Positions 1 to 64,000 of a stretch of DNA of 64,000 nucleotides are shown in pieces. How positions within the stretch are numbered: the stretch's first letter is position 1; each line of letters opens with the position of its first letter. A program made the translations under genes and the position numbers. The notes under the pieces were generated by a model. The model saw nothing but the letters and a program-made list of their open reading frames with translations, was not told where the DNA came from and ran no database searches. The stretch comes from Vicinamibacteria bacterium (GTDB lineage: Bacteria > Acidobacteriota > Vicinamibacteria > Marinacidobacterales > Marinacidobacteraceae), in assembly GCA_964291235.2 (NCBI GenBank), contig OZ219816.1, positions 768,001 to 832,000 of the forward strand, in the 5' to 3' direction.

Positions 1-2
1 TT

Positions 3-728
3 GGCGGATTCTTCCTGACCTTCGCGACGCACGGTGCGGATCAGTACCTGGCGCAGCGCCTGCTTGCCGCTCGCTCGCTCCGCCATGCGCAGGCGGGCCT
101 GGTGCTCTCCGGGTTCGGAGCCCTGCTCCAGTTCGGACTGTTCCTCGGCATCGGAGCCTGGCTGTGGCACTACTACGGCGGCCGGGAGTTCGCCCGGCCG
201 GACGAGGTACTGCCGACTTTCGTTGCGGAAAACCTGTCGGGGGCGGCCGCCGGAATCACTCTCGCGGCGGTGGTGGCGGCCGCGCTCTCGCCTTCGCTCG
301 TCAGCCTGGCCTCCACCACGGTGCGGGATTTCTGGCTCCCCTGGAAGCGGCGTCAGGAAACCGCTGGAGAGCGGGCGGGGGACGACTCCGCACAGGTTCG
401 GGTGGGCCGCCAGTTCGTGGTGGTGTGGGGCATCGTGCAGACGGCGGTGGCGCTGGCTGCCCAGCGGGCCCCCTCGGCCCTTGAGGCCGGGCTCTCCATC
501 CTTTCCTACGCCTCGGGTCCCACCGTGGGCGCTTTCCTGCTGGCGGTTTTCGCGCGGCGAACCCCGAGCGGCGCGGTGCTGATCGGGATGGCCGGCGGCT
601 TTGCGGCGCCGGCGGCGATCCGGCTGGCCGGATTCCCCCTCGCCTGGACCTGGGACGTTATGGTGGGCTCGCTTGCCACCTTCGCGGTGGGTTTGCTACT
701 CAGCCGCTCCGGCAGGCGTGAGCCGTGA
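3..728 (+). CDS. Sodium:solute symporter (SSS family), 5'-truncated by the window edge
   Basis: The frame is open from base 3 (GGFFLTFATHGADQYLAQRLLAAR, SSS 'DQ..QR.L' motif), followed by hydrophobic TM helices. The stop overlaps the next start (GTGA). Confidence 0.85.
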   Translation, partial: GGFFLTFATHGADQYLAQRLLAARSLRHAQAGLVLSGFGALLQFGLFLGIGAWLWHYYGGREFARPDEVLPTFVAENLSGAAAGITLAAVVAAALSPSLVSLASTTVRDFWLPWKRRQETAGERAGDDSAQVRVGRQFVVVWGIVQTAVALAAQRAPSALEAGLSILSYASGPTVGAFLLAVFARRTPSGAVLIGMAGGFAAPAAIRLAGFPLAWTWDVMVGSLATFAVGLLLSRSGRREP

Positions 729-2269
729 CCAACTACCGGATGATTCTCGCCGCCTTTCGCTCCTGGCGGACGCTGTCGGTCACGCTGCTCTCGTTCTCCT
801 CGGGGATTCCGCTCGGCCTCGTCTGGTTCGCGATTCCCGACTGGATGCGCGACATCGGGGTGGACATCCGCATCGTTGGACTTTTCAACCTGGCGCAGAT
901 CCCGTGGGCGTTCAAGATCCTCTGGTCTCCCTTCATGGACCGCTACGTGCCGGGCTTCTGGGGCCGGCGACGCGGCTGGATGGCGGTCACCCAGGTGGCG
1001 CTCCTGGGCCTGTGCCTCCTGCTTGGCGGCGTCGGAGATCACCCGGACGCCATCTGGGTTGTCGCAGCGTTGGCGCTGGCGGTGGCGATTGCGTCGGCTT
1101 CCCAGGACATCGTGGTTGATGCCTACGCGGTGGAGGTGCTCCGTCCCGAAGAGCACGGAGTCGCGGTGGGCGCCCGGGTGGCGCTTTACCGGGCGGCCAT
1201 GGTGGTCGCCGGGGGCGGGGCGATCAGCGCCGCGGCCCTTTTCGGCTGGGGGGTGGTGAACGCGGTGCTGGGCCTGCTCTTCCTGCCGCTGCTGCTCGTG
1301 ACCTGGCGCGCCCCCGAACCGGAGGAACGCGTCGATCCGCCCGGGACCCTGCGGGACGCGGTCTGGAAGCCGTTCCTCGAGGCGCTCTCCCGGCCCCGGG
1401 CCTTCGAGATTTTCGCTTTCGTTTTCTTCTACAAGTTCGCCGACAACCTCGCCCAGTCCCTCACCCGGCCGTTCCTGATAGACATGGGCTACGGCGCCGG
1501 CCACCGAGGGATCGCGCTCGCCACCGTGGGAGCGGTGGCGACCATCGTCGGGACCTTCGCCGGCGGGCTGTTCACCACCATCGCCGGGCTCGGGCCCGCG
1601 CTGTGGGCCTTCGGCGCGCTCCAGATCTTCTCCAACCTCGGTTACTTCTTCGTTGCCGGCGCCGACGGGAGCCTCGCCTGGATGTACGGAGCTTCCGCGT
1701 TCGAGCTGTTGACCGGCGGGCTCGGCACCGGGGCGTTTTCCGTGCTGTTGCTGCGGATCACCGAGAAGCGTTTTTCGGCGACGCAGTACGCTCTGTTCTC
1801 CGGGCTCTTTGCGCTGCCTCGCCTCCTCGCCGGCCCCTTTAGCGGGTTCGCGGTGGACGCGCTGGGCTGGCGGACCTTCTTCTTGTCCACCATGGCGATG
1901 GGGATTCCGGGGCTCATCCTGCTGCACCGGTTTTCCCCGCTCGGGGTCCGCGATCCGCGGATCGGTCTCGGCCGCGGCGAAGAACCCGATGCGCCTCGTC
2001 TTTCGTCCAGCCTTGCCGGGCGTTTCGGCCTCTCGGCGCTGCTCGGCGGCGGCGCGGTCTTCGGATTCGCCGTCGTGCTGGGCGCTCTCAAGGCCATGCG
2101 GGTCGATCCCGGGTCCGGCTTCTCGCTGGCCGCGGGGCTCGCTCCAATCCTGAACCCGGTTTCCTTCGCCGACTGGGTTCAGGTCGGGGGGATTGTGGTG
2201 CTGGGCCTGATCGCGGGACTGTTCGGAACCGCCTTCGCGGCCGCCCGGAGAACCCGCTCAGCGGGCTAG
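725..2269 (+). CDS. ampG: AmpG-like MFS muropeptide permease
   Basis: Motifs FSSGIPL, KILWSPFMDRY, GRRRGW, ASQDIVVDAY and FSATQYALFS are typical of AmpG. Confidence 0.85.
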   Translation: MTNYRMILAAFRSWRTLSVTLLSFSSGIPLGLVWFAIPDWMRDIGVDIRIVGLFNLAQIPWAFKILWSPFMDRYVPGFWGRRRGWMAVTQVALLGLCLLLGGVGDHPDAIWVVAALALAVAIASASQDIVVDAYAVEVLRPEEHGVAVGARVALYRAAMVVAGGGAISAAALFGWGVVNAVLGLLFLPLLLVTWRAPEPEERVDPPGTLRDAVWKPFLEALSRPRAFEIFAFVFFYKFADNLAQSLTRPFLIDMGYGAGHRGIALATVGAVATIVGTFAGGLFTTIAGLGPALWAFGALQIFSNLGYFFVAGADGSLAWMYGASAFELLTGGLGTGAFSVLLLRITEKRFSATQYALFSGLFALPRLLAGPFSGFAVDALGWRTFFLSTMAMGIPGLILLHRFSPLGVRDPRIGLGRGEEPDAPRLSSSLAGRFGLSALLGGGAVFGFAVVLGALKAMRVDPGSGFSLAAGLAPILNPVSFADWVQVGGIVVLGLIAGLFGTAFAAARRTRSAG

Positions 2270-2280
2270 ATTCCCGGTGG

Positions 2281-4464
2281 ATGCACCGGGTTCGCTTTGG
2301 GATTGTTGTCCTTGTTGCCCTCGGTTGGGCTCTGCCCGCATCGGCCTTCAGGGCGAGGGTCGTGCTCGGGAGCGGAGAGCCGGCAGCGGGAGCGATCGTC
2401 CAGGTTCTCGGACACTCCGGCTCAGCGGTCACCGACGCCGATGGCCGGTTCGAATGGCTTCCGGACCCGGCACCTCCTTTCCACGTGCTCGTGGTGCTTC
2501 CCGGAGACCGCTACACCTCGCCGGTCCTCATCGAGTCGTTCGACGCGCACGATCTGGAGATCCAGGTCGAAGCGCTCGCTCTCCAGGAGAGCGTCACCAT
2601 CACGAGCGGCGTCGTGCCGCACACCGAGGCGACGCCGGGCAGCGCTCCCGCCGTCATTTCCGGCGAGGCGATTCGGGTCCGGCAGGCTCCGCGGCTCACC
2701 GACGTTCTGGAGGCCGTCCCGGGAGCTGGCCGCAGTAGTGATCTGCACGCGGGCGTCCCTTCGATCCGCGGCCTTTCACGGGGGCGCACAGTGCTCCTGC
2801 TCGACGGGGCCCGGGTCTCCTCGGAGCGCCGCGCCGGCGCCAGTGCGACGTTCCTGGATCCTTTCTTTCTGGACGCCGTTGAAGTGGTCCGGGGGCCCTC
2901 CTCGGTGTCCTACGGGTCGGACGCCTTCGGGGGAGTCATCCACGCCCGGACCCGCCGGCCCGTTCCCGACGCACCGTTCAGCGCGCGCGCCCGCGGCACG
3001 TTGGGAAGGGGACTCCCGGAGGCGAGCTTCGGCGCGGAGGTCAGCGGTTCCGCTCTCGGGACCGGATTCCTGGCCCAGGTGCGGCGGCGCGTGTTCTCCG
3101 ACTACGAGAGTCCCGAAGGCCGGGTTGCCGGTTCTGGAGCCGAGGACTACGGGATGCTCCTGCGCGGCGTGCGCGAAGTCGGCGGGGGCCTTCTCGGGTT
3201 GGGCCTCCAGCTGGACGCCGGACGCGATGTTGGACGGCCACGGCGGACGGAGGCCTTTACTTCGTATCCGCTCGAGGACTCGGCGCGACTGGTGGCCGAC
3301 TACCAGTTGTTGCCTCGCTGGGGGTTCGCGCGGCTGGATGCCACGGGTTTCCTCGGCGCGCACCGGCTGCTGACCCGGCGGGAACTGGGACCGGAGGCCA
3401 CCGACTCGGAAGTCGCCGCGCACGACTTCATGCTACGGGGCCGCGGAGTTCGTCCCCTGGGGCAGGGGCGACTCGAACTGGGAGCGGAGTTCCTCAGCCG
3501 CTTCGGGCTGTATTCGGAAACCCGCGGAGGGGTGGACAGTCCGTTCCTGAATGAGACGGCGCTCCGTTCCGGCCTGGATGGCGCCCTGCGCCGGGAAGCG
3601 TCGGTGTACGGCCACGCCGAAACTTCCCTGGCGCGTCGCCTCGGCGGGAGCGCCGGAGCCCGCCTTTCCGCGGTGGCAACGCGCTCGGGCGCCGTCGCGG
3701 GCGGTCCCGGCCATGCCACGAACCACGCTGCGCTCAGCGGGTTCCTCGCACTCCGCGCCGACCTCTGGCGCGGGTTCGCCCTCACCGGACAACTCTCCCG
3801 TGGGTTTCGCGATCCGACGTTGTCCGACCGCTATTACGCGGGCCTGAGCGGTCGTGGAATCGTGCACGGGAATGCCGATCTCCGTCCCGAGCGCTCGCTC
3901 CAATCGGACGTATCCCTTCGCTATGACGGGGACGGTCTGCACGGCGGCTTCTATGCCTACCGCTACCGGATCTCCGACCTCGTTGAGCGGTTTGAAGAAG
4001 GCGCCGACCTCTATTTCTTCCGCAATCGCGGCGAGGCTCTGCTCTCCGGTGTCGAGTTCGAACTCCAGTTCGGAAATCCCGCGGACCGCTTCCTGCTGGA
4101 CCTTTCGGGCGGGGTCACCCGGGGCGAGACGCCGGATGGGATGGCCCTTGACGGTGTGCCGCCAGCCAGCTTCCGCGCGGGATTGCGGCGGCGCCTGCGC
4201 CCGCGCAGTTTCGCCGAGGTCGTCCTGCTGGCATTCGCCACGGATAGCGACCCCGGGCCCACGGAGGCGGCGATGGATGCCTATGCCCGTCTCGATGCGG
4301 CTCTGGGTTTCCCGTTGAGCGGCGGTGCGGAACTCCGCTTGTCCGGCCGGAACCTCCTGAACGCTGCGTATCCGATCAGCGCCGACGCGCGCTCGGTCCT
4401 GGCGCCGGGCCGCAGCCTGGTCGGAACGATCGTCTGGACCCTGGGCGCTTCGTCCGGGCCCTAG
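2281..4464 (+). CDS. TonB-dependent outer-membrane receptor
   Basis: Signal peptide, carboxypeptidase-regulatory-like N-domain, plug motifs (SIRGL, LLLDG, VEVVRGPSSVSYGSDAFGGVI), GNADLRPERS and a C-terminal NLLNAAY...PGR. Confidence 0.9.
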   Translation: MHRVRFGIVVLVALGWALPASAFRARVVLGSGEPAAGAIVQVLGHSGSAVTDADGRFEWLPDPAPPFHVLVVLPGDRYTSPVLIESFDAHDLEIQVEALALQESVTITSGVVPHTEATPGSAPAVISGEAIRVRQAPRLTDVLEAVPGAGRSSDLHAGVPSIRGLSRGRTVLLLDGARVSSERRAGASATFLDPFFLDAVEVVRGPSSVSYGSDAFGGVIHARTRRPVPDAPFSARARGTLGRGLPEASFGAEVSGSALGTGFLAQVRRRVFSDYESPEGRVAGSGAEDYGMLLRGVREVGGGLLGLGLQLDAGRDVGRPRRTEAFTSYPLEDSARLVADYQLLPRWGFARLDATGFLGAHRLLTRRELGPEATDSEVAAHDFMLRGRGVRPLGQGRLELGAEFLSRFGLYSETRGGVDSPFLNETALRSGLDGALRREASVYGHAETSLARRLGGSAGARLSAVATRSGAVAGGPGHATNHAALSGFLALRADLWRGFALTGQLSRGFRDPTLSDRYYAGLSGRGIVHGNADLRPERSLQSDVSLRYDGDGLHGGFYAYRYRISDLVERFEEGADLYFFRNRGEALLSGVEFELQFGNPADRFLLDLSGGVTRGETPDGMALDGVPPASFRAGLRRRLRPRSFAEVVLLAFATDSDPGPTEAAMDAYARLDAALGFPLSGGAELRLSGRNLLNAAYPISADARSVLAPGRSLVGTIVWTLGASSGP

Positions 4465-4690
4465 CAGCCTCCGGACAAAGGCACCCGGCATGCCCGAGCC
4501 AAGAGGGAAGGGGGCCGGGCAAACCCGTCCCCCGTCCCTCTCGCTCCGGGGTCCGTGCGCGGTTGTCGCCCCGCTCCGGAAAGAAACAGCGGTTCATCCG
4601 GTCTGAACCGGCCCCCCGCCGGGAGGCCGGGCCCCACCGGGAGAACCGGGCCGGCCCCCAGGCCGGCATAGCGGTCCGCAGCTCCGCCGG
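4461..4690. repeat. Degenerate composite repeat element downstream of the TonB receptor
   Basis: Begins CTAG-CAGCCT on the stop codon, like the element at 58886. Contains ccccaccgggagaaccgggccggcccccaggccggcatagcgg, similar to the repeats at 52426 and 62308. Confidence 0.55.
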
Positions 4691-4799
4691 CAGCGACGCC
4701 GTTCGTCGGCATCGCTTCGGTCTCGGTCGGTGCGCCACCGGGCGCGATGGCGCCCCAAGCAGCGTGTTCACGCGTCGGGAACCCATCAGGACACGCAGA

Positions 4800-5125
4800 C
4801 GTATGCGTAACTATCACGATCGTGACGATAGGTGTGTGCCCGCTGTTGCCAATATATCGACAACCATCGGTGACTGCGGTATTCGCAAACCGGTCGAGTC
4901 CACTGACATTCGTATGTGACCTGTCGCAATGACACCTGTTACAGGGCAGAGATCATGGACATTTGGAGGTTTGGGAGCGACTGAACCGGACTATTGCTGT
5001 GAGACAATTCAGTTACGTCCTACACAACCAAACAACCTTTTGTCTCGCACGTCGGATGTTGTTGTTCTGTGCGATATGTGACATGTGAAATAGACACGCG
5101 GTGACGTTGCGATGAGAACAGAACG
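4800..5125 (+). promoter_or_regulatory. AT-richer leader of the two-gene cassette with several inverted repeats
   Basis: Perfect palindrome TCACGATCGTGA (4814-4825), imperfect palindrome TGTGAC-CT-GTCGCA (4915-4928), and inverted pair TGTGAGACAA (4998-5007) / TTGTCTCGCA (5040-5049). Confidence 0.5.
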
Positions 5126-6820
5126 ATGAATCTCACAGTGTCGGAACTGGCTCTGGCGGTGGGGAAGAGCGAAAACTATGTGCGCCAACACATTCATCGC
5201 CGTCACTTGACCGTGCGCCGCACTGGTCGCGCCGTGCAGGTGCCACTCGACGAGGCGGTGAAATGGGCGGGAACGCGCGGTCTGTCGTTTACCCCACCAA
5301 AACGGATCAGCCTCACGCTGCTCGATCAGGACGAACGGATCGGAAGGCTGACGGTTCTGGTGTGGTCCCTTCCGGACGGACGCTCACGCAACCTGCTCAC
5401 CCTGATGCGTCATCGCAAGCCCGAGGCCCTGGGGCCGTGGTCAAAGGAGCCCGATGCCCTCTGGACTGCGGAGGAACTCGGTGACGACCTGAGCCTGCTC
5501 ACCTTCAATGCGCTCTATCCGGAGTGTCTGGAGCATCTCGACTGCATTCGCAAAACGGGATCGATTGAAGCGCACGGGAAACAAATTCACTACGCCCTGG
5601 AAGGCGACCCGAGAACCCACTGGGCCTATCGGGACTACCGGCGTCGTTCGGACGCTTCCATCCGGAGTCCGTTCTCGATGCACAGCGCTGCGATCACGGA
5701 GTACTGGAGTTTTGAAGACGAACCGCACAAGCGATGGTTGTCGCAAACGCGGATGGAACGTCTGCAACCCGCGCTTCGCCATCTCGGTTTTCCGCTCGAC
5801 CGATGCCCCGAGCGCGTCGGGAACCTGCTCGTCGCCGCCGCTGAAGATGCAATCACCTGTCGCCTGACGGCGCATCAGGACCAGACGCTTCGACTCCATG
5901 TCGATGCCAAGGGACTCCTGCCCGAAACGTATCGGGCGACGGTGTGGGCAAGTCACAGCGGGGACGAGGTGTTGCGCCGGGAGGTGCCCGTGACTACCGG
6001 CCAGACGACGATCGAACTGGTGTCCGAGGTGGACCGCACCGGGTTTGCGGTTTGTCGTGGATTCGACGGACAGTACGTGGACCTGGTGGAGTACCTGGCC
6101 GACAGCGAGGCCCTCTACGGAGGGTGGCAGGGGAGTCGGCCGCCGGCCTGGACCGGGGATCGCACGCCCCGGGTGCCGCCTCGTGGGCAGGCGGGCCGTT
6201 CGGCCGCCGCGGCGCCGCGACATCCCGAAGGGACCACCGGTCGGCTCGACCGGGGCATCCGGCAACAGTGGCTCCACCGGGTGGCGTCCCAGAAGGAAGC
6301 GGGAGCCCGGCGCGAGTCCAGTCTGGTCCGCTTCGGTCCCGGGAGGTTCGACGAGGCGGCGCGGCACTTTCTGCATCTCATTTCGAACGACTCGCAACAC
6401 GCGGGGCCCATCTATCTCGCCGACCCCTGTTTTGTGGGCCACGCGATGGCCGACGAAGTCGCGCATCTCTTCGTGGACACCTGCAATGCGATTCAGCGCC
6501 GGTCGCTCCGGGTTCTTTGCGCCGAAGGCGAACCGGAGGACGCACCCATGTGGTGGGCGCGGTACTTGCGGAAGATCGGGGCGAACGTCACCGTGCGGAC
6601 ATTCGTGAACCGCAGCGACGAACGCGGCTGTTTTCACGACCGGTACCTGATCACTCCCGCCCGCGAAGTCCTGATGACGAATTCGTTCAACGGTTGGAAC
6701 AGGTTCGGGGTGACCTTCGTGAGTCTTCCCTATGGTGTTTACCGCGCCGAGGCGGAGCGGTTATGGGCTGTGGATCCCGGCGCCGCCGCCTCGGACATCC
6801 TCGTTCGCGAGCTTTCGTGA
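5126..6820 (+). CDS. Hypothetical protein with N-terminal excisionase/MerR-like HTH and C-terminal PLD-like domain (VPA1262-like)
   Basis: The N-terminus LTVSELALAVGKSENYVRQHIHRRHL...VPLDEAVKW resembles an HTH_17. The C-terminus IYLADPCF...FHDRYLIT...TNSFNG resembles the HDR variant of the PLD HxK motif. Confidence 0.65.
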   Translation: MNLTVSELALAVGKSENYVRQHIHRRHLTVRRTGRAVQVPLDEAVKWAGTRGLSFTPPKRISLTLLDQDERIGRLTVLVWSLPDGRSRNLLTLMRHRKPEALGPWSKEPDALWTAEELGDDLSLLTFNALYPECLEHLDCIRKTGSIEAHGKQIHYALEGDPRTHWAYRDYRRRSDASIRSPFSMHSAAITEYWSFEDEPHKRWLSQTRMERLQPALRHLGFPLDRCPERVGNLLVAAAEDAITCRLTAHQDQTLRLHVDAKGLLPETYRATVWASHSGDEVLRREVPVTTGQTTIELVSEVDRTGFAVCRGFDGQYVDLVEYLADSEALYGGWQGSRPPAWTGDRTPRVPPRGQAGRSAAAAPRHPEGTTGRLDRGIRQQWLHRVASQKEAGARRESSLVRFGPGRFDEAARHFLHLISNDSQHAGPIYLADPCFVGHAMADEVAHLFVDTCNAIQRRSLRVLCAEGEPEDAPMWWARYLRKIGANVTVRTFVNRSDERGCFHDRYLITPAREVLMTNSFNGWNRFGVTFVSLPYGVYRAEAERLWAVDPGAAASDILVRELS

Positions 6821-8964
6821 TGCCGGGCCAGCCAGGGAGCGAAGCATCTCTGACGGCTGAGTCCCGGGAGGCCGTCTGGCGAATCTTCGGTGCCGGGGCG
6901 GCGCCCGGTACCCCCGGATCGGCATTCGACAACATCGATGCGGTTGTCCGGGAACACGTTCCGGCAGCCGATCAGGATTGCGCCATCGTCACCATCGCCA
7001 GTTGGTTCGACTCCGGAACGCACGTGCACTGGCTGAGGGCGGAATGCGCCGAGCCGGTTGCCGAGCTGGTGCTCGCGGGTGTTGGTCCGCGCCGATCCGA
7101 GGACGCGATCTGGGCCATAGCCTCCATCGGGCTCGATCTTTCGGTTGGAATGCTCCGGCGCCGCTGGTCGGAGGGTGAGATCACTTCCTTTATCGAGGCC
7201 GCGGTCAATACGCTGAACGGGGTCCAGGCCCGGACCCCGGGCGACGCCCACGGCGCGGGAGCCGAGGATGGGGAGTTCAGCGGCTTCCACGAGGCGGTGT
7301 CCCAGGACGGGTTTGTGGGCGCCTTTACCCGCCTGGAGAAGCACAGCCTCGAGCTGGTGAATCAGGGATTGCACCCCGCGGTGGCCAACCTGATCGATCT
7401 GGCGGTCGCACTGTCTCCCGAGCCGTCCCCGCTGCTCATCACCAGGCTGGAGGCTCCGACGATGCAGGCGCGGGCGGCCCGTCGCCTGGTGGCCCGGGGA
7501 GCTTCGAGCGATCCGGGCGTAGCGGCCGGATGGATTGGCGGGGACGCGTCGGATGCTGCGGTCGCGCTGGCGATAATGCACACCCTGAGCGCCATCCGGA
7601 GCCTGGACGAGGGCCGGCTGGTATGGGAGAACCCCGCCGCGCGCGCAGGGAAGCGGGATGACGCTGCCGGTGGCGAAGCCAGACCTCTCGAAGATGTCGC
7701 CGCGAATCTGGTTCACAAACTTCTGGATCGGCTGGGAAGCCTCGATCCGTCCCTTTGCCTGCGCTGGCTCGGCGAACTCCTGAACCAGGCCTCACCGGCG
7801 CTGTCGGCCCCGGGCGACGGAGAAAAACCGCCGCGACTGACGCAACTTGAGCAGGCGTGCACGAGGCTTGCGGTGGGTCTGTTCGCCGAATTCGAGTCCG
7901 CCGATCTGCTCCTGTCGTTCCAGGCGGGGCTGCGGCCGGGCCGCCGGCGACCCTGGGTCCGTCATCAAATGGTGATTGCCCGGGCCATGCACGAACTGGC
8001 CACCGAGCGGGCCGAACAACTCGCCCGGGCTACCGTGGACGAGCATCGGCGGCAGGTGGCGGAGCAGCAGGACGGCTACTACCTGGCGCACGAGTGGAAT
8101 GACTGGAGGGATCGGGAGTGGCTCGAAGGTCTGGGCACGGCGCTTGCCCTGATGAGCGAGGACCTCGATCTTCCGACCTGGGTTGCTGAGGAATGCCGGG
8201 GGTTGCCGCTCACCGTCTGGGACGCGGAGGAGGATCCCGATGGTTTTGCCGTGGCGGAGCAAGTGGCCCAGCACTGGTTTGTGGTGGCGTTGCTCGCGAT
8301 TCCACAGCGGAGCGCGTTCGGCAGACCCTTCGATCGCGCCGCGGTTTGTGCCCTCGCCGAGGCCGTGTGGGCACACTGCCGATTCTGCCGCCAGCATCTC
8401 GAAACCCACCCCGAAGCATCGATTGCCGCGGAGCTGGCAGCCCGCTACGCGATGCGGTACGGACAAGCCGACGATCAATGGACGCTCGACCAGGCGCGCG
8501 GCGAGGGGGTTGGGCCACGGGCCCTTTGCGTGCTGCTGGAGGAGCGGCGAGCCCGAACCACTCCCACGCTTGAAGAGAATCCCGATTACGACGACATGAT
8601 CGTCGCCGAATTGGCACGCATTGCGGCTGAGCGATTCGCCGATGGCGGCCAGTTCGACCTGGAGACCCTGCAGTACTGGGGACAGCTCTGGCTGGCGCTC
8701 GGCGCCGTGGACGAGGCGGAACGGACGGCCCTGGCGATTGTCAGCTTTCCGTTGCGGGCGACCGATCGACAGTACCGGATTCTGGCTCTAAAGCTCCTCG
8801 GGCTGGTCGCCCGGCATCGCAAACCGCGCCAGGAGGTAACGGACTTCGTGGTGCCCCTCTACAACCAGCTCTGGCCCGTTTTTGGGGGAACCCCGACCCA
8901 GGAAGCCGAAGACCGCCAGGAGATCGAGCGGGCCTTCGGAAACTCGAACCTCATCGCGCGCTGA
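6820..8964 (+). CDS. Hypothetical 714-aa, probably alpha-helical protein, translationally coupled to the upstream gene
   Basis: ATG at 6820 overlaps the upstream TGA (GTGATG). Composition is protein-like only from here on (the 5944 extension is shadow frame). No recognisable motif. Confidence 0.7.
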   Translation: MPGQPGSEASLTAESREAVWRIFGAGAAPGTPGSAFDNIDAVVREHVPAADQDCAIVTIASWFDSGTHVHWLRAECAEPVAELVLAGVGPRRSEDAIWAIASIGLDLSVGMLRRRWSEGEITSFIEAAVNTLNGVQARTPGDAHGAGAEDGEFSGFHEAVSQDGFVGAFTRLEKHSLELVNQGLHPAVANLIDLAVALSPEPSPLLITRLEAPTMQARAARRLVARGASSDPGVAAGWIGGDASDAAVALAIMHTLSAIRSLDEGRLVWENPAARAGKRDDAAGGEARPLEDVAANLVHKLLDRLGSLDPSLCLRWLGELLNQASPALSAPGDGEKPPRLTQLEQACTRLAVGLFAEFESADLLLSFQAGLRPGRRRPWVRHQMVIARAMHELATERAEQLARATVDEHRRQVAEQQDGYYLAHEWNDWRDREWLEGLGTALALMSEDLDLPTWVAEECRGLPLTVWDAEEDPDGFAVAEQVAQHWFVVALLAIPQRSAFGRPFDRAAVCALAEAVWAHCRFCRQHLETHPEASIAAELAARYAMRYGQADDQWTLDQARGEGVGPRALCVLLEERRARTTPTLEENPDYDDMIVAELARIAAERFADGGQFDLETLQYWGQLWLALGAVDEAERTALAIVSFPLRATDRQYRILALKLLGLVARHRKPRQEVTDFVVPLYNQLWPVFGGTPTQEAEDRQEIERAFGNSNLIAR

Positions 8965-9055
8965 TGGAACCGGCGCCGGCGCTCTGCCGGCCGAGGTGTC
9001 CCCAAGCGCCGGGTGGCCCCGGAACTTCGCCGTGGAGCCCGTACCATGAACGTCC

Positions 9056-10066
9056 GTGACTGGGCCGGCGACATTCGAGCGGGCGCTCCGGCGCGCGATC
9101 GACCAAAAGACGAAGCCCATAGGGTCGCTCGGCAGGATCGAGTGGCTGGCGAAGCGAATCGCCAGGGTCCAGAGGACGCTGGCGCCGCGGATGGAGCGCT
9201 GCCGGCTGCTCCTGTTCGCCGCCGACCACGGGATTGCGGCAGCCGGAGTCTCCGCCTATCCCCAGACAGTCACTCGCCAAATGGTCGGCAATCTGCTTTC
9301 CGGCGGCGCCGCCGCGAATGTCCTCGCCCGCAGCGTGGGAGTGGAGGTTTCGATCGTGGACGCCGGGGTTGCGGGCGGACCGATCGCACACCCGGACCTG
9401 CTCGATCGGCGGATAGGGAACGGGACGCGGAATGCTGCCGAGGGTCCCGCGATGACCCCCGCGCAGCGGGAAGCCGCCATCGAGTGCGGCGAGCTCCTGG
9501 GATCCGAAGGCGACAGTGAGGCACTTGCCCTTGGCGAGATGGGGATCGGCAACACCTCGTCCGCCGCTCTCGTGGCTCACAAACTGCTCGGGATTGACCT
9601 CGATGAGCTGGTGGGCCCGGGATCCGGGCTCGATGGGGTCGGCGTCCACCACAAGCGGCAAGTACTCCGCCGGGCGGCGGTTCGCACTCCCTCTCCCCTC
9701 GCCGCCGGCCCCGCCCTGGCCGAGTACGGCGGGTTTGAGATCGCGATGATGGCGGGGGCGATTCTCGGTGGAGCGTCCGCGGGGCGTCTCGTTCTCGTGG
9801 ACGGCTACATCGCGACTGCCGCTGCCGCCGCGGCGCTCTCGATCCGTCCGGAAATCCGGACGACCCTTGTCTTTGCGCATCGCTCCGCCGAGCCTGGGCA
9901 TGACCTGATGCTGCAAGCGCTCGACGTGCTGCCGCTCCTCGACCTGGGGATGCGTCTCGGCGAAGGGACAGGGGCCCTCCTGGCCTGGCCCGTGGTCCGT
10001 GCCGCTGCCGCGATGCTCCGGGAGATGGCAAGCTTCGACGATGCCGGGATCAGTGGGCCGGTATGA
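9056..10066 (+). CDS. cobT: Nicotinate-nucleotide--dimethylbenzimidazole phosphoribosyltransferase
   Basis: KTKPIGSLGRIE, FAADHG, GEMGIGNTSSA and LGMRLGEGTGA. Confidence 0.95.
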   Translation: MTGPATFERALRRAIDQKTKPIGSLGRIEWLAKRIARVQRTLAPRMERCRLLLFAADHGIAAAGVSAYPQTVTRQMVGNLLSGGAAANVLARSVGVEVSIVDAGVAGGPIAHPDLLDRRIGNGTRNAAEGPAMTPAQREAAIECGELLGSEGDSEALALGEMGIGNTSSAALVAHKLLGIDLDELVGPGSGLDGVGVHHKRQVLRRAAVRTPSPLAAGPALAEYGGFEIAMMAGAILGGASAGRLVLVDGYIATAAAAAALSIRPEIRTTLVFAHRSAEPGHDLMLQALDVLPLLDLGMRLGEGTGALLAWPVVRAAAAMLREMASFDDAGISGPV

Positions 10067-10824
10067 GCGCGTTGACCCGCGAGCTGGTGCTCTTCCGGTT
10101 GGCGGTGCAATTCCTCACGCGGCTGCCGGTCGGTGACATCGCTGCTTTCACGCCGGAGCTCCTCGGCGCCGCCCGCCGCTATTTCCCGGCTGTGGGTGCC
10201 CTGGTCGGTGGGCTGGGGGCGCTCGGCTACGTCGCAGCGGCGACGGTTTTTCCCCCGTCCATCGCGGCGCTGGCAGCCACCGCCATTACGCTGTTGGCCA
10301 CCGGCGCGTTCCACGAAGACGGACTCGCGGACACGTTCGACGGTTTCGGAGGTCGCGACCGGGAAGCCGCGCTGGCGATCATGCGGGACAGCCGGGTCGG
10401 AAGTTACGGAATGGCGGCGCTCGGGCTCGCCCTGGCCTTCAAGGTGGCCGCGCTCGCCAGTCTTCCCGTCGCTGCCGCGGCTGGTGGCCTGGTGAGTGCT
10501 CACGGGCTTTCTCGTCTCTCCGCGCTCCTGGCGGCCCGAACCTCCCGTTACCTCCGGGACGGGGGCGCTGGAGAGCTCCTTCGCGGCGGTATCGGCGTGG
10601 GCGGGAGCTTGCTTGCCGGTTTGACCGGACTGGCCTGTTTCGGCGTGACGGCTGCTGTCTCGATTCCGGCGGCCCTCACCGGACTCGCCGGACTGGCGCT
10701 TGGCCACCTGTTCATGCGTCGCCTCTACGAACCGCGCTTCGGTGGGCACACCGGCGACACTCTCGGGGCCGTCCAGCAGGTCAGCGAAGTCGGGTTCTAT
10801 CTCGGGGTCGCGGTGTGGCTCTGA
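10063..10824 (+). CDS. cobS: Adenosylcobinamide-GDP ribazoletransferase
   Basis: QFLTRLP, TGAFHEDGLADTFDG, IMRDSRVGSYG and GGHTGDTLGA. Confidence 0.95.
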   Translation: MSALTRELVLFRLAVQFLTRLPVGDIAAFTPELLGAARRYFPAVGALVGGLGALGYVAAATVFPPSIAALAATAITLLATGAFHEDGLADTFDGFGGRDREAALAIMRDSRVGSYGMAALGLALAFKVAALASLPVAAAAGGLVSAHGLSRLSALLAARTSRYLRDGGAGELLRGGIGVGGSLLAGLTGLACFGVTAAVSIPAALTGLAGLALGHLFMRRLYEPRFGGHTGDTLGAVQQVSEVGFYLGVAVWL

Positions 10825-11312
10825 CACTTGTCCGTCACACCCGGCCGGCCTGGGATGCCGGAGTCTGTTACGGGCGAACCGACATCGGCGTGGCCTCCAG
10901 CTTCCCCGACGACGCGCGCGCGGTGATCCGGCGCCTGACGGCGCCCGACCGCCTTGTTTCCAGCCCCCTCCTTCGTTGTCGGGCGCTCGCCGAACGCATT
11001 GGGGCGGCCTTCAACCTCCGCCCGGCCTTCGACGATCGACTCCAGGAGCTGGACTTTGGCGCATGGGAGGGACGACGCTGGAAGGAAATCGCCCGCGCGG
11101 AGCTGGACGCCTGGGCGACCGACGTGCTGCACGCCTGTCCCCACGGCGGCGAGAGCGTCGCCCGGATGGCGGTCCGGGTGGGGGAAGCGCTCGCCGACCT
11201 GCGGGCGCGGGAGGGGTCGTGCGTGGTGGTCACGCACGCTGGCGTGATCCGGATAGCCAGCGGGCGCCGTTGGGATGCGAATATCCCCTACGGCGCGACC
11301 TGCCACCTCTGA
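10815..11312 (+). CDS. cobC: Alpha-ribazole phosphatase-like histidine phosphatase
   Basis: LVRHT, SSPLLRC, ELDFGAWEG, GGES and VVTHAGVIR, within the cob cluster. Confidence 0.85.
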   Translation: MALTLVRHTRPAWDAGVCYGRTDIGVASSFPDDARAVIRRLTAPDRLVSSPLLRCRALAERIGAAFNLRPAFDDRLQELDFGAWEGRRWKEIARAELDAWATDVLHACPHGGESVARMAVRVGEALADLRAREGSCVVVTHAGVIRIASGRRWDANIPYGATCHL

Positions 11313-11348
11313 GAACCAATTGAGGGCGCGAGTGCTGAAAATGTCACG

Positions 11349-11963
11349 ATGACCGATAGCAACGATCAGGGCCGCGCCCACCAGGCGCGAATGCGGACGC
11401 TCCAGGCGGAGGTCCGGAAAAAGCGCGCCACCGCGACGGACCCGGGCCGGGGTCTCGTGCTGGTCCACACCGGAGACGGCAAAGGCAAGTCCAGTTCCGC
11501 CTTCGGGGTCGTCGCGCGATCGCTGGGTTGGGGGCGCCGGGTCGGGGTGGTCCAGTTCATCAAGGGCAACTGGAAGACCGGCGAGCGCCAGTTCTTCAGC
11601 CGCTTTCCGGAGGCGGTGACCTGGCGAACGATGGGCGAGGGGTTCACCTGGGACACGCAGGACCGGGACCGCGACATGGCGGTCGCGGAGGAGGCCTTTG
11701 CTGCCGCGCGGGCGATGCTGTCCTCGGGCGACTACGACCTGGTCGTCCTTGACGAGATCAACGTGGTGATGAGCTATGGCTATCTGGACTCCGGAACCGT
11801 CTTGAAGGGCCTCGACGCGCGCGCCGGGCGCACGAGCGTCATCCTGACGGGACGCGGCGCGCTGCCCGAGGTCATGGACCATGCCGACCTGGTCACCGAG
11901 ATGCGCGAGGTGAAGCACCCCTTCGCCGCCGGGATCAAGGCCCAGCGCGGCCTTGACTACTGA
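11349..11963 (+). CDS. cobO: Cob(I)yrinic acid a,c-diamide adenosyltransferase (CobO/BtuR)
   Basis: HTGDGKGKSSSAFG, VQFIKG, GEGFTW, LDEIN, LTGR and KHPF. Confidence 0.95.
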   Translation: MTDSNDQGRAHQARMRTLQAEVRKKRATATDPGRGLVLVHTGDGKGKSSSAFGVVARSLGWGRRVGVVQFIKGNWKTGERQFFSRFPEAVTWRTMGEGFTWDTQDRDRDMAVAEEAFAAARAMLSSGDYDLVVLDEINVVMSYGYLDSGTVLKGLDARAGRTSVILTGRGALPEVMDHADLVTEMREVKHPFAAGIKAQRGLDY

Positions 11964-11990
11964 GGATTGCGGAGCTGGCGTTTCGCCGGA

Positions 11991-12542
11991 TCACTGCGGC
12001 GCCGGGCTGCCGCCGGACGCTGGCTTCAACAACAGCGGCAGGCCGGCAGTTACCAGTTCCACGCGGTCCGCGATCGCTGCCACGAGCTGATTGAGCCGTC
12101 CCTGGGCGTCACGAAACTCGCGGGCAAGGGCGTTGCCGGGGGCGATGCCGGCTCCCACCTCGTTGGAGACCAGGATCAGGGCCTGGTCCGGGCCGCCCGC
12201 TGCCGTCCGGATGGCTTGGCACAGTGCGGACGTCTCCCGCTCCAGGGGGCGTCCGTGGTGCATCAGGTTGGAAAGCCAGATGGTGAGGCAGTCCACGACC
12301 ACGACACGGCCAGGTCCGCATGCGGAACGAACCGCCGCGGTCAACTCGAGCGGGGCCTCTACGGTCGTGAAATCCGGAGCGCGATCGCGCCGGTGCCGGG
12401 CGATGCGCGCCGCCATCTCCCCGTCGAGCGGTTCCGCGGTGGCGACGAAGATCTTCTCGGGGGCGCGCGAGTCGGCGGCGAGAGTCAGGGCCCGGGCGCT
12501 CTTCCCCGAGCGGGCGCCGCCGAGAACCAGGGTAACCGTCAT
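11991..12542 (-). CDS. cobU: Bifunctional adenosylcobinamide kinase / cobinamide-phosphate guanylyltransferase
   Basis: LVLGGARSGKS, DGEMAARIARHR, VDCLTIWLSN and VSNEVG. Start placed at ATG 12542. Confidence 0.95.
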   Translation of the reverse strand: MTVTLVLGGARSGKSARALTLAADSRAPEKIFVATAEPLDGEMAARIARHRRDRAPDFTTVEAPLELTAAVRSACGPGRVVVVDCLTIWLSNLMHHGRPLERETSALCQAIRTAAGGPDQALILVSNEVGAGIAPGNALAREFRDAQGRLNQLVAAIADRVELVTAGLPLLLKPASGGSPAPQ

Positions 12543-12664
12543 CTGCCGCAGGCAAGTCTGGAGCAAAGCGGTCGGGCCGGCAAGACGGGATTCTGGTGCT
12601 CATTGGTTGGACCCCGGGCGGAGTGGGGGAGAATTGCGCCGATGCCCGTACGTTTACCCAGCTC

Positions 12665-13429
12665 ATGAGCGAAACGCTGTCGGTGCGGGGCATCACGGTC
12701 ATCGCCGGCCGCACCACGCTGGTGCGGGATGTCTCGTTTGATCTCATCCCGGGCGAGCTCATTGCGCTGATCGGACCAAACGGCGCCGGCAAGACCACCC
12801 TGCTCCGCGCCGCGCTGGGTCTCCTGAAGCGCTTCGGGGGACAGGCGCTGCTCGGAGAACGGGACACTCGCGCGCTCGCTCCGCGGGAACGGGCGCGTCG
12901 TATTGCCTATCTCCCCCAGCTGCGCCCGTTGGTCTGGCCCCAGGCGGTCCGTGATGTCGTCGCGCTCGGACGCTTTTCGCACGGTGCGGTGCCCGGAAAC
13001 CTCTCCCGAGCGGATGCGGAAGCGGTGGACGCGGCGATCGAGGTCTGCGATCTCACGCATCTTCGGGAACGCTCGGCCGCGACCCTCTCCGGCGGCGAGC
13101 GGGCCCGCATGCACTGCGCTCGGGCGCTCGCGGCACGGGCGCCGCTCCTGCTTGCCGACGAACCGATCGCCTCGCTCGATCCGCGCCATCAGTTCCAGGT
13201 GATGGAACTCATCCGGACGTTCGTGGACGAGGGTGGAGGCGCGCTCATCGTGCTGCACGACGTAGGGCTGGCGAGACGTTTCGCCGACCGGTTCCTGTGG
13301 ATGAAGGACGGCGAAATTGTCGCTGACGGTACGGTCCCGGAGACGCTCGACCCCGAACGAATGGAGTCAGTCTTCGGTGTGCGGGCCCGGGTCGAGCGCG
13401 ACCTGGTCGCGATCGAGGGGCCGGCATGA
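12665..13429 (+). CDS. Cobalamin/iron-siderophore ABC transporter ATPase (BtuD/FepC-like)
   Basis: GPNGAGKTT, LSGGERAR, LLADEP and LHD. Start placed at ATG 12665. Confidence 0.9.
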   Translation: MSETLSVRGITVIAGRTTLVRDVSFDLIPGELIALIGPNGAGKTTLLRAALGLLKRFGGQALLGERDTRALAPRERARRIAYLPQLRPLVWPQAVRDVVALGRFSHGAVPGNLSRADAEAVDAAIEVCDLTHLRERSAATLSGGERARMHCARALAARAPLLLADEPIASLDPRHQFQVMELIRTFVDEGGGALIVLHDVGLARRFADRFLWMKDGEIVADGTVPETLDPERMESVFGVRARVERDLVAIEGPA

Positions 13430-14247
13430 GGATCGCGCTGCTGCTGGGGATCCTCGGGGTGCTCTTGTTTCCACCGGCGCCCGCCGGGGCGTCCCCGCCG
13501 CAACGAAAACGGCCGTCGCGGATCGTGAGTCTCGACTACTGCTCCGATCAATTCGTGCTCCGCCTGGCGGACCGCGACCGGATCCTCGCGGTGTCGCCCG
13601 ATGCCGGGAAGAGCTTTTCCTACATGCGGGAGGCGGCGACGGGGTTGCCGCGGGTGCGACCGCGGGCGGAGGACGTGGTGCTGCTGGGGCCCGATCTGGT
13701 GGTTCGCGCCTACGGCGGCGGCCCGAACATCGGTGGTTTCCTGGCGCGCGCCGGGATTGAAATGGCGCAGGTCGAATCCGCGGAGGACCTTGATGGGGTC
13801 AAGCGGGTGCTGCGCGAGATGGCGGAGGCACTCGGCGAGCCGGCGAAAGCGGTCTCCATCATCGCCGATATGGAGGAGCGGGAGGTCGCGCTCGGCCGCC
13901 GGCCGGGAACCGAAACGGTCTTGTACATGACGCCGTCCGGCGTCACCACGGGCCCGGGAACGCTCGTCCACGAAATGCTGCGGGCCGCCGGCTTCCTGAA
14001 TTTCCAGCGCGAGCCGGGGTGGCGGACATTGCCGCTCGAGCGACTTGCCTACGAGCGGCCGGATCGGGTGGCCGCCGCGTTCTTCGTCGGCGATATGAGC
14101 CACTTCGAGGCCTGGAGCGCCATGCGCCATCCGATCGCTCGAGCCCAGTTGCGCGAGCGGCCGGTCACCGCCCTCTCGGGCGCCTGGACAGCGTGTGGGG
14201 GTTGGTTCCTGCTCGACGCTGTCGAGGCGCTGGCCGGGAGCGAATGA
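13426..14247 (+). CDS. Periplasmic corrinoid-binding protein (BtuF-like)
   Basis: Signal peptide, RIVSLDYCSDQ and AEDVVLLGPDLVV, within the cob cluster. Confidence 0.8.
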   Translation: MRIALLLGILGVLLFPPAPAGASPPQRKRPSRIVSLDYCSDQFVLRLADRDRILAVSPDAGKSFSYMREAATGLPRVRPRAEDVVLLGPDLVVRAYGGGPNIGGFLARAGIEMAQVESAEDLDGVKRVLREMAEALGEPAKAVSIIADMEEREVALGRRPGTETVLYMTPSGVTTGPGTLVHEMLRAAGFLNFQREPGWRTLPLERLAYERPDRVAAAFFVGDMSHFEAWSAMRHPIARAQLRERPVTALSGAWTACGGWFLLDAVEALAGSE

Positions 14248-15233
14248 CCGGTCGCCGGCTCGTCTGGTGCCTCGCCCTTGCCGGGGCAGGGGGACTCGTG
14301 GCAGCGTGCCTCCTCGGCGCCACCCCCCTGTCACCGGGTCGCGTCCTCGCCGCTTTCCTCGGACAGGGAAGTCCGGGCGATCAGGTTGTCGTCTTGCAGA
14401 TTCGCCTGCCGCGGGCGCTCGCGGCCTTCTCCGTAGGCGCCGCCCTCGGGGTGAGCGGCGCCGCGCTTCAGGGCCTTCTCAGGAATCCGCTGGCGGAGCC
14501 CGGGGTGCTTGGCGTCTCGGCGAGCGCCGCCCTCGGGTCCACGGTAGTCATCTATTACGGACTCGCCGGCGCCTGGCTCTGGGCAGTCCCGATCGCCGCG
14601 GTGGCGAGCGCTCTTGCCGTCACGGCGCTCCTCGCCTTCGCGGCGAGCCACACGCGCTCGGTGGTCACGCTGATCCTGATCGGGGTCGGGTTCTCGAGTT
14701 TCGCCGGCGCCGTGATGTCGCTGCTCCTGAACCTCGCACCCAACCCCTTCTCGCTCGCCGAAATGATCAACTGGACGCTCGGATCGGTGGCGAACCGCAG
14801 CTATGAGGATCTGCTGCTCGCCGTGCCGCTGATGGCGGCGGGGGCGGCGATCCTGTTCCGCTACCGGCGCGGGCTCTCGGCGCTGACCCTCGGGGAGGAA
14901 GCTGCGAGCGGGGTGGGTCTCGATCTCCGGCGCCAGCGGATCGCAGTGGTGGTGGGGGCCGGTCTCGCGGCCGGCGCCGCCGTCGCGTTGGCGGGGGTGA
15001 TCGGTTTCGTGGGAATCGTGGCGCCTCACATCGTCCGTCCGCTGGTCGGCTACGACCCCGCCCGGAGCCTTGTCCCCGCGGCGCTCCTGGCGGGCGTCAT
15101 GCTGGTTGGCGCTGACATCGGCGTCCGGTTGTTGCCTACCGCGGTGGAGTTGAATCTCGGCGTAGTGGCGGCGCTCTTCGGCGCTCCGGCGTTTATCTGG
15201 ATCGCCGCCCGCGGGCGCCCCCTCATGGATTAG
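14244..15233 (+). CDS. FecCD/BtuC-family ABC permease
   Basis: IRLPRAL, LQGLLRNPLAEPGVLGVS and IGFVGIVAPH. ATG 14244 overlaps the upstream TGA. Confidence 0.9.
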   Translation: MTGRRLVWCLALAGAGGLVAACLLGATPLSPGRVLAAFLGQGSPGDQVVVLQIRLPRALAAFSVGAALGVSGAALQGLLRNPLAEPGVLGVSASAALGSTVVIYYGLAGAWLWAVPIAAVASALAVTALLAFAASHTRSVVTLILIGVGFSSFAGAVMSLLLNLAPNPFSLAEMINWTLGSVANRSYEDLLLAVPLMAAGAAILFRYRRGLSALTLGEEAASGVGLDLRRQRIAVVVGAGLAAGAAVALAGVIGFVGIVAPHIVRPLVGYDPARSLVPAALLAGVMLVGADIGVRLLPTAVELNLGVVAALFGAPAFIWIAARGRPLMD

Positions 15234-15260
15234 CCCGTGGTGAAACTCGCGTGAGCGCCG
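15231..15260 (+). repeat. Degenerate left end of the CAGCCTGTGG element
   Basis: tagcccgtggtgaaactcgcgtgagcgccg matches 58886-58915 at 26 of 30 positions and begins on the permease TAG stop. Confidence 0.6.
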
Positions 15261-15267
15261 TCCGTCC

Positions 15268-16743
15268 GTGAAACCCGCTACCGAAGGCCCGGTCCTCGTG
15301 ACCGGCGCGAGCGGTTATGTAGGCGGTCGCCTGGTACCGGCTTTGGAGGCTCGCGGCTTTCGGGTCCGGTGCCTGGCCCGCCGCCCCGAATTCCTCGAGG
15401 GCCGCTTCGCCCCGAACACCCGGATCGTCCGCGGCGATGTCCTGGACCCGGACTCCCTCTGTTCGGCCCTGGAGGGTGTCCACACCGCCTACTACCTCGT
15501 CCACTCCATGGGGGCCTCCGGCGACTTCGAAGAGCAGGATCGCCTAGGGGCGCGCAACTTTGCCCGCGCCGCGCGCCAGCGCGGAGTCCGGCGGGTCATC
15601 TATCTGGGCGGCCTCGGAGAACGCGCACTGTCATCGCATCTGGCGAGCCGTCAGGAAGTCGGTGAAGTCCTGGCGGCGGAGGGGCCGCCGGTCGTGGAGT
15701 TCCGGGCCTCCATCGTGATCGGTTCGGGTTCACTCTCCTTCGAGATGATCCGGGCGCTCGTCAACAAGCTGCCGGTGATGGTCACTCCGCGCTGGGTGCG
15801 GACGCGGACCCAGCCCATCGCCATCGAGGATGTGATCGCCTATCTGGTGCAGGGACAGGAGCTCGAAGCGGAAGCAACGGTCGTATTCGAAATCGGCGGC
15901 CCCGACCGGGTCAGCTACGGCGAGCTGATGCAGGAATATGCCCGGCAGATCGGCGTGCGCAGGCTGATGCTCCCGGCGCCGCTGCTCACCACCCGGCTCT
16001 CCAGCCTGTGGCTCGGGCTGGTCACGCCGCTGTACGCGCGGGTCGGCAGGAAGTTGATCGACAGCCTGCGCAATGAAACGGTAGTCCACCGTCCGAGCGC
16101 CCTGGCGCGGTTTCCCATCCAGCCCCTGAGCGTCCGGGAGGCCATCGCGCGCGCCCTTGAGCAGGAGGATCGGGAGATCGCGGCTACCCGCTGGAGCGAC
16201 GCCGTGTCCTCGAGCGGTAGCACCGGGCGGTGGGGCGGCGAGCGCTTCGGTTCGCGCCTCGTGGACCGCCAGCAGATCCTGGTGAGCGCCGGTCCCCGCG
16301 ACGCGTTCGCCCCGATACAGCGAATTGGCGGCCGTCAGGGCTGGTATTTCGCCACCTGGCTCTGGCGCCTGCGCGGCCTTGTCGATCTTCTTTTCGGGGG
16401 CGTGGGGATGCGGCGCGGACGCCGGCACCCGGTGGAGCTCAGGGCAGGGGATCCGCTCGACTTCTGGCGGGTCGAGGCATGGGAGGAGGACCGTCTGCTC
16501 CGCTTGCGGGCCGAGATGAAGGTGCCCGGAAGAGCCTGGTTGCAGTTCGAGGCGGAGCCGGTCGAGAGGGGCACCCGGATTACCCAGACCGCCGTCTTCG
16601 ATCCGCTGGGAGTGGGAGGGCTCGCTTACTGGTATGGGCTCTATCCCGCCCACTGGTTGATCTTCCGGCGCCTGCTGCGGGAGATTGGTGCACGTGCCAA
16701 CCGTTCCGCAGAGGCACGCGAACCGTTCACCCGGCTCGGTTGA
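15268..16743 (+). CDS. Atypical SDR (NAD(P)-binding) with C-terminal DUF2867, YbjT-like
   Basis: VLVTGASGYVGGRL, YYLVHSM, SFEMIRAL and C-terminal LDFWRVE...AEMKVPGRAWL...YWY. Confidence 0.85.
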   Translation: MKPATEGPVLVTGASGYVGGRLVPALEARGFRVRCLARRPEFLEGRFAPNTRIVRGDVLDPDSLCSALEGVHTAYYLVHSMGASGDFEEQDRLGARNFARAARQRGVRRVIYLGGLGERALSSHLASRQEVGEVLAAEGPPVVEFRASIVIGSGSLSFEMIRALVNKLPVMVTPRWVRTRTQPIAIEDVIAYLVQGQELEAEATVVFEIGGPDRVSYGELMQEYARQIGVRRLMLPAPLLTTRLSSLWLGLVTPLYARVGRKLIDSLRNETVVHRPSALARFPIQPLSVREAIARALEQEDREIAATRWSDAVSSSGSTGRWGGERFGSRLVDRQQILVSAGPRDAFAPIQRIGGRQGWYFATWLWRLRGLVDLLFGGVGMRRGRRHPVELRAGDPLDFWRVEAWEEDRLLRLRAEMKVPGRAWLQFEAEPVERGTRITQTAVFDPLGVGGLAYWYGLYPAHWLIFRRLLREIGARANRSAEAREPFTRLG

Positions 16744-16849
16744 ACGGCTGGCGCGCAGCGGAAATCAGCAGATTCCGAGCCGCCCGGTCCGGCTCCCGCT
16801 CCTCAGTGGCCGGGCGCCCGGAAGGTCCCGGGGCCCTTGCGCAGGCGGT

Positions 16850-18103
16850 TCAGACGACTATGAGCGGACGGAGGGCCTTCAGGCCGGTGAGCGCGCGTTC
16901 GACGTGCTCTGCGGTGTTGTAGAGATGCGGAGAGAGTCGGAAGCCGCCCGACGTCGAGCCGGCGACGCCGTGCTCCTCGTACATCCGGGAGAACACCTCC
17001 CGCCGGGACTCGGCGGGAACTTCGACGATGACCACGCCCGCCGAGAGTGCGTCTGCCATCGGGGTCACCAGCGGAATGCCCATTTCGGCGATTCCCTGTT
17101 TGAGGCGCCGAGCCAGATCCATCATCCGGTTCTCCACCTTGTCCGGGCCGATCTCCTCGTGAAATTCCGCGGTGGTGCCCATGGCGGCCAGGCACGCGTC
17201 GTCACGCTGTCCCATGGACTCGAACTTCCGCGCACCGGTCGGATCGGGATCGGCGTCGCCGCCCCACCCCGGGGCGACCACCGAGGGCCAAAGGCGCGGG
17301 ATGATTTCCGAACGGACCACCAGCACGCCGCATTCCTTGGGGCCGCAGAACCACTTGTGGGAACTGCTGGCGAAGGTGTCCGCGCCGATGGCGGGCACGT
17401 CCACGGATAGCCCGCCGAAACTCTGGGCTCCGTCCACATGGACGTGGATTCCCCGTTCGTGGGCGGCATCGGCGATCCGGCGCACCGGCAGGTGGATCCC
17501 GGACACGTTCGAGACGTGCGTGATGGCGACCACCTTGGTGTCGGCGCTGAAGGCATCGATGAACGGGGCGGCGAGGTCGTTCTCGTCCGCGGGAGCCTTC
17601 GGGACCGAAACCCGCCGTACCGAGAAGCCGTAGCGGGCGGCGCGTACGTCCCAGGCCACGTTGTTGGTGGGATGGTTCTGATCCCACAGGACGACTTCGT
17701 CGCCCGCCGCGAGGGGAACTCCGGCGTTGACGATGTTGTTGGCCTCGCTGGTGTTGCGGACGAGCGCCAACTCGTCGCCCGATACTCCGAGCTGCGCCGC
17801 CACCCGCCGGCGCGAGGACTCCAGCAGGTCCCCGAACTTGCCGCGGTTCTGGAACGAACAGTCGTGGTCGATGTCGCGAGTCAGTTCGTTCACCCGGTCG
17901 GCCACCGACCGGGGCGAGGGGCACAGGTTCGCGGCGTTCATCGGCACCTTGTCTTCTTCGAACGGGAACTCCCACCGCACCATGCGGAACAGGGTCTCGT
18001 CGTCGGCGGCAGCGGCCCGGACGACCGGGAAGGCAGCGGGCGTCACCGCGGCGGTACGCAGGAATGCGCGCCGGGTTACGGCATTCGCGAGGGACTTCGT
18101 CAT
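16850..18103 (-). CDS. Class V PLP-dependent aminotransferase (isopenicillin N epimerase / cysteine desulfurase-like) with Tat-like leader
   Basis: RNTSEAN, THVSNVSG, HVDGAQ, SSHKWFCGPKECG (PLP lysine) and N-terminal TRRAFL. Confidence 0.85.
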   Translation of the reverse strand: MTKSLANAVTRRAFLRTAAVTPAAFPVVRAAAADDETLFRMVRWEFPFEEDKVPMNAANLCPSPRSVADRVNELTRDIDHDCSFQNRGKFGDLLESSRRRVAAQLGVSGDELALVRNTSEANNIVNAGVPLAAGDEVVLWDQNHPTNNVAWDVRAARYGFSVRRVSVPKAPADENDLAAPFIDAFSADTKVVAITHVSNVSGIHLPVRRIADAAHERGIHVHVDGAQSFGGLSVDVPAIGADTFASSSHKWFCGPKECGVLVVRSEIIPRLWPSVVAPGWGGDADPDPTGARKFESMGQRDDACLAAMGTTAEFHEEIGPDKVENRMMDLARRLKQGIAEMGIPLVTPMADALSAGVVIVEVPAESRREVFSRMYEEHGVAGSTSGGFRLSPHLYNTAEHVERALTGLKALRPLIVV

Positions 18104-18128
18104 GGCGGGCGCCTCCGGATTTCGGAGT

Positions 18129-19316
18129 CTATCGGGTTGCCGGAACGCCCGGCGCCCCGGACTCCGTAGCGCCCCGGGCGCTTCCCCGGCTGATGATTCT
18201 GCGGAAGAGGATGGGGCAGGTAATCGAGGTGGCTGCCGCGATCATCACCGCGATGGCCCGATCCTCGCGGTCCAGGAGTCCGAGTTCCAGACCGACGGTG
18301 GCGACCGCGATGACGATGCTGAGCCGAGCCGACAACAGAAATCCGGTGGCTGCCGCCGCCCGCAGGGAGAAGCCCCAGAACATGAAGAGCAGGGAGGGCA
18401 CGAACTTGACGACAAAGGCCACCCCGATGATGACCCCGGCGCGCGCCAGCACCTCCGGATCGAGCAGCGCCTCCACATCGAAGCGGAGCCCCACGTTGAT
18501 GAAGAAGATGGGAATCAGGAACCCCCAGGAAATCCCCGAGAGTTGGTGCCGGAGGCCCTCGGGCGGATGGAAGAGCAACGCGAAGACGCCCCCCGCGAGG
18601 AAGGCCGCGAGGATCGGCTCCACGTCGAGAACGGTCGAGAGTCCGACAAAGATGAGCAGGAGGGCGAGCGCCCCGCGGATTCCCATCTCATCGGGATCGT
18701 CCTTCCGGAACAGCCGGGACACCCGAAGGGGATGCCACCACAGCACGAGTTTCATCACCCGGAGCAAGAGCACCACCGCGACCAGCAGGAGGGGGCCGTT
18801 GATCAGCTCGATGCCCCACCCGTCGCGCGCCCAGATGGTGATTTCGGCGACGAGCAGCAGGGTCACCAGGTCCGCGATCACCGCGGAGACCAGAATCGCC
18901 TGGCCGAGGCTCTCGGTGGTGATGCCGGCGCTTCTCAGGCTCGGGAGGACGAGCGCCGCGGAGGTGGTGGCGAGCACCGGGGCGTAGAAGACCGGCAACT
19001 CCAGCCAGACGGTGGCCAGAAAAGAAAGGGCGAAGGTGCCGGAGAAGACGATGAGCGCTTGCCCGATCGGCCCGGCTCCGCCTCGTCGAAGGGCGGGGAA
19101 GTCGATTTCGAAGCCGGCGAGGAACATCAGCATGAGGAGCCCGAGTTCGCCGATCTGGTCCAGCAACTCGGTCCCCCCGACCAGCCCGAAAACGGGTCCG
19201 ACCAGCACCCCGAAGAGGATCTCGACGACCACCGCGGGGGCGCGCGCCCAGGAGGCGATCGGGGGAAGCAGAAAGGCGGCGATCCCCACGATCACCAGCG
19301 CGCCGGATCCGTCCAT
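18129..19316 (-). CDS. Cation:proton antiporter (CPA2 family)
   Basis: GELGLLMLMFLAGFEID, ILAAFLAG and FLIPIFFINVGL, with many TM helices. Confidence 0.85.
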   Translation of the reverse strand: MDGSGALVIVGIAAFLLPPIASWARAPAVVVEILFGVLVGPVFGLVGGTELLDQIGELGLLMLMFLAGFEIDFPALRRGGAGPIGQALIVFSGTFALSFLATVWLELPVFYAPVLATTSAALVLPSLRSAGITTESLGQAILVSAVIADLVTLLLVAEITIWARDGWGIELINGPLLLVAVVLLLRVMKLVLWWHPLRVSRLFRKDDPDEMGIRGALALLLIFVGLSTVLDVEPILAAFLAGGVFALLFHPPEGLRHQLSGISWGFLIPIFFINVGLRFDVEALLDPEVLARAGVIIGVAFVVKFVPSLLFMFWGFSLRAAAATGFLLSARLSIVIAVATVGLELGLLDREDRAIAVMIAAATSITCPILFRRIISRGSARGATESGAPGVPATR

Positions 19317-20605
19317 CAGGCCTCCGCCCCGAGCACCGCGGCCACCGCGAGCGCCAGCGCCGCGGTAGCCCGCACCAGCTCCTCCACCGGGCAGTGCTCA
19401 TCCGGCCGGTGGGCCAGTTCCAGGATTCCCGGGCCGTAGGCCACGCAGTCGGGAACTCCGGCGATCCGCGCCACGTGCTTGTGGTCATAGGTGCCGGGGC
19501 TCGCCACTTCCTCGACTTCCGCTCCGAGGGCGTGCCGCACCCCGTAGCGCACCGCTGCGGTGGCCAGCGATCCGGCCGGCGTCTGTACCGGTTCGACCGT
19601 GAGCAGCTCCTCGATCCGGTAGCGCCGGCCCGGTTCCCGGCCAGCACACTCCGCGACTCGGCGGGCCACCTCCTCGCGAACCCCGTCGAGTCCTTCTTCG
19701 GGCAGAAACCGGCGGTCCACCACGAGTTCGGCCCGGTCGGGAACCTGCGGGCTTTCGGTTCCGGCGCCTGCCTGCCCTCCGCGGATGCTGTTCACGTTCA
19801 CGGTCGCGGCCCGCGCCCCCTCGGGAACGACCGGAAGCGAGGTCCGCCGGGCGGCCAGTTCCGGAACCCATCCGGTACGGATGTCTTCGAGGAGCGGTGC
19901 GAGATGGGTAATGGCGTTCCTTCCGAGGAACGGCATGCTGCCGTGGGCGACCTCCCCCTCGGAGACCACCCGGAACCAGTACACCCCGCGGTGTCCCACG
20001 CACACCCGTCCCGACCCGAACGGCTCGGGAATGATCACCGCATCCGTGTCTCCCGCGATGAGGCCGGACTCCGCCAGCCACGCGACGCCGGCGTGCCCAC
20101 CGGTTTCCTCGTCCACGGTCCCCGAGATTTCGAGCGTTCCTCCCAACCGGGCGCCCGCGCGCCGGAGAACTTCCGCCGCGAAGAACGCCGCCGCGATGCC
20201 TCCTTTCATATCGCTTGCACCGCGGCCCCAAACCGCCCCGTTCCGCACCTCCCCTGAAAACGGATCGGTGCTCCAACCGCTGCCTGCCGGGACCACGTCG
20301 AGGTGCCCGTTCAGGTGGATCCGTCGGCGGCCGCTGCCGAGCCGACCGATGACGTTTCGCCGCGGATATGCGGCCGAGCCCGGTGGACAGGCCTTCTCCG
20401 GAGGATCGTGGAAGGCCACTTCGAAACCGGCGGCGGCGAGCCGCTCACCAAGCAGGGCCGCGCATTCCGGATAGCTCTCGCCGGGAGGATTGACGGTGGG
20501 AATCCGGATCAATTCACCGCAAAAGGCGGCGATTTCCTCCCGGGCCGCTTCCGCGTGGCGCAGGATTTTCGCTTTGAGGCCGGAGACGATCGGGTGGAGC
20601 GGCAT
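19316..20605 (-). CDS. ArgE/DapE-family M20 deacylase
   Basis: IPTVNPPGE, LNGHLDVVP, GRGASDMKGG, DEETGG and AHRPDEH. Confidence 0.9.
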   Translation of the reverse strand: MPLHPIVSGLKAKILRHAEAAREEIAAFCGELIRIPTVNPPGESYPECAALLGERLAAAGFEVAFHDPPEKACPPGSAAYPRRNVIGRLGSGRRRIHLNGHLDVVPAGSGWSTDPFSGEVRNGAVWGRGASDMKGGIAAAFFAAEVLRRAGARLGGTLEISGTVDEETGGHAGVAWLAESGLIAGDTDAVIIPEPFGSGRVCVGHRGVYWFRVVSEGEVAHGSMPFLGRNAITHLAPLLEDIRTGWVPELAARRTSLPVVPEGARAATVNVNSIRGGQAGAGTESPQVPDRAELVVDRRFLPEEGLDGVREEVARRVAECAGREPGRRYRIEELLTVEPVQTPAGSLATAAVRYGVRHALGAEVEEVASPGTYDHKHVARIAGVPDCVAYGPGILELAHRPDEHCPVEELVRATAALALAVAAVLGAEA

Positions 20606-20652
20606 CGAAACCGAGGATACCGCCCCGGCCCCGGCCAGCGGTTTGAAGGGAC

Positions 20653-20691
20653 TTGACTTGCGCCCTATGCTTCGATATTATTGGAACTATA
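20653..20691 (+). promoter_or_regulatory. Sigma70 promoter/ArsR operator, copy 1
   Basis: TTGACT-17 bp-TATTAT overlapped by TTCGATATTATTGGAA, the same layout as at 21532. Confidence 0.75.
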
Positions 20692-20940
20692 GAAATGATG
20701 ACTCACCATCCCCCGCGAAACGACTCCGAGACGGCGGGCACGCCTGCCGGCGATCGCCGCCGGCCGGCGCCCAACGGTTCGTTCCATCGCGGAGAGTGGG
20801 AGATGAGGGGACTCGTCGATTGTTGCCGCCAGGGGCCTTCCCGGGTGGTTGCCCAACCGACGACTTTGATGAGCATGGGAAGCCGGGGGCGGATGGGCCG
20901 CCCCTGGCGGCGATGCCTCGAGACCGCCCATCGGCCACCG
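20689..20940 (+). pseudogene. Decayed ArsR paralog (start ATG replaced by ATA, internal deletions)
   Basis: PAPNGSFHRGEWEMRGLVDCCRQGPSRV aligns without gaps to PAPTCSFHLKELKKGGLLSCCRHGRSQI of the intact copies. The 3' end is approximate. Confidence 0.65.
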
Positions 20941-20998
20941 GTTCGCTCGCCGAATCGAGGAACCGGATCACCGCTGCCAGGACGCCCCGAAATAGGGG

Positions 20999-21034
20999 TT
21001 GACTTTGTTCTTTCATTTCAACAATACTGGAAGT
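20999..21034 (+). promoter_or_regulatory. Sigma70 promoter/ArsR operator, copy 2
   Basis: TTGACT-17 bp-CAATAC with TTCAACAATACTGGAA, then ATG GAA. Confidence 0.65.
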
Positions 21035-21484
21035 ATGGAAATGACAGTTGACTATTCCACGAACGAAGCTCTGGAGATGCTCTGCGCACTCTCCCAGGAA
21101 AGTCGCCTCGACATCTTTCGCCTGTTGGTCCAGAGCGGCCCGGAGGGACTTCCTGCCGGCGCGATCGCCAGGCGCTGCAATCTCCCGGCGCCCACCTGCT
21201 CCTTCCACCTGAAGGAACTGAAGAAGGGCGGGCTGCTCAGTTGCTGCCGGCACGGGAGATCCCAGATCTATACGGTCAACGTCCGCGCAATGCGCGGGTT
21301 GGTCGGGTACCTGACGGAGCACTGCTGCGTTGACGAGGACTGCGAGCACGAGATCCCGAACGGATCGGCCCCTTCGCTGGTCGATCGGGACGTAGGTCCG
21401 GAGGCGGATTCGCCGCCTCCGGTGGGGCGGATGGATTCCTCCCCGTTGCCACCTGGAGGCGCCAGCGGTTCGGCGCGCGCCTAA
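21035..21484 (+). CDS. arsR: ArsR/SmtB family regulator with C-terminal Cys-Cys
   Basis: ALSQESRLDIFRLLVQSGPEGLPAGAIA...SFHLKEL...YLTEHCC...C. Confidence 0.9.
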   Translation: MEMTVDYSTNEALEMLCALSQESRLDIFRLLVQSGPEGLPAGAIARRCNLPAPTCSFHLKELKKGGLLSCCRHGRSQIYTVNVRAMRGLVGYLTEHCCVDEDCEHEIPNGSAPSLVDRDVGPEADSPPPVGRMDSSPLPPGGASGSARA

Positions 21485-21531
21485 GAGCCGCACCGAGAGT
21501 TCCCCGGGAGACAGAAACAGCTGCCGGACAG

Positions 21532-21567
21532 TTGACTTTTCTCTATTAGTTCGATATTATTGGAAAT
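21532..21567 (+). promoter_or_regulatory. Sigma70 promoter/ArsR operator, copy 3
   Basis: TTGACT-17 bp-TATTAT-7 bp-ATG, overlapped by TTCGATATTATTGGAA. Confidence 0.75.
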
Positions 21568-21918
21568 ATGGAAACGACAACCCCCGCCGCCACGACGAAT
21601 GCCCTGGAGGTGCTGTGTGCACTCTCCCAGGAAAGCCGGCTCGACATTTTCCGCCTGCTGGTCCAGAGTGGGCCGGGCGGACTTCCCGCCGGGGCGATTG
21701 CCCGGCAGTGCAATCTCCCGGCGCCGACCTGTTCGTTCCACCTGAAGGAGCTGAAGAAGGGCGGGCTGCTCAGTTGCTGCCGGCACGGAAGGTCTCAGAT
21801 CTACACGGTCAACTTCCGGGCGATCCGAGGACTTCTCGGTTACTTGACGGAGCATTGCTGCGTCGAGGACGACTGCGAGCACGAGACACCGAATGGCGCT
21901 GGCCGGACGGGATCGTGA
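21568..21918 (+). CDS. arsR: ArsR/SmtB family regulator, second intact paralog
   Basis: Core nearly identical to 21035-21484. Confidence 0.9.
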   Translation: METTTPAATTNALEVLCALSQESRLDIFRLLVQSGPGGLPAGAIARQCNLPAPTCSFHLKELKKGGLLSCCRHGRSQIYTVNFRAIRGLLGYLTEHCCVEDDCEHETPNGAGRTGS

Positions 21919-22077
21919 GGACGCGGTTGGTTTTGATTTTCGCGACGGGCTCCGCTGGGGGTGGATTCAGTTGGTGGACAAGGGGCCGGGGGCGGATAGG
22001 CCGCTCTCGGCGCGGGTGCGAATGAATGGGGAATGCGAGTTCGGCAAGGCCGAAGATGGACTACTGAAGGTGGAATC

Positions 22078-22407
22078 ATGGAAACAGGAACGTATCGCCA
22101 CGTGGAAGCGCCGACCTCGGGATCGGCCGATGGCTGTTGGATGGACGCGCTGACGGAACCCGGCGGGGCCGGAGTGGCCGGGCCATTCGCCCCGGGCCGT
22201 TCGCCCCGGTCCGTCCGCGCGCACGATTTGAGGAGCGCCGGAGACGCGTCCTGCTGCGGGTACGGCAGTTCCCGGCCTGCCTCTCCCTATTCCCGGCTCT
22301 TGCGTGCCCTGGCGAGGCAGCGCACGCGGCATTGCCGTTGCCTCGCGGGAAACCACCATGCGGGAGCCGTTCATGAGTCTTGGCAGCCGGTGGTGAAGCC
22401 CGGGTGA
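22078..22407 (+). pseudogene. Highly diverged fourth ArsR-like copy
   Basis: Start context tggaatc-ATG GAA AC matches copy 3. SCCGYGSSRPASPYSRLLRALARQRTRHC aligns without gaps to SCCRHGRSQIYTVNFRAIRGLLGYLTEHC. Confidence 0.5.
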
Positions 22408-22420
22408 GCGCCGAGAGCCG
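22384..22420 (+). repeat. Degenerate left end of the CAGCCTGTGG element
   Basis: cagccggtggtgaagcccgggtgagcgccgagag compared with cagcctgtggtgaaacccccgtgagcgccgagag at 58886. Confidence 0.6.
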
Positions 22421-22658
22421 CCAGCCGAGGTGACCCTCCGGACGGCCCACAGGGTGCGAACCGGCGGCGTCCCCGCCGGCAGGGCGGCGGACGGCGGCCT
22501 CGGTCCGGGGGACGCGACATAGAATCGAATCCGTTCTGTTCATTCGCCCAGCCTCGGTCCTCGCGGCGCTCCTCGCCCTCGGGATCGCCGTTCCCAATGG
22601 GGTTTCTTCCGGGACGCCCGAACGCCAGCCGGGTGCTGCGCCTGCGGAGGATCCCGGG

Positions 22659-23654
22659 TTGGTCGCCGTTGGTGGCATCGAAGTCGGCCACCACGAGCTG
22701 GACGGCCTGCCCACCGGCTGCACCGTCGTGCTGGCCCGCGAGGGCGCGGTCGCCGGAGTGGACGTGCGGGGTTCCGCCCCCGGGACCCGGGAGACCGACC
22801 TGCTCGATCCGGAGAACACCGTGGAACGCGTCCACGCGGTGGTGCTTTCCGGCGGCAGCGCCTTCGGGCTGGCGGCGGCCGATGGAACCGTGCGCTATCT
22901 CGAAGAGGCCGGGATCGGTTATCCGGTAGGCCCCTTCCGGGTGCCCATCGTGCCGGCGGCCATCCTCTTCGATCTCGGAGTCCAGGGCCCGGGCGCTGTC
23001 CGTCCGGGTCCCGAGTGCGGCTACCGGGCGGCGGCCGTGGCGGGGATCCACCCCGTCCGCCGGGGCAACGCCGGCGCCGGAGCGGGGGCCACGGTCGGGA
23101 AGAGCCGGGGGTCCGGCCGGGCCATGAAGGGAGGCGTCGGGTCCGCCTCGCTACGCTTTTCCGACGGGCTGGTGGTGGCGGCGCTCATCGTGGTGAACGC
23201 GGTGGGGGACGTGGTGGACCCCGCGAGCGGACGCGTGGTCGCCGGGGTGCGCGGTGACGACGGGAACCTCGCCGACGCCCGGCGGTTGCTCCTCGAGGAG
23301 CCGCCCGGTCCGGCCGGCGCCGCGGCGGACGCCCCCCTCGGCGGTGCGAACACCACGATTGGAGTGGTGGCCGTGAACGCCCCGCTCACCAAGGCGGAAG
23401 CGAACAAGGTGGCCGAGATGGCGCATGACGGTTTGGCGCGCACCATTTACCCGGTCCACACCCCAGCCGATGGGGACACCCTGTTCGCGCTCGCGACCGG
23501 CGTCGGTCCTCAGGCCCGAGTCGGCCGGATCGGAGCGCTTGCCGCCGAGGCGGTGGCGCGGGCGGTGCTGGATGCGGTGCGCTCAGCCGAGTCGCTCCCC
23601 GGGCTGCCAGCGATTCGGGATCTGCCCGAGCCCCCGCTGCCGCGGGAGCGCTAA
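22659..23654 (+). CDS. P1/S58 family peptidase (DmpA-like)
   Basis: TGCTVV, DVRGSAPGTRETDLL, LSGGSAFGL, NTTIGVV and DGDTLF. Confidence 0.9.
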   Translation: MVAVGGIEVGHHELDGLPTGCTVVLAREGAVAGVDVRGSAPGTRETDLLDPENTVERVHAVVLSGGSAFGLAAADGTVRYLEEAGIGYPVGPFRVPIVPAAILFDLGVQGPGAVRPGPECGYRAAAVAGIHPVRRGNAGAGAGATVGKSRGSGRAMKGGVGSASLRFSDGLVVAALIVVNAVGDVVDPASGRVVAGVRGDDGNLADARRLLLEEPPGPAGAAADAPLGGANTTIGVVAVNAPLTKAEANKVAEMAHDGLARTIYPVHTPADGDTLFALATGVGPQARVGRIGALAAEAVARAVLDAVRSAESLPGLPAIRDLPEPPLPRER

Positions 23655-23660
23655 GCGGGC

Positions 23661-25022
23661 GTGTCCCTGCATCTTGTTGTCCTCGCCGCCTATTCCATCC
23701 TGCTGATCGCGGTCGGCTGGCACGTTTCCCGCCGGAGTCGCTCCGCCGAGGGATTCTTTGTGGCTGGCCGCCGGCTGCCGCCGAGGCTGATCTTCGCGAC
23801 GGTGCTGGCCGCCAACATCGGGGCGGGATCCACCATCGGGGCGGCGGCGCTCGGATACGAACACGGGCTGGCGGCGTTTTGGTGGGTGGGAGCCGCCGGC
23901 GTCGGGACCCTGCTCCTGGCGGTCTGGCTGGGGCCCCGGATGTGGCGGGTGTCGACCGACGCCCGTCTCCGCACCGTCGGGGATTTCCTGGAGCTGCGCT
24001 ACGGCGTAGCGGTCCGGATTGCGCTGACCGGGCTGCTCCTGGTGGCCACCCTCTTCGTCCTCGCCGCCCAGTTGCTCGCTGCCGGTGTCCTGATCGAGGG
24101 GGCCGCGGGTATTCCGCTACCGCTCGCCATCCTCGCCTCGGCGCTGGTGATGACGGCCTACTTCGCGGTCGGGGGTCTCCAAAGCGCCGCATCCGTCAAC
24201 TTCATCCAGCTCGGCGTGCTGCTTCTGGGTCTCGGACTCGCGGTGCCATACGCCCTTGCCGCGGCCGGTGGCGTGGACGGGGTCCGGGCGAGCCTGGGGG
24301 AAGGCGCTCTCGACATCTTCTCGAGCGCGTCGCTGGCGTTCGCCTACACCGCGCTGCTGGTGCCGGCCTTCCTGGTCTCTCCCGGCATCCTGCAAAAGCT
24401 GTTCGGGGCACGGGACGAGAGCGCCGTCCGGCGTGGACTCACCGCCGCTGGCGTTGCGCTCCTGCTTTTCGCGGCGGTTCCGCCGCTCCTCGGCGCCGCG
24501 GCGGCGGTCCTCCATCCCGACCTCGCCCGTCCCGATGCCGCCCTTCCGGCGCTGCTGGTGGAGTCGCTCCCCCTGTGGCTCGGTGCCTTCGGGGTGGCGG
24601 CGCTCTTTTCGGCCGAGGTGTCGAGCGCCGACGCGGTGCTCTTCATGCTGTCCACCTCGCTCTCCCGCGACGTTTTTCATCGCTTTTGGCGGCCAGGAGC
24701 CGACGATCGCACCGTCCTTCGGGTAGCACGCGGCGCAGCGGTGGCCTCCGGGTTGGTCGGGGTCGTGATCGCGATCCTGGCCCAGAGCGTGATCGCTTCG
24801 CTCACCGTCTTCTACTCGATCCTGGGCGTGTCCCTCTTCGTGCCGGTGGTGGTCGGCCTCCACCGCCACCGGCCTCCGGCGCGCGCCATCCTGAGCGGCG
24901 CGGCGGTCGGGGTGGCCGTGTTCCTCGTGGCTCCTGCCGGTGGCGCCCTGCCGCCGCCCCTGCTCGGGATTGCCGCCTCCGCGGTGGTGGTGTTCTTGCA
25001 CCTCAGGAAGTCGCGGGCGTGA
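23661..25022 (+). CDS. Sodium:solute symporter
   Basis: FFVAGRRL, AANIGAGST, TVGDFLELRYG and SAEVSSAD. Confidence 0.9.
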   Translation: MSLHLVVLAAYSILLIAVGWHVSRRSRSAEGFFVAGRRLPPRLIFATVLAANIGAGSTIGAAALGYEHGLAAFWWVGAAGVGTLLLAVWLGPRMWRVSTDARLRTVGDFLELRYGVAVRIALTGLLLVATLFVLAAQLLAAGVLIEGAAGIPLPLAILASALVMTAYFAVGGLQSAASVNFIQLGVLLLGLGLAVPYALAAAGGVDGVRASLGEGALDIFSSASLAFAYTALLVPAFLVSPGILQKLFGARDESAVRRGLTAAGVALLLFAAVPPLLGAAAAVLHPDLARPDAALPALLVESLPLWLGAFGVAALFSAEVSSADAVLFMLSTSLSRDVFHRFWRPGADDRTVLRVARGAAVASGLVGVVIAILAQSVIASLTVFYSILGVSLFVPVVVGLHRHRPPARAILSGAAVGVAVFLVAPAGGALPPPLLGIAASAVVVFLHLRKSRA

Positions 25023-26182
25023 CCCATCCGGAACCCGGCGACCCAACCCGGGTTTCGGCCGATCTGGCGGTTGTCGGGGCCGGGCTCGCGGGATTGCAGT
25101 GCGCCCGCCTGGTTGCCGAGGCCGGGTTCTCGGTCTGTCTGCTGGACCGGAAAAAGGACCTGGCGGAGCGTGTCCACACCACCGGGATCTTCGTCCGCAA
25201 ATCGCTCGAGGACTTCGATCTGCCGGCGCGATGCCTCGGTCCGCCGATCCGCACCGTCGCGCTCTATTCGCCGGCCCGGCGCGTGGTCCGGCTCTCGAGT
25301 CCGCGTGACGAATTCCGGGTGGGGCGGATGGGCGCCCTCTACCGGGAGCTGCTCGATCGCTGCCTCGGCGCGGGTGTCCGTTTCCTGTCCGGCACCCGCT
25401 ACCGCGGGTTCCGGCGGGCTGGGCCGGGGCTCGTGGTCCAGGCGGAACGCGAGGGATCCGGCCTTGAGCTCGCAACGTGTTTCCTGGTGGGGGCCGACGG
25501 CGCGAACTCCCAGGTGGGCCGGGATCTCGGGCTGGATTCCAACACCGAGTGGCTGGTGGGCCTGGAGTCGGTCTATGAAGGGGTTCCCTTCTCGGGACCG
25601 GCGACCCTGCACTGCTTTCTGGATCCCCGGATCGCGCCGGGGTACCTGGCGTGGGTGGTTCAGGACGGTGAGGAAACCCACGTGGGCGTGGGGGGCTATC
25701 CGGACCGTTTCAAGCCGCAGAGCGCGTTGGCCGAGTTCACCTCCAGCCTGGACGGTCGCTTCGCCCTAGCTCGGGGGCGGCTCCTCGAACAGCGCGGAGG
25801 CCGGATTCCGGTAGGCGGCGTGCTGCGCCGCATCGGCAGGGACGACGGCCTGTTGGTTGGCGACGCGGCGGGAGCGGTCTCGCCGCTCACGGCCGGCGGT
25901 TTCGACGCCTGCCTGCGTCTCTCGAGGCACGCGGCCGATCTCATCGTGCGGCGCTTCGAGACCGGTGATCCGGGAGTCCTGACGTCCTATTCGGGACGCC
26001 GGCTCCGGGCCCGATTCCTTTCCCGCCGCTGGATGCGCGCGCTGCTCTCGGGAATCCGGAACCCGGTCGCGATGGAGTTGGCCTGCCTGCTCCTCCGGCG
26101 GCCCCCGTTCCGCAATTTCGCGTGGCAGGTTTTCTTCCGGCGCCGCTCCTTTCCGGACGTGGATCCGTCCTCCGGGGCATAA
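25019..26182 (+). CDS. FAD-dependent oxidoreductase, geranylgeranyl-reductase-like
   Basis: GTG overlaps the upstream TGA. VVGAGLAGL, LVGADGANS and LLVGDAAGAVSPLTAGG. Confidence 0.8.
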   Translation: MTHPEPGDPTRVSADLAVVGAGLAGLQCARLVAEAGFSVCLLDRKKDLAERVHTTGIFVRKSLEDFDLPARCLGPPIRTVALYSPARRVVRLSSPRDEFRVGRMGALYRELLDRCLGAGVRFLSGTRYRGFRRAGPGLVVQAEREGSGLELATCFLVGADGANSQVGRDLGLDSNTEWLVGLESVYEGVPFSGPATLHCFLDPRIAPGYLAWVVQDGEETHVGVGGYPDRFKPQSALAEFTSSLDGRFALARGRLLEQRGGRIPVGGVLRRIGRDDGLLVGDAAGAVSPLTAGGFDACLRLSRHAADLIVRRFETGDPGVLTSYSGRRLRARFLSRRWMRALLSGIRNPVAMELACLLLRRPPFRNFAWQVFFRRRSFPDVDPSSGA

Positions 26183-26192
26183 TTCGCGCGCC

Positions 26193-26978
26193 GTGACCGC
26201 GTCTGTCTTTTCGCTCGCCGGAATGGACGTGGTGGTCATCGGCGGGGCTTCCGGGATCGGCGAAGCGAGCGGCCGCCTCGCCGCGGACTGCGGAGCGCGG
26301 GTCGTGGTCGCCGACCGGGACCAGGAAGCCGCCGCCGGGGTCGCGGCCGGGATCGGCGCCGCCGGGGGGACTGCCGTCTCCCGCGAAGTGGATATCCGAT
26401 CCGGTGCGTCGGTCGAGAATCTCTTCCGGGGTCTTGAGTCCGACGGATTCCAGCCGCGCGGACTCGTCTCCACCCCCGGGGTAAACGTCAGAAAGCGCCT
26501 CGCCGACACCAGCGAGGATGAGTTCGAGCGGGTGGTGTCCCTCAATCTGAAGGGAACCTTTTACGCCCTCCGCCACGGAGCGGCGAGCCTCGCCCGCTCC
26601 GGCGGCGGCAGCATCGTGCTGCTCTCCTCGATCCGCTCGCAGGTGGTGGAGCCGGGCCAGGGGGTGTACGCCGCGACCAAGGCGGGCATCGTGCAGCTTG
26701 CCCGCACCGCGGCGGCCGAGTGGGCCCGATCGGGGGTTCGCGTGAATGCCCTCGCTCCGGGGGTGGTGGAGACCCCGCTGACCGCGCCCATCGAGCAGCG
26801 GCCGGACTGGAAGCAGGCCTACACCGACAAGACCCTGCTCGGCCGCTGGGCAAGCGCGGACGAGATGGCCGCGCCGGCCGTGTTCCTGCTCTCCCCGGCG
26901 GCGAGCTACGTCACCGGCTCGGTCCTCTTCGCGGACGGCGGCTGGACCGCGGTTGACGGACGTTTCGACCCGCTCTGA
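26193..26978 (+). CDS. Short-chain dehydrogenase/reductase
   Basis: IGGASGIG, YAATK, GVRVNALAPG and YVTG..LFADGG. Confidence 0.92.
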   Translation: MTASVFSLAGMDVVVIGGASGIGEASGRLAADCGARVVVADRDQEAAAGVAAGIGAAGGTAVSREVDIRSGASVENLFRGLESDGFQPRGLVSTPGVNVRKRLADTSEDEFERVVSLNLKGTFYALRHGAASLARSGGGSIVLLSSIRSQVVEPGQGVYAATKAGIVQLARTAAAEWARSGVRVNALAPGVVETPLTAPIEQRPDWKQAYTDKTLLGRWASADEMAAPAVFLLSPAASYVTGSVLFADGGWTAVDGRFDPL

Positions 26979-27030
26979 GGCGGTCGCCCGGCGGCGTGAA
27001 TGCCGCGTCGGGACTACCTGCCGACGCTGG

Positions 27031-27091
27031 CAGCCTGTGGTGAAACCCCCGTGAGCCCCGAGAGTGGCCGCGGGGGTGTTGCCCCAGGCTG
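27031..27091. mobile_element. 61-bp internally deleted MITE-like element
   Basis: Left end CAGCCTGTGGTGAAACCCCCG, right end CGGGGGTGTTGCCCCAGGCTG, followed by CTAG that contains the addA stop. Confidence 0.7.
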
Positions 27092-30000
27092 CTAGACGTA
27101 GAGCAGTACGGCCCGCGCTGGATGGCCGGTGGCTCGTTCTACCGCCCGGGCGTAGAGACTGACCTGGCGCCGGTAACGCGCCTCGCGGGCCTGGAATTCC
27201 GGGTCGTCCGCCGTCTCGCCGTCCGGGCGGGAGTCCGTCTTGAAATCGAGCACCGTCCACGTCCCGCCGGCCGTGTCCTGGAAGACCAGGTCGGCGATCC
27301 CCTCCACCAGGGTCGGATGCATCCCGTTCGCGGGCGCGGCGGCGAGTGCGGCATCCGCGAAGGCCGCCGCACCCGTCCCTCCCTCGAATCCCTCACCGAA
27401 TCCCTCGTCAAATCCCCCAGCGAATCCGTCGTCAACACCCTCGTTTGGCAGGGTGGACGCGGTTTCGAACGCCGCTGTCGGAGCTTCGCTCGCCGCGGGT
27501 TCGGGCGCACCATGCTCGAAGTGCAGGAGCGGCAGTTCCCGGTAACACGCCCCGTGCTCTTCCGCCTGCCGCGCTTCGGCGAGCAGGGGGTGGGTGAGAG
27601 CGGCTGCCACCGCCTTCGTCGCCGAGGCGGCCAGTTCCTCCGGCAGGTCGAGCTCGCGGGCGGACCGCGTCGCTTCTCCCTGGATCGAAGGCGCGGCGGC
27701 GTCCAGCGGAATTCGCTCGAGCACGCGGTGGACAAGTTCGCCGAAGGCCAACCCGGCGGACCGATTCGAATCCCGCGGCAAGCTCTCGACATCAACGGGT
27801 CCGGCCTCGGCCTCGAGGGCGGCCAACCCCGTCGCCGAGACGACTCGGCGGCTGGGAGTGCGCCCCTGGTCCAGGGCTCGTGTTCGCCCGGCGAGGAACT
27901 CCGCTTCGGCCGCTCTCCCCGCCGCTGGCGCCCGGGCGCGCGCATCGGCTCGCAGCAGGTCCCATAGCGGGTTGTTGCTCCTGCCCCTTTCCGGCGCTCC
28001 CGGTGGACCGGGGTCGGTGACCCGGTGCGAAGCGTCGCGCCCCAGCAGTGGTTTGAGCCCCGCGGCTACCGGCGCCAGCAGGCTTTCCGGCGGAAACTGC
28101 CCCTCGGCCACCGGCGCCGCCAGCAGATCCCGGGCCCGGGTCATCGCGACGTAGAGCAACCGGTCCAGTTCCGCGAGTTCCTCTGCCTCTTCGGCCGGAG
28201 TTCCCTCGACGAGATCCCACGGAATGATGCCGGCCCCGAGGTCACAGGCGTAGAGCCGCTCTTCGGAATTCACCACCCGGCTCGCCCGGCCGCTCCGCTG
28301 GAAAGCCCCGTCGCAAAGGATCACGACCGGGAACTCGAGACCCTTGGCGTTGTGGGTGGTCATGATCCGCACCCCGCTGACGTCCTCATCGATGGCGTGC
28401 GCCGATCCGGCATCGGGATCCTCCGCTTCCGCGGCCAGTTGCTCCACGAAGGCGCGGAACGAAAGCCCTCCCCGCGCCTCGAAGGCACGCGCCGCCTCGG
28501 CCAGCCGGCGCAGGTTCGAGAGCACCTGATCCGGAGCATCCCAGAATGCGAACCCGGTTTCCGCGCGGTGCCGGCCCAGTAGCTCCTGGAGCGTTACGGC
28601 GATCGGCTGGTGGGTGCGGCGCCGGTGGAGGCGGTAGAGGAAAGCGAGCCCGTCCCGGATTGTCCGGTCCATCGTTCCGCTCGACGCCGCCGATTCGTCG
28701 TCGAGTCCGAGTAGCCGGGCCCGGGCCGGATGCAGTCGGATCTCGGGATGACGCTCGCGGAAGAGGAACAGATCCTGGTCCGGGATCGCGAACAGCGGAC
28801 CCCGGAGCGCGGCATAGACGCTCAGTTCGTCCTCGGGAAACTCGATGGCGGTCAGCGCCGCGCGCAGCAAGGACAGCTCGGCGCTGCCGATGTACGTCTG
28901 CACCGCCGCCAGCGAATGGGAAACGCCGAAATCCCGCAGGGCATCGGCGTAGGGCTGGGGGACCAGCCGCCCGTAGTTCCGAAAGCGCCGGAACAACAGG
29001 CAGATGTCGCTCGGCTCCACCGGACGCGGCGAAGCTCCATCTGCCGGCGAGACGCGGAAGCCGCTATCGATGAGTCCTCTGACAAAACGGGCAACCGCGC
29101 CCGGCTCCTGCTCCTCGAGTTGGCGGAGGTAGGGAGCGTGCGCCAGCGGAATGGCGGCGAGGGCGGGGCCCTGCGGCAAGGCTTCCCGGGAAGAGTGGAG
29201 CGGGACGTAGTCCACCTGGCGGGCGAGCCCGGAGAATCCCGGCCCCTCCTCGAACCGCGGCCGCAGCGTGCGGTTCACGAAATCGCAGATTTCCGGAACG
29301 GAGCGGAAATTCGTGGTCAGCCGAACCTCGGCGGCGCCGCTCGCCAGCAGGCGCTCCTTGACGGCGAGATAGTGAGAGACGTCGGCGCGCCGGAAACGGT
29401 AAATGGACTGTTTGGGATCCCCTACCAGACAGAGTCGTCCGGGCACCGGAATCGCCGCCCGCCAGTTGCCGTCCGGCGGTTCGTCGGCGGTCAGCAACAG
29501 GATGATCTCCGTCTGGATCGGGTCGGTGTCCTGGTATTCGTCCACCACCAGGTGCCGGAAGCGCCCCCCGAGTTCCCGGCGGACCCCCGCGTGGTCCCGG
29601 AGCAGGCTGCGGGTTCGGAGCAGCAGATCGTCGAAGTCCAGGAGACCGGCTCGTTGTTTGGCGTTCTCGTACGCCTCGACCAGGCCCCGCAGGTCCTCGC
29701 GCAGCAGGGCTGCGAGGTCGGCGTTGCTCGCCTGCTGGAAGGCGAGCAGGCGGGTGCGGAATCCGTCGCGCCATTTGCGGGTGTGGGGAAACCCGGTTGG
29801 GGTGCGCCCGCCGTATCCGGGAACCTTGAGTTCCGCGAGCGCCTGCTCGATCCAGTCGAGATCTCGCCCGGAGGCGGCCTCCCGCACCCGGATCTCACGG
29901 CCAAGGTCCGCGGCCGCCGCGAGGGAACGGATCAGCCAGTTGGGTCTCGCTCCCGGGGGATCCTTGGGGAGCGATCGGTAGAGCTCCTCGATCATGAAGA

Positions 30001-30673
30001 GGGAAGGGACCTGTTCGCGCTCCTTGCCGGCGGGTTGCTCCACGAGTTCCCGGACGGCCTGCTCCGGATTCCATTCCCGCCGCCTCCACGGGGCGTCCAG
30101 ATTCCGGTAGTCCAGAAGACGGAGTCCGGCCTGGCGGAGGATGTCCACCGGGCTTACTGCGGGGCTGCGGCTCCGGCGCAGGAGGCGCGCGACTCCCTTA
30201 CCGGGGTTTTCGAGCTGTGCGTCCACGAAGCGGCGGAACGTGCGGTCGAAAAACCCCTTCTGTTCCGCGATCGTCAGAATCTCGAAGTCGGGGTCCACCC
30301 CGGCCTCGATGGGACGTTCCCGCAGGATCGTGGCGCAAAACGCATGGATCGTTCCGATGGATGCCTCTTCAAGCTGCGCGAGCGCCTGCTCGAGGCGCTG
30401 CCTCGCGGGAACCGCCTCAGGGCCGGTACCCGCGCCTTCGATCCGGGCTTCGAGTCGCTGCCGGATTCTGAGCCGCAGCTCCCCCGCGGCTTTTTCGGTA
30501 AAGGTAATGGCGGCAATCTGTCCGATGCGGGCGGTCCCGGCGGCGACCATTTCGACCACCCTGTCAACCACCGAGGTGGTCTTCCCGGTGCCGGCGGCCG
30601 CCTCCACGATCAGCGTCGTGTCATGGTCGGTGCGGATCCTTTCCCGGGCCCGGGCGTCCGGAAGGGGGCTCAC
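27092..30673 (-). CDS. addA: AddA-like UvrD helicase/nuclease
   Basis: VEAAAGTGKTT, ITFTEKAAGEL, TIHAF, VDEYQDT, VGDPKQSIYRFR, THNAKGLEF and C-terminal EGIADL...DFKT. GTG 30673 overlaps the addB TGA. Confidence 0.92.
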   Translation of the reverse strand: MSPLPDARARERIRTDHDTTLIVEAAAGTGKTTSVVDRVVEMVAAGTARIGQIAAITFTEKAAGELRLRIRQRLEARIEGAGTGPEAVPARQRLEQALAQLEEASIGTIHAFCATILRERPIEAGVDPDFEILTIAEQKGFFDRTFRRFVDAQLENPGKGVARLLRRSRSPAVSPVDILRQAGLRLLDYRNLDAPWRRREWNPEQAVRELVEQPAGKEREQVPSLFMIEELYRSLPKDPPGARPNWLIRSLAAAADLGREIRVREAASGRDLDWIEQALAELKVPGYGGRTPTGFPHTRKWRDGFRTRLLAFQQASNADLAALLREDLRGLVEAYENAKQRAGLLDFDDLLLRTRSLLRDHAGVRRELGGRFRHLVVDEYQDTDPIQTEIILLLTADEPPDGNWRAAIPVPGRLCLVGDPKQSIYRFRRADVSHYLAVKERLLASGAAEVRLTTNFRSVPEICDFVNRTLRPRFEEGPGFSGLARQVDYVPLHSSREALPQGPALAAIPLAHAPYLRQLEEQEPGAVARFVRGLIDSGFRVSPADGASPRPVEPSDICLLFRRFRNYGRLVPQPYADALRDFGVSHSLAAVQTYIGSAELSLLRAALTAIEFPEDELSVYAALRGPLFAIPDQDLFLFRERHPEIRLHPARARLLGLDDESAASSGTMDRTIRDGLAFLYRLHRRRTHQPIAVTLQELLGRHRAETGFAFWDAPDQVLSNLRRLAEAARAFEARGGLSFRAFVEQLAAEAEDPDAGSAHAIDEDVSGVRIMTTHNAKGLEFPVVILCDGAFQRSGRASRVVNSEERLYACDLGAGIIPWDLVEGTPAEEAEELAELDRLLYVAMTRARDLLAAPVAEGQFPPESLLAPVAAGLKPLLGRDASHRVTDPGPPGAPERGRSNNPLWDLLRADARARAPAAGRAAEAEFLAGRTRALDQGRTPSRRVVSATGLAALEAEAGPVDVESLPRDSNRSAGLAFGELVHRVLERIPLDAAAPSIQGEATRSARELDLPEELAASATKAVAAALTHPLLAEARQAEEHGACYRELPLLHFEHGAPEPAASEAPTAAFETASTLPNEGVDDGFAGGFDEGFGEGFEGGTGAAAFADAALAAAPANGMHPTLVEGIADLVFQDTAGGTWTVLDFKTDSRPDGETADDPEFQAREARYRRQVSLYARAVERATGHPARAVLLYV

Positions 30674-33600
30674 GGCAGGCTCCGAATGGCGATGACTTCG
30701 TCGAGGGCGCTGGCGAATCCGGCCCGGGCCTTCGTGCGTTCGTACCCGGCGGGTCGCGGTCCGCACACCGGAAGGTAGTCACAGTATTTGCACACCGAGT
30801 AGGACACGGCCGGGTTCGGCAGCGCGGGGAAGCGCCCGTCGCGAATCGCCCGGTCGATCCCGGCGACGAACGACTCGAAAACGGCCCGGGAGCGCTCGCT
30901 CGCAGCGTCCACCTGGGTGTGGAGATACGCGCCGCGGATGGTCGCGTAGTAGAGCCGGCCGGAGGCCGCCGGCGCTCCGGACAGCGCCTCGTAGGCCAGC
31001 GCGTAGAGGAGCGGCTGGAGAGCCCGTCCTCCGAAGAGGACATCGGATTCGCCGGTGGATTCGATCGATGCCTTGCCCGTCTTGTAGTCGGTGATCTGAA
31101 CGCTGCCGTCCGGGAGCTTTTCCACCACGTCAATCGCGCCGTGGAGGCGCAGCCCGCCCGGGAGCACCGCCGCTTCGGTTCGGCTGGCCGGGTCGGCCGG
31201 TTGCTTCGCTCCCATGCCGAAGGTCAGTTCGTTGGCGAGCGGCACTCTTCCGGTGCCGGCGTAACGCTCCAGGAAACCCCGCAGGTCGCCGAGCAGTCCA
31301 TCCATCTGGTCCTGCCAGATGCGGTCGATGACGGGCGCCACGCGCTCCCTCACCTCGGCCTCGACCCGCCAGAACACCTCCGTGAGGACGTCGAAAGCCT
31401 CAAGGAGCCGCTCCTCGCGGAGCGGGGCCAGGTTTCGTTCGCGGAGTTCGTGCCCGAGGTGGAAGAACACGTCATGCAGCAGCGAGCCCCGCGTGAGCGG
31501 ATCCAGGTGGATCAGGGCTTCGGGGCGCTCGACCGGCCTCAGCCGGAGGAGGTTCTTGAGAAAAAACTGATACGGACAGGTCGCATAGGCCTCGAGTCCG
31601 GTTGCCGAGAAAGAGCGGTTTCCCGGCCGGTGTCGGTCGAGTGCCGTCACGGCGTCCCGGTCGGGGTACAAGAAGCCGTCGGGTGACTGCCACTTCCACT
31701 GCCCGCGCATGTATTCCTGGCGCAGCGCGCGCGCCAGGGTCGGGTCCGAGAGCAGGTAGGCTGCGGTTCCGTGACCGCCGGAGCGTTCCTCCGGCCGTCC
31801 CAGGGCCGGAGCGACCTGCGCGAGGTCGAATTCGCGGCGATCGATGGCGAGCGAATCGCGGCGCGGAGCGCGAATTCCGCGGATGACCTCGCTCTCCCGG
31901 CCGGCCTGGGACCGGATTTCGCTGAGCGTGGGGACCTTCCCCAGACCGGCTCGGAACGCTTCCGCCAGGTAGTACGACGGCACCTGCGGCCGACCCTCGA
32001 CCAGGTTCAGCGAGGAGTAGCTGAGGATGAGTTTCCGCGTGGCCGCCCCCACTCCGATCCGCAGCCGGAGGCGCTCGCGCTCGGTCAGGTCGCGACGCAC
32101 CGGGAGACTTTCCGAAATGGCCTCCCGCTGCCGGTCGAGGAGCATCGGATCTTCGCGAATGACCCGGGGAAAGGCCCTTTCGGAGAGGCCGGGAATCGCC
32201 ACCACGTCGAAGCTGAGGCCGCGCGCCCCCTCGATGGGCCCCACCCACACACGGCCATACCGGCTACCGCTGGAGCGGGTGACAACTTCGGCGAGGCGCC
32301 GCGCCAGGCTCTCCCGCACTTCGTCCAGGGTTACCTCCGCCACGTCGCGCATGGGATCGGTTTCCCGAAGGCAGTCGAGGACTCCCTGAGGGTGCACGAG
32401 CGCGGCGCGCGCCAGGTCTTCAAGGTGGAGCGCCCATTCGGAAAAGCGGGCGTGCGGAGCGGGGAAGGCAGCCAGCCGGCGCAGGATGGGCAGGGCGGTC
32501 CCGGCCAACCGGCGGAGATCATCCCGGCGCCGGCGCAGGTGCTCCCGCCGCGCGGCGTCCGTTTCCGCCTCCTCGTCGCGCTGCAACCGGTCGTCGAAAC
32601 GGGCGAGCCGTCCTTCCCAGCGGTCGAGCCCGCCGATGACTTCCGAATCGAGGATGAGCCGCTCCCAGCGCCGCGGCGCCACGAAACCCGGCATTCCGGG
32701 CGGGCCCTTGCCGCCGGCGCCGGGGGCTTCCGGGGAGGTAACGGGGGTTTCCCCGAGCGAGAGGTACTCGGCGAAACGGGTGGCGGGCAGTCCCTCGCGC
32801 GCACAGTCGAGGAGCACCAGGAAAGCGCGCCCCGCCGGGTGGGGCCGGCGGGCGCCCGCCTCGAAAAATGCGGGGACGCGGGCGCGTTCCAGAGCTTCCT
32901 GAAAGGCCGGCGCCTGAGCTCGGGGTTCGGGAAGAAGAACCGCCATGCGGTCGAACCGGAGGCCGGCGGCCGCTTCGCTCAGGAAGGTACGGGCGTGTTC
33001 GATCGCCTCTGCTGCGGTTCCGGGCGCTGCAATCACGCTCAATCCGGTGCGTTCCACCGCCGGGTGGGGCCGGCGCGCGGCGAACAGGTGGCGCTGGGCC
33101 GAAGCGACGGCATCTTCCGAGGAATCGTCCGGGGGTTGGGTGTCCACGGAAAGCGGCTGGGCGCCGAGCGCCAGCGCGGCCTGTTCCGCAGCCAGATCTC
33201 CCTCGGGTAGCGTGAGGAAGGCCTCGGGCGCGGCCTCCGTCAGGGTCCGCGCGAAACGCCCGGTGACCGCGTCCGAAAGCGGCACATCCAGCAACAGGAG
33301 CGGAAACCCCACCGGAGGGCCGGCGCCGTGGGCGATCCGCCGCGTGGCGGCGGCGAACGTTTCCGCCCGGTCCGCGAGCCCTACTTCCGCCAGCGTTTCG
33401 AGGTAGGCCGCGTAGAGGACCCCGAGGGACGGTTCCCCTTCCGCCACCCGCGCGGCCGGGATTTCCGCGAGGCGCAACTCGTCGAAGGTCGAGGCGAGCC
33501 GCGCCGCGAGCCCGGGCCCTTCGGCGGCATCCCGGAACCGACCCAGCCGTCCGCTCCGGCGGGCCTCGTGAACGACCCGGACGACCGCTGCGAGCCGCGC

Positions 33601-33867
33601 GGCGGGGGTGAGCGCCCGGAGTCCGCGCGCCGTGAGTTCCTCGCGAGCGAGCCGCTGGGCGAGGCCGAAGAGACCGAAGCGATAGGCGCCCAGGAGCCCA
33701 TTCCGGAGGCCGCGTTCCTCCGCGGCCTCGTGGACCAGCCGATCCGCGGCGTAGCGACCCGGCCCGACTACCAGGAAGGGAACGCCCGCACCGAGGCCTT
33801 GAAGGAACTCCCTGGCCGCCTGGGTGCGGACCTCCGCTCGCGGGCTCTTGAGGTAGCGGCTGCTCAT
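30670..33867 (-). CDS. addB: AddB-like PD-(D/E)XK nuclease subunit with Fe-S cysteines
   Basis: Inactive helicase scaffold, then SATGLEAYATCPYQFF, GAIDVVE...DYKTG and CKYCDYLPVC. Coupled to addA. Confidence 0.88.
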   Translation of the reverse strand: MSSRYLKSPRAEVRTQAAREFLQGLGAGVPFLVVGPGRYAADRLVHEAAEERGLRNGLLGAYRFGLFGLAQRLAREELTARGLRALTPAARLAAVVRVVHEARRSGRLGRFRDAAEGPGLAARLASTFDELRLAEIPAARVAEGEPSLGVLYAAYLETLAEVGLADRAETFAAATRRIAHGAGPPVGFPLLLLDVPLSDAVTGRFARTLTEAAPEAFLTLPEGDLAAEQAALALGAQPLSVDTQPPDDSSEDAVASAQRHLFAARRPHPAVERTGLSVIAAPGTAAEAIEHARTFLSEAAAGLRFDRMAVLLPEPRAQAPAFQEALERARVPAFFEAGARRPHPAGRAFLVLLDCAREGLPATRFAEYLSLGETPVTSPEAPGAGGKGPPGMPGFVAPRRWERLILDSEVIGGLDRWEGRLARFDDRLQRDEEAETDAARREHLRRRRDDLRRLAGTALPILRRLAAFPAPHARFSEWALHLEDLARAALVHPQGVLDCLRETDPMRDVAEVTLDEVRESLARRLAEVVTRSSGSRYGRVWVGPIEGARGLSFDVVAIPGLSERAFPRVIREDPMLLDRQREAISESLPVRRDLTERERLRLRIGVGAATRKLILSYSSLNLVEGRPQVPSYYLAEAFRAGLGKVPTLSEIRSQAGRESEVIRGIRAPRRDSLAIDRREFDLAQVAPALGRPEERSGGHGTAAYLLSDPTLARALRQEYMRGQWKWQSPDGFLYPDRDAVTALDRHRPGNRSFSATGLEAYATCPYQFFLKNLLRLRPVERPEALIHLDPLTRGSLLHDVFFHLGHELRERNLAPLREERLLEAFDVLTEVFWRVEAEVRERVAPVIDRIWQDQMDGLLGDLRGFLERYAGTGRVPLANELTFGMGAKQPADPASRTEAAVLPGGLRLHGAIDVVEKLPDGSVQITDYKTGKASIESTGESDVLFGGRALQPLLYALAYEALSGAPAASGRLYYATIRGAYLHTQVDAASERSRAVFESFVAGIDRAIRDGRFPALPNPAVSYSVCKYCDYLPVCGPRPAGYERTKARAGFASALDEVIAIRSLP

Positions 33868-33922
33868 GCCCCCACTATAGGACCGGGGCGGTGACAAATC
33901 CCGTCCGGTCGCAATGGGGCCA

Positions 33923-34954
33923 TCAGGCGTGCGGAAGCCCACGCGTTGCCACGCGAAACCACATCCGGAGAGCGAAGTCCCAGCGGGCCAGGACGCTCGT
34001 CACCACCACCACGGCGCCGACGCTGAACGGGGACACCCGCACGTTCCGGCCGCGGCGGAAGGAGCGCGCCGTATGCACCCGCCGGAGCGCGAGCAGGGCC
34101 ATCCCCAGCGCCCACAGCAGGTGCCGGCGGATCCCGGTCTCGCGGGCAGGTATGAGCAGGGTGAATTCGAGGGCGTCCCCGAGGTGGCGCCGGGTGATTC
34201 CCACCAGTTGGGACAGCCCCGCCGCGAAGCCCGGAGCGTTGCCGCCGGCGCCAAGGTCGCTCAGATCGAATCCCGCCGCGTCGAACACGGTTCGCGGAAG
34301 CCAGCAGGCCCCCTGGGCCCGGTCATCCCACAGGTCCTTGAGGATGTTGGCCATCTGAAGTCCCTGAGCATGGGACCTGGCGAGCGCAACCAGTTCCTCG
34401 CGGCGCTCCCCGACGGCCGACGAGTAGTCGCAGAACAGCTCCACCAACATTTCGCCGACGACGCCGGCGGCGAAATAGCAGTAGCGGTCGAGCTGCGCCA
34501 TGTCCTTCAGGCCGATGGAGGGCGCATCCTGTTGGAACTCGACCATGCCGTGCGACATGGTCCGGATGCAGCGCTCGATGGCCATTCGCTGCCTCGGGCC
34601 AAACCCGGCCGTCACACGTACGACCCGGGCCGTGTTCGCGGCGAGGTGGTGCTCGGCCTCGGCGGTCGCCGGGGAGAGCGCTGGCGTCAGGTCGCCGGCG
34701 AAGGCGGCGGCGTCTTCTTCCCCGGCCACCACCCCGACGAAGCGCGTCCAGAGCGCCTGTTTCCGGGCGCGGGAAAGTTCCGGCTCGTCCTCGATGGTGT
34801 CCGCAATCCGGCAGAGCAGGTAGGCATTCCCCACTACGTCCCGCAGGCCCTCGGGCAGCACCGGAATCGTGAGCGCGTAGGTGCGCGAGACGGACTGCAG
34901 GATCTCCCGCTGGTAGGCCAGATCGCAGTCCGGGCCGGCTGGGGACGACCGCAG
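33923..34954 (-). CDS. Squalene/phytoene synthase family enzyme (single-enzyme SQS-like), probable CTG start
   Basis: VSRTYALTI, AYLLCRIADTIEDE, YCYFAAGVVG and GLQMANILKD. The conserved N-terminus lies upstream of the track's GTG at 34861. GGAG lies 6 nt before CTG 34954. Confidence 0.85.
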   Translation of the reverse strand: MRSSPAGPDCDLAYQREILQSVSRTYALTIPVLPEGLRDVVGNAYLLCRIADTIEDEPELSRARKQALWTRFVGVVAGEEDAAAFAGDLTPALSPATAEAEHHLAANTARVVRVTAGFGPRQRMAIERCIRTMSHGMVEFQQDAPSIGLKDMAQLDRYCYFAAGVVGEMLVELFCDYSSAVGERREELVALARSHAQGLQMANILKDLWDDRAQGACWLPRTVFDAAGFDLSDLGAGGNAPGFAAGLSQLVGITRRHLGDALEFTLLIPARETGIRRHLLWALGMALLALRRVHTARSFRRGRNVRVSPFSVGAVVVVTSVLARWDFALRMWFRVATRGLPHA

Positions 34955-34966
34955 TTCTGACTCCGT

Positions 34967-36181
34967 CTACCAGGTCTGTGTTTCGTCGGAGTGCAGCTTC
35001 GGCGGAAGACGGTAGGAGATCAGCGGATCGCGGAGCTCGGAGTTGTCCACGAGGGCGGTGAATCGGTCCACCTTCACCTTCGCTTCCCAGCGCGGCACCA
35101 CGCTGCGCAGCCGCTTCGCCAGGCGGCGTTTGGTCCGCAGGTACCAGAGCAGCCCCCAAGTGGACTGCGCCGGGTAGTTGATCTGGTCGGCGAGTTCGTC
35201 GCCGATGAGGGCGCGGGAAACGCGGTACACATAGTTGGCGAGGTTCTGCCGGTCCCTGGGCTTGTGGATGCCGATCACGACGGGCGCTGAATTGACCAGA
35301 GCGTTCGCTATCACGATGCCTTCCATGGTCGGCCGCGGCTCGCAGGCGATAGCAATCCGGCAGAGATCGAGCGCCTCCGCCTCGCTCCTGAACAGGATCG
35401 TTTCCGGAACGCCCATCAGGTATGCCGAGTAGCGCCAGATCTGGACGAACGCTTCGCTCTCCTCCGCCGTCGGCTCGGCGCCGAGCCGCTTCGCTGCCTC
35501 GATCACCCGCGCGGAGAAGTTGGCCGCCGCGAGCGCCACGTGACCGATATGGATCGGCACCCCGACTTCCGCCTCGTCCCACTCCTCGGATCTCCTCAGG
35601 AAGTATCGAACCTGGGCGTGGATGAGCCGGATCCGGACACTCAGTTTCCAACCCTCGCCGTAGCGTTCGAGTCCCCCCGGAATCATGATCTCGATGAGTT
35701 GGCGGATGTTCTGCCGGAGCCGGCGGACCCCGTGGTCCGTCAGCCTCCCGGTCATGAAGAACGACTTGCTGATGAGGGTGGTGAAGCCCCAGACGATGCT
35801 CGATCCCACCAACGCCTGGACGTAGAGATCCGAGTCGGCATGGAACGCCCGGCATCCCGGACAGACCGCTCGCGAATCGAACCAGTCCGGCTTGTCGGAA
35901 CTGAATTCCATGAGCTCCCTGAGTTCCGCCGACGCGTCCCGAAAGCCGGCCTCGTCCTCCTCCATCCCCGCCGTGATGATCTCGTGGACCCGTTTCTGGG
36001 GCATGCCGACCATGGACTCGACCGCCGCATCCGCGAGCGGGTCCCCCTTCGCCGTGTGCTTGATATAGCGGCGCGCCGCCTCCGGATCGGTCCAGCGCGC
36101 CTTCTCGTAGCCGGTGCGGTACGCGGTCGGAACAACGATCTCCGGAGATCGCGGTGCGGATCGCTCCTGGCGCGTGGACAT
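34967..36181 (-). CDS. DUF2236 / MpaB / Lcp-like heme oxygenase
   Basis: GDPLADA, PDWFD, TGRL, RIRLIHAQVR (Lcp-type heme-ligand His motif) and WRYSAYLMGVP. Confidence 0.8.
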   Translation of the reverse strand: MSTRQERSAPRSPEIVVPTAYRTGYEKARWTDPEAARRYIKHTAKGDPLADAAVESMVGMPQKRVHEIITAGMEEDEAGFRDASAELRELMEFSSDKPDWFDSRAVCPGCRAFHADSDLYVQALVGSSIVWGFTTLISKSFFMTGRLTDHGVRRLRQNIRQLIEIMIPGGLERYGEGWKLSVRIRLIHAQVRYFLRRSEEWDEAEVGVPIHIGHVALAAANFSARVIEAAKRLGAEPTAEESEAFVQIWRYSAYLMGVPETILFRSEAEALDLCRIAIACEPRPTMEGIVIANALVNSAPVVIGIHKPRDRQNLANYVYRVSRALIGDELADQINYPAQSTWGLLWYLRTKRRLAKRLRSVVPRWEAKVKVDRFTALVDNSELRDPLISYRLPPKLHSDETQTW

Positions 36182-36190
36182 GCTATGACC

Positions 36191-36226
36191 GACCGAATCG
36201 ACCGGAATGACCGAAACGCCCGAAGT
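36191..36226. repeat. Four degenerate 9-bp tandem repeats in the oxygenase leader
   Basis: gaccgaatc gaccggaat gaccgaaac gcccgaagt. Confidence 0.6.
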
Positions 36227-36227
36227 G

Positions 36228-36490
36228 GCCGCGCGAACTGTATACCTGACTCATTTCGACGTACGCCCTTGGCTATGGCGGGACCGGACGCTATCTCTTC
36301 CCCGCGGCAACCCGAAGCCGGCGCCAGCCATGCTGTAGCGGGCGGGAACGATGAGCGGAGTCAACGGGATAGCGAAGGCGGGCGACCTCGGCGAAGCACT
36401 CCCGGGAGGCGCGCTTGCCCGCCGCAAGGCAGGTCCGGCTCGTCTTGGATGGTGTCCGTGATGCCGCATCGCAGATAAGTGTTTCCACCG
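36228..36490 (-). repeat. Duplicated upstream block, copy A (promoter-like sequence plus RND and SQS relics)
   Basis: aactgtatacctgac...ttggc.atggc.ggaccgg...gcgacc..ggcgaagcac...aggtccggctcg is shared with 39948-40215. The minus strand reads YLRCGITDTIQDEPDL, an SQS relic. Confidence 0.75.
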
Positions 36491-36730
36491 GCCCCGCCAT
36501 GCCGCGTCAGAGGCAGGGGCCGCTGGAAAACGGCCCAATGGAGACGCAAGCGAGAGCACGACTAGAGTAGTCGAATAGGGGTGGCGATTTCGGGACTCTC
36601 AACAACATTCAATGATGAAAGCGCGGCTTTCTGAGAACGGCGGCTGGCCGGCGGGTTCCGCGAACTGCGCGCGAATACCTCGATGAGCACGGGATCGACG
36701 AATCGCTGGTTAGTCCGAGCAGGCCCCGCG

Positions 36731-39700
36731 TCACCGTAAGGAGTGCCGTCCGCCGGCGGCAAGGCTGTATAGGGCCGGGACGATGAGAAGCGTCACGAAC
36801 GTGGCGAAGGCGACCCCGAAGGCGAGCGAGGCGGCCATCGGAATGAGGAACTGCGCCTGGATGCTGCGTTCGGCCATCAGCGGCGCGAGCCCGGCGAAGG
36901 TAGTCACCGAGGTAAGAATGATGGGGCGGAAGCGAAGGGGTCCCGCGGCGAGCAATGCCTCCCGGGTGGACGCCCCGTCGCGGCGGGCCCGATTGACGAA
37001 GTGGAGCAGGACCAGGGCGTCGTTCACCACGATCCCCACGAGTGGGACCATGCCGAGGAAACTCGGCATGGAGAGTTCGACCCCCATGATGACGTGGCCA
37101 AAGATGGCGCCCGCGAGACCGAACGGCACCGCGGCCATGATGACGAACGGCTGGATCCAGGAGGAAAGCGGAACGGCAAGCAGGACATAAATCAGGATCA
37201 GGGCGAACAGCAGGTGCCGCCTGAGGGCCTCCAGGGTTTCGGCCTGGTCCCCGGCAAGGCCGACAACTTCGAACCGGAGGTCGGGGAACCCCTCCTGAAG
37301 TTGCGAGAGCCCTCGACTGCGGAGATCGCTCAACAGGGCTCCTGCGGAGGCGACGGCCGGGTCTACGTTGGCGTGGACGGTGACCGCCCGTCGGCCGTCC
37401 ACTCGGTGGATCAGGGCCAGCCTCTCGGTTCGGACGACCTCCGCGACCCCGCCGATGGGCGCCGCCACCCCATCCGCCCGCCGCACCCGCATTTCCGTCA
37501 CGCTCTCCGGGCGGGTCCGCTCGCTCGCCGGGTATCGCAGCAGAATCCGGATCTCGTCGCGACCCCGCTGGATTCGCTGGACCTCTTCCCCGTAGAAGGC
37601 CTGGCGGAGTTGCTTTCCGAACTCGGCCGCGCCGATGCCGATGCCGGCGCCCTCGGAGCGGACTCGCGCGACCAGTTCCGGGGCGCTCCCTTCAAGGTCG
37701 TCAGTAACCGCAATGACCCCCCGGTATTCGTCGAACAGCGCCCGGAGCGCCGCCGACCCGTCCCGGAGGCTCGCCATCGTGCTCCCGCTGACCCGAACCG
37801 AGATGTCCGCCCCCTCTCCCAGGAACGAGGTCACGACCGCGACCTCCGCGCCGTGCGGCAGCGAACTGGCAAGGGCGCGCAGCCGGTCGCCAATCTCGCG
37901 GGTCGTGAAGCCGGTCCGCCGCTCGGGGGGGATGAGTTCCAGCACCACCTGGCCGATCGTCGTCCCGGCGCCGCTCCCCGACCCTCCGAAGACGCCGCCG
38001 CTCGGATCGGCGGCCAGCCGCTGCCCCACGATGGCCGCCAGATTCTGCTGCGGGTCCACACCGTACTCCTCGCGTATCTGTTCGCGAATCCGGGCAACGG
38101 CGGCTTCGAGTTCCGCGACCGCTTCCGCCGTGGCGCCGGCCGGGGAACCCGGCGGCAGCGAAACCTGGGCGGTCACCAGATCGCTGTCGAACGGAGGGGT
38201 CGGCTCCACCGGCACCCAACCCCCAGCCACCAGACCGCCCGCCAGGGAGAGGGCCCCGATCCCCAGCGCGACCGTCGCCAGCCGGTTGCGCAGTGACCAG
38301 GCGAGGGCGGGGCGGTAGCAGGTGTCCCGGGCCCAGGCGAGCGCGCTCTGAAGTGCCGTCCGGAGGCGCGCCAGGCGGGGGTTGCCCCGGACCGCGAGTC
38401 CGCCGTGGGCGAGGTGGTGGGGCAGGATCCAGGCTGCTTCCAGGAGCGAGAAAGCGAGCACCGGAATCACGATGCGGGGGAGCGTCCCCATGAGTTCGCC
38501 CCAGATTCCCGGCAAGCCCAGGAGCGGTGCGAACGCCGCCATGGTGGTCAGGACGCCGAAGGCCGCCGGAAAGAGCACCTGCCGTACTCCCTGGACGGCA
38601 GCCTCCTCGGCGTCCGCATTCCCCGTGGAGGCATGGCGTTCGACGTTTTCTCCGACGATGATGGCGTCGTCCACGACGATCCCCAGGGTCAGGATGAACC
38701 CGAAGAGACTGATCATGTTGACCGTGACCCCGAGCCCCGGCATCATCAGGAACGCGCCGAAGAACGCCACCGGAAGCCCGGCGGCGGTCCAGACGGCGAG
38801 CCGGCTCGACAGGGTGAAAAAGAGGACGAGGAAAATCAGCGCCAGCCCCTGAAGCCCGTTCCGGACCAGCACGTCCATCCGACTCTCGAAGAGTTGCCAG
38901 GCGTCGAACCAGGTACGGACCGAGAGTCCTTCCGGCAGGGCGCTCTCGACGGCGCGGATCTCGGCATGGACCGCGTTCGCGGTGTCGAGGAGGCGCGCGC
39001 CGGGAGCCAGCATCACCTCCATCAGCACCGCGGGCTCCCCGTTCATCCGCGCCGCCCGCTCCACATCGGCGAAACCGTCGGTTACGGCCGCAATGTCCCC
39101 AACTGTGACCACGCCGCCGCCGGGCGATGCGATCAGCGCAATGCCGGCGAAGTCCTCGGCGGTCAACGCCTCCGCCTGGGTGCTCACCCGCAGCTCTCCG
39201 CTGGCCGCGCGGATTGCGCCACCCGGGACGTCGGCCGAGCCGCGGCGGATGGCGGCGGCGACCTGGTCGAAGGTGAGCCCGAAGCGGGTGAGGACTTCCT
39301 CCGGGATCTCTATGGAGATCTCGTAGTCCCGCCCCGTGACGATCTCGACCCTCGCCACTCCGGTGACGGGGGCGAGCGCGTCCCGGACGCGGTGGGCGGC
39401 CTCGGTAAGCGTGCGCTCATCCGCTTCGCCGTGCACCGCAATCCGGAGCAGGAAGCGGTTCGGGACCACCTCCGAGATCACCGGTTCCTCGGCGTCCTCG
39501 GGGAGCGTGGTCGAAGACTCCACCCGCTCCCGAACCTCGTCGCTCACGCTCCGGAAGTCGGCCCATCGCTCCACCTCGATCGTGAGGACCCCGAGTCCCT
39601 CGGCCGCCACCCCGGCGACCTCCTTGATCCCCGAGATGTCGCGGAGGGCCTCCTCCAGACCGAGGAGAACACCCTCCTCGACGACTTCCGCCCCCGCGCC

Positions 39701-39895
39701 CGGGAAAACGGTCCTCACGGTCAGGGCCGAGGATTGCGTCTCGGGGATCATCTCCTGCGGAATCCCGGAGGCAACGAGGAGGCCGCCCAGCGAAATTCCG
39801 AACAGCAGGAGATTCGCTGCCACCCGGTTTCTGACGAACCAGGAAATCACGCCCGCGAGCGAGCGCGTTCCCACGGACGACGAAGGCGTTTCCAC
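36731..39895 (-). CDS. RND efflux permease (AcrB family), paralog 1
   Basis: WFVRNRVAANLL, GIVVDDAIIVGEN, GIVVNDAL and RFRPIILT. GTG 39895 has GAGGG upstream. Confidence 0.93.
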   Translation of the reverse strand: METPSSSVGTRSLAGVISWFVRNRVAANLLLFGISLGGLLVASGIPQEMIPETQSSALTVRTVFPGAGAEVVEEGVLLGLEEALRDISGIKEVAGVAAEGLGVLTIEVERWADFRSVSDEVRERVESSTTLPEDAEEPVISEVVPNRFLLRIAVHGEADERTLTEAAHRVRDALAPVTGVARVEIVTGRDYEISIEIPEEVLTRFGLTFDQVAAAIRRGSADVPGGAIRAASGELRVSTQAEALTAEDFAGIALIASPGGGVVTVGDIAAVTDGFADVERAARMNGEPAVLMEVMLAPGARLLDTANAVHAEIRAVESALPEGLSVRTWFDAWQLFESRMDVLVRNGLQGLALIFLVLFFTLSSRLAVWTAAGLPVAFFGAFLMMPGLGVTVNMISLFGFILTLGIVVDDAIIVGENVERHASTGNADAEEAAVQGVRQVLFPAAFGVLTTMAAFAPLLGLPGIWGELMGTLPRIVIPVLAFSLLEAAWILPHHLAHGGLAVRGNPRLARLRTALQSALAWARDTCYRPALAWSLRNRLATVALGIGALSLAGGLVAGGWVPVEPTPPFDSDLVTAQVSLPPGSPAGATAEAVAELEAAVARIREQIREEYGVDPQQNLAAIVGQRLAADPSGGVFGGSGSGAGTTIGQVVLELIPPERRTGFTTREIGDRLRALASSLPHGAEVAVVTSFLGEGADISVRVSGSTMASLRDGSAALRALFDEYRGVIAVTDDLEGSAPELVARVRSEGAGIGIGAAEFGKQLRQAFYGEEVQRIQRGRDEIRILLRYPASERTRPESVTEMRVRRADGVAAPIGGVAEVVRTERLALIHRVDGRRAVTVHANVDPAVASAGALLSDLRSRGLSQLQEGFPDLRFEVVGLAGDQAETLEALRRHLLFALILIYVLLAVPLSSWIQPFVIMAAVPFGLAGAIFGHVIMGVELSMPSFLGMVPLVGIVVNDALVLLHFVNRARRDGASTREALLAAGPLRFRPIILTSVTTFAGLAPLMAERSIQAQFLIPMAASLAFGVAFATFVTLLIVPALYSLAAGGRHSLR

Positions 39896-39947
39896 TGGGG
39901 TTCCCTCGAACCTGAGGTGGTCCGACTGCTGGCGAATCTCCCGGACC

Positions 39948-40215
39948 GACCGCGCCAACTGTATACCTGACGCATTCCGGCGTATGCCTTGGCCATGGCC
40001 GGACCGGGGCGGGAACGGGCGCTGACTCCTGCCCCAGCAACGGGGATCCGTCGTCAGCCAGGCGTTAGAGACCGGGAGCGATGAGCAGGGTCACCAGGGT
40101 GGCGATGGCGAGCGACCTGGGCGAAGCACCCCCGGGGCGCGCATTTCCGCGTCGTGGGAAAGGTCCGGCTCGGCGTGGGTGATATCCGTGACGTGGTGTA
40201 ACAACCAGCCGTTTT
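39948..40215 (-). repeat. Duplicated upstream block, copy B
   Basis: Homologous to 36228-36490. The minus strand reads AIATLVTLLIAPGL*, compared with the RND C-terminus AFATLVTLLIVPAL. Confidence 0.75.
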
Positions 40216-40348
40216 CAAGGGCTCTTCGATATCTCATGAGTGGCACCAGTCATTCAGTAAAGGCACAATAGAGAGATATCTGCAATGAAAATCCTGGAAT
40301 TGGAACCAATTCATGACACGCCCGCGATTTCCTGAGAGTGGCGAGTGG

Positions 40349-41713
40349 ATGGAATCCAGCAGAATCGTCATCATCGGAGGCGGTCTCGCCGGGCTGAGCG
40401 CCGCCTACACCCTGAGAAAGCGCGGCCTGCGTCCCGTGCTGCTCGAGGCGGGCGACCGGGTGGGCGGACGCGCGCTCGGCGACCGGGTGGACGGCTTTGC
40501 GCTGGATGCGGGTGCGGACTTCTTCTGCTCGTCCTACGACGTCGCGTTTCGCATCTGCAAGGAACTGGAGTTGCCCCTGCTTCGTTCAAAGATGAACCTT
40601 GGCTGGTACAGAAACGGGCGATGGGTGCTGACGAGGCCGCCCGAGTCCATTGCTGCCGTCACCCGGAGTCTCAAGGCGTTCTGGGTGTTGGGCTTCATGT
40701 CGCCCCGCGTAGTCTGGTCGTTCGCAAGGTTGGCCCGGGAGATTCGCCAGCACTCGGACTACCTCAGTTTCGCTGGCGACAGCCGCATCGTCGAGCTTGA
40801 CGGGGAGGAGACTTTCGGCGACTACCTGAACAGGCTGGGAGTGCCCGAGTCCTTGAAGGTGACGCTCCGTGGATTCCTGGAGATGACGATGGGCCGTGTC
40901 GAGCGCTCCGGGGCGGCGTACATGCGGACCTATCTGGCGGAGATGCTGCTGAAGAGCGATCAGCTCTACGTGCCGGAGAAGGGCGCGGGCGCACTCACCC
41001 GCGCCTTGGCCGAGGCATGCGGCGACACCATTCGGGTCTCAACGCCGGTCCGGCGCGTCGTCATCCGGGATGGGCTGGTGACCGGGGTCGTGACGGGTCA
41101 CGGCCTTGTGGAGGCGGACGCGGTCATCTGCGCCATCCCCGCCACCAGGGTCTCGGACATCATTCCCGACCTGCCGGCCGGGGTTCGGACCACGCTCGAC
41201 AGCGTCAGCTATTCGAGCGGTTGCCGCGTGGTGATCGGCCTCGACCACCCGCCGCTTCCCCCGGGATGGCACGGCGCGTTGTACCCCGAGGACGACACCC
41301 CGCTCCTGCTCGACCGGTCCATCAACCTGCCCGCATGCGCGCCGCCCGGCAAGAGTACTCTGGATCTGCTCGTGGGTCGCGGCCGTGCCGAGGAACTGCT
41401 GCCGCTGGACGATGAGGAGATCAAGCGCCGAATGCTCGCCGACGTGCGTCGCAATCCCCCTCCGGGGTCGGCGCTGCCGAGCGACGACGAAGGGCTGTTT
41501 ACTCGCATCTACCGTTGGCCGGAGGCCGTGTGCATGGCACGGCCGGGCATGTTCAGGAAGGTGGCGGACATGCGTCGTCAACTCGGGGGAGAGGTAAGGA
41601 ACCTCTTCCTAGCGGGTGACTACCTGCGGGTACCGTCGGTCAACGGCGCTCTGGCGAGCGGCGTCGGAGCGGCCGGTGAGGCGGCGGACCTGGTGGTGTC
41701 TCAGCGGGCTTAG
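40349..41713 (+). CDS. FAD-dependent oxidoreductase (HemY / amine oxidase / phytoene desaturase superfamily), paralog 1
   Basis: IIGGGLAGLSAAY, LEAGDRVGGR, DAGADFF and LFLAGDY...VNGALASG. Confidence 0.85.
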   Translation: MESSRIVIIGGGLAGLSAAYTLRKRGLRPVLLEAGDRVGGRALGDRVDGFALDAGADFFCSSYDVAFRICKELELPLLRSKMNLGWYRNGRWVLTRPPESIAAVTRSLKAFWVLGFMSPRVVWSFARLAREIRQHSDYLSFAGDSRIVELDGEETFGDYLNRLGVPESLKVTLRGFLEMTMGRVERSGAAYMRTYLAEMLLKSDQLYVPEKGAGALTRALAEACGDTIRVSTPVRRVVIRDGLVTGVVTGHGLVEADAVICAIPATRVSDIIPDLPAGVRTTLDSVSYSSGCRVVIGLDHPPLPPGWHGALYPEDDTPLLLDRSINLPACAPPGKSTLDLLVGRGRAEELLPLDDEEIKRRMLADVRRNPPPGSALPSDDEGLFTRIYRWPEAVCMARPGMFRKVADMRRQLGGEVRNLFLAGDYLRVPSVNGALASGVGAAGEAADLVVSQRA

Positions 41714-41714
41714 G

Positions 41715-41917
41715 CTCAGGAAGGGTTCACGGACAGTTCGGGCTGCGCCGGACGGATGAGATCCCCGCTGTCCCGCGCGGGTGGCGTCGATCGTGAGAAT
41801 GATCGGCCGGAAGCGCCGGGTGGAGTTCGCGGTCCCGGTATCGATCCTCGCGATGACCCACTCTCCCTCGCCTCGGGAAGCGGTGCGAACGCCGACATGC
41901 AGGATGGGTTGACCCAT
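41715..41917 (-). pseudogene. Collapsed RND permease remnant
   Basis: The minus strand reads ...WVIAR...TAN-STRRFRPIILT, which looks like an RND N-terminus (GVIAW...AAN) joined to the C-terminal RRFRPI(I/M)LT motif. Confidence 0.5.
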
Positions 41918-41973
41918 CGGCTTCCTTCCGGTGTACTGGCTTGGTGAACGGTCCGTTGCCTCCGAGAGGGTGG

Positions 41974-43338
41974 GTGGATTCCAGCAGAATCGTCATCATC
42001 GGAGGAGGCCTCGCCGGGCTGAGCGCCGCCTACGCCCTGGGGAAGCGCGGCCTCCGTCCCGTGCTGCTCGAGGCCGGCGACCGGGTGGGCGGACGCGCCC
42101 TCGGCGACCGGGTGGACGGCTTTCGGCTGGATGCGGGTGCGGATTTCTTCTGTTCGTCCTACGATGTCGCCTTTCGGCTATGCGAGGAGTTGGGGGTGTC
42201 CCTCCTGCGCTCGCAGATGAACCTCGGCTGGTACCGAAACGGCCGTTGGGTTGTTACGAAGCCGCTCCAGTCCCTGGGTGCTGCCCTCACGGATCTGCGT
42301 TCCTTTCGGGCGATGGGGGTCTTTTCCCCGCGTTCCGCTTGGGCGCTCCTGAGGCTCGTCGGGGGAATCCACCGACAGGCGAGTTACCTCAACTTCCGGA
42401 GCGACTGCCCCATCGCGGAACTGGACGCGGAGGAGACCTTCGGCGAGTACCTGGAGCGGCTGGGCGCCCCCGAGTCGCTGAAACTGCTCCTCAAGGGGTT
42501 CCTGGAGATGACGATGGGTCGCGTCGAGCGCTCCGGAGCGGCGTACATGCGTACCTACATAGCCGAGATGCTGTTGAAGAACCACCTCATCTACGTGCCG
42601 GAGCGGGGCGCCGGCGCGCTCGCCCACGCCCTGGCCGCGGCATGCGGCGACGCTATTCGGGTCTCAACGCCGGTCGGGCGCGTGGTCATCCGGGACGGGT
42701 TGGTGACCGGGGTAGCGACGGGTCACGGCCTCGTGGAGGCGGACGCGGTCATCTGCGCCGTGCCGGCGACCCGGGTGCCGAACCTCATTCCCGACCTCCC
42801 GGCAGGGATTCGTCACGCGCTCGACAGCGTCAGCTATTCGACTGGTTGCCGCGTGGTGATCGGCCTCGACCACCCGCCGCTTCCCCCCGGATGGCACGGC
42901 GCGCTGTACCCCGAGGACGACACGCCGCTGCTGCTGGACCGCTCCATCAACCTGCCCGCGTGCGTGCCCCCCGGCAAGAGCACTCTGGATCTGCTCGTGG
43001 GTCGCGGCCGCGCCGAGGAACTGCTGCCGCTGGACGATGAGGAGATCAAGCGCCGAATGCTCGCCGACGCGCGTCGCAATCCCCCTCCGGGGTCGGCGCT
43101 GCCGAGCGACGACGAAGGGCTCTTTACCCGCATCTACCGTTGGCGGGAGGCCGTGTGCATGGCCCCGCCGGGCATGTTCCGGGCGATGTCGCAAACGCGC
43201 CGCAGGCTCCGCCGCGAGGTCCCGAACCTCTTCCTGGCGGGCGACTACCTGCGGGTGCCTTCGGTCAACGGCGCCCTCGCCAGCGGCTGCGCGGCGGCCG
43301 GCGAGGCGGCGGATCTGATGCGATCCCAGCCGGCGTAG
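41974..43338 (+). CDS. FAD-dependent oxidoreductase, paralog 2
   Basis: Same motifs as paralog 1, with long near-identical stretches. Confidence 0.85.
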   Translation: MDSSRIVIIGGGLAGLSAAYALGKRGLRPVLLEAGDRVGGRALGDRVDGFRLDAGADFFCSSYDVAFRLCEELGVSLLRSQMNLGWYRNGRWVVTKPLQSLGAALTDLRSFRAMGVFSPRSAWALLRLVGGIHRQASYLNFRSDCPIAELDAEETFGEYLERLGAPESLKLLLKGFLEMTMGRVERSGAAYMRTYIAEMLLKNHLIYVPERGAGALAHALAAACGDAIRVSTPVGRVVIRDGLVTGVATGHGLVEADAVICAVPATRVPNLIPDLPAGIRHALDSVSYSTGCRVVIGLDHPPLPPGWHGALYPEDDTPLLLDRSINLPACVPPGKSTLDLLVGRGRAEELLPLDDEEIKRRMLADARRNPPPGSALPSDDEGLFTRIYRWREAVCMAPPGMFRAMSQTRRRLRREVPNLFLAGDYLRVPSVNGALASGCAAAGEAADLMRSQPA

Positions 43339-43354
43339 GTGGGCTTCGGCTCGT

Positions 43355-46300
43355 TCAGGGGGTCCTGCGGAAGACGCCGAAGGCATCGTCGGCGAGGCTG
43401 CAGAGCGCCGGCACGATCAAGAGAGTGACCAGGGTGGCGAAGGCCACGCCGAAGGCGAGAGAGACGGCCATCGGCACCAGCAGTTGCGCCTGGACACTCT
43501 GCTCCAGCATCAGGGGAGCAACCCCCGCGCAGGTGGTGACCGTCGTGAGCATGATCGGCCGGAAGCGCCGCGGGCCCGCCCGGAGCGCCGCCTCGGTGGC
43601 CGACAGGCCGCGGCGGCGCTCCCGGTTGAAGAAGTCGAGCAACACGAGGGCGTCGTTCACCACGATCCCGACGAGCGGCACCATGCCGAACACGCTCGTC
43701 ATGGACAGGTCCATGCCCAGGAGCGCGTGACCGAAGACGGCGCCCGCCAGGCCGAACGGAACCGCGGCCATGATGACGAACGGCTGGGTCCAGGAGGAAA
43801 GCGGCAGTGCCAACAACATGTAGATGAGCAGCATCGCGAGGAGGGCATTCCGACCGAGCGCCGCGAAGGTCTCTTCCTGCTCCCCCGCCATCCCCACCAC
43901 CTCGAAGAGAAGATCCGGGAAGCGTTCCGAGATCGCGGGAATGGACCGGTCGCGGACCCCGCCCAGCACGGCCGCTGGTGAGGCGAGAGCCGGGTCCACG
44001 CTGGCATGAACCGTGGCCGCCCGCCGTTCGTCCACCCGCTGGATGACCGGCAGGCCGTCCTCGCGGGCGAGTTCCGCGACCTGCTCAAGCGGCGCCCGGC
44101 TGGTATCGGGCCGCCGTACCTGCATCTCCCTGAGGCTGCCCAGGTCCTCGCGGCCCGCCCGTGAATAGCGAAGAAGAATCGGTACCTCGTCCCGTCCGCG
44201 CTGGATCCGCTGGATTTCCTCGCCGTGGAACGCCTGGCGCATCTGCCTGCCGAACTCCGCGGCGCTGATCCCGATCCCGGCGCCCTCCGGGCGGACGCGG
44301 GCAACGAGTTCGGGGGCCGGATCTTCGAGGTCGTCCCATGTGGAGACCACCCCCCGATAGTCGCGCAGCGCCGATTGGAAGGCAGCCGAGGCTTGCCGCA
44401 GTTCGTCCATGTCGGCGCCGCTGATGCGCACCGAGACGTCCGCGTCCTGGCCGAGTATCGAGGTCGACACACTCGCCTCGGCACCGTGCGGGAGGGTACG
44501 GACGGCAGCGCGCAGTTCATCGGCGAACTCTCCGGGCGAAAGCCCTACCTGCTCTTCGGCGGGGATCATCTCCAGCATCAGTTGCCCGATCGCCCCACCG
44601 GAACCGGCGGCCGCTCCTCCGGCGGGTCCGCCGGGCCCGAAGGACAGGGTCTGTCCCGTCAGGACGGCGAGATGGAGTTGCGGGTCCGCGCCGTGGAGTT
44701 CGCGATCCCGGTATCGAATCTCCGCGATGGCCGACTCCACCTCGCCGACCGCTTCCCTGGTCGCCTCGAAAGAAGAGCCCGGCGGAAGGGAAACCCGGGT
44801 GACCACCACATCGCCGTCGATGGGGGGGGCGGGGTTGACGGGAATCCAGCCCCCCTCGACCAGCCCCATCGAAAGGGCGAGGGAGAGGACCCCGAGCGCC
44901 AGGGTTGTCAGCCGGTTTCTCAGAGACCAACCCAGCACCGGCCGATACAGGGTGTCCGCGGTCCATTGGAGCCCCGACTGGATCCGCGCGCGCAGGGCGG
45001 CCACCCGGCGGCTGGGACGGACAGCCAACCCGCCGTGCGCCATATGGTGCGGCAGGATCCAGGCGGCATCCAGCAGCGAGAAGGCGAGCACCGGGATCGC
45101 GACGCGCGGCAGCTGCCCCATGACCTCGCCCCAAAAACCCGGCAGGCCGAGAAGGGGGGCGAAGGCGGCCATCGTGGTCAGGACCCCGAAGGCCGCCGGA
45201 AAGAGCACTTCGCGCACACCTCTGAGGGCCGCGGCTTCCTTGTCCCCCTTCGCCCCCGAGGTATGCCGCTCGATGTTCTCCCCGACGACGATGGCGTCGT
45301 CCACCACGATCCCGAGGGTCATGATGAACCCGAACAGGGTGAACATGTTCACGGTGACGCCCAGTCCGGGCATCATGAGGAAGCCCCCGAAGAATGCCGC
45401 CGGGAGGCCGGCGGCGGTCCAGACCGCGACCCGGCTCGAAAGGGTAAGGAAGAGCAGCAGGAAGATGAGCGTGAGGCCCTGGAGGCCGTTGCGAACCAGG
45501 ACATCCATGCGACTCTCGAAGAGAACGGCGGCGTCCAGCCAGGGAGTCACCTGCAGGCCGCCGGGCAGCGTGATCTCCCGCACCGCCGAACGAACGTCGG
45601 CGGCGGTTTCGACCAGGCGCGCCCCCGTCGCGAGCAGGACGTTCAGGAACACCGCGGGCTCGCCATCCATCCGCGCGATCCGATCGACGTCGGCGAACCC
45701 GTCGGTGACGGTCGCCACGTCCCCGACGGTCACGACGCCGCTTCCCGGAACGGCGATCAGCGGAATCCGGGCGAAGTCCTCGGCGGTCACCGCTTCTGCT
45801 TCCGTCCGGAACCGCACCTCCCCATCTCCCGTGCGGATCGCGCCGCCCGGCAGGTCCGCGGAGCCGCGCCGGAGAGCGGCGGCAACCTGATCGAGCGTCA
45901 GCCCGAATCGGGTCAGTACATCCCCCTCGATCTCGATCGCAACCTCGTATCGCCGACCGCTGACGATCTCCACCCTGGCGACTCCCGGCTCCGCGGAGAG
46001 CACCTCCCGCACCAGGTGCGCCGCTTCCGTCAGACTGCGTTCGTCGGCTTCGCCGTGGACAGCCACCCGGAGCAGCAGCCGCTCGACCGCCACTTCGGAA
46101 ATCACCGGATCTTCGGCGTCCTCCGGCAGGGTCGCGAGAGACTGGACGCGCTCCTTCACCGTGTCGGTGACGCGCTGGAATTCGGCCCAGGACTCCACCT
46201 GGACGGTCAGCAGACCGACGCCCTCGGACGCCATACCCGCGATCTCCTTGACGCCCGACACGTCGCGGAGAGCCTCCTCGAGGCGAAGCAGCACGCTCGC

Positions 46301-46519
46301 CTCGACGACCTCCGCGCTGGCTCCCGGGAAGACCGTGCGGATGGAGATTCCCGAAGTCTCGGTTTCGGGAATCAGCTCCTGCGGTACCCGTCCGACGGTG
46401 AGAAACCCCGCGACCGAGATCCCGAGCAGCAACAGATTCGCTGCCACCCGGTTCCGGACGAACCACGCGATCACCCCCCGCGAGGGTTCGGCCGCCGGGG
46501 TGGACGACGGGGTGTCCAA
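43355..46519 (-). CDS. RND efflux permease (AcrB family), paralog 2
   Basis: GIVVDDAIVVGEN and RRFRPIMLT. Clear paralog of 36731-39895. Confidence 0.93.
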   Translation of the reverse strand: MDTPSSTPAAEPSRGVIAWFVRNRVAANLLLLGISVAGFLTVGRVPQELIPETETSGISIRTVFPGASAEVVEASVLLRLEEALRDVSGVKEIAGMASEGVGLLTVQVESWAEFQRVTDTVKERVQSLATLPEDAEDPVISEVAVERLLLRVAVHGEADERSLTEAAHLVREVLSAEPGVARVEIVSGRRYEVAIEIEGDVLTRFGLTLDQVAAALRRGSADLPGGAIRTGDGEVRFRTEAEAVTAEDFARIPLIAVPGSGVVTVGDVATVTDGFADVDRIARMDGEPAVFLNVLLATGARLVETAADVRSAVREITLPGGLQVTPWLDAAVLFESRMDVLVRNGLQGLTLIFLLLFLTLSSRVAVWTAAGLPAAFFGGFLMMPGLGVTVNMFTLFGFIMTLGIVVDDAIVVGENIERHTSGAKGDKEAAALRGVREVLFPAAFGVLTTMAAFAPLLGLPGFWGEVMGQLPRVAIPVLAFSLLDAAWILPHHMAHGGLAVRPSRRVAALRARIQSGLQWTADTLYRPVLGWSLRNRLTTLALGVLSLALSMGLVEGGWIPVNPAPPIDGDVVVTRVSLPPGSSFEATREAVGEVESAIAEIRYRDRELHGADPQLHLAVLTGQTLSFGPGGPAGGAAAGSGGAIGQLMLEMIPAEEQVGLSPGEFADELRAAVRTLPHGAEASVSTSILGQDADVSVRISGADMDELRQASAAFQSALRDYRGVVSTWDDLEDPAPELVARVRPEGAGIGISAAEFGRQMRQAFHGEEIQRIQRGRDEVPILLRYSRAGREDLGSLREMQVRRPDTSRAPLEQVAELAREDGLPVIQRVDERRAATVHASVDPALASPAAVLGGVRDRSIPAISERFPDLLFEVVGMAGEQEETFAALGRNALLAMLLIYMLLALPLSSWTQPFVIMAAVPFGLAGAVFGHALLGMDLSMTSVFGMVPLVGIVVNDALVLLDFFNRERRRGLSATEAALRAGPRRFRPIMLTTVTTCAGVAPLMLEQSVQAQLLVPMAVSLAFGVAFATLVTLLIVPALCSLADDAFGVFRRTP

Positions 46520-46547
46520 GACGTGAACCCGGCCCCGACCTAGCGGC

Positions 46548-47741
46548 TCACTGCGGGTCTGAGGCCAGCGGCACTTCGTTGGCGGCTTCCACCAACGCCA
46601 CCCGCACCTCCATACCCTCGGTCACGATCGCGGGAGGATTCGTCACCACCCGCTCCCCGTCGCGGAGGCCGGCGCGCACCAGCAGGTTGCCGTCGCCGGA
46701 CGACCAGAAGGCGTCCACCTCACGGATCCGGATTCGGTCCCCGCTGTCCACCACGAGCACCCGTCCGTCCTCCCGGAACGCACTCCGCGGAACGACCGCG
46801 ATCTCCGGATACTCCCGACCCTCGATTTCGGCGCGCACGAACATCCCGGAGACCAGCGGGGGACGCCCCTCCGGTCCCGGCCCGTTGGGGTTCCTCACCT
46901 CGATCACCGCGGGGAAGAATCGCGTGGCGGGGTCCACCTCACCTTCCATCCGAACCAGCCGGCCTTCCCAGGTCCACGTGGACGACGCGAGCGCCGGTCC
47001 CAGGACCGCCGTCAGGCGCGCCCGCGGCCCCTGTCCCGAAGAAGCGCCTCCGAACGGAAGTTCCACCAGTTCGAGCGCGGCATCGGGCAGGGACACGCGT
47101 GTTTCCACCATATCCACTGCGAGCAGCTCGAGAAGCGGGACGCCGGGCGCGGCCCATTCTCCGACCTCTGCGTTCCGCTTTCCCACGAGGCCGGTGTGCG
47201 GCGCCCGCACCTCGGTCCGTTCCAGATCCCGCTCTGCCCGCTTGACCGCTGCCTCCGCGGCGGCAAGCGCCGCCCGGGCCGCCGCGAGTTGGGGAACCCT
47301 CAGCGCCAGCGGATCCGGCTCGGTCCCTTCTCCCGACCACTCCTCCTCCGCGAGCCGAGCCAACCCCTCTTCGGTCCGCAGCCGCAACCGGGTCGCTTCC
47401 AACTGGCTCTTCGCCTGGGCCACCGCGTGCTCATACGCCAGGGGTTCGATGCGGAAAAGGGCCGCTCCCTCTTCAACCCGATTTCCGTCCCGGAGGCCCG
47501 CGGCGGCCCACACCACCTGGCCTGCCACTTCGGCCGCGACGGTCGTTCGGTGTGCCGGACGCACCGCACCGTCGGCGCTCACCGTCACGCGGTGTGGTCC
47601 CACCCGGACGCGAACCGCGCGCACCTCCGGGGTCACGGTCTGAATTTCCTGGGCTTCGGGCTTCGGCCCGAGCGCCGTGAGCAGAGCCACCAGCACCGCC
47701 GCGGCCAGCAAAATGGGAATGAAGAGGAACTTCCGGAACAT
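46548..47741 (-). CDS. RND periplasmic adaptor (membrane fusion protein)
   Basis: N-terminal anchor, AEVAGQV, coiled hairpin, LERTEVRAP, GMFVRAEI and GLRDGERVV. Confidence 0.92.
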   Translation of the reverse strand: MFRKFLFIPILLAAAVLVALLTALGPKPEAQEIQTVTPEVRAVRVRVGPHRVTVSADGAVRPAHRTTVAAEVAGQVVWAAAGLRDGNRVEEGAALFRIEPLAYEHAVAQAKSQLEATRLRLRTEEGLARLAEEEWSGEGTEPDPLALRVPQLAAARAALAAAEAAVKRAERDLERTEVRAPHTGLVGKRNAEVGEWAAPGVPLLELLAVDMVETRVSLPDAALELVELPFGGASSGQGPRARLTAVLGPALASSTWTWEGRLVRMEGEVDPATRFFPAVIEVRNPNGPGPEGRPPLVSGMFVRAEIEGREYPEIAVVPRSAFREDGRVLVVDSGDRIRIREVDAFWSSGDGNLLVRAGLRDGERVVTNPPAIVTEGMEVRVALVEAANEVPLASDPQ

Positions 47742-49246
47742 CAGCGGGGACTCCCCGTCGAGCCGTCGGCCCCCGCCGGCGCGTCACCGTTCGCGCGTTC
47801 GAACCCGCCCCCGAGCGCCAGCGACAGGTTCACCCGGTTATCCAATCGAGCCCGCACCCGCGAGAGATGGCCGGACTCCGCCATCAGGACCGCCCGCTCC
47901 GCATCAAGCTCCGCCAGCCGCGAAACGAACCCGCTTCGACGCTGGGCCCCGGTTCGCGTCAACGCCCGCTGGCTCGCGGAAAGCGCCTCGGCCGACCGTG
48001 ACTCCACCTCGGAGAGCGCTTCCTCCGCTGACAACGCCGCTTCCACTTCTTGGTACGCCGTCAGAACCGTCCGGGCGTACACCGCGAGCGCCTCCCGGTC
48101 CCGCGCCTCCTCGTGGCGGATCTGCGCCCGGATGCGCCCCCCCTGGAACACCGGCGCCGCGATGCGGGCGATCAGGCTCCAGACCGAGAAATCCCCGTTT
48201 ACCAGGTCTTTCAGCCCGGTGGTGGCGGTGCCGGCCGAACTGGTCAGGGGGAACTGCGGATAGCGCGCCCGCCGCGCCATTTCGGTGAACTCCTTGGACA
48301 TCGCGAGCCGCCGCTCCGCGCTCGCCACGTCCGGACGCCGGGAAATGAGATCCGCCGGCGCCCCTGCCGGGACCGGGCTCCCGACCGCGGGAAGGCCGCC
48401 TCCGAGTTCCCAGTCCGGCCCCGGTTCCCCGTCGGGATAGTCGGTGAAGAGCACTTCGAGGCCCCGCACCGCCGCGGAAACCGCTTGGCGGCGGCTGGCG
48501 GCAGTCGCCCGCGCCTCGGCGAGCCGGGCTTTCGCGGCATCCACCTCGGCGAGCGCCGCTTCCCCGATCCGGGCCCGTTCGCCGGTCCACCGCACCGTCT
48601 CCTCCAGGCTCGCCGTGATTTCTTCGGCGATTCGGGCCTGTTCCCGGGCTTCGACCGCGAGGAAATACAGGCGTGCCGCCTGCCCCGCCAGCGAGACCCG
48701 CGCCCCTGCGACCTCGGCCACCGCCGCTCCCACCACCGCATTCGCGGCCCGCGCCCGCGGCGACGCCGCCCGCCAGAGATTCGCTTCCCAGGTCAGATCG
48801 AGCGAGAGCCCGTAGCGAACGAAGTCGGCGGTAAGTACGTCTTCCTCTCCGAGTCCCGGGATCGGCAGCCCGACGGAACCCGCGATGTCCGAAATGGGCA
48901 GCCCGATGAAGGCCTGCCGCGCCTGGATGCGTTCCACCCCGGTCCCGATCTGGGGATAGAGCGCACTTCGCGCCACTCCGGCGTCCGCCGCCGCCTGGGC
49001 CAGCCGGGCGGCCGCCTCCTGAAGCGTCAGGTTTCCCGAGAGCGCTCGCTCCACCACGCCGTCGAGCGCCGGATCCCCGAACGAGGTCCACCAGTCCGCC
49101 GCCGGCGTCTCGGCGACTTCCACGACCGCCGGTGCGGGGGTGAACTCGACCTCCGGGTCCGAAACGGGAATGCGCAGGCCGCCGCAGCCGAGGCAAAGCG
49201 AGACGGTCGCTCCGAGCGGGAGAAGGCGCTGTGCGGCGGTTCGCAT
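47741..49246 (-). CDS. Outer-membrane efflux lipoprotein (TolC/OprM family)
   Basis: Lipobox-like LCLGC, WWTSFGDPALD, PADLISRRPDVASAE and LSLALGGG. Start placed at ATG 49246. Confidence 0.92.
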   Translation of the reverse strand: MRTAAQRLLPLGATVSLCLGCGGLRIPVSDPEVEFTPAPAVVEVAETPAADWWTSFGDPALDGVVERALSGNLTLQEAAARLAQAAADAGVARSALYPQIGTGVERIQARQAFIGLPISDIAGSVGLPIPGLGEEDVLTADFVRYGLSLDLTWEANLWRAASPRARAANAVVGAAVAEVAGARVSLAGQAARLYFLAVEAREQARIAEEITASLEETVRWTGERARIGEAALAEVDAAKARLAEARATAASRRQAVSAAVRGLEVLFTDYPDGEPGPDWELGGGLPAVGSPVPAGAPADLISRRPDVASAERRLAMSKEFTEMARRARYPQFPLTSSAGTATTGLKDLVNGDFSVWSLIARIAAPVFQGGRIRAQIRHEEARDREALAVYARTVLTAYQEVEAALSAEEALSEVESRSAEALSASQRALTRTGAQRRSGFVSRLAELDAERAVLMAESGHLSRVRARLDNRVNLSLALGGGFERANGDAPAGADGSTGSPR

Positions 49247-49390
49247 AACGAGTGCCCGGAGTGTATTCGCTCGGCTCCGGCGGGCGTCGGAGCGTCCCGC
49301 CCTGTTGAAGGCAGAACCCCGGGTCGCGTACGATCGTGGGTTCAGACTGTGCCAATTCCTGGGCTTCGGCCTGTGCCATCGGAGGCTTTC

Positions 49391-51169
49391 ATGACTCATA
49401 CGACGTTCCCATCGGCGTTTCGCCTTTCCGTCGGTCTATGGCGTCGGCTCGCTCCGGCCGCCGCAGTCGGGCTGGCCGCCGTGCTTGGCGCGGGGAGCGT
49501 TGCGGCCCAGGACGAAGAACCGCTGAACCGCCGGGAGGTTTCGCGCGCGATCGACATCGCCGAGGAGCACATCGACGATGCCGAGCGCGCCCTCCGGAAC
49601 GAGGACGCGGAAGCGGCCACCGCTGCCTACAGCCAGGCGGGCGGGCTCTTCCTGCGCATCCTGCAGGACCATCCCTATCGCAGGGACATCCGGATGAGGC
49701 TCGGCCGCATCTATCGCCACTTCGAAGAGTGGGAGAACGTCGCGGGCGCCTTCGAAGAGGCTCTGAAGACGGATCCGCCGGGCGCCGATGAGGACGTGGA
49801 TGGCTGGGCGATCGAGACCGTCGAGGACGCCGACGAGATCCTCGAAGCCTGGACCGCATTGACCACCGCCTACGGGAACCTGGAGAACGATCTCAAGGTC
49901 ATCGAGGCCGGACAGAAGGTCATCGAACTGAATCCCAGTCCGACGGCGAGCACTTTCGTGGCGATTGGATCCAGCATGGCCCGGCAGGGGCAGTTCGACG
50001 AAGCCTCCGACATGGCCCAGCGCGCCCTGGAGATCGAACCCAACAGTGCTTTGGCTCACTCGACCCTCGGTCAGGCCGCTGCCGCCGGGGGGGATCTGGA
50101 CGCTGCCGAGACGTCCTTCCAGCGCGCCGTCGAACTCGATCCGAGTACGGCGCGGGCTCATGCCGGCCTCGCCGACATCTACTACTCCCGCGAGGACTTT
50201 CAGGCGGCTGTGGACGCGGCGACCGCCGCCCTCGACCTGAACGACCAGCTGACGGCGGCCTACGGGATCCGGGGTCTGGCGAACAATGCCCTCGGCAAGT
50301 CCCAGCAGGCCCAGGGTGACTTGTCCATGGCGGTTACCGTGAACCCTGACGATCCGGCGGCGAACCTCGCGTTCGCCCAGGTGTACGAGGCGCTGGAGAA
50401 CAGGGCCCAGGCAATGAGCTACTACCGCAAGGTCACGACTCTCGCCAACTCTCCGCCGGCTTCCCGGGTGGCGGCCCACGTCGCGCTCGGGCGCTTCGCC
50501 ATCCAGGATCTGAACTACGACGACGCCGTCACCGAGATGAACGCGGCGGTCGCTGCCGACCCGAACTCGGACGAAGCCAAGGCGGGACTCGGGATGGCGA
50601 ACCACGCGAGCGCCAAGGCGAAGCGCCAGGCCCAGGACATGGCCGGAGCCCTGGCCGCCGCGCAGGCCGCCGCCGGCGCCGATCCCGACAACCCGGTGTA
50701 CCAGGTGGAGCACGGCATCGCGCTCATCCTGAACCAGATGGTGGCTGAAGCGGTGCCGGTCCTCGAAGCCGGGGTCCCGAATTTTCCCGCCGACGGGAAC
50801 ATGGACGACCTCGCGGTCGGTCACTGGGCGCTCGGCCAGGCCTACATGGCGTCGCAGAACTTCGCCGGAGCGGAGACCCAGTTCTCCGAGGCGACCCAGA
50901 AGATGGCCAGTTGGGGAGCGCCCTTCCAGATGCTGGCGTGGGCCCATACCGCCCAGATTGCGTACGGACCCTGCCGGCTCAGGGACGCCGACTTCGGGGC
51001 CAGGATGCAGGCGGCCGGAGTGGGTTGTCCGGCAAGCGACGCCGACTATGAGCGAGTGAATCAGGCCGTGGCGGAATACGAGAAAGCGGTGGCGCTCGGC
51101 GTTCAGGATCCCACGCTCGCGGAGCGTCTCGCGGTGCTCCAGGAGGTCCGGAATCAGATCGCCGAATAA
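49391..51169 (+). CDS. Secreted tetratricopeptide-repeat protein
   Basis: GGAGG before ATG 49391, a signal peptide ending VAA-Q, and multiple TPRs (ALEIEPNSALAH, AVELDPSTARAH). Confidence 0.85.
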   Translation: MTHTTFPSAFRLSVGLWRRLAPAAAVGLAAVLGAGSVAAQDEEPLNRREVSRAIDIAEEHIDDAERALRNEDAEAATAAYSQAGGLFLRILQDHPYRRDIRMRLGRIYRHFEEWENVAGAFEEALKTDPPGADEDVDGWAIETVEDADEILEAWTALTTAYGNLENDLKVIEAGQKVIELNPSPTASTFVAIGSSMARQGQFDEASDMAQRALEIEPNSALAHSTLGQAAAAGGDLDAAETSFQRAVELDPSTARAHAGLADIYYSREDFQAAVDAATAALDLNDQLTAAYGIRGLANNALGKSQQAQGDLSMAVTVNPDDPAANLAFAQVYEALENRAQAMSYYRKVTTLANSPPASRVAAHVALGRFAIQDLNYDDAVTEMNAAVAADPNSDEAKAGLGMANHASAKAKRQAQDMAGALAAAQAAAGADPDNPVYQVEHGIALILNQMVAEAVPVLEAGVPNFPADGNMDDLAVGHWALGQAYMASQNFAGAETQFSEATQKMASWGAPFQMLAWAHTAQIAYGPCRLRDADFGARMQAAGVGCPASDADYERVNQAVAEYEKAVALGVQDPTLAERLAVLQEVRNQIAE

Positions 51170-51227
51170 GGCCGATCCGCCTGACGTCGGGGGGCTGCTT
51201 TCCTGCCTTGCCGGGGAGCAGCCCCCG

Positions 51228-52352
51228 ATGGAGGACATGCTGGGGCGATTTGTCCGCATCGAATCCCCGACTGACGACCCCGGCGCGACCGCCCGGATGG
51301 GGGATGAGGCCGTAGCCGCACTCACGGACAGCGCCCCGCGTTTGCTGAGGGACGCCGTGGTGTCCCGGGTGCCGGCGACGGCGGGTGGCCCTCCGCGCGG
51401 CCCGCACGTGCTGGTGCGGATCCCGGGATCCTCGGCGCTGGAGAAACCGTTACTGCTGCTTGGCCATCTCGATACGGTTTGGCCGCACGGCACCCTCGAA
51501 GAGATTCCGTTCCGGATCGAGGACGGAGTGGCCCGCGGCCCGGGTGTGTACGACATGAAGGCGGGTCTGGTGCAGACGATCTGGGCCCTCCGCACTCTTG
51601 ACCGGGAGGGGCTCCAGCCGCGCCGGCCGCTCACCATCCTCTGGAACAGCGACGAGGAGGCGGGGAGCGCCGCGAGCCGTGAACTCATCGAGGCGGAGGG
51701 GGCCGCGGCCGGCGCCTGCCTGGTGATGGAGCCCTCGCTTCCCGGAGGCGCCGCCAAGACCAGCCGCCGCGGGGTGGGGATCCTGCGCGTCCGGGTCCGG
51801 GGGCGGGCGGCCCATGCGGGTCTCGACCCCGAGCGCGGGATCAACGCCATCACCGAACTCAGCCGGATCGTGATCGCCGTCGCCGGCCTCTCGGAGCCGG
51901 CGCGCGGCATCAGCGCGAACGTGGGGCTGATCCGGGGCGGGTCGCGGACCAACGTGGTCCCGGCCGAGGCAACGGCCGACGTGGACATCCGGATGGACGA
52001 TCCGGAATCGGGAGCGGAACTCATCGCGGCGCTCCGGAGCCTCGGCGCGGAACACGAAGAAGCCCGGGTGGAGTGGACCGGGGGCGTGAACCGTCCTCCG
52101 CTGGTGCGGAACCGTGGCGTCCTCGCTCTCTACGAGCGAGCCCGGAGCCTGGCAGCGGAACTCGACTGGGACCTCGGGGAGGGTTCCGCGGGTGGGGGCT
52201 CCGACGGCAACATCGTGGCCGGCCTCGGGACCCCGGTGCTCGATGGGCTCGGCCCCCTCGGCGACGGCGCCCACGCCCGGCACGAACAGGTCGTGACCTC
52301 GGATCTGCCGCGCCGCGCCGCGCTTCTGGCCGCCCTGCTGCTGGAACTCTGA
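51228..52352 (+). CDS. M20 peptidase, glutamate carboxypeptidase-like
   Basis: LGHLDTVWP, GPGVYDMKAG, SDEEAGS, AAHAG and GGGSDGN. Confidence 0.9.
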   Translation: MEDMLGRFVRIESPTDDPGATARMGDEAVAALTDSAPRLLRDAVVSRVPATAGGPPRGPHVLVRIPGSSALEKPLLLLGHLDTVWPHGTLEEIPFRIEDGVARGPGVYDMKAGLVQTIWALRTLDREGLQPRRPLTILWNSDEEAGSAASRELIEAEGAAAGACLVMEPSLPGGAAKTSRRGVGILRVRVRGRAAHAGLDPERGINAITELSRIVIAVAGLSEPARGISANVGLIRGGSRTNVVPAEATADVDIRMDDPESGAELIAALRSLGAEHEEARVEWTGGVNRPPLVRNRGVLALYERARSLAAELDWDLGEGSAGGGSDGNIVAGLGTPVLDGLGPLGDGAHARHEQVVTSDLPRRAALLAALLLEL

Positions 52353-52409
52353 GCCGGCAAACGCCGGGCAACCTGCCTGGCGGCGCCGCATTGGGGGTGG
52401 ATTGAGTCC

Positions 52410-52740
52410 GGGAGTTTCGCAGGAACCCCCACCGGGAGAGCTGGGCCGGCCTCCGGCCGGCATCGCGGCCGCAGGCCGCGAAACTCCCAGACCCAGTCAT
52501 CCTTGATAGCGGCAACCCAAACGGGGACGGCGCATCGCTCTACCGCCGCCTGAGCGGCGCTGCGCCATGCCGCCGGGCGGCGGCGCCATCCTGGCGGATC
52601 AGGTTGGGGAGTTTCGCCCGCTGCGCGGGCGATGCCAGCCGGAGGCTGGCCCAGTTCTCCCGGTGGGGGTTCCTGGCCGCGAAACTCCCATCGTCAACCC
52701 GCCAGGATGGCGCAGCAGCCCGGCAGTGTGGCGCTGCGCC
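52410..52740. repeat. BIME/MITE-like mosaic with two inverted ~80-bp units
   Basis: Units at 52410-52488 and 52607-52689 are inverted copies, each bounded by GGGAGTTTCGC...GCGAAACTCCC and containing a GCCGGCCTCCGGCCGGC-type hairpin. The spacer is shared with 62308-62601. Confidence 0.8.
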
Positions 52741-52745
52741 GGCCG

Positions 52746-53486
52746 TCAGAGGATTTGGCTGAGGAAGGTCCTGGTGCGCTCGTCGGCCGGTTTCTCGAAG
52801 AACTGGTCCGGGGGCAGGCATTCCACGATGCTGCCCTCGTCCATGAAGGCCACTCTGTCGGCCACCGTCCGGGCGAAGCCCATCTCGTGGGTGACCACGA
52901 TCATGGTCATTCCGCTCTGGGCGAGATCGTTCATCACGTCGAGGACTTCCGTGATCATCACCGGGTCCAGGGCTGAGGTGGGTTCGTCGAACAGCATGAC
53001 CCGGGGCTGCATGCACAGGGACCGGGCGATCGCCGCCCGCTGTTGCTGGCCGCCCGAAAGCTGGCCGGGGTACTTGGCGGCCTGCTCCGGGATCCGGACC
53101 CGGGTGAGGAACTCCATCGCCCGCTGCCGGGCCTCCGCCTCGGTCAGCCCGAGCACCTTGGCCGGCCCGAGCACGCAATTGTCCAGCACGGTCAGGTGGG
53201 GGAAGAGGTTGAACTCCTGGAACACCATGCCGATCTCGCGGCGGATTGCGGGGAGATCGGCCGTTTCGCCGTCGAGTTCCCGTCCGGCGAAGACGATGCG
53301 GCCCTCCTCGTGTTCTTCGAGGCGATTGATACACCGGATCAGCGTGGACTTCCCCGATCCCGAAGGGCCGCAGATCACGATGCGTTCGCCTTCGAGGACC
53401 CGCAGGTGCACATCGCGGAGGACGTGAAAGTCCCCGAACCACTTGTTTACGCCCTCGAGAGCGATCAATGCCTCTGCTGAAGTCAC
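52746..53486 (-). CDS. Polar amino-acid ABC transporter ATPase
   Basis: [26 protein letters not shown] and [10 protein letters not shown]. Confidence 0.95.
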
Positions 53487-53499
53487 CGGGTCCGTCCGT

Positions 53500-54390
53500 T
53501 CAGGTGCGCGCCACGGCGGCGCTCTTCTCGAGTCGGTCGAACGCCTGCGACAGGAAGTAACACAGCAAGAAGTACAACGCGGCCACCGTAATCCATACCT
53601 CGAACACGCGAGTGGTCGAGACCGCGGTCTCCATCGCCAGGAAGGTCAGTTCCTGGATCGAGATCAGGGAGAGGATGGAAGAGTCCTTCACCAGGGTAAT
53701 GAACTGGCCGGCCAGCGGCGGGATCACCCTGCGGATGGCCTGCGGGAGGATCACCCGGCGCCAGAGTTGCCACCGCGAGAGCCCGAGGCTCAGTCCGGCT
53801 TCGGTCTGGGTCTTCGGAATGGACTGGATTCCGGCCCGCACGATCTCGGTCATGTAGGCGCCCTGGAACATGGCGAGACAGATGACGCCGGAGATCACGT
53901 TCGGGATCAGGGTGGACGGGCCGAGCAGAAGTTCCAGCGAGCTCACTGTCCCCGGCGATGCCCGGCGCACGAGATCCTCCACCCCCAGAAGCGGCATGAC
54001 CTGGCTGCTGATGAAGAAGTAGAAGATGAAAATGAAGACGAGGGGCGGGAGATTCCGGATCAACTCGACATACGTCCGGCTGAGCAGCCGCGGCAACACC
54101 CGGCGGCTGGTCCGCATGACACCGAAGACCCCTCCGACCAGGGCGGCCGGAACCATGCTGAGCAACGCCAGCCGGATCGTCGTGAAGAAGCCCTGCATCA
54201 GCAGGTTCGGAACCCAGCGCTCGAGTTCCTGGTCCCAGCGGTAGAGAAAGTGCGGGATAACGGTCCAGTCCCAGCGGTACTCCAGAACGGAGTCCACCCG
54301 GTGGACGACGTAAAGGACGGCCGCGAGGGCCCCGGCCAGAACCGCTGCGTCGATCCATCCCAGGCGCGCCCGCCTGGTCCCCGGAATCAC
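53500..54390 (-). CDS. Polar amino-acid ABC permease
   Basis: [24 protein letters not shown] and LVKDSS. Confidence 0.93.
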
Positions 54391-55241
54391 GGCTGCGACG
54401 CACTCCCGGGGCGAACCTCGTCGAGCCAGTTCGTTGACTTGAACCAGTAGTCGTAGCGCTCCTGAAGCCAGCCGCTTGTGGTGTTTACCCGGATCCAGTT
54501 GGAAAAGAAGTTCAGCGCGTCCGGATCCCCCTGGCGCAGTCCGAACGCTTCGTCACCCTGCGAGAGGTTGTCGGTGGTCGGGAGGAAGAGGAGTTCCGGG
54601 TTGCGGCCCGCCCACTCCACCGGTTTCGGGTAGGAGGAGACGATGGCGTGGGCATTGCCGTTCAGCACTTCCTGAAGCGCCTGGAGGTCGTCGTCGAATC
54701 TGCGGACGGTTGCCGCCGGGAACAGCCGCCCCACATCGTTGCAGGCAGTGGCGCCGCGCCGGCAGGTGAGGGTCACGGCTTCGCTGTCGTAGCCATCCGG
54801 CCACGGGAGATCGCCGGCGAGCGTCCGGCTGGCCGCGATTCCCATACCCGAGTGCGCGTAGGGGATCGTGAAGTTGATCGTCAGGTTCCGCTGGGGGCGG
54901 ATGCTGAGGCCGCCGATGATCACGTCGAACTTGCCGGCCAGCAGGGCGGGAATGATGCCGTCCCAGGAGGTCGGCACGAACTCGACGCTCACTCCCATGT
55001 CCCGGGCCACTTTCGTCGCGACATCCACTTCGAAGCCGACGAGGTTGCCGTTCCGGTCGCGCATCGCCCACGGTTCGAACGTCGAAATGCCCACCTTCAG
55101 AGCGCCGCGCCGCTGGATGGTCCGGACGACGCTCTCGGTGGCCGCCTGCTGTCCGGCGCACCGCACCTGGAGTCCGGCGACGGCAGCCACCGAGAGGACG
55201 ACGGCCAGCGCCATGGGGGACCGGGGACCGGCAAAGTTCAT
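54387..55241 (-). CDS. Polar amino-acid ABC substrate-binding protein
   Basis: GFEVDVA, WDGIIPALLAGKFD and FTIPY. GGAG lies upstream of ATG 55241. Confidence 0.92.
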   Translation of the reverse strand: MNFAGPRSPMALAVVLSVAAVAGLQVRCAGQQAATESVVRTIQRRGALKVGISTFEPWAMRDRNGNLVGFEVDVATKVARDMGVSVEFVPTSWDGIIPALLAGKFDVIIGGLSIRPQRNLTINFTIPYAHSGMGIAASRTLAGDLPWPDGYDSEAVTLTCRRGATACNDVGRLFPAATVRRFDDDLQALQEVLNGNAHAIVSSYPKPVEWAGRNPELLFLPTTDNLSQGDEAFGLRQGDPDALNFFSNWIRVNTTSGWLQERYDYWFKSTNWLDEVRPGSASQP

Positions 55242-55282
55242 TCTTGTCTCCTTGTTTCCGGTAGGGATTGGAGCGCGGGACA

Positions 55283-56113
55283 TCAGGCGCGCACCCGATG
55301 CTCCAGACGAGTCGCCACGACGGAGAGAGCCACGGTGAACGCGAGGTAGATGGCGGCCACCATCAGCCAGATCTCGAAGCTCAGGAACGTCTCCGCGATG
55401 ATGTTTCTGGCCTCGGTGGTGAGGTCGAACACCGCGATGACGCTCACGATCGCCGAGTTCCGGATGAGGGAGATCACGATTCCGGTGAGGGGCGGCAGCA
55501 TCAGCGGGACCGCCTGCGGCAGGATCACCGAGCGGTAGAGCGCCGCCCGCCCGAGGCCGATGCTGGCGCCCGCTTCCCACTGTCCGCGACGCACCGACAG
55601 GATGCCCGCCCGGATTGCCTCCCCGGCGAAAGCTCCCTCAAAGACCGAGAGCGCGAGGACCCCGACCCAGAAGCGATCGAGGCCGAGAATTGGTCCGAGG
55701 ACGAAGTAGAAGAGATAGACCTGGATCAGCAGCGGCGTGCTGCGCACTCCTTCCAGATAGACCTTGGCGAGGAGCCGTCCCGAGAACGAATCCGAAAGCC
55801 GCAGGAGCGCCAGCGCGAGGCCGATGCCGAGGGTGACGAGGATGCTCCAGGCGGTGAGCGCCAGCGTGACCGTGAGCCCGTGCGCGAGCGGCCCCCACAG
55901 GAGTTCTCCCTCGACGATCCGGAAGAGGTACTCGGGAACGCGGAACCACTGCCAGTTGTAGCCCAGGCCGGCGGCGCCGGAGACCGCAAGGCCCAGCACG
56001 GCGCCGGCGAAGACCGTGAACTGGAGGACATCGAACCACGCCGCGTTCCACCAGCGGCCGCGGTGGAGCGCAACGGGGCGCGGGCGGGCCGCCGGCGACT
56101 TCCCACCCATCAC
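55283..56113 (-). CDS. Polar amino-acid ABC permease
   Basis: RSTPLLIQ, EAIRAGILSV, GQWEAG and ILPQA. Confidence 0.93.
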   Translation of the reverse strand: MMGGKSPAARPRPVALHRGRWWNAAWFDVLQFTVFAGAVLGLAVSGAAGLGYNWQWFRVPEYLFRIVEGELLWGPLAHGLTVTLALTAWSILVTLGIGLALALLRLSDSFSGRLLAKVYLEGVRSTPLLIQVYLFYFVLGPILGLDRFWVGVLALSVFEGAFAGEAIRAGILSVRRGQWEAGASIGLGRAALYRSVILPQAVPLMLPPLTGIVISLIRNSAIVSVIAVFDLTTEARNIIAETFLSFEIWLMVAAIYLAFTVALSVVATRLEHRVRA

Positions 56114-56243
56114 CTGCTCCTATCGTCTTCCGGAGGCGGAAAAGTCAGTTCTCGGACAGGGTTCGGGATCGCCCGATCCGTGTTGGCGGCGCCGGTCTCA
56201 TGCTTTCTTGCCGTCCGGTCACCCGCGGTGACGAAACGAAAGG

Positions 56244-56275
56244 TTGACTTCGAAGGTACGAAAGTGGTACCAACA
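56244..56275 (+). promoter_or_regulatory. Putative promoter with palindromic operator-like site
   Basis: TTGACT followed by GGTAC-N7-GTACC and the TGGTACCA palindrome, in an AT-richer divergent spacer. Confidence 0.4.
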
Positions 56276-56349
56276 CAATATCGCGTGTAGTTCGTAAGAA
56301 GGAAGAACGGCACGTAAACCGAAACGAGACGGATCCTTGGAGGGACGAC

Positions 56350-56718
56350 ATGGCTAACAGAGTACTCGTGGGCCTGGGCACGATTATCGGGCTCTTGATG
56401 GGCTTCGCACCCGGAGTGGTCCCGATGGACTCGCTCCTCATGGTTGTCATCGGCATCGTGTATGCCGTGATGAACGTCGATGCCGAGGACGCGACCGGGT
56501 TCCTGGTGGTGGCCATCGCGGTCGGTCTTGCGACCGGCGATCACACGATAGTCGGTCACGAGATGGACGATCACATGATGCACCATCATGGGGTACTCAC
56601 CCACATCCCGGTTATCGGAGAGCAGCTCAGCGGAGCGTTCGGCGCGCTCCAGATTGCGCTCTACGCCGGAGTCGCTACCGTCGCCGCGACGCGGATCTTC
56701 AACCGCCTCAAGGGCTGA
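56350..56718 (+). CDS. Small membrane protein with a His/Met-rich loop
   Basis: GGAGGG RBS, about four hydrophobic segments, and the loop DHTIVGHEMDDHMMHHHG. Confidence 0.75.
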   Translation: MANRVLVGLGTIIGLLMGFAPGVVPMDSLLMVVIGIVYAVMNVDAEDATGFLVVAIAVGLATGDHTIVGHEMDDHMMHHHGVLTHIPVIGEQLSGAFGALQIALYAGVATVAATRIFNRLKG

Positions 56719-57014
56719 CGAACCGACGCGGACAGATGACGGCATTGGCCGTCTTCCGTTCGTGACGCTGGCGGGGTCGCGCCCGGCGCGCTCCCGCCGG
56801 CCAGCCGCCCGGCTCGGTCCGGTCTGCGCCGCCGGCGCTTCCTACCTTCGCGGACGTCGGTGCTTCAGGCGCCGCTAGCCGGTTCGGAGCCGGCGCAAGC
56901 CGCATTCCGGCGGCGCTCGGTCCAGCCGTCCCTGTGCCGGGGCGGTCCGACGCCGTCCGGAACCGTCTCCGGGTCGCGGCGGGCCGTGCGGCCCGGAAAC
57001 GCCATAATTCCGGG

Positions 57015-57356
57015 ATGAGCGAGCTGGCGAGCAGGAGTTGCGTTCCGTGCCGGGGCGGGGTGCCCCCGATGGATTCGGCGGAGGTGGAGAACTACCTCGG
57101 CAGGATCGAGGGATGGGGACACGCCGAACACCGCCGGATTTCCCGAACGTTTGTCTTTCCCGACTTCGTGAAGGCGCTGGGTTTCGCGAACCGGGTTGGC
57201 GAGATCGCCGAGACGGAAGGGCATCACCCCGATCTGCTGGTCGCCTGGGGGCGCGTCGAGGTCACCATCTGGACCCACAAGGTGAACGGGCTCACCGAGA
57301 GCGACTTCATCCTCGCCGCGAAGATCGATCGCCTCTCCCGCGGCGCCGCGCCCTGA
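57015..57356 (+). CDS. phhB: Pterin-4-alpha-carbinolamine dehydratase
   Basis: CVPCRGG, EGHHPDL and WTHKVNGLTESDFILAAKID. Confidence 0.93.
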   Translation: MSELASRSCVPCRGGVPPMDSAEVENYLGRIEGWGHAEHRRISRTFVFPDFVKALGFANRVGEIAETEGHHPDLLVAWGRVEVTIWTHKVNGLTESDFILAAKIDRLSRGAAP

Positions 57357-57448
57357 CGGGCCTCCTGACAAACTCCCTGACGCACCTCGCGACGAACCGC
57401 GGCAGCACCCAACGTTCGCCGCCGGATTCTCCCGCTCCGGCATAGGCC

Positions 57449-58885
57449 ATGACCCATCTGACTCCTGAGGAATTCGTTCACGACGGCCGGGCTGTCCTGG
57501 ATTGGCTCGCCGACTACTGGCGCCGGGTCGAGGATCTGCCCGTTCTTTCCCGGGTACGCCCCGGCGAGATTCGCGCCCTCCTGCCGGAACATCCTCCCGA
57601 GAGCGGCGAACCGTTCGACGCGGTGATGCAGGACCTCGACCGGATCGTGCTCCCCGGCCTGACGAATTGGCAGTCGCCGAGTTTTTACGCGTTCTTCCCG
57701 TCGAACAACTCCGGTCCGTCGGTCCTCGGGGAGCTGCTTGCCGCCGGCCTGGGAGTGCAGGGCATGCTCTGGGCGACGAGTCCGGCGTGCACCGAACTGG
57801 AGACGCACGTCCTCGATTGGCTGGTGGAGTTGCTGGATCTGCCTCCGGCTTTTCGGTCGGACGGCCCCGGTGGCGGCGTCATCCAGGACACCGCTTCCTC
57901 TGCCACGCTGACCGCCCTTCTCGCCGCGCGCGAGCGCGCTACCGCGTTTGAGTCGAACCGGATCGGCGTTCGGGCGCCACTCGTGGCGTACGGGTCGGAA
58001 GAGTCCCACTCCTCGCTCCTCAAGGCGGTCCGGATCGCCGGGCTGGGGAGCGACAACCTGCGCTCGATTCCGGTGGACCCGAGGACCCGCGCCGCCCGGC
58101 CCGAGGCGCTCGCGGCCCTGATTCGCGAGGATCTCGCCGCGGGGCGGGTTCCCTGCTTCGTGGCGGTGACGCTGGGCACCACCTCGACCGGGGCATTCGA
58201 TCCGCTCGCCAGCATCGGGAGAATCGCCCGGGAACATCGGATCTGGGTCCACGTGGACGCCGCCATGTCGGGGACCGCGTTCCTGTGCCCGGAGTTTCGT
58301 TACCTGCAGGCGGGTACGGAGTTTGCCGACTCCTACTGTTTCAACCCGCACAAGTGGATGTTCACCAACTTCGATTGCGACGCTTTCTGGGTCCGGGATC
58401 GCCGAGCGCTCATCGACACGCTCTCGGTGACTCCGGAATACCTGAAGAACCGGGCCTCCGAGGCAGGGGAGGTCCTTGACTATCGGGATTGGCAGATCCC
58501 GCTCGGCAGGCGATTCCGGGCCCTCAAGCTGTGGCTGGTACTCCGGCACTACGGCGCCGAAGGGCTCCGGGCGCACATCCGGGAGCACGTGGCCCTCGGC
58601 CAGGAGTTCCTCGAGTGGGTCGAAAGCGCCGACGACTTCGAAGTCCTGACCCCGGCGCCGCTGAACCACGTCACGTTCCGCTATCGCCGGGAGGGCGTCC
58701 CGCCGGATGACCTGAACCGCCGCCTGCTGCAGGCGCTCAACGAGTCCGGCCGTCTCTATCTCACCCATACCCGCGTTCCCGCCGGGATCGCGCTGCGCAT
58801 GGTGGTGGCCCAGACTCAAACCACCCGCGCCCACGTGGTGGACGCCTGGGACCGGATCACCCGCACCGCCCGCGGGCTCCCCTAG
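57449..58885 (+). CDS. Group II PLP decarboxylase, aromatic-L-amino-acid decarboxylase-like
   Basis: PGLTNWQSP, SPACTELE, GGGVIQ, HVDAA, FNPHKW and DWQIPLGRRFRALKLW. Confidence 0.92.
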   Translation: MTHLTPEEFVHDGRAVLDWLADYWRRVEDLPVLSRVRPGEIRALLPEHPPESGEPFDAVMQDLDRIVLPGLTNWQSPSFYAFFPSNNSGPSVLGELLAAGLGVQGMLWATSPACTELETHVLDWLVELLDLPPAFRSDGPGGGVIQDTASSATLTALLAARERATAFESNRIGVRAPLVAYGSEESHSSLLKAVRIAGLGSDNLRSIPVDPRTRAARPEALAALIREDLAAGRVPCFVAVTLGTTSTGAFDPLASIGRIAREHRIWVHVDAAMSGTAFLCPEFRYLQAGTEFADSYCFNPHKWMFTNFDCDAFWVRDRRALIDTLSVTPEYLKNRASEAGEVLDYRDWQIPLGRRFRALKLWLVLRHYGAEGLRAHIREHVALGQEFLEWVESADDFEVLTPAPLNHVTFRYRREGVPPDDLNRRLLQALNESGRLYLTHTRVPAGIALRMVVAQTQTTRAHVVDAWDRITRTARGLP

Positions 58886-59082
58886 CAGCCTGTGGTGAAA
58901 CCCCCGTGAGCGCCGAGAGTGGCGAGGCCCAGTTCTCCCGGTGGGGGTCCGGCTGACAAGGCGCGTAAGGGAGGAATACCGGGTGTATTTCGACCGAAAC
59001 GCAACGCAGAGCGCCGCAAAGCGGCGCGGCTCAGCCGGGATGCATCGCCGCTTGAACGCCGCGGGGGTTTTGCCACAGGCTG
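58886..59082. mobile_element. 197-bp MITE with 21-bp terminal inverted repeats flanked by CTAG
   Basis: Left CAGCCTGTGGTGAAACCCCCG and right end (reverse complement) CAGCCTGTGGCAAAACCCCCG match at 19 of 21 positions. CTAG lies at 58882-58885 and 59083-59086. Confidence 0.8.
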
Positions 59083-59117
59083 CTAGCAGCTGCCGGCCGG
59101 GTTGAGCCCGCGGCGGT

Positions 59118-60872
59118 TCAGCCTTTGCGGCCCGGCGGCTCCACGGTGACGGTCACGATGTCGGTGTCGTGATACTGCCGGTGGCGAACCGCCGAAGAGA
59201 GGTGCCTGAGAAGCCTCAACGACACGTCCCGCTCGGCCGAGTCCTCATCGATGCGATCACTCAGCAGGGCCATCCGGTCCTCGACGTTTTCCGAGCCGGC
59301 GGTGGCGACAAACTCCAGAGCAGCTCCGGCGCCCTGGCGGCGCGCCGTTACCCGGAGGCGCCGGCGCGGCCGACGATCGCCGGACTGGTCCGACGCCAGG
59401 AGCGTCAACAGGCTCTCCTCGCCGACCGCCCCGAGGCGGTCGACCATCGGCGCCCCGAACCGGTTTCGTGACGCGAATCCGGCCAGGAAGTCGTGAATGT
59501 CCTGTCCGGCCCGCAGTTCGAGATTCGTTTGCAGCCGGCTCGCCCGGGGCTCGGTGAGCTGGACGAACCCGGTCAGGAGGATGGCCACGATGCCGCCGGC
59601 GGTCATCCCGTTCGTCAGGAGACCGCCGGCGAAGTCCCGCACCAGTTCGGGAAAGATGAGGTCGAATTCGAACCCGAGCCCGGCCCAGAATGCCGCGCCG
59701 ACGATGAGGCTCTTGCGGTGGTCGAACCCGTCGGTCGCGAGCAGCTTGAGTCCGACTCCGAACAGCAGGGCCACCAGTACCGCGATGAAGGCGCCCAGCA
59801 CGGCGCCCGGCACCGACAGGATGACGGCGAGGGCCTTCGGCATGAAGGCGAACGCCGCCAGCACGATCCCCATCGCGATCCCGACGGCCCGCGAGGCCAC
59901 TCCGGTCATCCCGGTGACGGATGCGCTGGTCGCAAGGTTCGACATCGGCATGCCGCCCATCAGGCCCGCCAGCAGGCTGCTGACCCCGCCCGTCGCCACC
60001 GCGTTCTGCACCGCCCGGAAGTCCACGGCCCGGCGGCGCCGCCAGGACACGTTCTGGATCGCCAGCCCCGCGCTGATGGTCTGCATGGTGGCCACCACGG
60101 TCACGAACCAGAACCCCGGCAGCAGCGCCCAGAACGCGGAGCCGAAGGTCAGGTCCAGGCCCGGCCAGCCCGGCTCGGGAATGGCGATCCAGCGTGCGTC
60201 GGCCACCCTCGCCACGTCGTAGAGGCCGAAGGCGCCCCCGACCAGCGACCCGGCGACCACCCCGGCGATCGGCGCCCAGAGCCGCCAGGCGCCGGTGGCC
60301 TTCAACGAGATGGCGCAGATGGTGAGCAGGGTCACGAGCGCCGTCACGGGGGCGGCCCCGGTCGGCGCGCCCTCCCGAACGTCATCCAGCATGCCGTAGA
60401 TCGCCGGCATGACGTTGACGATCATGAGGAGGAGGACCGTCGCCGACACCGTCGGAGTGAGAACCCGGCGCATCCAGGAGAGTCGGAACGAGAACAGGCA
60501 TTGGAGGAGCGCCGCGCTGACGACCAATGTCGCGAGGAGCGCCGGTCCCCCGGTGCGCAGCGCGTCGGTGGCGACCGCGATGCCGGCGGCGGAAACCGAC
60601 GGCGCCAGGACGAACCCGGCGCCGATCCGCCCGAATCGGATTGCCTGAAGAGCCGCGCTCAGACCGCAAACCAGGACGGAGGCGAACACCACCCAGGACA
60701 GGAGGGCATCGTCCGCGCCGGCGGCCCGGAATGCGATGGTGGGAATCAGGATCGCCACGAACAGCGGAGTGACCGCGATCTGCAGGCCGAGCCCCAGCGC
60801 GACGGGAATCGGGGGCCGTTCTGCCGGTTCGTAACGGATGCTCCTATCCTCCGGACCGGCGGCGGCTCCCAT
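59118..60872 (-). CDS. NCS2 (xanthine/uracil) permease-like protein with a C-terminal degenerate HATPase-like domain
   Basis: YEPAERPP, LQAIRFGRIG, GMTGVASR and AFMPK, followed by a soluble tail of about 140 aa. GGAGG lies before ATG 60872. Confidence 0.8.
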   Translation of the reverse strand: MGAAAGPEDRSIRYEPAERPPIPVALGLGLQIAVTPLFVAILIPTIAFRAAGADDALLSWVVFASVLVCGLSAALQAIRFGRIGAGFVLAPSVSAAGIAVATDALRTGGPALLATLVVSAALLQCLFSFRLSWMRRVLTPTVSATVLLLMIVNVMPAIYGMLDDVREGAPTGAAPVTALVTLLTICAISLKATGAWRLWAPIAGVVAGSLVGGAFGLYDVARVADARWIAIPEPGWPGLDLTFGSAFWALLPGFWFVTVVATMQTISAGLAIQNVSWRRRRAVDFRAVQNAVATGGVSSLLAGLMGGMPMSNLATSASVTGMTGVASRAVGIAMGIVLAAFAFMPKALAVILSVPGAVLGAFIAVLVALLFGVGLKLLATDGFDHRKSLIVGAAFWAGLGFEFDLIFPELVRDFAGGLLTNGMTAGGIVAILLTGFVQLTEPRASRLQTNLELRAGQDIHDFLAGFASRNRFGAPMVDRLGAVGEESLLTLLASDQSGDRRPRRRLRVTARRQGAGAALEFVATAGSENVEDRMALLSDRIDEDSAERDVSLRLLRHLSSAVRHRQYHDTDIVTVTVEPPGRKG

Positions 60873-61029
60873 GGACGAACCTCCTGCGCTCGCTACGCGT
60901 CTCCGACGCGCCAGCCGTTCCTTCCTGGCGGGACGGTTCGCGTCATTCCTGCCCAAGATAGCCGAACCGACCGGCGTGGGCGGCGGCCCGCCCGGTCGGG
61001 TGCGGCTGCCAGGCGGGTGCGTCTCCCTG

Positions 61030-62244
61030 TCAGAAGCGGAAGCCGTGGGCGATCGTCGTGAGCTGCATGTTTTCCGTGCCCTCGTAGATCGTCCCCGCCT
61101 TGGCGTCCCGCCAGAGCTTCTCCGCGAGGCAATCCGTGGTGTATCCCGTTCCCCCGTGGATCTCGATGGCGAGGGAGGTCACCGACTCGGCCATCCGTTG
61201 GGCGGTCAGCTTGGCCATTGCCGCGGCGTAGCGCGTCTCGTTTCCCTGGTCCGCCAGCCGCGCCGCGTTCCAGGTGGCCAGCCGCGCCGTTTCCACCTGC
61301 GTTGCGGCGTTCGCGAGGGCGAACGCGACCGCCTGGTTCCGGCCGATTTTCCGGCCGAAGGCCTCGCGTTCCCGGGCGTATGACACCGCAAGTTCCAGGG
61401 CGGCCTGTCCGACGCCCACCAATTGGGCGGCGATCCCGATGCGGCCCTCGTTCAGGAGCGACATGGCGAGGCGCTGCCCTCCCCCGACTTCCCCGAGCAC
61501 GTCTTCTTCCGCCACCAAGCAGTCCTTGAAGAAGAGAGGGGTGGTGCTGGATGCCTTGAGGCCGACTTTCGACTCCGGCGGGCCCACGGTGAGGCCGTCG
61601 CTCTCCCGATCCACCAGGAATGCGGTGACTCCCCCTTCTGAACCTGTTCCGTCGCCGGTGGGCACCCGGGCGAAGACCAGGAAGAGTCCGGCTTCCCGGC
61701 CGCCCGACACCCAGGCTTTCGAACCGTTGAGCGAAAAGCCGCCACGGACGCGTTCCGCGGTGGTGCGGAGCGCGAAGGCGTCGCTTCCGGCATGGGCTTC
61801 CGAGAGGGAGAAGGCGCCGATGCGGTCGCCCGCCAGCTTCGGCAGATGCCGGAAACGCTGGCTTCGCTGGCCGAAGCGGTTGATGGCCCCGGCGACCATC
61901 GTGTTGTGAACATCCACCAGCAGGGCCACCGCGGCATCGGCCTGCGCCAGCGCCTCCACGGTAAGCGCCACATCGAAGAGGCCCTGTCCGCTGCCCCCCA
62001 ATTGCTCGGGAATCACTACCCCGAAGAACCCGTACCGGCTCAGCGTCTTCACCAGTTCGGCGGGGATCCGCCCTTCCCTTTCCATCGCTCTGGTGAGCGG
62101 CGCCACCTCCGCCCGGGCAACCTGATGAACGGCCCCGAAATGCAGCCGTTCGCTCTCCGAAAGAACGCTCAGCGGGTTCGTGTCGCTGCTCGCCGGCAGC
62201 GGTTCGGTCTGTGCCGCGGGACTCTGGAAAACCTGGACGGACAC
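61030..62244 (-). CDS. Acyl-CoA dehydrogenase
   Basis: FSLSEAHAGSDA, LNGSKAW, LNEGRIGIAAQ, REAFG and IYEGTENMQ. GTG start is approximate. Confidence 0.92.
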   Translation of the reverse strand: MSVQVFQSPAAQTEPLPASSDTNPLSVLSESERLHFGAVHQVARAEVAPLTRAMEREGRIPAELVKTLSRYGFFGVVIPEQLGGSGQGLFDVALTVEALAQADAAVALLVDVHNTMVAGAINRFGQRSQRFRHLPKLAGDRIGAFSLSEAHAGSDAFALRTTAERVRGGFSLNGSKAWVSGGREAGLFLVFARVPTGDGTGSEGGVTAFLVDRESDGLTVGPPESKVGLKASSTTPLFFKDCLVAEEDVLGEVGGGQRLAMSLLNEGRIGIAAQLVGVGQAALELAVSYAREREAFGRKIGRNQAVAFALANAATQVETARLATWNAARLADQGNETRYAAAMAKLTAQRMAESVTSLAIEIHGGTGYTTDCLAEKLWRDAKAGTIYEGTENMQLTTIAHGFRF

Positions 62245-62307
62245 GCTACCGGCAGCGTAGCAGCCCGTGGGGAAAGCGCCCCGCACGAGCCCGGGGTCGA
62301 TGCCGCG

Positions 62308-62601
62308 ACCCCCACCGCGAGAATTGGAGCGCCGGCCTCCGGCCGGCATCGCGGCCGCAGGCCGCGAAACTCCCAGGGTTGATCGTCCCCAATGGCTGCA
62401 ACCCAAACGGGGACGGCGCATCGCTCTACCGCCGCACCAGCGGCGCTGCGCCATGCGGCGGGGCGGCGGCGCCATCCTGGCGCTCCTATGCGGAGGTGTG
62501 ACGATGCGCCGTCCTCGTATAGGTCGGCGCCATCAAGAACGAACAGGTTTGGGAGTTTCGCCTCGCTTTACTCGGCGATGCCGGCCGGAGGCCGGCGCTC
62601 C
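62308..62601. repeat. Second BIME/MITE-like mosaic
   Basis: ggagcgccggcctccggccggcatcgc...gcgaaactccc and its inverted partner gggagtttcgc...gatgccggccggaggccggcgctcc. The internal gcaacccaaacggggacggcgcatcgctctaccgccgc is identical to 52512-52549. Confidence 0.8.
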
Positions 62602-62614
62602 TTGCGCTCCTGGA

Positions 62615-64000
62615 TCAGTAGTCGGCGAGGTCGCGGATGGCGCTCAGCAGATCCTCGGCCTGCGGCAGCGTCTCCGCTTCCACGTCCGGGTTGTAGGCGA
62701 CCCAGGTGTCCTGGGCCGCGACCCGGCGGACGGGGGCGTCGAGATCCTCGAACAACTCGTCCGCGATGCGGGCGGCTATTTCCGCGCCGTACCCGAAGCT
62801 CCTGGTGTCTTCATAGGCCACCAGCACCCGGTTCGTGCGCCCGATGCTCTCGCGGATCGCAGCCCAGTCGTAGGGCGCGAGAGTGCGGAGGTCCAGGATC
62901 TCCACTGAGATCCCGTCGGCAGCCGCCTTCCTGGCGGCCAGTTCGGCCCGGTGAACGAGCGCCCCGAAGGTCACGAGCGTCAGGTCTTCCCCCGGCCGCA
63001 CGGTGCGCGCTTTCCCGAAGGGGATCATGAAATCCGGTCCCGGGTCGGGACTCTTGTTGTAGGTCTGCCGATAGAGGTGCTTGTGTTCCAGGAAGATGAC
63101 CGGGTCTTCACAGCGGATGGCGGTGCGCAGGAGGCCGGCGGCGTCGAGTGCGGTTGAGGGCTGCACCACCCGCAACCCCGGGAGATGGGTGAAGAGGACC
63201 TCGGCGGACTGGCTGTGGTAAACGGCGCCTCCGGTCAGGTAGCCGCCGGTGGGAACCCGAAGCACGAGCGGGGCGCTGTAGTTGCTGTTCGCGCGCCAGC
63301 GGAGACTGGCGAGTTCGTTCCGGATCTGCATGTAGGCGGGCCAGATGTAGTCGAGGAACTGGATCTCCGCGACCGGGCGCAGCCCGCGCAGCGCCATGCC
63401 GACTCCCATCCCGACGATCGTGGCCTCGGCCAGGGGGGTGTTGAACACCCGTTCCGATCCGAATTCGCGCTGGAGGCCGTAACTGACCTTGAAGACGCCG
63501 CCCTTGCCCTTGACCTCCCGGAGCACCTGCTCGCGGCTCGCGTCCGCCACGTCCTGTCCGAACACCACGATCCGTGGGTCGCGAGCCATTTCGGAGCGGA
63601 TCGTCGCGTTGATCAGGTCCACCATCGTTCCGGGCTTCGCGTCCGGCTCATAGCGCGGTTCGGTGTCGAACTCCTCGGAGCACGGATCGACTTCGGGGCT
63701 GTAGAGGTGGTCGCAGGCGCTGTCCGGAGGGGCCCAGGGGAGGGCGAGGGCATCGGTGGCGGCCGCGGCGACTTCCGCCTGGGTCCGCTTCTGAAGAGCG
63801 TCGAGTTCCTCCCGGGTGGCGCCGCCCGAGGCGGTGAGCCGGTCTCTCAGCCGCGCCAGCGGATCGCGCCGCTGGTCCGTTTCCATTTCGGTTGCCGTCC
63901 GGTAATCGCGATCCTCATCGGAGAGCGAGTGGGGCATCAGGCGGATCACCCGAGCATGCACGAGCGCCGGTCCCTCGCCGGCCCGCACGTAGTCGAAGGC
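62615..64000 (-). CDS. Fused E1 alpha/beta 2-oxoacid dehydrogenase, 5'-truncated by the window edge
   Basis: Alpha-subunit end ([13 protein letters not shown]...DP) runs directly into beta motifs [28 protein letters not shown] and FLEHK. Confidence 0.92.

Follow-up and report, generated by a model that had tools for sequence, protein, structure and literature searches.

A two-gene cassette encoding an HTH/PLD-like protein and a helical partner: a candidate anti-phage system distantly related to VPA1262 (Juno)

In the window (the whole analysed stretch of 64,000 nucleotides from a Vicinamibacteria bacterium), gene 1 encodes a protein that begins with an HTH, continues with a pair of beta-rich domains and ends in a PLD-like domain, and gene 2 encodes a helical partner. 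The reading that we favour, at somewhat better than even chances, is that the pair is a self-contained, horizontally mobile, autoregulated two-gene conflict cassette, most likely anti-phage, and a distant relative of Juno/VPA1262. The VPA1262 family was reported as a single-gene anti-phage system, Juno (2026 preprint, 10.64898/2026.08.01.741415). Two gammaproteobacterial VPA1262 proteins, each expressed alone, protected E. coli from phages, and homologs of Juno occur across Gram-negative genera (10.64898/2026.08.01.741415). The original prediction had named the pair a defence candidate and had pointed to the VPA1262 family; a defence function of the present pair is our inference.

Gene structure and distribution of the pair

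Both genes are real, and the two overlapping ORFs of the predicted cassette are present as described (Table 1). Among 8000 candidates scored per search, 408 homologs of gene 1 and 83 homologs of gene 2 were found at E <= 1e-3. The junction of the genes reads ...TCGTGATGCCG. The overlap had been given as GTGATG, which is correct as sequence; the true overlap is 1 nt, the TGA stop (6818–6820) and the ATG (6820–6822) having one base in common (TGATG). An in-frame GTG is located at 6817, just before the ATG. The ATG at 6820 is supported as the start of gene 2 by the same stop/start overlap in the relative loci.

Table 1. Features of the gene pair and its leader (window coordinates)
Feature	Position	Strand	Basis
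AT-richer leader with promoter-like site and operator-like repeats	4751..5125	+	GC 0.515 (whole window 0.686)
Distal copy of 23-nt direct repeat (TATGTGAC...GACAC), candidate operator	4913..4935	+	Repeat search; in conserved block of alignment A5
Sigma-70-like promoter match (ATGACA, 16 nt, GATCAT)	4929..4956	+	Consensus scan, 9/12 matches; consensus match only
Proximal copy of 23-nt repeat	5075..5097	+	Repeat search; about 30 nt 5' of start codon
Gene 1: HTH, two beta-rich domains, disordered linker, PLD-like domain	5126..6820	+	ORF, 564 aa, ATG start
Probable excisionase/MerR-type winged HTH, residues 1–50	5126..5275	+	HTH_17 and TIGR01764 matches; AF2 topology
Two beta-rich domains of VPA1262_N-like core, residues 69–326	5330..6103	+	AF2; NF040700 matches of relatives; hhalign
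Pro/Arg/Ala-rich low-confidence linker, residues 327–379	6104..6262	+	pLDDT <50 for 327–350 and 352–379
PLD-fold domain, residues 396–564	6311..6817	+	Foldseek against PDB
Motif 1, PIYLADPCF; P428, Y430, D433 invariant	6407..6433	+	Family alignment
Motif 2, H504-D505-R506, HxK-like with Arg	6635..6643	+	Invariant in 93, 44 and 39 sequences
Motif 3, S520-x-N522; S invariant, N variable in close family	6683..6691	+	Family alignments
GTGATG junction, gene 1 stop/gene 2 start overlap	6817..6822	+	Overlap kept in 53/55 loci
Gene 2: all-helical solenoid partner	6820..8964	+	ORF frame ending at 8964; 714 aa from ATG at 6820

In 56 of 57 loci, gene 1 is followed directly by a gene 2 homolog; the loci represent nine phyla or more by labels drawn from MAG titles. 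The exception (L053) stops at a contig edge. No third gene conserved across phyla was found beside the pair, and all members of the pair family that were found come from MAG lineages without cultured representatives. The pair is horizontally mobile. Two loci (L029 and L030) share only the region 9921–13936 (89% nucleotide identity), which corresponds to a leader of about 80 nt and both genes, and two others (L013 and L045) share 9778–13846. The gene-1 tree contains starred clades mixing phyla, and Acidobacteriota undergo three label changes on it, at least two of which are forced by starred branches. Two loci labelled as different phyla (L015 and L016) are about 92% identical over 21 kb.

The core of gene 1 and its relation to Juno

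The AF2 model of gene 1 (pLDDT 77.4) bears out the HTH at the N-terminus and the beta-rich middle, as originally described. The strands of the beta-rich domains are located at residues 72–167 and 188–325. The linker that follows lies in the least conserved block of gene 1 (0.45), and a wider block overlapping it (6116–6310) has a GC content of 0.774.

According to profile comparisons, the core of gene 1 (residues 69–564) and the VPA1262 N-terminal domain are remotely related, with scores below threshold. Two curated profiles were used, NF040700 (VPA1262_N_dom, 478 positions, cut-off 80 bits) and NF040699 (VPA1262_fam, 1026 positions, cut-off 325 bits). At E <= 0.01, NF040700 matches 30 of 39 family members, the best with E = 1.2e-13. 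The alignment is collinear in 20 of 22 diverse members, running from profile positions 38–152 to 350–450 over residues ~90–530. It is also matched by 12 of 25 distant representatives. Relatives of intermediate position connect the gene 1 family with the VPA1262 N-domain. Gene 1 of the window itself gives a local match at residues 499–523 only (15.9 bits, E = 0.0042). The best score in the family is 50.7 bits (L055), and gene 1 is not a curated NF040700 member, as no family member reaches the cut-off. Nor is gene 1, with 564 aa, a full-length NF040699 protein; only 4 of the 39 members match this profile, partially and at most at 23.8 bits (best E = 9.1e-6). The predicted link to VPA1262 is real as remote homology, with every score under the curated cut-off.

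The beta-rich and PLD-like core with its DPxF, H-D-R and SxN motifs aligns collinearly with the VPA1262 N-domain, and we presume that it is a conserved Juno-like module in which H-D-R...S-x-N would form the pocket. Juno and the pair also share their setting, defence islands and mobile elements. The two systems differ in several respects. Gene 1 is about half the length of the ~1026-aa Juno proteins and bears an extra N-terminal HTH with candidate cognate operators. Juno is a single gene, whereas the pair always has a separate 714-aa helical partner, and the Gram-negative genera of Juno homologs contrast with the MAG lineages of the pair. Gene 2 may fill the place of the ~550-aa C-terminal half of Juno proteins. 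No member of the gene 2 family (0/68) matches NF040699 at E <= 0.1, and so the picture of a split Juno draws on lengths and position only. No Juno-type protein of ~1000 aa was found among 82 matches to the C-terminal-domain profile (1.84 billion representatives).

The PLD-like domain

The PLD fold proposed for the C-terminal domain of gene 1 was recovered. The Foldseek search against the PDB gave 38 matches at E <= 1e-3, and all of them belong to the PLD superfamily except the NFAT/FOXP3 rows at ranks 7 and 38. The matches include TrmBL2, Streptomyces PLD, NucT, PLD3, F13 and Zucchini, and the pLDDT is 79–94 across most of residues 400–564. No Pfam PLD-clan (PLDc) model matches gene 1 at E <= 1.

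Both quoted motif blocks are present, PIYLADPCF and FHDRYLITPAREVLMTNSFNG, the latter at 6632–6694. Over 44 diverse sequences, P428, Y430, D433, H504, D505, R506, S520 and W524 are invariant. DPxF is kept in 21 of 24 distant relatives, that is, in all whose match covers the motif (one reads EP); P0279 is the sole distant relative without a match at motif 1. H-[DN]-R is present in 24 of 24 and SxN in 23 of 24. The distant relatives include P0282, a STAND-NTPase fusion ending in the same domain. P0284, found by the profile of the PLD-like domain (E = 7.7e-4), keeps all three motifs.

The canonical HKD motif is HxK(x)4D(x)6G[ST]xN, and the motif spacing of gene 1 resembles it. Gene 1 reads H504-D-R506-(x)4-P511...T518-N-S520-F-N522 and departs from the canonical motif: Arg replaces Lys, Pro replaces Asp, S-x-N sits one residue off its canonical place and N522 is not constant in the close family. 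A nuclease or phosphodiesterase effector had been predicted with reference to PLD-superfamily nucleases and their HxK motifs. The fold stands, and the motif is H-x-R and not H-x-K. In our reading, the PLD-like domain is the putative effector, a candidate phosphodiesterase or nuclease.

Gene 1 has the same fold as enzymes of the Nuc/NucT, Zucchini/PLD6 and BfiI type (NucT 6ehi_B, E = 1.6e-4, TMt 0.57; Zucchini 4ggk), and each chain carries one His-x-basic...Ser-x-Asn motif, as in single-domain PLD nucleases; it differs from them in the substitutions above and in lacking a PLDc match. Single-domain PLD nucleases dimerise to build one active site. With one motif per chain, gene 1 would need a dimer for one active site, and the two H-x-R motifs of the dimerised effector may build it.

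PLD folds can be non-catalytic. We regard it as improbable that gene 1 is a ligand-sensing transcription factor with a non-catalytic PLD-like pocket (TrmB, MIT_C/FAM83-like) and that gene 2 is the regulated product or the true effector. The best Foldseek match, TrmBL2 (5box_A, E = 6.9e-5), binds DNA and likewise joins an HTH at its N-terminus to a PLD-like domain at its C-terminus. The matches further include FAM83 and BJ-TSA-9, and the HxR motif, the variable N522 and the operator-like repeats described below point in the same direction, as does a distant relative matching MIT_C, which is described in Pfam only as a PLD-like domain. Unlike TrmB/TrmBL2, gene 1 has two beta-rich domains between the HTH and the PLD-like domain, an HTH probably of the excisionase/MerR type and no match in sequence or to a TrmB Pfam model. 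Its His, Arg and Ser in HKD-like spacing stay invariant down to ~17% identity, the same domain lies at the end of the STAND NTPase, the place expected of an output domain, and the HTH is dispensable in the relatives described below. These features argue against the transcription-factor reading.

P0284 matches NsnC (Menshen), PDC-S05 and MIT_C at 5.1e-9, 6.7e-9 and 8e-9, respectively. This link is transitive, as gene 1 and 12 diverse relatives have no such matches themselves, and MIT_C is matched only by the distant relatives P0284 and P0281. The proposed comparison with PADLOC-DB v2.0 gave no system model for either protein. The sole match is mad1 on the gene 1 HTH (E = 0.013; best relative 1e-5), and none of ten gene 2 proteins (that of the window and nine relatives) matched.

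The HTH and the upstream region

The HTH of gene 1 matches Pfam HTH_17 at 15.4 bits (E = 0.023, cut-off 27) and TIGR01764 'excise' at 17.3 bits (E = 0.0045, cut-off 28.8). The relative P0237 passes the HTH_17 cut-off at 29.7 bits, and TIGR01764 matches 8 of the 39 family members at E <= 0.01. The predicted topology, beta-alpha-alpha-beta-beta-alpha, fits the excisionase/MerR type. The HTH is missing from four loci (L049, L050, L051 and L055) that retain the core and gene 2, and the ~490-aa relatives of gene 1 are wholly without it. Gene 1 aligns with the HTH-less relatives over residues 69–564 (hhalign probability 99.9%, E = 3.1e-35). The HTH, originally noted as an unusual fusion, is a true addition to a conserved core.

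The pair has its own AT-richer leader, as had been noted (51.5% GC; 68.6% for the window), and 4751–5750 is the lowest-GC kilobase of the window. The leader can be aligned over 12 Acidobacteria loci at a mean column identity of 73%, and long stretches of the alignment are invariant. The proximal 23-nt repeat sits within the most conserved block (TGTGACAcaTGAcAtTGACAC), and the distal repeat overlaps the promoter-like -35 hexamer at 4929. Two sigma-70-like sites were detected in 4400–9200, against 0.4 expected from shuffles. The 260 nt upstream of gene 1 contain six pentamers of the GTGAC/GTTAC type against 0.65 expected, and the clade of the window retains this variant array.

Outside this clade, 29 of 35 HTH-bearing loci have GTA-N3-5-TAC palindromes in their 120-nt upstream region (mean 1.26 per locus; background 0.019 per 120 nt), and the palindromes overlap a TTGACA -35 box. 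They were found at 0 of 4 HTH-less loci, which form a single clade in the gene-1 tree, so that the absence of the HTH and the palindromes counts as one evolutionary event. The co-occurrence of palindromes and HTH suggests autoregulation of the cassette, and the conserved operator-like repeats back the self-regulation proposed earlier. In the proposed mechanism, the excisionase-like HTH, carried by only part of the family, would bind the tandem palindromes overlapping the promoter of the cassette and keep expression low.

Gene 2 and the predicted complex

The helical character predicted for gene 2 agrees with its AF2 model (pLDDT 83.8, pTM 0.80), which is all helical save two short strands. The fold search gave generic solenoid matches only, and gene 2 is modelled as an alpha-solenoid of no known family. 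The complex of gene 2 and gene 1 residues 380–564 was predicted with an ipSAE of 0.36 (median of three runs). The ipSAE mark is passed by 58 of the 80 solved complexes used for comparison and by 2 of the 110 mismatched pairs; the range at 0.60 or under holds only 7 of the 80 solved complexes and both passing mismatched pairs. The best of three controls gave 0.00. At least 62% of contacts are common to the runs, and the partner pLDDT is at least 76. The models hint that gene 2 may bind the PLD-like region of gene 1. Translationally coupled to gene 1, gene 2 would act as a sensing or regulating scaffold.

Genomic context

Flanking genes were tallied by hand at 44 loci outside the clade of the window, with three ORFs upstream and three downstream per locus called by a home-made codon-usage caller. 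In this raw tally, which has no genome-wide background, 103 of 247 flanking ORFs carry RM, TA, Abi, TIR, Cap15, HEPN or integrase/transposase/relaxase domains, and 43 of the 44 loci have at least one such neighbour. A type I hsdS gene precedes the pair in L013 and L045, and in L045 hsdM is located upstream and hsdR downstream. The neighbourhoods outside the clade of the window are defence islands or mobile elements, as the original prediction anticipated.

The same neighbourhoods raise the alternative that the pair is a module for maintenance or competition of mobile elements (addiction, exclusion, anti-plasmid or recombination directionality) and not anti-phage, which we consider unlikely. 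The HTH is probably of the excisionase type, TA genes are often neighbours, and many loci (L023, L024, L027, L029, L030, L034, L049 and L057) adjoin an integrase, transposase or relaxase gene or that of a T4 coupling protein. Several others (L045, L013 and L037) belong to restriction-modification operons, and their six scanned neighbours include no recombinase. The clade of the window keeps the pair without a nearby mobile gene, and a search of 72,556 plasmids and 50,697 phage records gave no match. The phage protection given by the related VPA1262 proteins alone also favours an anti-phage cassette.

In the window, transport genes are located on one side and the cob cluster on the other, as first stated. 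Genes for an MFS transporter and for a TonB-dependent receptor come before the pair, and those for CobT, CobS, a CobC-like histidine phosphatase and CobO come after it. No defence or mobile genes were found among the seven flanking ORFs scanned. The pair is syntenic between the TonB receptor gene and cobO in 13 species-level Acidobacteria genomes of this clade; conserved synteny had been listed beforehand as a refuting outcome. It looks more like that of a fixed gene than that of a fluctuating defence island. There is a very slight chance that, in this lineage, the pair has become domesticated housekeeping genes tied to the TonB receptor and cobalamin genes. Besides the synteny, this would fit the lack of a terminator-like site between gene 2 and cobT, and the cobW gene and the B12-binding-domain protein found among the six flanking genes scanned in L014 and L052, respectively. 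At the 42 other loci outside the clade, none of the six scanned flanking ORFs is a cobalamin gene, and a comparison of 1–14000 with Rfam gave neither a cobalamin riboswitch nor any other match. In the window, unlike in the relatives, cobT-cobS-cobC part the pair from cobO. The cassette also has its own conserved leader and a lower GC content, that of gene 1 (64.3%) being the 21st lowest among 624 windows of 1.7 kb.

Gene pair and junction

Two ORFs had been predicted from the sequence of the window, and both are found at the expected positions, as listed in the table. At the junction (...TCGTGATGCC), the TGA of gene 1 and the ATG of gene 2 have one base in common, and a GTG is present in frame at 6817. 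Among 55 related loci, 53 show the same kind of stop/start overlap (-1 nt, n = 38; -4 nt, n = 4; -7/-8 nt, n = 11). By this conservation, the start of gene 2 at 6820 and translational coupling of the two genes are well founded. Among the 8000 candidates scored per search, 408 homologs of gene 1 and 83 homologs of gene 2 were detected at E<=1e-3. Nearly all are equal in length to their query, and none has an informative name. Both genes are real.

The 375 nt preceding gene 1 show 51.5% GC as compared with 68.6% for the window, and the kilobase of lowest GC in all 64 kb is located here. The pair is preceded by genes for an MFS transporter and a TonB-dependent receptor, and followed by genes for CobT, CobS, a histidine phosphatase and CobO. 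The Rfam scan of 1-14000 gave no match at E<=0.1, indicating no riboswitch in the 660-nt gap 5' of gene 1. No tRNA was detected in the scan of the whole window; thus, a tRNA-type integration site is absent.

Features of the gene pair and its surroundings (nucleotides are window positions; residues are those of the gene 1 protein)
Feature	Position	Strand	Length	Remarks
Gene 1	5126-6820	+	564 aa	HTH and PLD-like protein
Gene 2	6820-8964		714 aa	ATG at 6820, stop at 8964
HTH	residues 1-50			beta-alpha-alpha-beta-beta-alpha; AlphaFold model
Sheet-plus-helix domain	residues 72-167			AlphaFold model
Mainly beta domain	residues 188-325			AlphaFold model
Linker	residues 327-379			Pro/Arg-rich, low confidence; AlphaFold model
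Long helix	between linker and C-terminal domain			AlphaFold model
Alpha/beta domain	residues 400-564			AlphaFold model
Direct repeat in leader	4913-4935 and 5075-5097		23 nt	
Kilobase of lowest GC	4751-5750			
Non-coding stretch	4465-4750			74.8% GC
Inverted repeat	4493-4519 / 4524-4550		27-nt arms	within non-coding stretch
Tandem repeat	4614-4649		18 nt	within non-coding stretch
cobT, cobS, cobC-like phosphatase	9056-11312			between gene 2 and cobO

Architecture and motifs of the gene 1 protein

The AlphaFold model of gene 1 was obtained from a 93-row alignment (pLDDT 77.4, pTM 0.47). The HTH matches HTH_17 of Pfam (E 0.023) and an excisionase model of NCBIfam (E 0.0045) weakly, and the region around FHDRY gives a local match of 25 residues to NF040700 (VPA1262_N_dom; E 0.0042, 15.9 bits, cut-off 80). 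Beyond these, nothing was found for the window protein in Pfam and NCBIfam. Sequence searches of the PDB with the profiles A1, A3 and A2 gave chance-level matches or none, and the ESM Atlas gave nothing usable for residues 66-330. No match to gene 1 or gene 2 was found in PHROGs. In PADLOC v2.0, no match was found for either protein or for the relatives scanned with them, save a weak one on the HTH.

The Foldseek search of gene 1 against the PDB gave 38 matches at E<=1e-3. The matches listed belong to the PLD superfamily, except for the NFAT and FOXP3 rows (ranks 7 and 38), and they include TrmBL2 (6.9e-5), Streptomyces PLD, NucT (TMt 0.57), FAM83, PLD3, vaccinia F13 and Zucchini. The PLD fold that the original prediction assigned to the C-terminal domain is supported by these matches of the predicted structure.

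Among 44 diverse sequences of the C-terminal domain, the residues F403, P428, Y430, D433, H504, D505, R506, S520, W524, F531 and W547 are invariant. The catalytic-type motif is H-D-R-(13 residues)-S-x-N, which resembles the HKD motif. It differs from HKD in that Arg takes the place of Lys, Pro takes the place of Asp, and one additional residue is present ahead of S-x-N; in addition, N522 varies among the close family. With an HTH at its N-terminus and TrmBL2 among its structural matches, gene 1 might be read as a non-catalytic, TrmB-like regulator. Beside the invariant H504, R506 and S520 of a catalytic-type motif, we consider this reading unlikely.

Relation to the VPA1262/Juno family

In one study, the VPA1262 gene is reported as a neighbour of Septu and RloC within the VPaI-6 GMT island (10.1101/2023.03.28.534373). 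A preprint of August 2026 renames the VPA1262 family Juno (10.64898/2026.08.01.741415). For Juno as a defence system, this preprint alone was retrieved by literature search, and no mechanism is given in its passages on Juno.

A link to this family had been suggested in the original prediction, and the homology is borne out. The NF040700 model is matched by 30 of 39 diverse full-length family members (best E 1.2e-13) and by 12 of 25 distant proteins (E 5.8e-14 to 4e-5), and the model of the whole family, NF040699 (1026 positions), is matched by 4 of the 39 (best E 9.1e-6). Residues ~90-530 of the proteins align collinearly with profile positions ~38-450, and the matches span the beta-rich domains and the PLD-like domain. 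Membership in the family did not hold, as no family match reached the curated NCBIfam cut-offs of the two models.

The profile of the PLD-like domain, searched against 1.84 billion representatives, detected only 82 proteins at E<=1e-3. The family is rare. Outside the family of ~565 aa, the matches are proteins of ~480-510 aa with no HTH, some short fragments and one STAND NTPase. The hhalign comparison of the gene 1 family alignment (A4) with that of the HTH-less relatives (A6) gave a probability of 99.9% (E 3.1e-35) over residues 69-564. Where the distant proteins cover the motifs, DP-x-F is present in 21 of 24 (one is EP), H-[DN]-R in 24 of 24 and S-x-N in 23 of 24. The STAND-type NTPase (P0282, 1631 aa; NPHP3_N, AAA_16) has the H-D-R PLD-like domain at its C-terminal end (residues 1472-1599; E 3.5e-4) and keeps DPYF, FHDRY and SxN, which suggests that the domain is an output module in another conflict-type architecture. 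Another distant relative of the domain, P0284, matches NsnC and PDC-S05 of PADLOC and MIT_C of Pfam at about 1e-9 to 1e-8.

Gene 2 protein and its pairing with gene 1

According to the AlphaFold model (pLDDT 83.8, pTM 0.80), the gene 2 protein is helical throughout but for two short strands, and it is confidently predicted to be an alpha-solenoid. Foldseek against the PDB and BFVD gave generic alpha-solenoids only (importin-13, Ctr9 and SKI3 among them; TM <=0.32), and no specific structural family could be named from these two databases. Gene 2 has no match in Pfam and PADLOC, a match of chance level only in NCBIfam (E 0.23), and nothing in PHROGs, PDB sequences and the ESM Atlas. Gene 2 had been considered as a C-terminal half of Juno that became detached; this was rejected, as 0 of 68 gene 2 family members are similar to the Juno model. 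The likeness between gene 2 and this half would be one of position and size only.

A complex of the two proteins is argued for by the conserved stop-start overlap together with the identities to the window pair, which co-vary between gene 1 and gene 2 (Spearman 0.95, the loci not being phylogenetically independent). In the complex prediction of gene 2 with gene 1 residues 380-564, the median ipSAE of three runs is 0.36, and the best of three controls is 0.00. Of 80 solved complexes, 58 pass the mark used, as do 2 of 110 mismatched pairs; at ipSAE 0.60 or under, it is passed by only 7 of the same 80 and by both of these mismatched pairs. At least 62% of the contacts agree among the runs, and the partner pLDDT is at least 76. 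The prediction weakly suggests that the gene 1 and gene 2 proteins form a complex.

HTH and candidate operator

Four loci of Dehalococcoidia/Chloroflexota (L049, L050, L051 and L055) have a gene 1 with no HTH, starting ~10 residues ahead of domain 2, and gene 1 of L034 is likewise truncated near domain 2. Thus, the HTH is an accessory module. In the HTH-bearing loci, the ~80 nt 5' of the start codon contain a TTGACA box and, after it, two or three palindromes in tandem. The palindrome is of the type TGTAAaTTACA, and in Dehalococcoidia TGTACnGTACA. Sites were counted as GTA-N3-5-TAC within 120 nt upstream. Outside the window's clade (13 related Acidobacteria loci), at least one site is present in 29 of 35 HTH-bearing loci and two or more in 14, with a mean of 1.26 as compared with a background of 0.019 per 120 nt. 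In the window's clade, at least one site is present in 7 of 13 loci, and the variant GTGAC/GTTAC is used, of which the window leader has 6 sites in 260 nt (0.65 expected). The HTH-less loci have a site in 0 of 4, the four being one clade that counts as one event. The window leader carries a direct repeat (see the table) and shows 73% column identity with 11 relatives, including long invariant blocks. Autoregulation by promoter occlusion would be the natural reading of these sites.

In L026, the first 48 residues of gene 1 (the HTH; 10001-10144) match in another frame than the remainder, a sign of either a frameshift or an error in sequencing. A palindromic operator is not obvious upstream of this gene.

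Distribution and mobility

One scan of species-representative genomes gave 57 loci, every one from a metagenome-assembled genome (MAG). The taxa in their titles are Acidobacteriota, Chloroflexota (Dehalococcoidia, Caldilineaceae), Latescibacterota, Gemmatimonadota, Nitrospirota, Nitrospinota, Binatia, Bacteroidota, Spirochaetia, and Alpha- and Gammaproteobacteria. Such a mixture is typical of marine, especially sponge-associated, consortia. A gene 2 homolog is located directly 3' of gene 1 in 56 of the 57 loci, the exception (L053) being at a contig edge. No third gene conserved across phyla was found by clustering of all flanking ORFs; clusters 2-5 were rejected as conserved genes, being antisense shadow ORFs of gene 1 and gene 2.

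Between L029 and L030, the shared stretch is only 9921-13936 (89% nt), namely a leader of ~80 nt and both genes. The stretch shared by L013 and L045 is 9778-13846. By these boundaries, the cassette itself is the moving unit. On the gene 1 tree (54 rows, quick IQ-TREE), the phylum labels are clustered, with 12 changes as compared with a possible minimum of 8 and a shuffled mean of 27.7. Two starred mixed clades are present, one of Gemmatimonadota, Caldilineaceae and one Vicinamibacterales (100*), and the other of Latescibacterota, Bacteroidota and one 'Gemmatimonadetes' (96*). One label in these clades is doubtful, because L015 and L016 (Latescibacterota and Gemmatimonadetes MAGs) are ~92% identical in nucleotides across the whole 21 kb, which contains AbiE, the pair, Phd and CAP12-TIR. 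Either a contig was mis-binned or an island was transferred. Cross-phylum transfer was set aside for this pair of loci, given the possible mislabelling of one MAG. For gene 1 (9978-11581), the identity between the two is only 79%, and this gene has diverged or was exchanged faster than its surroundings.

In L043 (chromosome OZ250156.1), gene 1 is split into residues 1-118 (8125-8478) and 134-564 (10001-11290), and a gene for a DDE_5 transposase lies between the two parts on the minus strand (8701-9933); the same chromosome has a further cassette that is intact (L044). The copy in L027 (500-13634) is located within an apparent conjugative element (TrwB coupling protein, TrwC relaxase, integrase). 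Two in-frame stops interrupt gene 1 of this copy, 81 nt lie between gene 1 and gene 2, and the copy may be decaying.

Genomic context

ORFs were called by a codon-usage score trained per locus, and, for the 44 loci that fall outside the window's clade, three genes on each side of the pair (247 ORFs in all) were scanned against Pfam. By hand tally, with no genome-wide background in the comparison, 103 of the 247 have defence or mobile-element domains: restriction-modification; toxin-antitoxin or Abi; CAP12-TIR, Cap15, ApeA-HEPN and AAA_15/21; and integrase, transposase, relaxase and coupling-protein. At least one such ORF is present in 43 of the 44 loci, L022 having DUF4160 and DUF2442 only. 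In L045 (5203-19658), a type I restriction-modification operon surrounds the cassette: hsdM, fic and an hsdS-nucleotidyltransferase fusion are followed by the pair, a 589-aa gene with no known function, and hsdR. In L013 (6878-13830), a fusion of this kind precedes the pair, and the contig ends shortly past gene 2. The defence-island neighbourhood expected originally is seen outside the window's clade. The clade itself differs, and the seven window ORFs scanned around the pair include no defence or mobile genes.

The mobile-element domains in this tally would agree with a module of mobile-element maintenance or exclusion. Against plasmids (tblastn of gene 1, gene 2 and the distant relative P0251) and phages (gene 1), no significant match was found, the single one having E 0.3 over 8% of the query. 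We regard such a module as improbable.

Conserved synteny had been named as an outcome that would speak against the original prediction, and it is seen in the window's clade: the order TonB-receptor operon, pair, cobO is common to the window and 13 species-level loci of Acidobacteria. Because of the foreign-looking composition and the mobile contexts elsewhere, this synteny is read as an old acquisition fixed in one lineage. It weakens the picture of a fluctuating defence island for the window genome. Such stable retention is unusual for a defence gene, and the pair may have a second role there. A domesticated housekeeping role close to the cobalamin genes would agree with the synteny, and the mobile contexts in other lineages speak for acquisition; we hold this role to be highly improbable.

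In at least 7 of 12 syntenic relatives, a cobO-like gene (cluster c7) is located directly after gene 2, the others being uncalled or at a contig end. Thus, the cobT-cobS-cobC block of the window is an insertion or rearrangement specific to this genome.

Proposed mechanism and its implications

The architecture, motifs, linkage, homology and context of the pair are observed, and we infer each functional step as follows. Expression of the cassette would be held low by the HTH of gene 1 itself. The Juno-like protein and the solenoid, once made, would form a complex. Upon infection or entry of foreign DNA, either the beta-rich domains or the solenoid would sense a trigger. A dimer of H-x-R PLD-like domains would then cut a phosphodiester substrate (nucleic acid or nucleotide), and this cleavage would stop the invader or the cell. 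A Juno-like, two-gene, self-repressed defence cassette of this kind is the reading we favour, with some reserve.

A more specific proposal is offered tentatively, and it may well prove wrong. The pair would be an undescribed two-component branch of the Juno superfamily, in which a solenoid sensor restrains and aims an H-x-R phosphodiesterase and the HTH represses its own cassette; horizontal transfer would have carried it into at least nine phyla that belong to a single type of uncultured marine consortium, and it would have been fixed in one Acidobacteria lineage beside cobalamin genes. If this is true, a natural 'split' version might reveal how Juno senses and kills.

The superfamily, the PLD fold and the defence-island logic are already known. 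The two-gene form, the HTH-operator fusion, the definition of the H-x-R motif and the spread across uncultured phyla are new. The Juno-like core, composed of beta-rich domains and the H-x-R PLD-like domain, also occurs as a shorter protein. This protein has a strictly coupled helical partner encoded separately, and in many cases it is fused to a presumably autoregulatory HTH. The superfamily is extended from Gram-negative isolates to uncultured Acidobacteriota, Chloroflexota, Latescibacterota, Gemmatimonadota, Nitrospirota and others. The cassette supplies candidate catalytic residues for mutation, a defined candidate operator, and a separable partner by which sensing and effector roles are testable apart.

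Other features of the window

A GC-rich, non-coding stretch with an inverted repeat and a tandem repeat is located after the TonB-receptor gene (see the table). It has no Rfam match, and the upstream operon may terminate here. Stretches with GC below the average (0.62-0.645 per kb) are also present elsewhere in the window, at ~20250-22250, 39750-41250, 52750-54500 and 55750-56750.

Follow-up and report, generated by a model that had tools for sequence, protein, structure and literature searches.

Gene content of the locus

The window, by which we mean the whole 64,000-nucleotide stretch of DNA analysed, comes from an uncultured acidobacterium and contains a group of eight genes interspersed with gene relics. 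A sequence-only reading had described this group as an oxygenase, an SQS-like enzyme, two flavoproteins, two AcrB-type pumps, one membrane-fusion protein (MFP) and one outer-membrane factor (OMF), tied together by upstream blocks that they share and by relics. Each of the eight genes is confirmed by a strong domain match, and the blocks and relics are borne out by repeat comparison, tblastn and blastn. The end of the island, placed by that reading at 49246, has to be moved, as the OMF gene extends to about 49399. The features are:

33923-34861 (GTG start) or 33923-34954 (possible CTG start), minus strand: squalene synthase gene sqs (SQS_PSY 150 bits, E 1e-43)
34967-36181, minus strand: MpaB/Lcp-family (PF09995) haem oxygenase, mpaB (MPAB_Lcp_cat 63.5 bits, E 4e-17)
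36186-36486, minus strand: relic block B, upstream of mpaB; an sqs 5' fragment fused to an acrB 3' end and the acrB-mpaB spacer
36731-39895 (longest open reading frame to 39958), minus strand: RND permease AcrB1 (ACR_tran 495 bits)
39902-40228, minus strand: relic block A, upstream of AcrB1; sqs 5' part, acrB 3' end, acrB-mpaB spacer and flavoprotein fragment
40313-41713, plus strand: flavoprotein 1, FAD amine-oxidase superfamily, paralogue of flavoprotein 2 (Amino_oxidase 153 bits)
41771-41849, minus strand: acrB 3'-region relic between the flavoprotein genes (repeats and tblastn)
41941-43338, plus strand: flavoprotein 2, FAD amine-oxidase superfamily, convergent with AcrB2 (Amino_oxidase 160 bits)
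43355-46519, minus strand: RND permease AcrB2, adjoining the MFP and OMF genes (ACR_tran 501 bits)
46548-47741, minus strand: MFP, periplasmic adaptor (RND_mfp 152 bits, cut-off 94.9)
47741-49399, minus strand: OMF (NodT type) of a tripartite RND pump (outer_NodT 221 bits, cut-off 210; Pfam OEP 97 bits)
36430-36486 and 40157-40228: sqs 5' fragments (tblastn)
36302-36379, 40050-40112 and 41771-41849: acrB 3'-end fragments (tblastn)
39902-39955: flavoprotein fragment (tblastn)

A Pfam scan covered 47 of the 49 open reading frames of at least 80 aa in the 64 kb, leaving out those of the relic regions at 36251-36559 and 41727-41999. Among the 47 it found no squalene-hopene cyclase, oxidosqualene cyclase or squalene epoxidase domain, as the earlier reading had also stated. 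With dN/dS of 0.20-0.30, sqs, mpaB, both flavoprotein genes and both permease genes are under purifying selection.

Squalene synthase and the flavoproteins

By the natural fusions of its relatives, the SQS-like gene is a member of a true squalene synthase family. The 89 long Sqs relatives include proteins fused to SHC domains (37, at 43-55% identity), FMN_dh (nine), IspH (six), DXS (three) and HpnH (one), while none of the 89 carries a PF09995 or PF01593 domain, those of MpaB and the amine oxidases; the fused relatives are 43-63% identical. Both Asp-rich motifs, DTIED and DLWDD, are intact, and the best PDB matches are the trypanosomal and human squalene synthases. The family is very large, with 7687 matches among 8000 candidates scored, and most of its members clearly serve other pathways, such as that to hopanoids.

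To judge from the sequence, the ordinary start codon of sqs has been lost, a flaw specific to the window. The frame is open from 34966 and runs for 347 codons that include both catalytic motifs; it is shared with mpaB, and only the TAG at 34969-34967 lies between the two. No ATG, GTG or TTG occurs in this frame upstream of 34861, including at the conserved start position, which in relatives lies 10-13 codons ahead of a DLAYQ motif. Starting at the GTG at 34861 would give a shortened Sqs of 312 aa, the conserved N-terminal helix being encoded upstream of that codon, and the database copy is this truncated form, as against 342-398 aa in all but three of the other relatives listed. A candidate start at the expected position is the CTG at 34954-34952, with GGAG (34964-34961) six bases upstream. 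The gene may be translated poorly, or may have been inactivated recently.

The two flavoproteins are 80% identical to each other (dN/dS 0.30) and, by sequence comparison, represent a small uncharacterised clade, the family being rare (87 representatives at E<=1e-30). For both, the best NCBIfam match is HpnE, aligned over the full length, at 85 bits and, for flavoprotein 2, 101 bits against a cut-off of 283. On the proto_IX_ox (PPOX) model they reach 55-57 bits (57 for flavoprotein 2), where the cut-off is 97.85. By the curated cut-offs they are neither HpnE nor protoporphyrinogen oxidases; the statement that hpnCDE are missing holds by cut-off, although the flavoproteins are HpnE-like. The AlphaFold model of flavoprotein 2 (pLDDT 93) matches PPOX/CgoX, monoamine oxidase and phytoene desaturase, all at TM 0.68-0.75, and the fold search does not separate it from PPOX or CgoX. 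In the window both flavoprotein genes run opposite to mpaB, and so do not share a transcript with it.

The closest known systems for these enzymes are the bacterial one-step Sqs, which the window resembles in the fusion partners of its Sqs family (SHC, IspH, DXS and HpnH) and in both DxxxD motifs, and the HpnCDE route, through the full-length alignment with HpnE. It differs from them in scoring below the cut-offs, its Sqs reaching 63-65 bits where the Sqs, HpnC and HpnD models require 250-287, and no cyclase or other hpn gene was found in the window.

The haem oxygenase

A PDB sequence match links the oxygenase to LcpK30, the rubber oxygenase (E 5e-12), with which it shares the Pfam domain. 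It keeps His198 of Lcp, the haem histidine, together with Arg164, Arg195 and Arg202, and alignment A1 shows no variation at the haem-binding histidine. At the distal-pocket positions Thr168, Lys167 and Glu148, however, it has Asn, Gln and Ile, respectively. Lcp-type chemistry is not assured because of these replacements, Thr168 being near-invariant in Lcp homologues (99.6% conserved according to PMC6311187).

Searching with the AlphaFold model (pLDDT 85) retrieved only Lcp and t-anethole oxygenase at probability 1.00, Lcp at TM 0.61-0.69 with 19-20% identity over the fold alignment. All three of the solved fold relatives are alkene-cleaving haem enzymes, and both Lcp and t-anethole oxygenase cleave C=C bonds. 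No signal peptide is apparent in the sequence, so the enzyme is presumably cytoplasmic, whereas Lcp is secreted; it is also encoded in an efflux-pump operon and not in a rubber-degradation context. Fungal MpaB' is a likeness at the level of the Pfam family, which it shares with the window's oxygenase. MpaB' acts on an isoprenoid chain, cleaving the farnesyl side chain in the mycophenolic acid biosynthetic pathway, but unlike the window's oxygenase it is eukaryotic and ER-bound. Preprint 10.64898/2025.12.11.692455 mentions MpaB' in one line. The oxygenase has 1540 relatives of about 390 aa, and genomes carry several mpaB paralogues in differing contexts (L001, for example, shares a chromosome with L012, and L024 shares another with L032).

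A conserved core and its additions

We compared 79 loci encoding oxygenase relatives, taking the neighbourhood as within 10 kb. An RND-superfamily permease is found at this distance in 48 of them; in 43, from at least six phyla, it is on the same strand and no more than 500 nt away. What is conserved as a core is the pair of MpaB/Lcp-family oxygenase and RND-superfamily transporter, rather than the entire island. The transporter is of three types: AcrB-type tripartite pumps in Acidobacteriota, HAE3/MMPL with a LolA-like protein and DUF1302 in Latescibacterota, and an MmpL3-like protein in Dehalococcoidia.

The additions are much less frequent. An sqs gene lies near mpaB in six loci (L005, L016, L023, L024, L042 and L065), in three phyla and at least four arrangements, and is absent within 10 kb from 73. 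The flavoprotein family occurs in five (absent from 74 within 10 kb): in L032, L033, L040 and L065, at 51-75% identity to the window's pair and inside or beside the mpaB operon (gaps to mpaB of 19-58 nt in L040 and L065), and in L016, at 38-39%. Loci with either gene belong to Acidobacteriota, Latescibacterota and Rhodothermales. L065 of Rhodothermales has the full set: sqs, mpaB, a flavoprotein gene and, converging on the latter, an OMF-MFP-RND pump. L016 has the set in a different order.

In the nine nearest relatives, whose oxygenases are 84-89% identical to the window's, the arrangement is OMF-MFP-RND-mpaB-addB-addA. None of the nine has a flavoprotein or second pump at the locus, and sqs is missing from all eight that could be judged downstream; the core therefore works without the additions nearby. 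Thus, of the co-occurrence that the sequence-only reading had proposed as a check, the oxygenase-RND tie stands, while the island as a whole is not a conserved unit. A quick tree places the sqs-linked L023 and L016 as basal branches within the acidobacterial clade, in which the mpaB-sqs neighbourhood is probably ancestral. Other mpaB loci carry P450 (seven of 79), membrane acyltransferase and sulfotransferase genes, neighbours that represent lipid or secondary-metabolite tailoring.

Duplicated pumps and gene relics

AcrB1 and AcrB2 are 66% identical (dN/dS 0.25), a pair that, from sequence comparison, arose by local duplication. Aligned with AcrB2, AcrB1 probably begins at the GTG close to 39895. 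To the single permease of L001-L010, AcrB1 is 69-78% identical (77-78% for L001-L004 and L006-L010) and AcrB2 67-69%; by this measure AcrB1 is the orthologue of the relatives' permease and AcrB2 a more divergent paralogue. The OMF is 77-85% identical to the syntenic gene in L001-L010, and the MFP 79-87% to that of the relatives. A pair of permease paralogues alongside a single MFP and a single OMF recalls the MdtABC/MuxABC pumps, from which the window differs in that its permease genes are split by two opposite-strand genes and relics; on the MdtB and MdtC models its permeases score about 230 bits, against cut-offs near 1600-1800.

The two relic blocks resemble each other, 36212-36461 matching 39933-40191 at 72-74%. 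In block A, blastn aligns 39933-40113 at 68-79% with the sequence that immediately precedes mpaB in L001-L010 and L005. In block B, tblastn recovers SQS residues 46-64 (E 3e-6) and the AcrB C-terminus (E 0.002), and blastn aligns 36186-36380 with the acrB-mpaB junction of relatives and 36383-36486 with sqs of L005, L016 and L065; on this composition, block B is a tandem-duplication junction. The relic at 41771-41849 resembles AcrB2 coding DNA at 87-90% through direct repeats D9 and D20, and matches AcrB2 residues 984-999 and 600-616 by tblastn (E 0.001-0.006).

A proposed route and its alternatives

These observations suggest a mosaic locus built on a haem oxygenase and an efflux pump, and a route, so far undescribed, for modifying and exporting a squalene-type lipid. 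An old core of two parts, a cytoplasmic oxygenase and the RND efflux system that precedes it in transcription (OMF-MFP-RND-mpaB), would here have received three additions: sqs directly downstream of mpaB, the two paralogous flavoproteins and the second permease, the latter two through local duplication and rearrangement. Sqs would condense two farnesyl diphosphates to squalene, the flavoprotein would oxidize or desaturate squalene or a derivative, the haem oxygenase would cleave or oxygenate an isoprenoid C=C bond with O2, and the RND system would carry the product, being hydrophobic, as far as the outer membrane or beyond the cell. The gene identities, their linkage across phyla and the purifying selection are observed; what the substrate is, how the steps are ordered and which way transport runs are inferred. 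The locus is probably a functional terpenoid modify-and-export mosaic, and desaturation or cleavage of a C30 chain to apo-terpenoids is plausible; the explanation taken as a whole is the one we favour, tentatively, at a little under an even chance. In its favour count the oxygenase-RND linkage, the recurrence of sqs and of a rare flavoprotein family beside mpaB, the full set in L065 and L016, the identity of Sqs, the C=C-cleaving fold relatives of the oxygenase, the low dN/dS, the basal position of sqs-linked loci and the tailoring genes at other mpaB loci. Against it count the many loci, nearest relatives included, that lack the additions, the size of the sqs family, the lack of Sqs fusions to PF09995 or PF01593, the strand of the flavoprotein genes, the lost sqs start and the distal-pocket replacements.

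The same logic, a lipid exporter paired with a lipid-modifying enzyme, applies to the RND lipid exporters HpnN (hopanoids) and MmpL3 (mycolates). The HAE3/MMPL and LolA-like neighbours of mpaB in other phyla have weak HpnN/MmpL3 similarity, but score far below the family cut-offs, and the window's pump is of the AcrB tripartite type. MMPL proteins with LolA-like proteins are lipid exporters in aryl-polyene clusters.

The locus could instead be catabolic or protective, with the oxygenase cleaving and the pump expelling exogenous hydrophobic alkenes, such as environmental or host-derived terpenoids, carotenoids or prenylated aromatics, and with sqs and the flavoproteins as accidental neighbours engaged in ordinary membrane-lipid synthesis. 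We regard this as unlikely but worth weighing: the core is mostly kept without additions within 10 kb (permease 48 of 79, sqs six, flavoprotein five), both additions are missing in the nearest relatives, and genomes hold multiple mpaB paralogues in different contexts. Against it, the recurring sqs, P450, acyltransferase and sulfotransferase neighbours look biosynthetic, and among the partner transporters are MmpL3-like and HAE3 types accompanied by LolA-like proteins, exporters that typically handle endogenous lipids. The closest solved relative, Lcp, has a catabolic role according to PMC5522427, which speaks for this reading, but it is also extracellular, whereas the oxygenase here has no visible signal peptide.

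More doubtful is the view that the genes have no joint function, a multidrug-type efflux operon having been brought together by tandem amplification and decay with a squalene synthase for squalene or hopanoids and housekeeping flavoproteins acting, for example, in tetrapyrrole oxidation. The relic junctions do record repeated duplication and deletion, L005 has a transposase within the same locus, the adjacent mpaB and sqs differ three-fold in dS between the window and L005, and the flavoprotein is inseparable from PPOX/CgoX by fold. However, both flavoproteins score below the PPOX cut-off, the rarity of their family is unexpected for a housekeeping enzyme, and sqs and the flavoprotein recur independently beside mpaB in three phyla. 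By our own rough estimate, a 4 Mb genome with about one sqs would yield about 0.4 chance neighbours over 79 windows of 20 kb each. Finally, the island could be decaying here, sqs being a start-less pseudogene and the duplicate pump and flavoprotein copies being on the way to loss. The numerous relics, the truncated database Sqs and the lack of a canonical start ahead of the N-terminal helix fit such decay, but we consider it very improbable, as the sqs frame is open throughout with both catalytic motifs kept, the CTG and its GGAG stand where a start is expected, and sqs and the two flavoprotein genes have dN/dS values of 0.21-0.30.

Gene content of the locus

The genes that the sequence-only reading had grouped into an isoprenoid make-modify-export island proved to be correctly named. 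The domains of the island genes are matched in Pfam at E-values from 1e-17 to 1e-150, far beyond chance, and the scan detected neither a terpene cyclase nor a squalene epoxidase domain in 47 of the 49 ORFs of 80 aa or longer (from our own caller) across the 64-kb window, those left out being the relic-region ORFs at 36251-36559 and 41727-41999. The G+C content of the window is 64-72%, and the genes are arranged as follows:

49399-47741, minus strand: outer-membrane factor (OMF)
47741-46548, minus strand: adaptor (MFP)
46519-43355, minus strand: RND permease AcrB2
41941-43338, plus strand, between the permeases: flavoprotein 2, Amino_oxidase
40313-41713, plus strand, between the permeases: flavoprotein 1, Amino_oxidase
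about 39895-36731, minus strand: RND permease AcrB1
36181-34967, minus strand: MpaB/Lcp-family protein (mpaB)
34966/34861-33923, minus strand: SQS_PSY protein (sqs)
after sqs, minus strand: AddB-like and AddA-like nuclease-helicase genes

On the minus strand, OMF overlaps MFP by 1 nt and 28 nt separate MFP from AcrB2; these three uninterrupted genes have the composition of a tripartite RND efflux system. The two flavoproteins are 80% identical to each other and the two permeases 66%. We rate the locus as a putative terpene-type cluster in which a dedicated pump accompanies an unusual tailoring enzyme.

The haem oxygenase

The product of mpaB matches the PF09995 catalytic domain at 63.5 bits, against a cut-off of 23, and its only sequence matches in the PDB are two LcpK30 chain sequences (5o1l and 5o1m; E-values 5e-12 and 7e-12). 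Its AlphaFold model (pLDDT 85) has the globin-like Lcp fold (5o1l and 5o1m; probability 1.00, TM 0.61-0.69); t-anethole oxygenase is also matched at probability 1.00, more weakly than Lcp, and the fold search returned nothing else convincing. His198, Arg164, Arg195 and Arg202 of LcpK30 correspond to His188, Arg154, Arg185 and Arg192 of the window enzyme, all four being invariant in 22 relatives.

Two studies of Lcp identify His198 as the proximal haem histidine, assign roles to residues including Arg164, and describe a distal Lys167 ligand and a Glu148 base (PMC5522427, PMC6311187), with Thr168 conserved in 99.6% of 495 Lcp homologues (PMC6311187). Whereas the window oxygenase keeps the fold, the proximal His and Arg164, it has Asn158, Gln157 and Ile137 at the positions of Thr168, Lys167 and Glu148, the alignment being weak around Glu148. 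Its N-terminus, as read from the sequence, has no hydrophobic signal region of the kind expected of the extracellular Lcp enzymes.

The squalene synthase-like gene

The protein encoded directly downstream matches SQS_PSY at 150 bits, and its Asp-rich motifs DTIED and DLWDD are intact and coincide with the SQS motifs of 3wca when the two are aligned. Its best solved relatives are the trypanosomal and human squalene synthases. The curated Sqs (TIGR01559), HpnC and HpnD models score it at 63-65 bits, below their cut-offs of 250-287. The family is nonetheless large and well conserved, with 7687 matches among 8000 candidates scored, the best 120 at 59% identity or more, and it includes 89 relatives longer than 608 aa.

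Domain fusions among the 89 SQS relatives longer than 608 aa, with identity to the window protein
Fusion partner; relatives; identity
Squalene-hopene cyclase (SHC); 37/89; 43-55%
Squalene epoxidase; 28/89; 32-37%
FMN_dh domain; 9/89; 54-57%
IspH; 6/89; 44-63%
DXS; 3/89; 52-54%
HpnH; 1/89; 50%
Other (SQS_PSY alone, polyprenyl synthase, partial cyclase domain, multidomain protein); 5/89

The fusions with SHC or with isoprenoid precursor enzymes link this family to squalene use. On the basis of the fusions, both Asp-rich motifs and the best solved relatives, we read the gene as that of a true squalene synthase. The alternative of a non-catalytic homologue, of the complex-I assembly factor kind, was considered and dropped, since the Asp-rich motif pair is intact and SHC, DXS and IspH occur as fusion partners of relatives.

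The start of sqs is unusual. Its open frame shares the phase of mpaB and begins immediately past the stop codon of that gene (TAG, 34969-34967). The earliest ATG, GTG or TTG in this frame, a GTG at 34861, lies downstream of the codons for a conserved N-terminal helix (…DLAYQREILQSVSRTYALTI…). Five relatives have an independent sqs gene that begins at an ATG or GTG of its own, 10-13 codons ahead of DLAYQ. The mpaB-sqs spacer of the window is shorter than theirs, and its conserved start position has none of ATG, GTG and TTG; a possible start is the CTG at 34954-34952, six bases after GGAG. The database copy of the window protein is truncated to 312 aa, while the other relatives listed, with three exceptions, have 342-398 aa. 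An MpaB-SQS fusion or read-through product was rejected because the relatives have separate genes, in other phases and with their own ATG or GTG; against it stand also the lengths of the 120 listed MpaB relatives (269-507 aa) and the count of long SQS relatives fused to PF09995, which, as for PF01593, is 0 of 89. A recent loss of the sqs start in the window is conceivable.

The flavoproteins

Both flavoproteins fall below every curated cut-off for HpnE, PPOX and CrtI. Their best curated match is HpnE, with which they align over the full length; the scores are 85 and 101 bits, where the cut-off is 283. The PPOX model (TIGR00562) gives 55 and 57 bits against 97.85, and crtI_fam matches the N-terminal FAD-binding 50 residues only, at 39-40 bits against 238. 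The family itself is small: a search of 1.84 billion representatives returned 87 members at E<=1e-30, many of them fragments, and none of the 44 members aligned was close to a named family, the best E-value with the HpnE model being 1.9e-31. The AlphaFold model of flavoprotein 2 (pLDDT 93) resembles PPOX/CgoX, monoamine oxidase and phytoene desaturase to much the same degree, the TM of 0.72-0.75 to PPOX bringing it no closer to that enzyme than to the other two, and in the ESM Atlas it falls into generic FAD-oxidoreductase clusters only. The flavoproteins belong to a rare, uncharacterised clade of the superfamily.

Conservation of the neighbourhood

An alignment of 22 MpaB relatives led to 460 related stretches; the best 80 of these yielded the 79 loci compared here, with 10 kb flanks on each side, all from metagenome-assembled genomes. 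These were compared by tblastn with the window proteins, ORF clustering, Pfam and NCBIfam scans of cluster representatives, and family tblastn; ORFs came from a simple caller of our own, and the counts are based on tblastn.

Neighbours of mpaB in the 79 loci
Neighbour; within 10 kb; within 500 nt of mpaB
Any RND-superfamily permease; 48/79; 43/79
AcrB-type permease; 14/79; 10/79
MMPL/HAE3-type permease; 35/79; 33/79
LolA-like protein; 21/79
DUF1302; 20/79
P450; 7/79; 1/79
sqs; 6/79; 3/79
Flavoprotein family; 5/79; 3/79

The adjacent permease lies on the mpaB strand in 43 of 43 cases, and four operon forms recur: mpaB-MMPL-LolA_like-DUF1302 in Latescibacterota, MMPL-mpaB in Dehalococcoidia, OMF-MFP-AcrB-mpaB in Acidobacteriota, and mpaB-acyltransferase-sulfotransferase in Nitrospirales and Longimicrobiales. 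In six loci (L059, L067, L045, L057, L061 and L037, from Nitrospirales, Longimicrobiales and Entotheonella) an Acyl_transf_3 membrane acyltransferase and/or a sulfotransferase follows mpaB in place of an RND gene.

The nine closest loci (L001-L004 and L006-L010) share the order M20, TPR, OMF, MFP and one AcrB, with mpaB 70-116 nt further on. In the eight that extend far enough downstream (L003 ends about 200 nt past mpaB and was excluded from this judgement), addB follows mpaB after about 35-70 nt, and there is no sqs, flavoprotein or second permease. The idea of a linked island is thus borne out for the pairing of oxygenase and RND permease and fails for a fixed full gene set.

More distant loci combine the remaining parts in various ways. 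The flavoprotein gene lies within the operon in L040 (mpaB-flavo-MMPL…) and L032 (mpaB-MMPL-flavo…), before mpaB in L033, and after two tandem mpaB copies in L065. The last of these, from Rhodothermales (5154-12715), reads glycosyltransferase, sulfotransferase, sqs, mpaB, mpaB, flavoprotein and a convergent AcrB-MFP-OMF, a flavoprotein-pump geometry identical to that of the window. The two mpaB genes of L065 are paralogues, and its glycosyltransferase and sulfotransferase genes lie just upstream of sqs. Two further sqs-bearing loci have the orders mpaB-P450-sqs (L024) and flavoprotein-like gene (38-39%), 209-aa ORF, mpaB, sqs, addB, addA, preceded by a pump and a P450 (L016).

Taken over all loci, the data show a conserved pairing of a haem oxygenase of predicted alkene-cleaving type with putative lipid-type RND transporters, and, as recurrent optional partners of this pair, predicted squalene synthase, the rare flavoprotein, P450s, acyltransferases and sulfotransferases. 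Four loci labelled Gammaproteobacteria or Gemmatimonadetes (L011, L014, L046 and L048) carry mpaB genes that hardly differ from those in Acidobacteria or Latescibacterota loci, which is probably binning noise and not gene transfer.

Evolutionary history of the locus

Two sequence blocks, one before mpaB at 36186-36380 and one before AcrB1 at 39933-40113, match the 3' end of the relatives' acrB and their acrB-mpaB spacer, and each is preceded by a 5' coding fragment of sqs (36383-36486 and 40157-40228). Since a piece of sqs joined to an acrB end is the expected leftover of a tandem duplication of acrB…mpaB…sqs, we read the two blocks as duplication junctions, with deletions afterwards. A flavoprotein fragment at 39902-39955 and acrB fragments at 41771-41849, between the flavoprotein genes, point to further rounds. 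The permease of the relatives is 77-78% identical to AcrB1 and 67-69% to AcrB2, and AcrB1 is by this measure the orthologue of their single permease.

A known riboswitch or other RNA in these shared blocks was rejected, as an Rfam scan of 33000-50000 at E<=1 gave only one sub-threshold sRNA match, inside AcrB2. A scan for promoters and terminators found sites in numbers no higher than in shuffled sequence.

In a quick tree with midpoint rooting only, the sqs-linked L023 and L016 stand at the base of the acidobacterial clade and the window groups with L005, another sqs-bearing locus. On this evidence the mpaB-sqs neighbourhood is probably ancestral in the clade and was lost in genomes of the L001 type. 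In L005, the closest sqs-bearing relative, a Mutator-family transposase gene (8422-9684) lies between the pump operon and mpaB, which fits a rearrangement-prone locus. Synonymous divergence between the window and L005 is 0.65 for sqs and 0.18 for the adjacent mpaB; the two neighbours have apparently not shared one history, and recombination or paralogue gene conversion may be the cause.

Possible functions

To our knowledge, all characterised PF09995 members and one other solved fold relative cleave C=C bonds. We tentatively favour a pathway in which an endogenous isoprenoid, here squalene, would first be oxidised or cleaved and the product would then be exported. A catabolic or protective system for terpenoids from outside is a less likely explanation of the same genes. 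It is less likely still that these are unrelated neighbours brought together by rearrangement; a rough calculation, which ignores kinship, puts chance sqs neighbours at about 0.4 in 79 windows. Decay of the island seems highly improbable. The dN/dS values are 0.20-0.30 for all six genes compared, by which the gene copies have been under purifying selection.

The export of an oxidised or cleaved squalene can be put in a more specific form, to which we give little credence: this MpaB/Lcp subfamily would be an intracellular dioxygenase cleaving squalene or another polyprenyl chain, the resulting apo-squalenoid aldehydes and ketones would reach the cell surface by dedicated RND lipid transporters, the flavoprotein would act as a new FAD enzyme that modifies squalene, and the module would be common to at least six phyla of uncultured bacteria. 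If true, this would supply a gene for the oxidative cleavage of squalene to geranylacetone-type products in bacteria, which was reportedly described decades ago; the literature searched held nothing relevant on such cleavage.

If the oxygenase is a cytoplasmic bacterial enzyme linked to squalene synthase and lipid exporters, its family would reach into bacterial lipid biosynthesis, beyond rubber degradation and one fungal drug pathway. The pairing of oxygenase and RND permease persists in Acidobacteriota, Latescibacterota, Chloroflexota and other phyla, in organisms whose genomes are available solely as metagenome bins, and may therefore be common in those communities. We found no published description of a bacterial cluster of an MpaB/DUF2236 oxygenase with squalene synthase in the literature searched, which also held nothing on Marinacidobacter and nothing relevant on a haem anethole oxygenase. 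The parts belong to known families; their combination and the cross-phylum oxygenase-exporter module appear undescribed. Sqs, the oxygenase and the flavoprotein are small soluble enzymes, directly testable in a squalene-producing host.

Other features of the window

The G+C content falls to 0.637 at 4001-6000 and 0.645 at 20001-22000, compared with about 0.69 elsewhere, and these patches hold short ORFs without a family match. The region 2281-16743 carries genes for cobalamin salvage (CobT, CobS and CobU types), a TonB-dependent receptor and FecCD/ABC transport; it also includes a 1006-aa ORF (5944-8964) without a Pfam match. At 23879-26182 a 767-aa protein is encoded whose C-terminal half is an FAD_binding_3 monooxygenase and whose 390-aa N-terminal part has no Pfam match. 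Its gene adjoins a short-chain dehydrogenase gene; the sqs-less relatives also have this dehydrogenase and apparently the 23879-26182 gene as well. The AddA/AddB-like pair at 27092-33942 is a divergent form of the repair nuclease, falling well short of the curated AddAB cut-offs (addB_alphas, for instance, gives 47 bits against 486).
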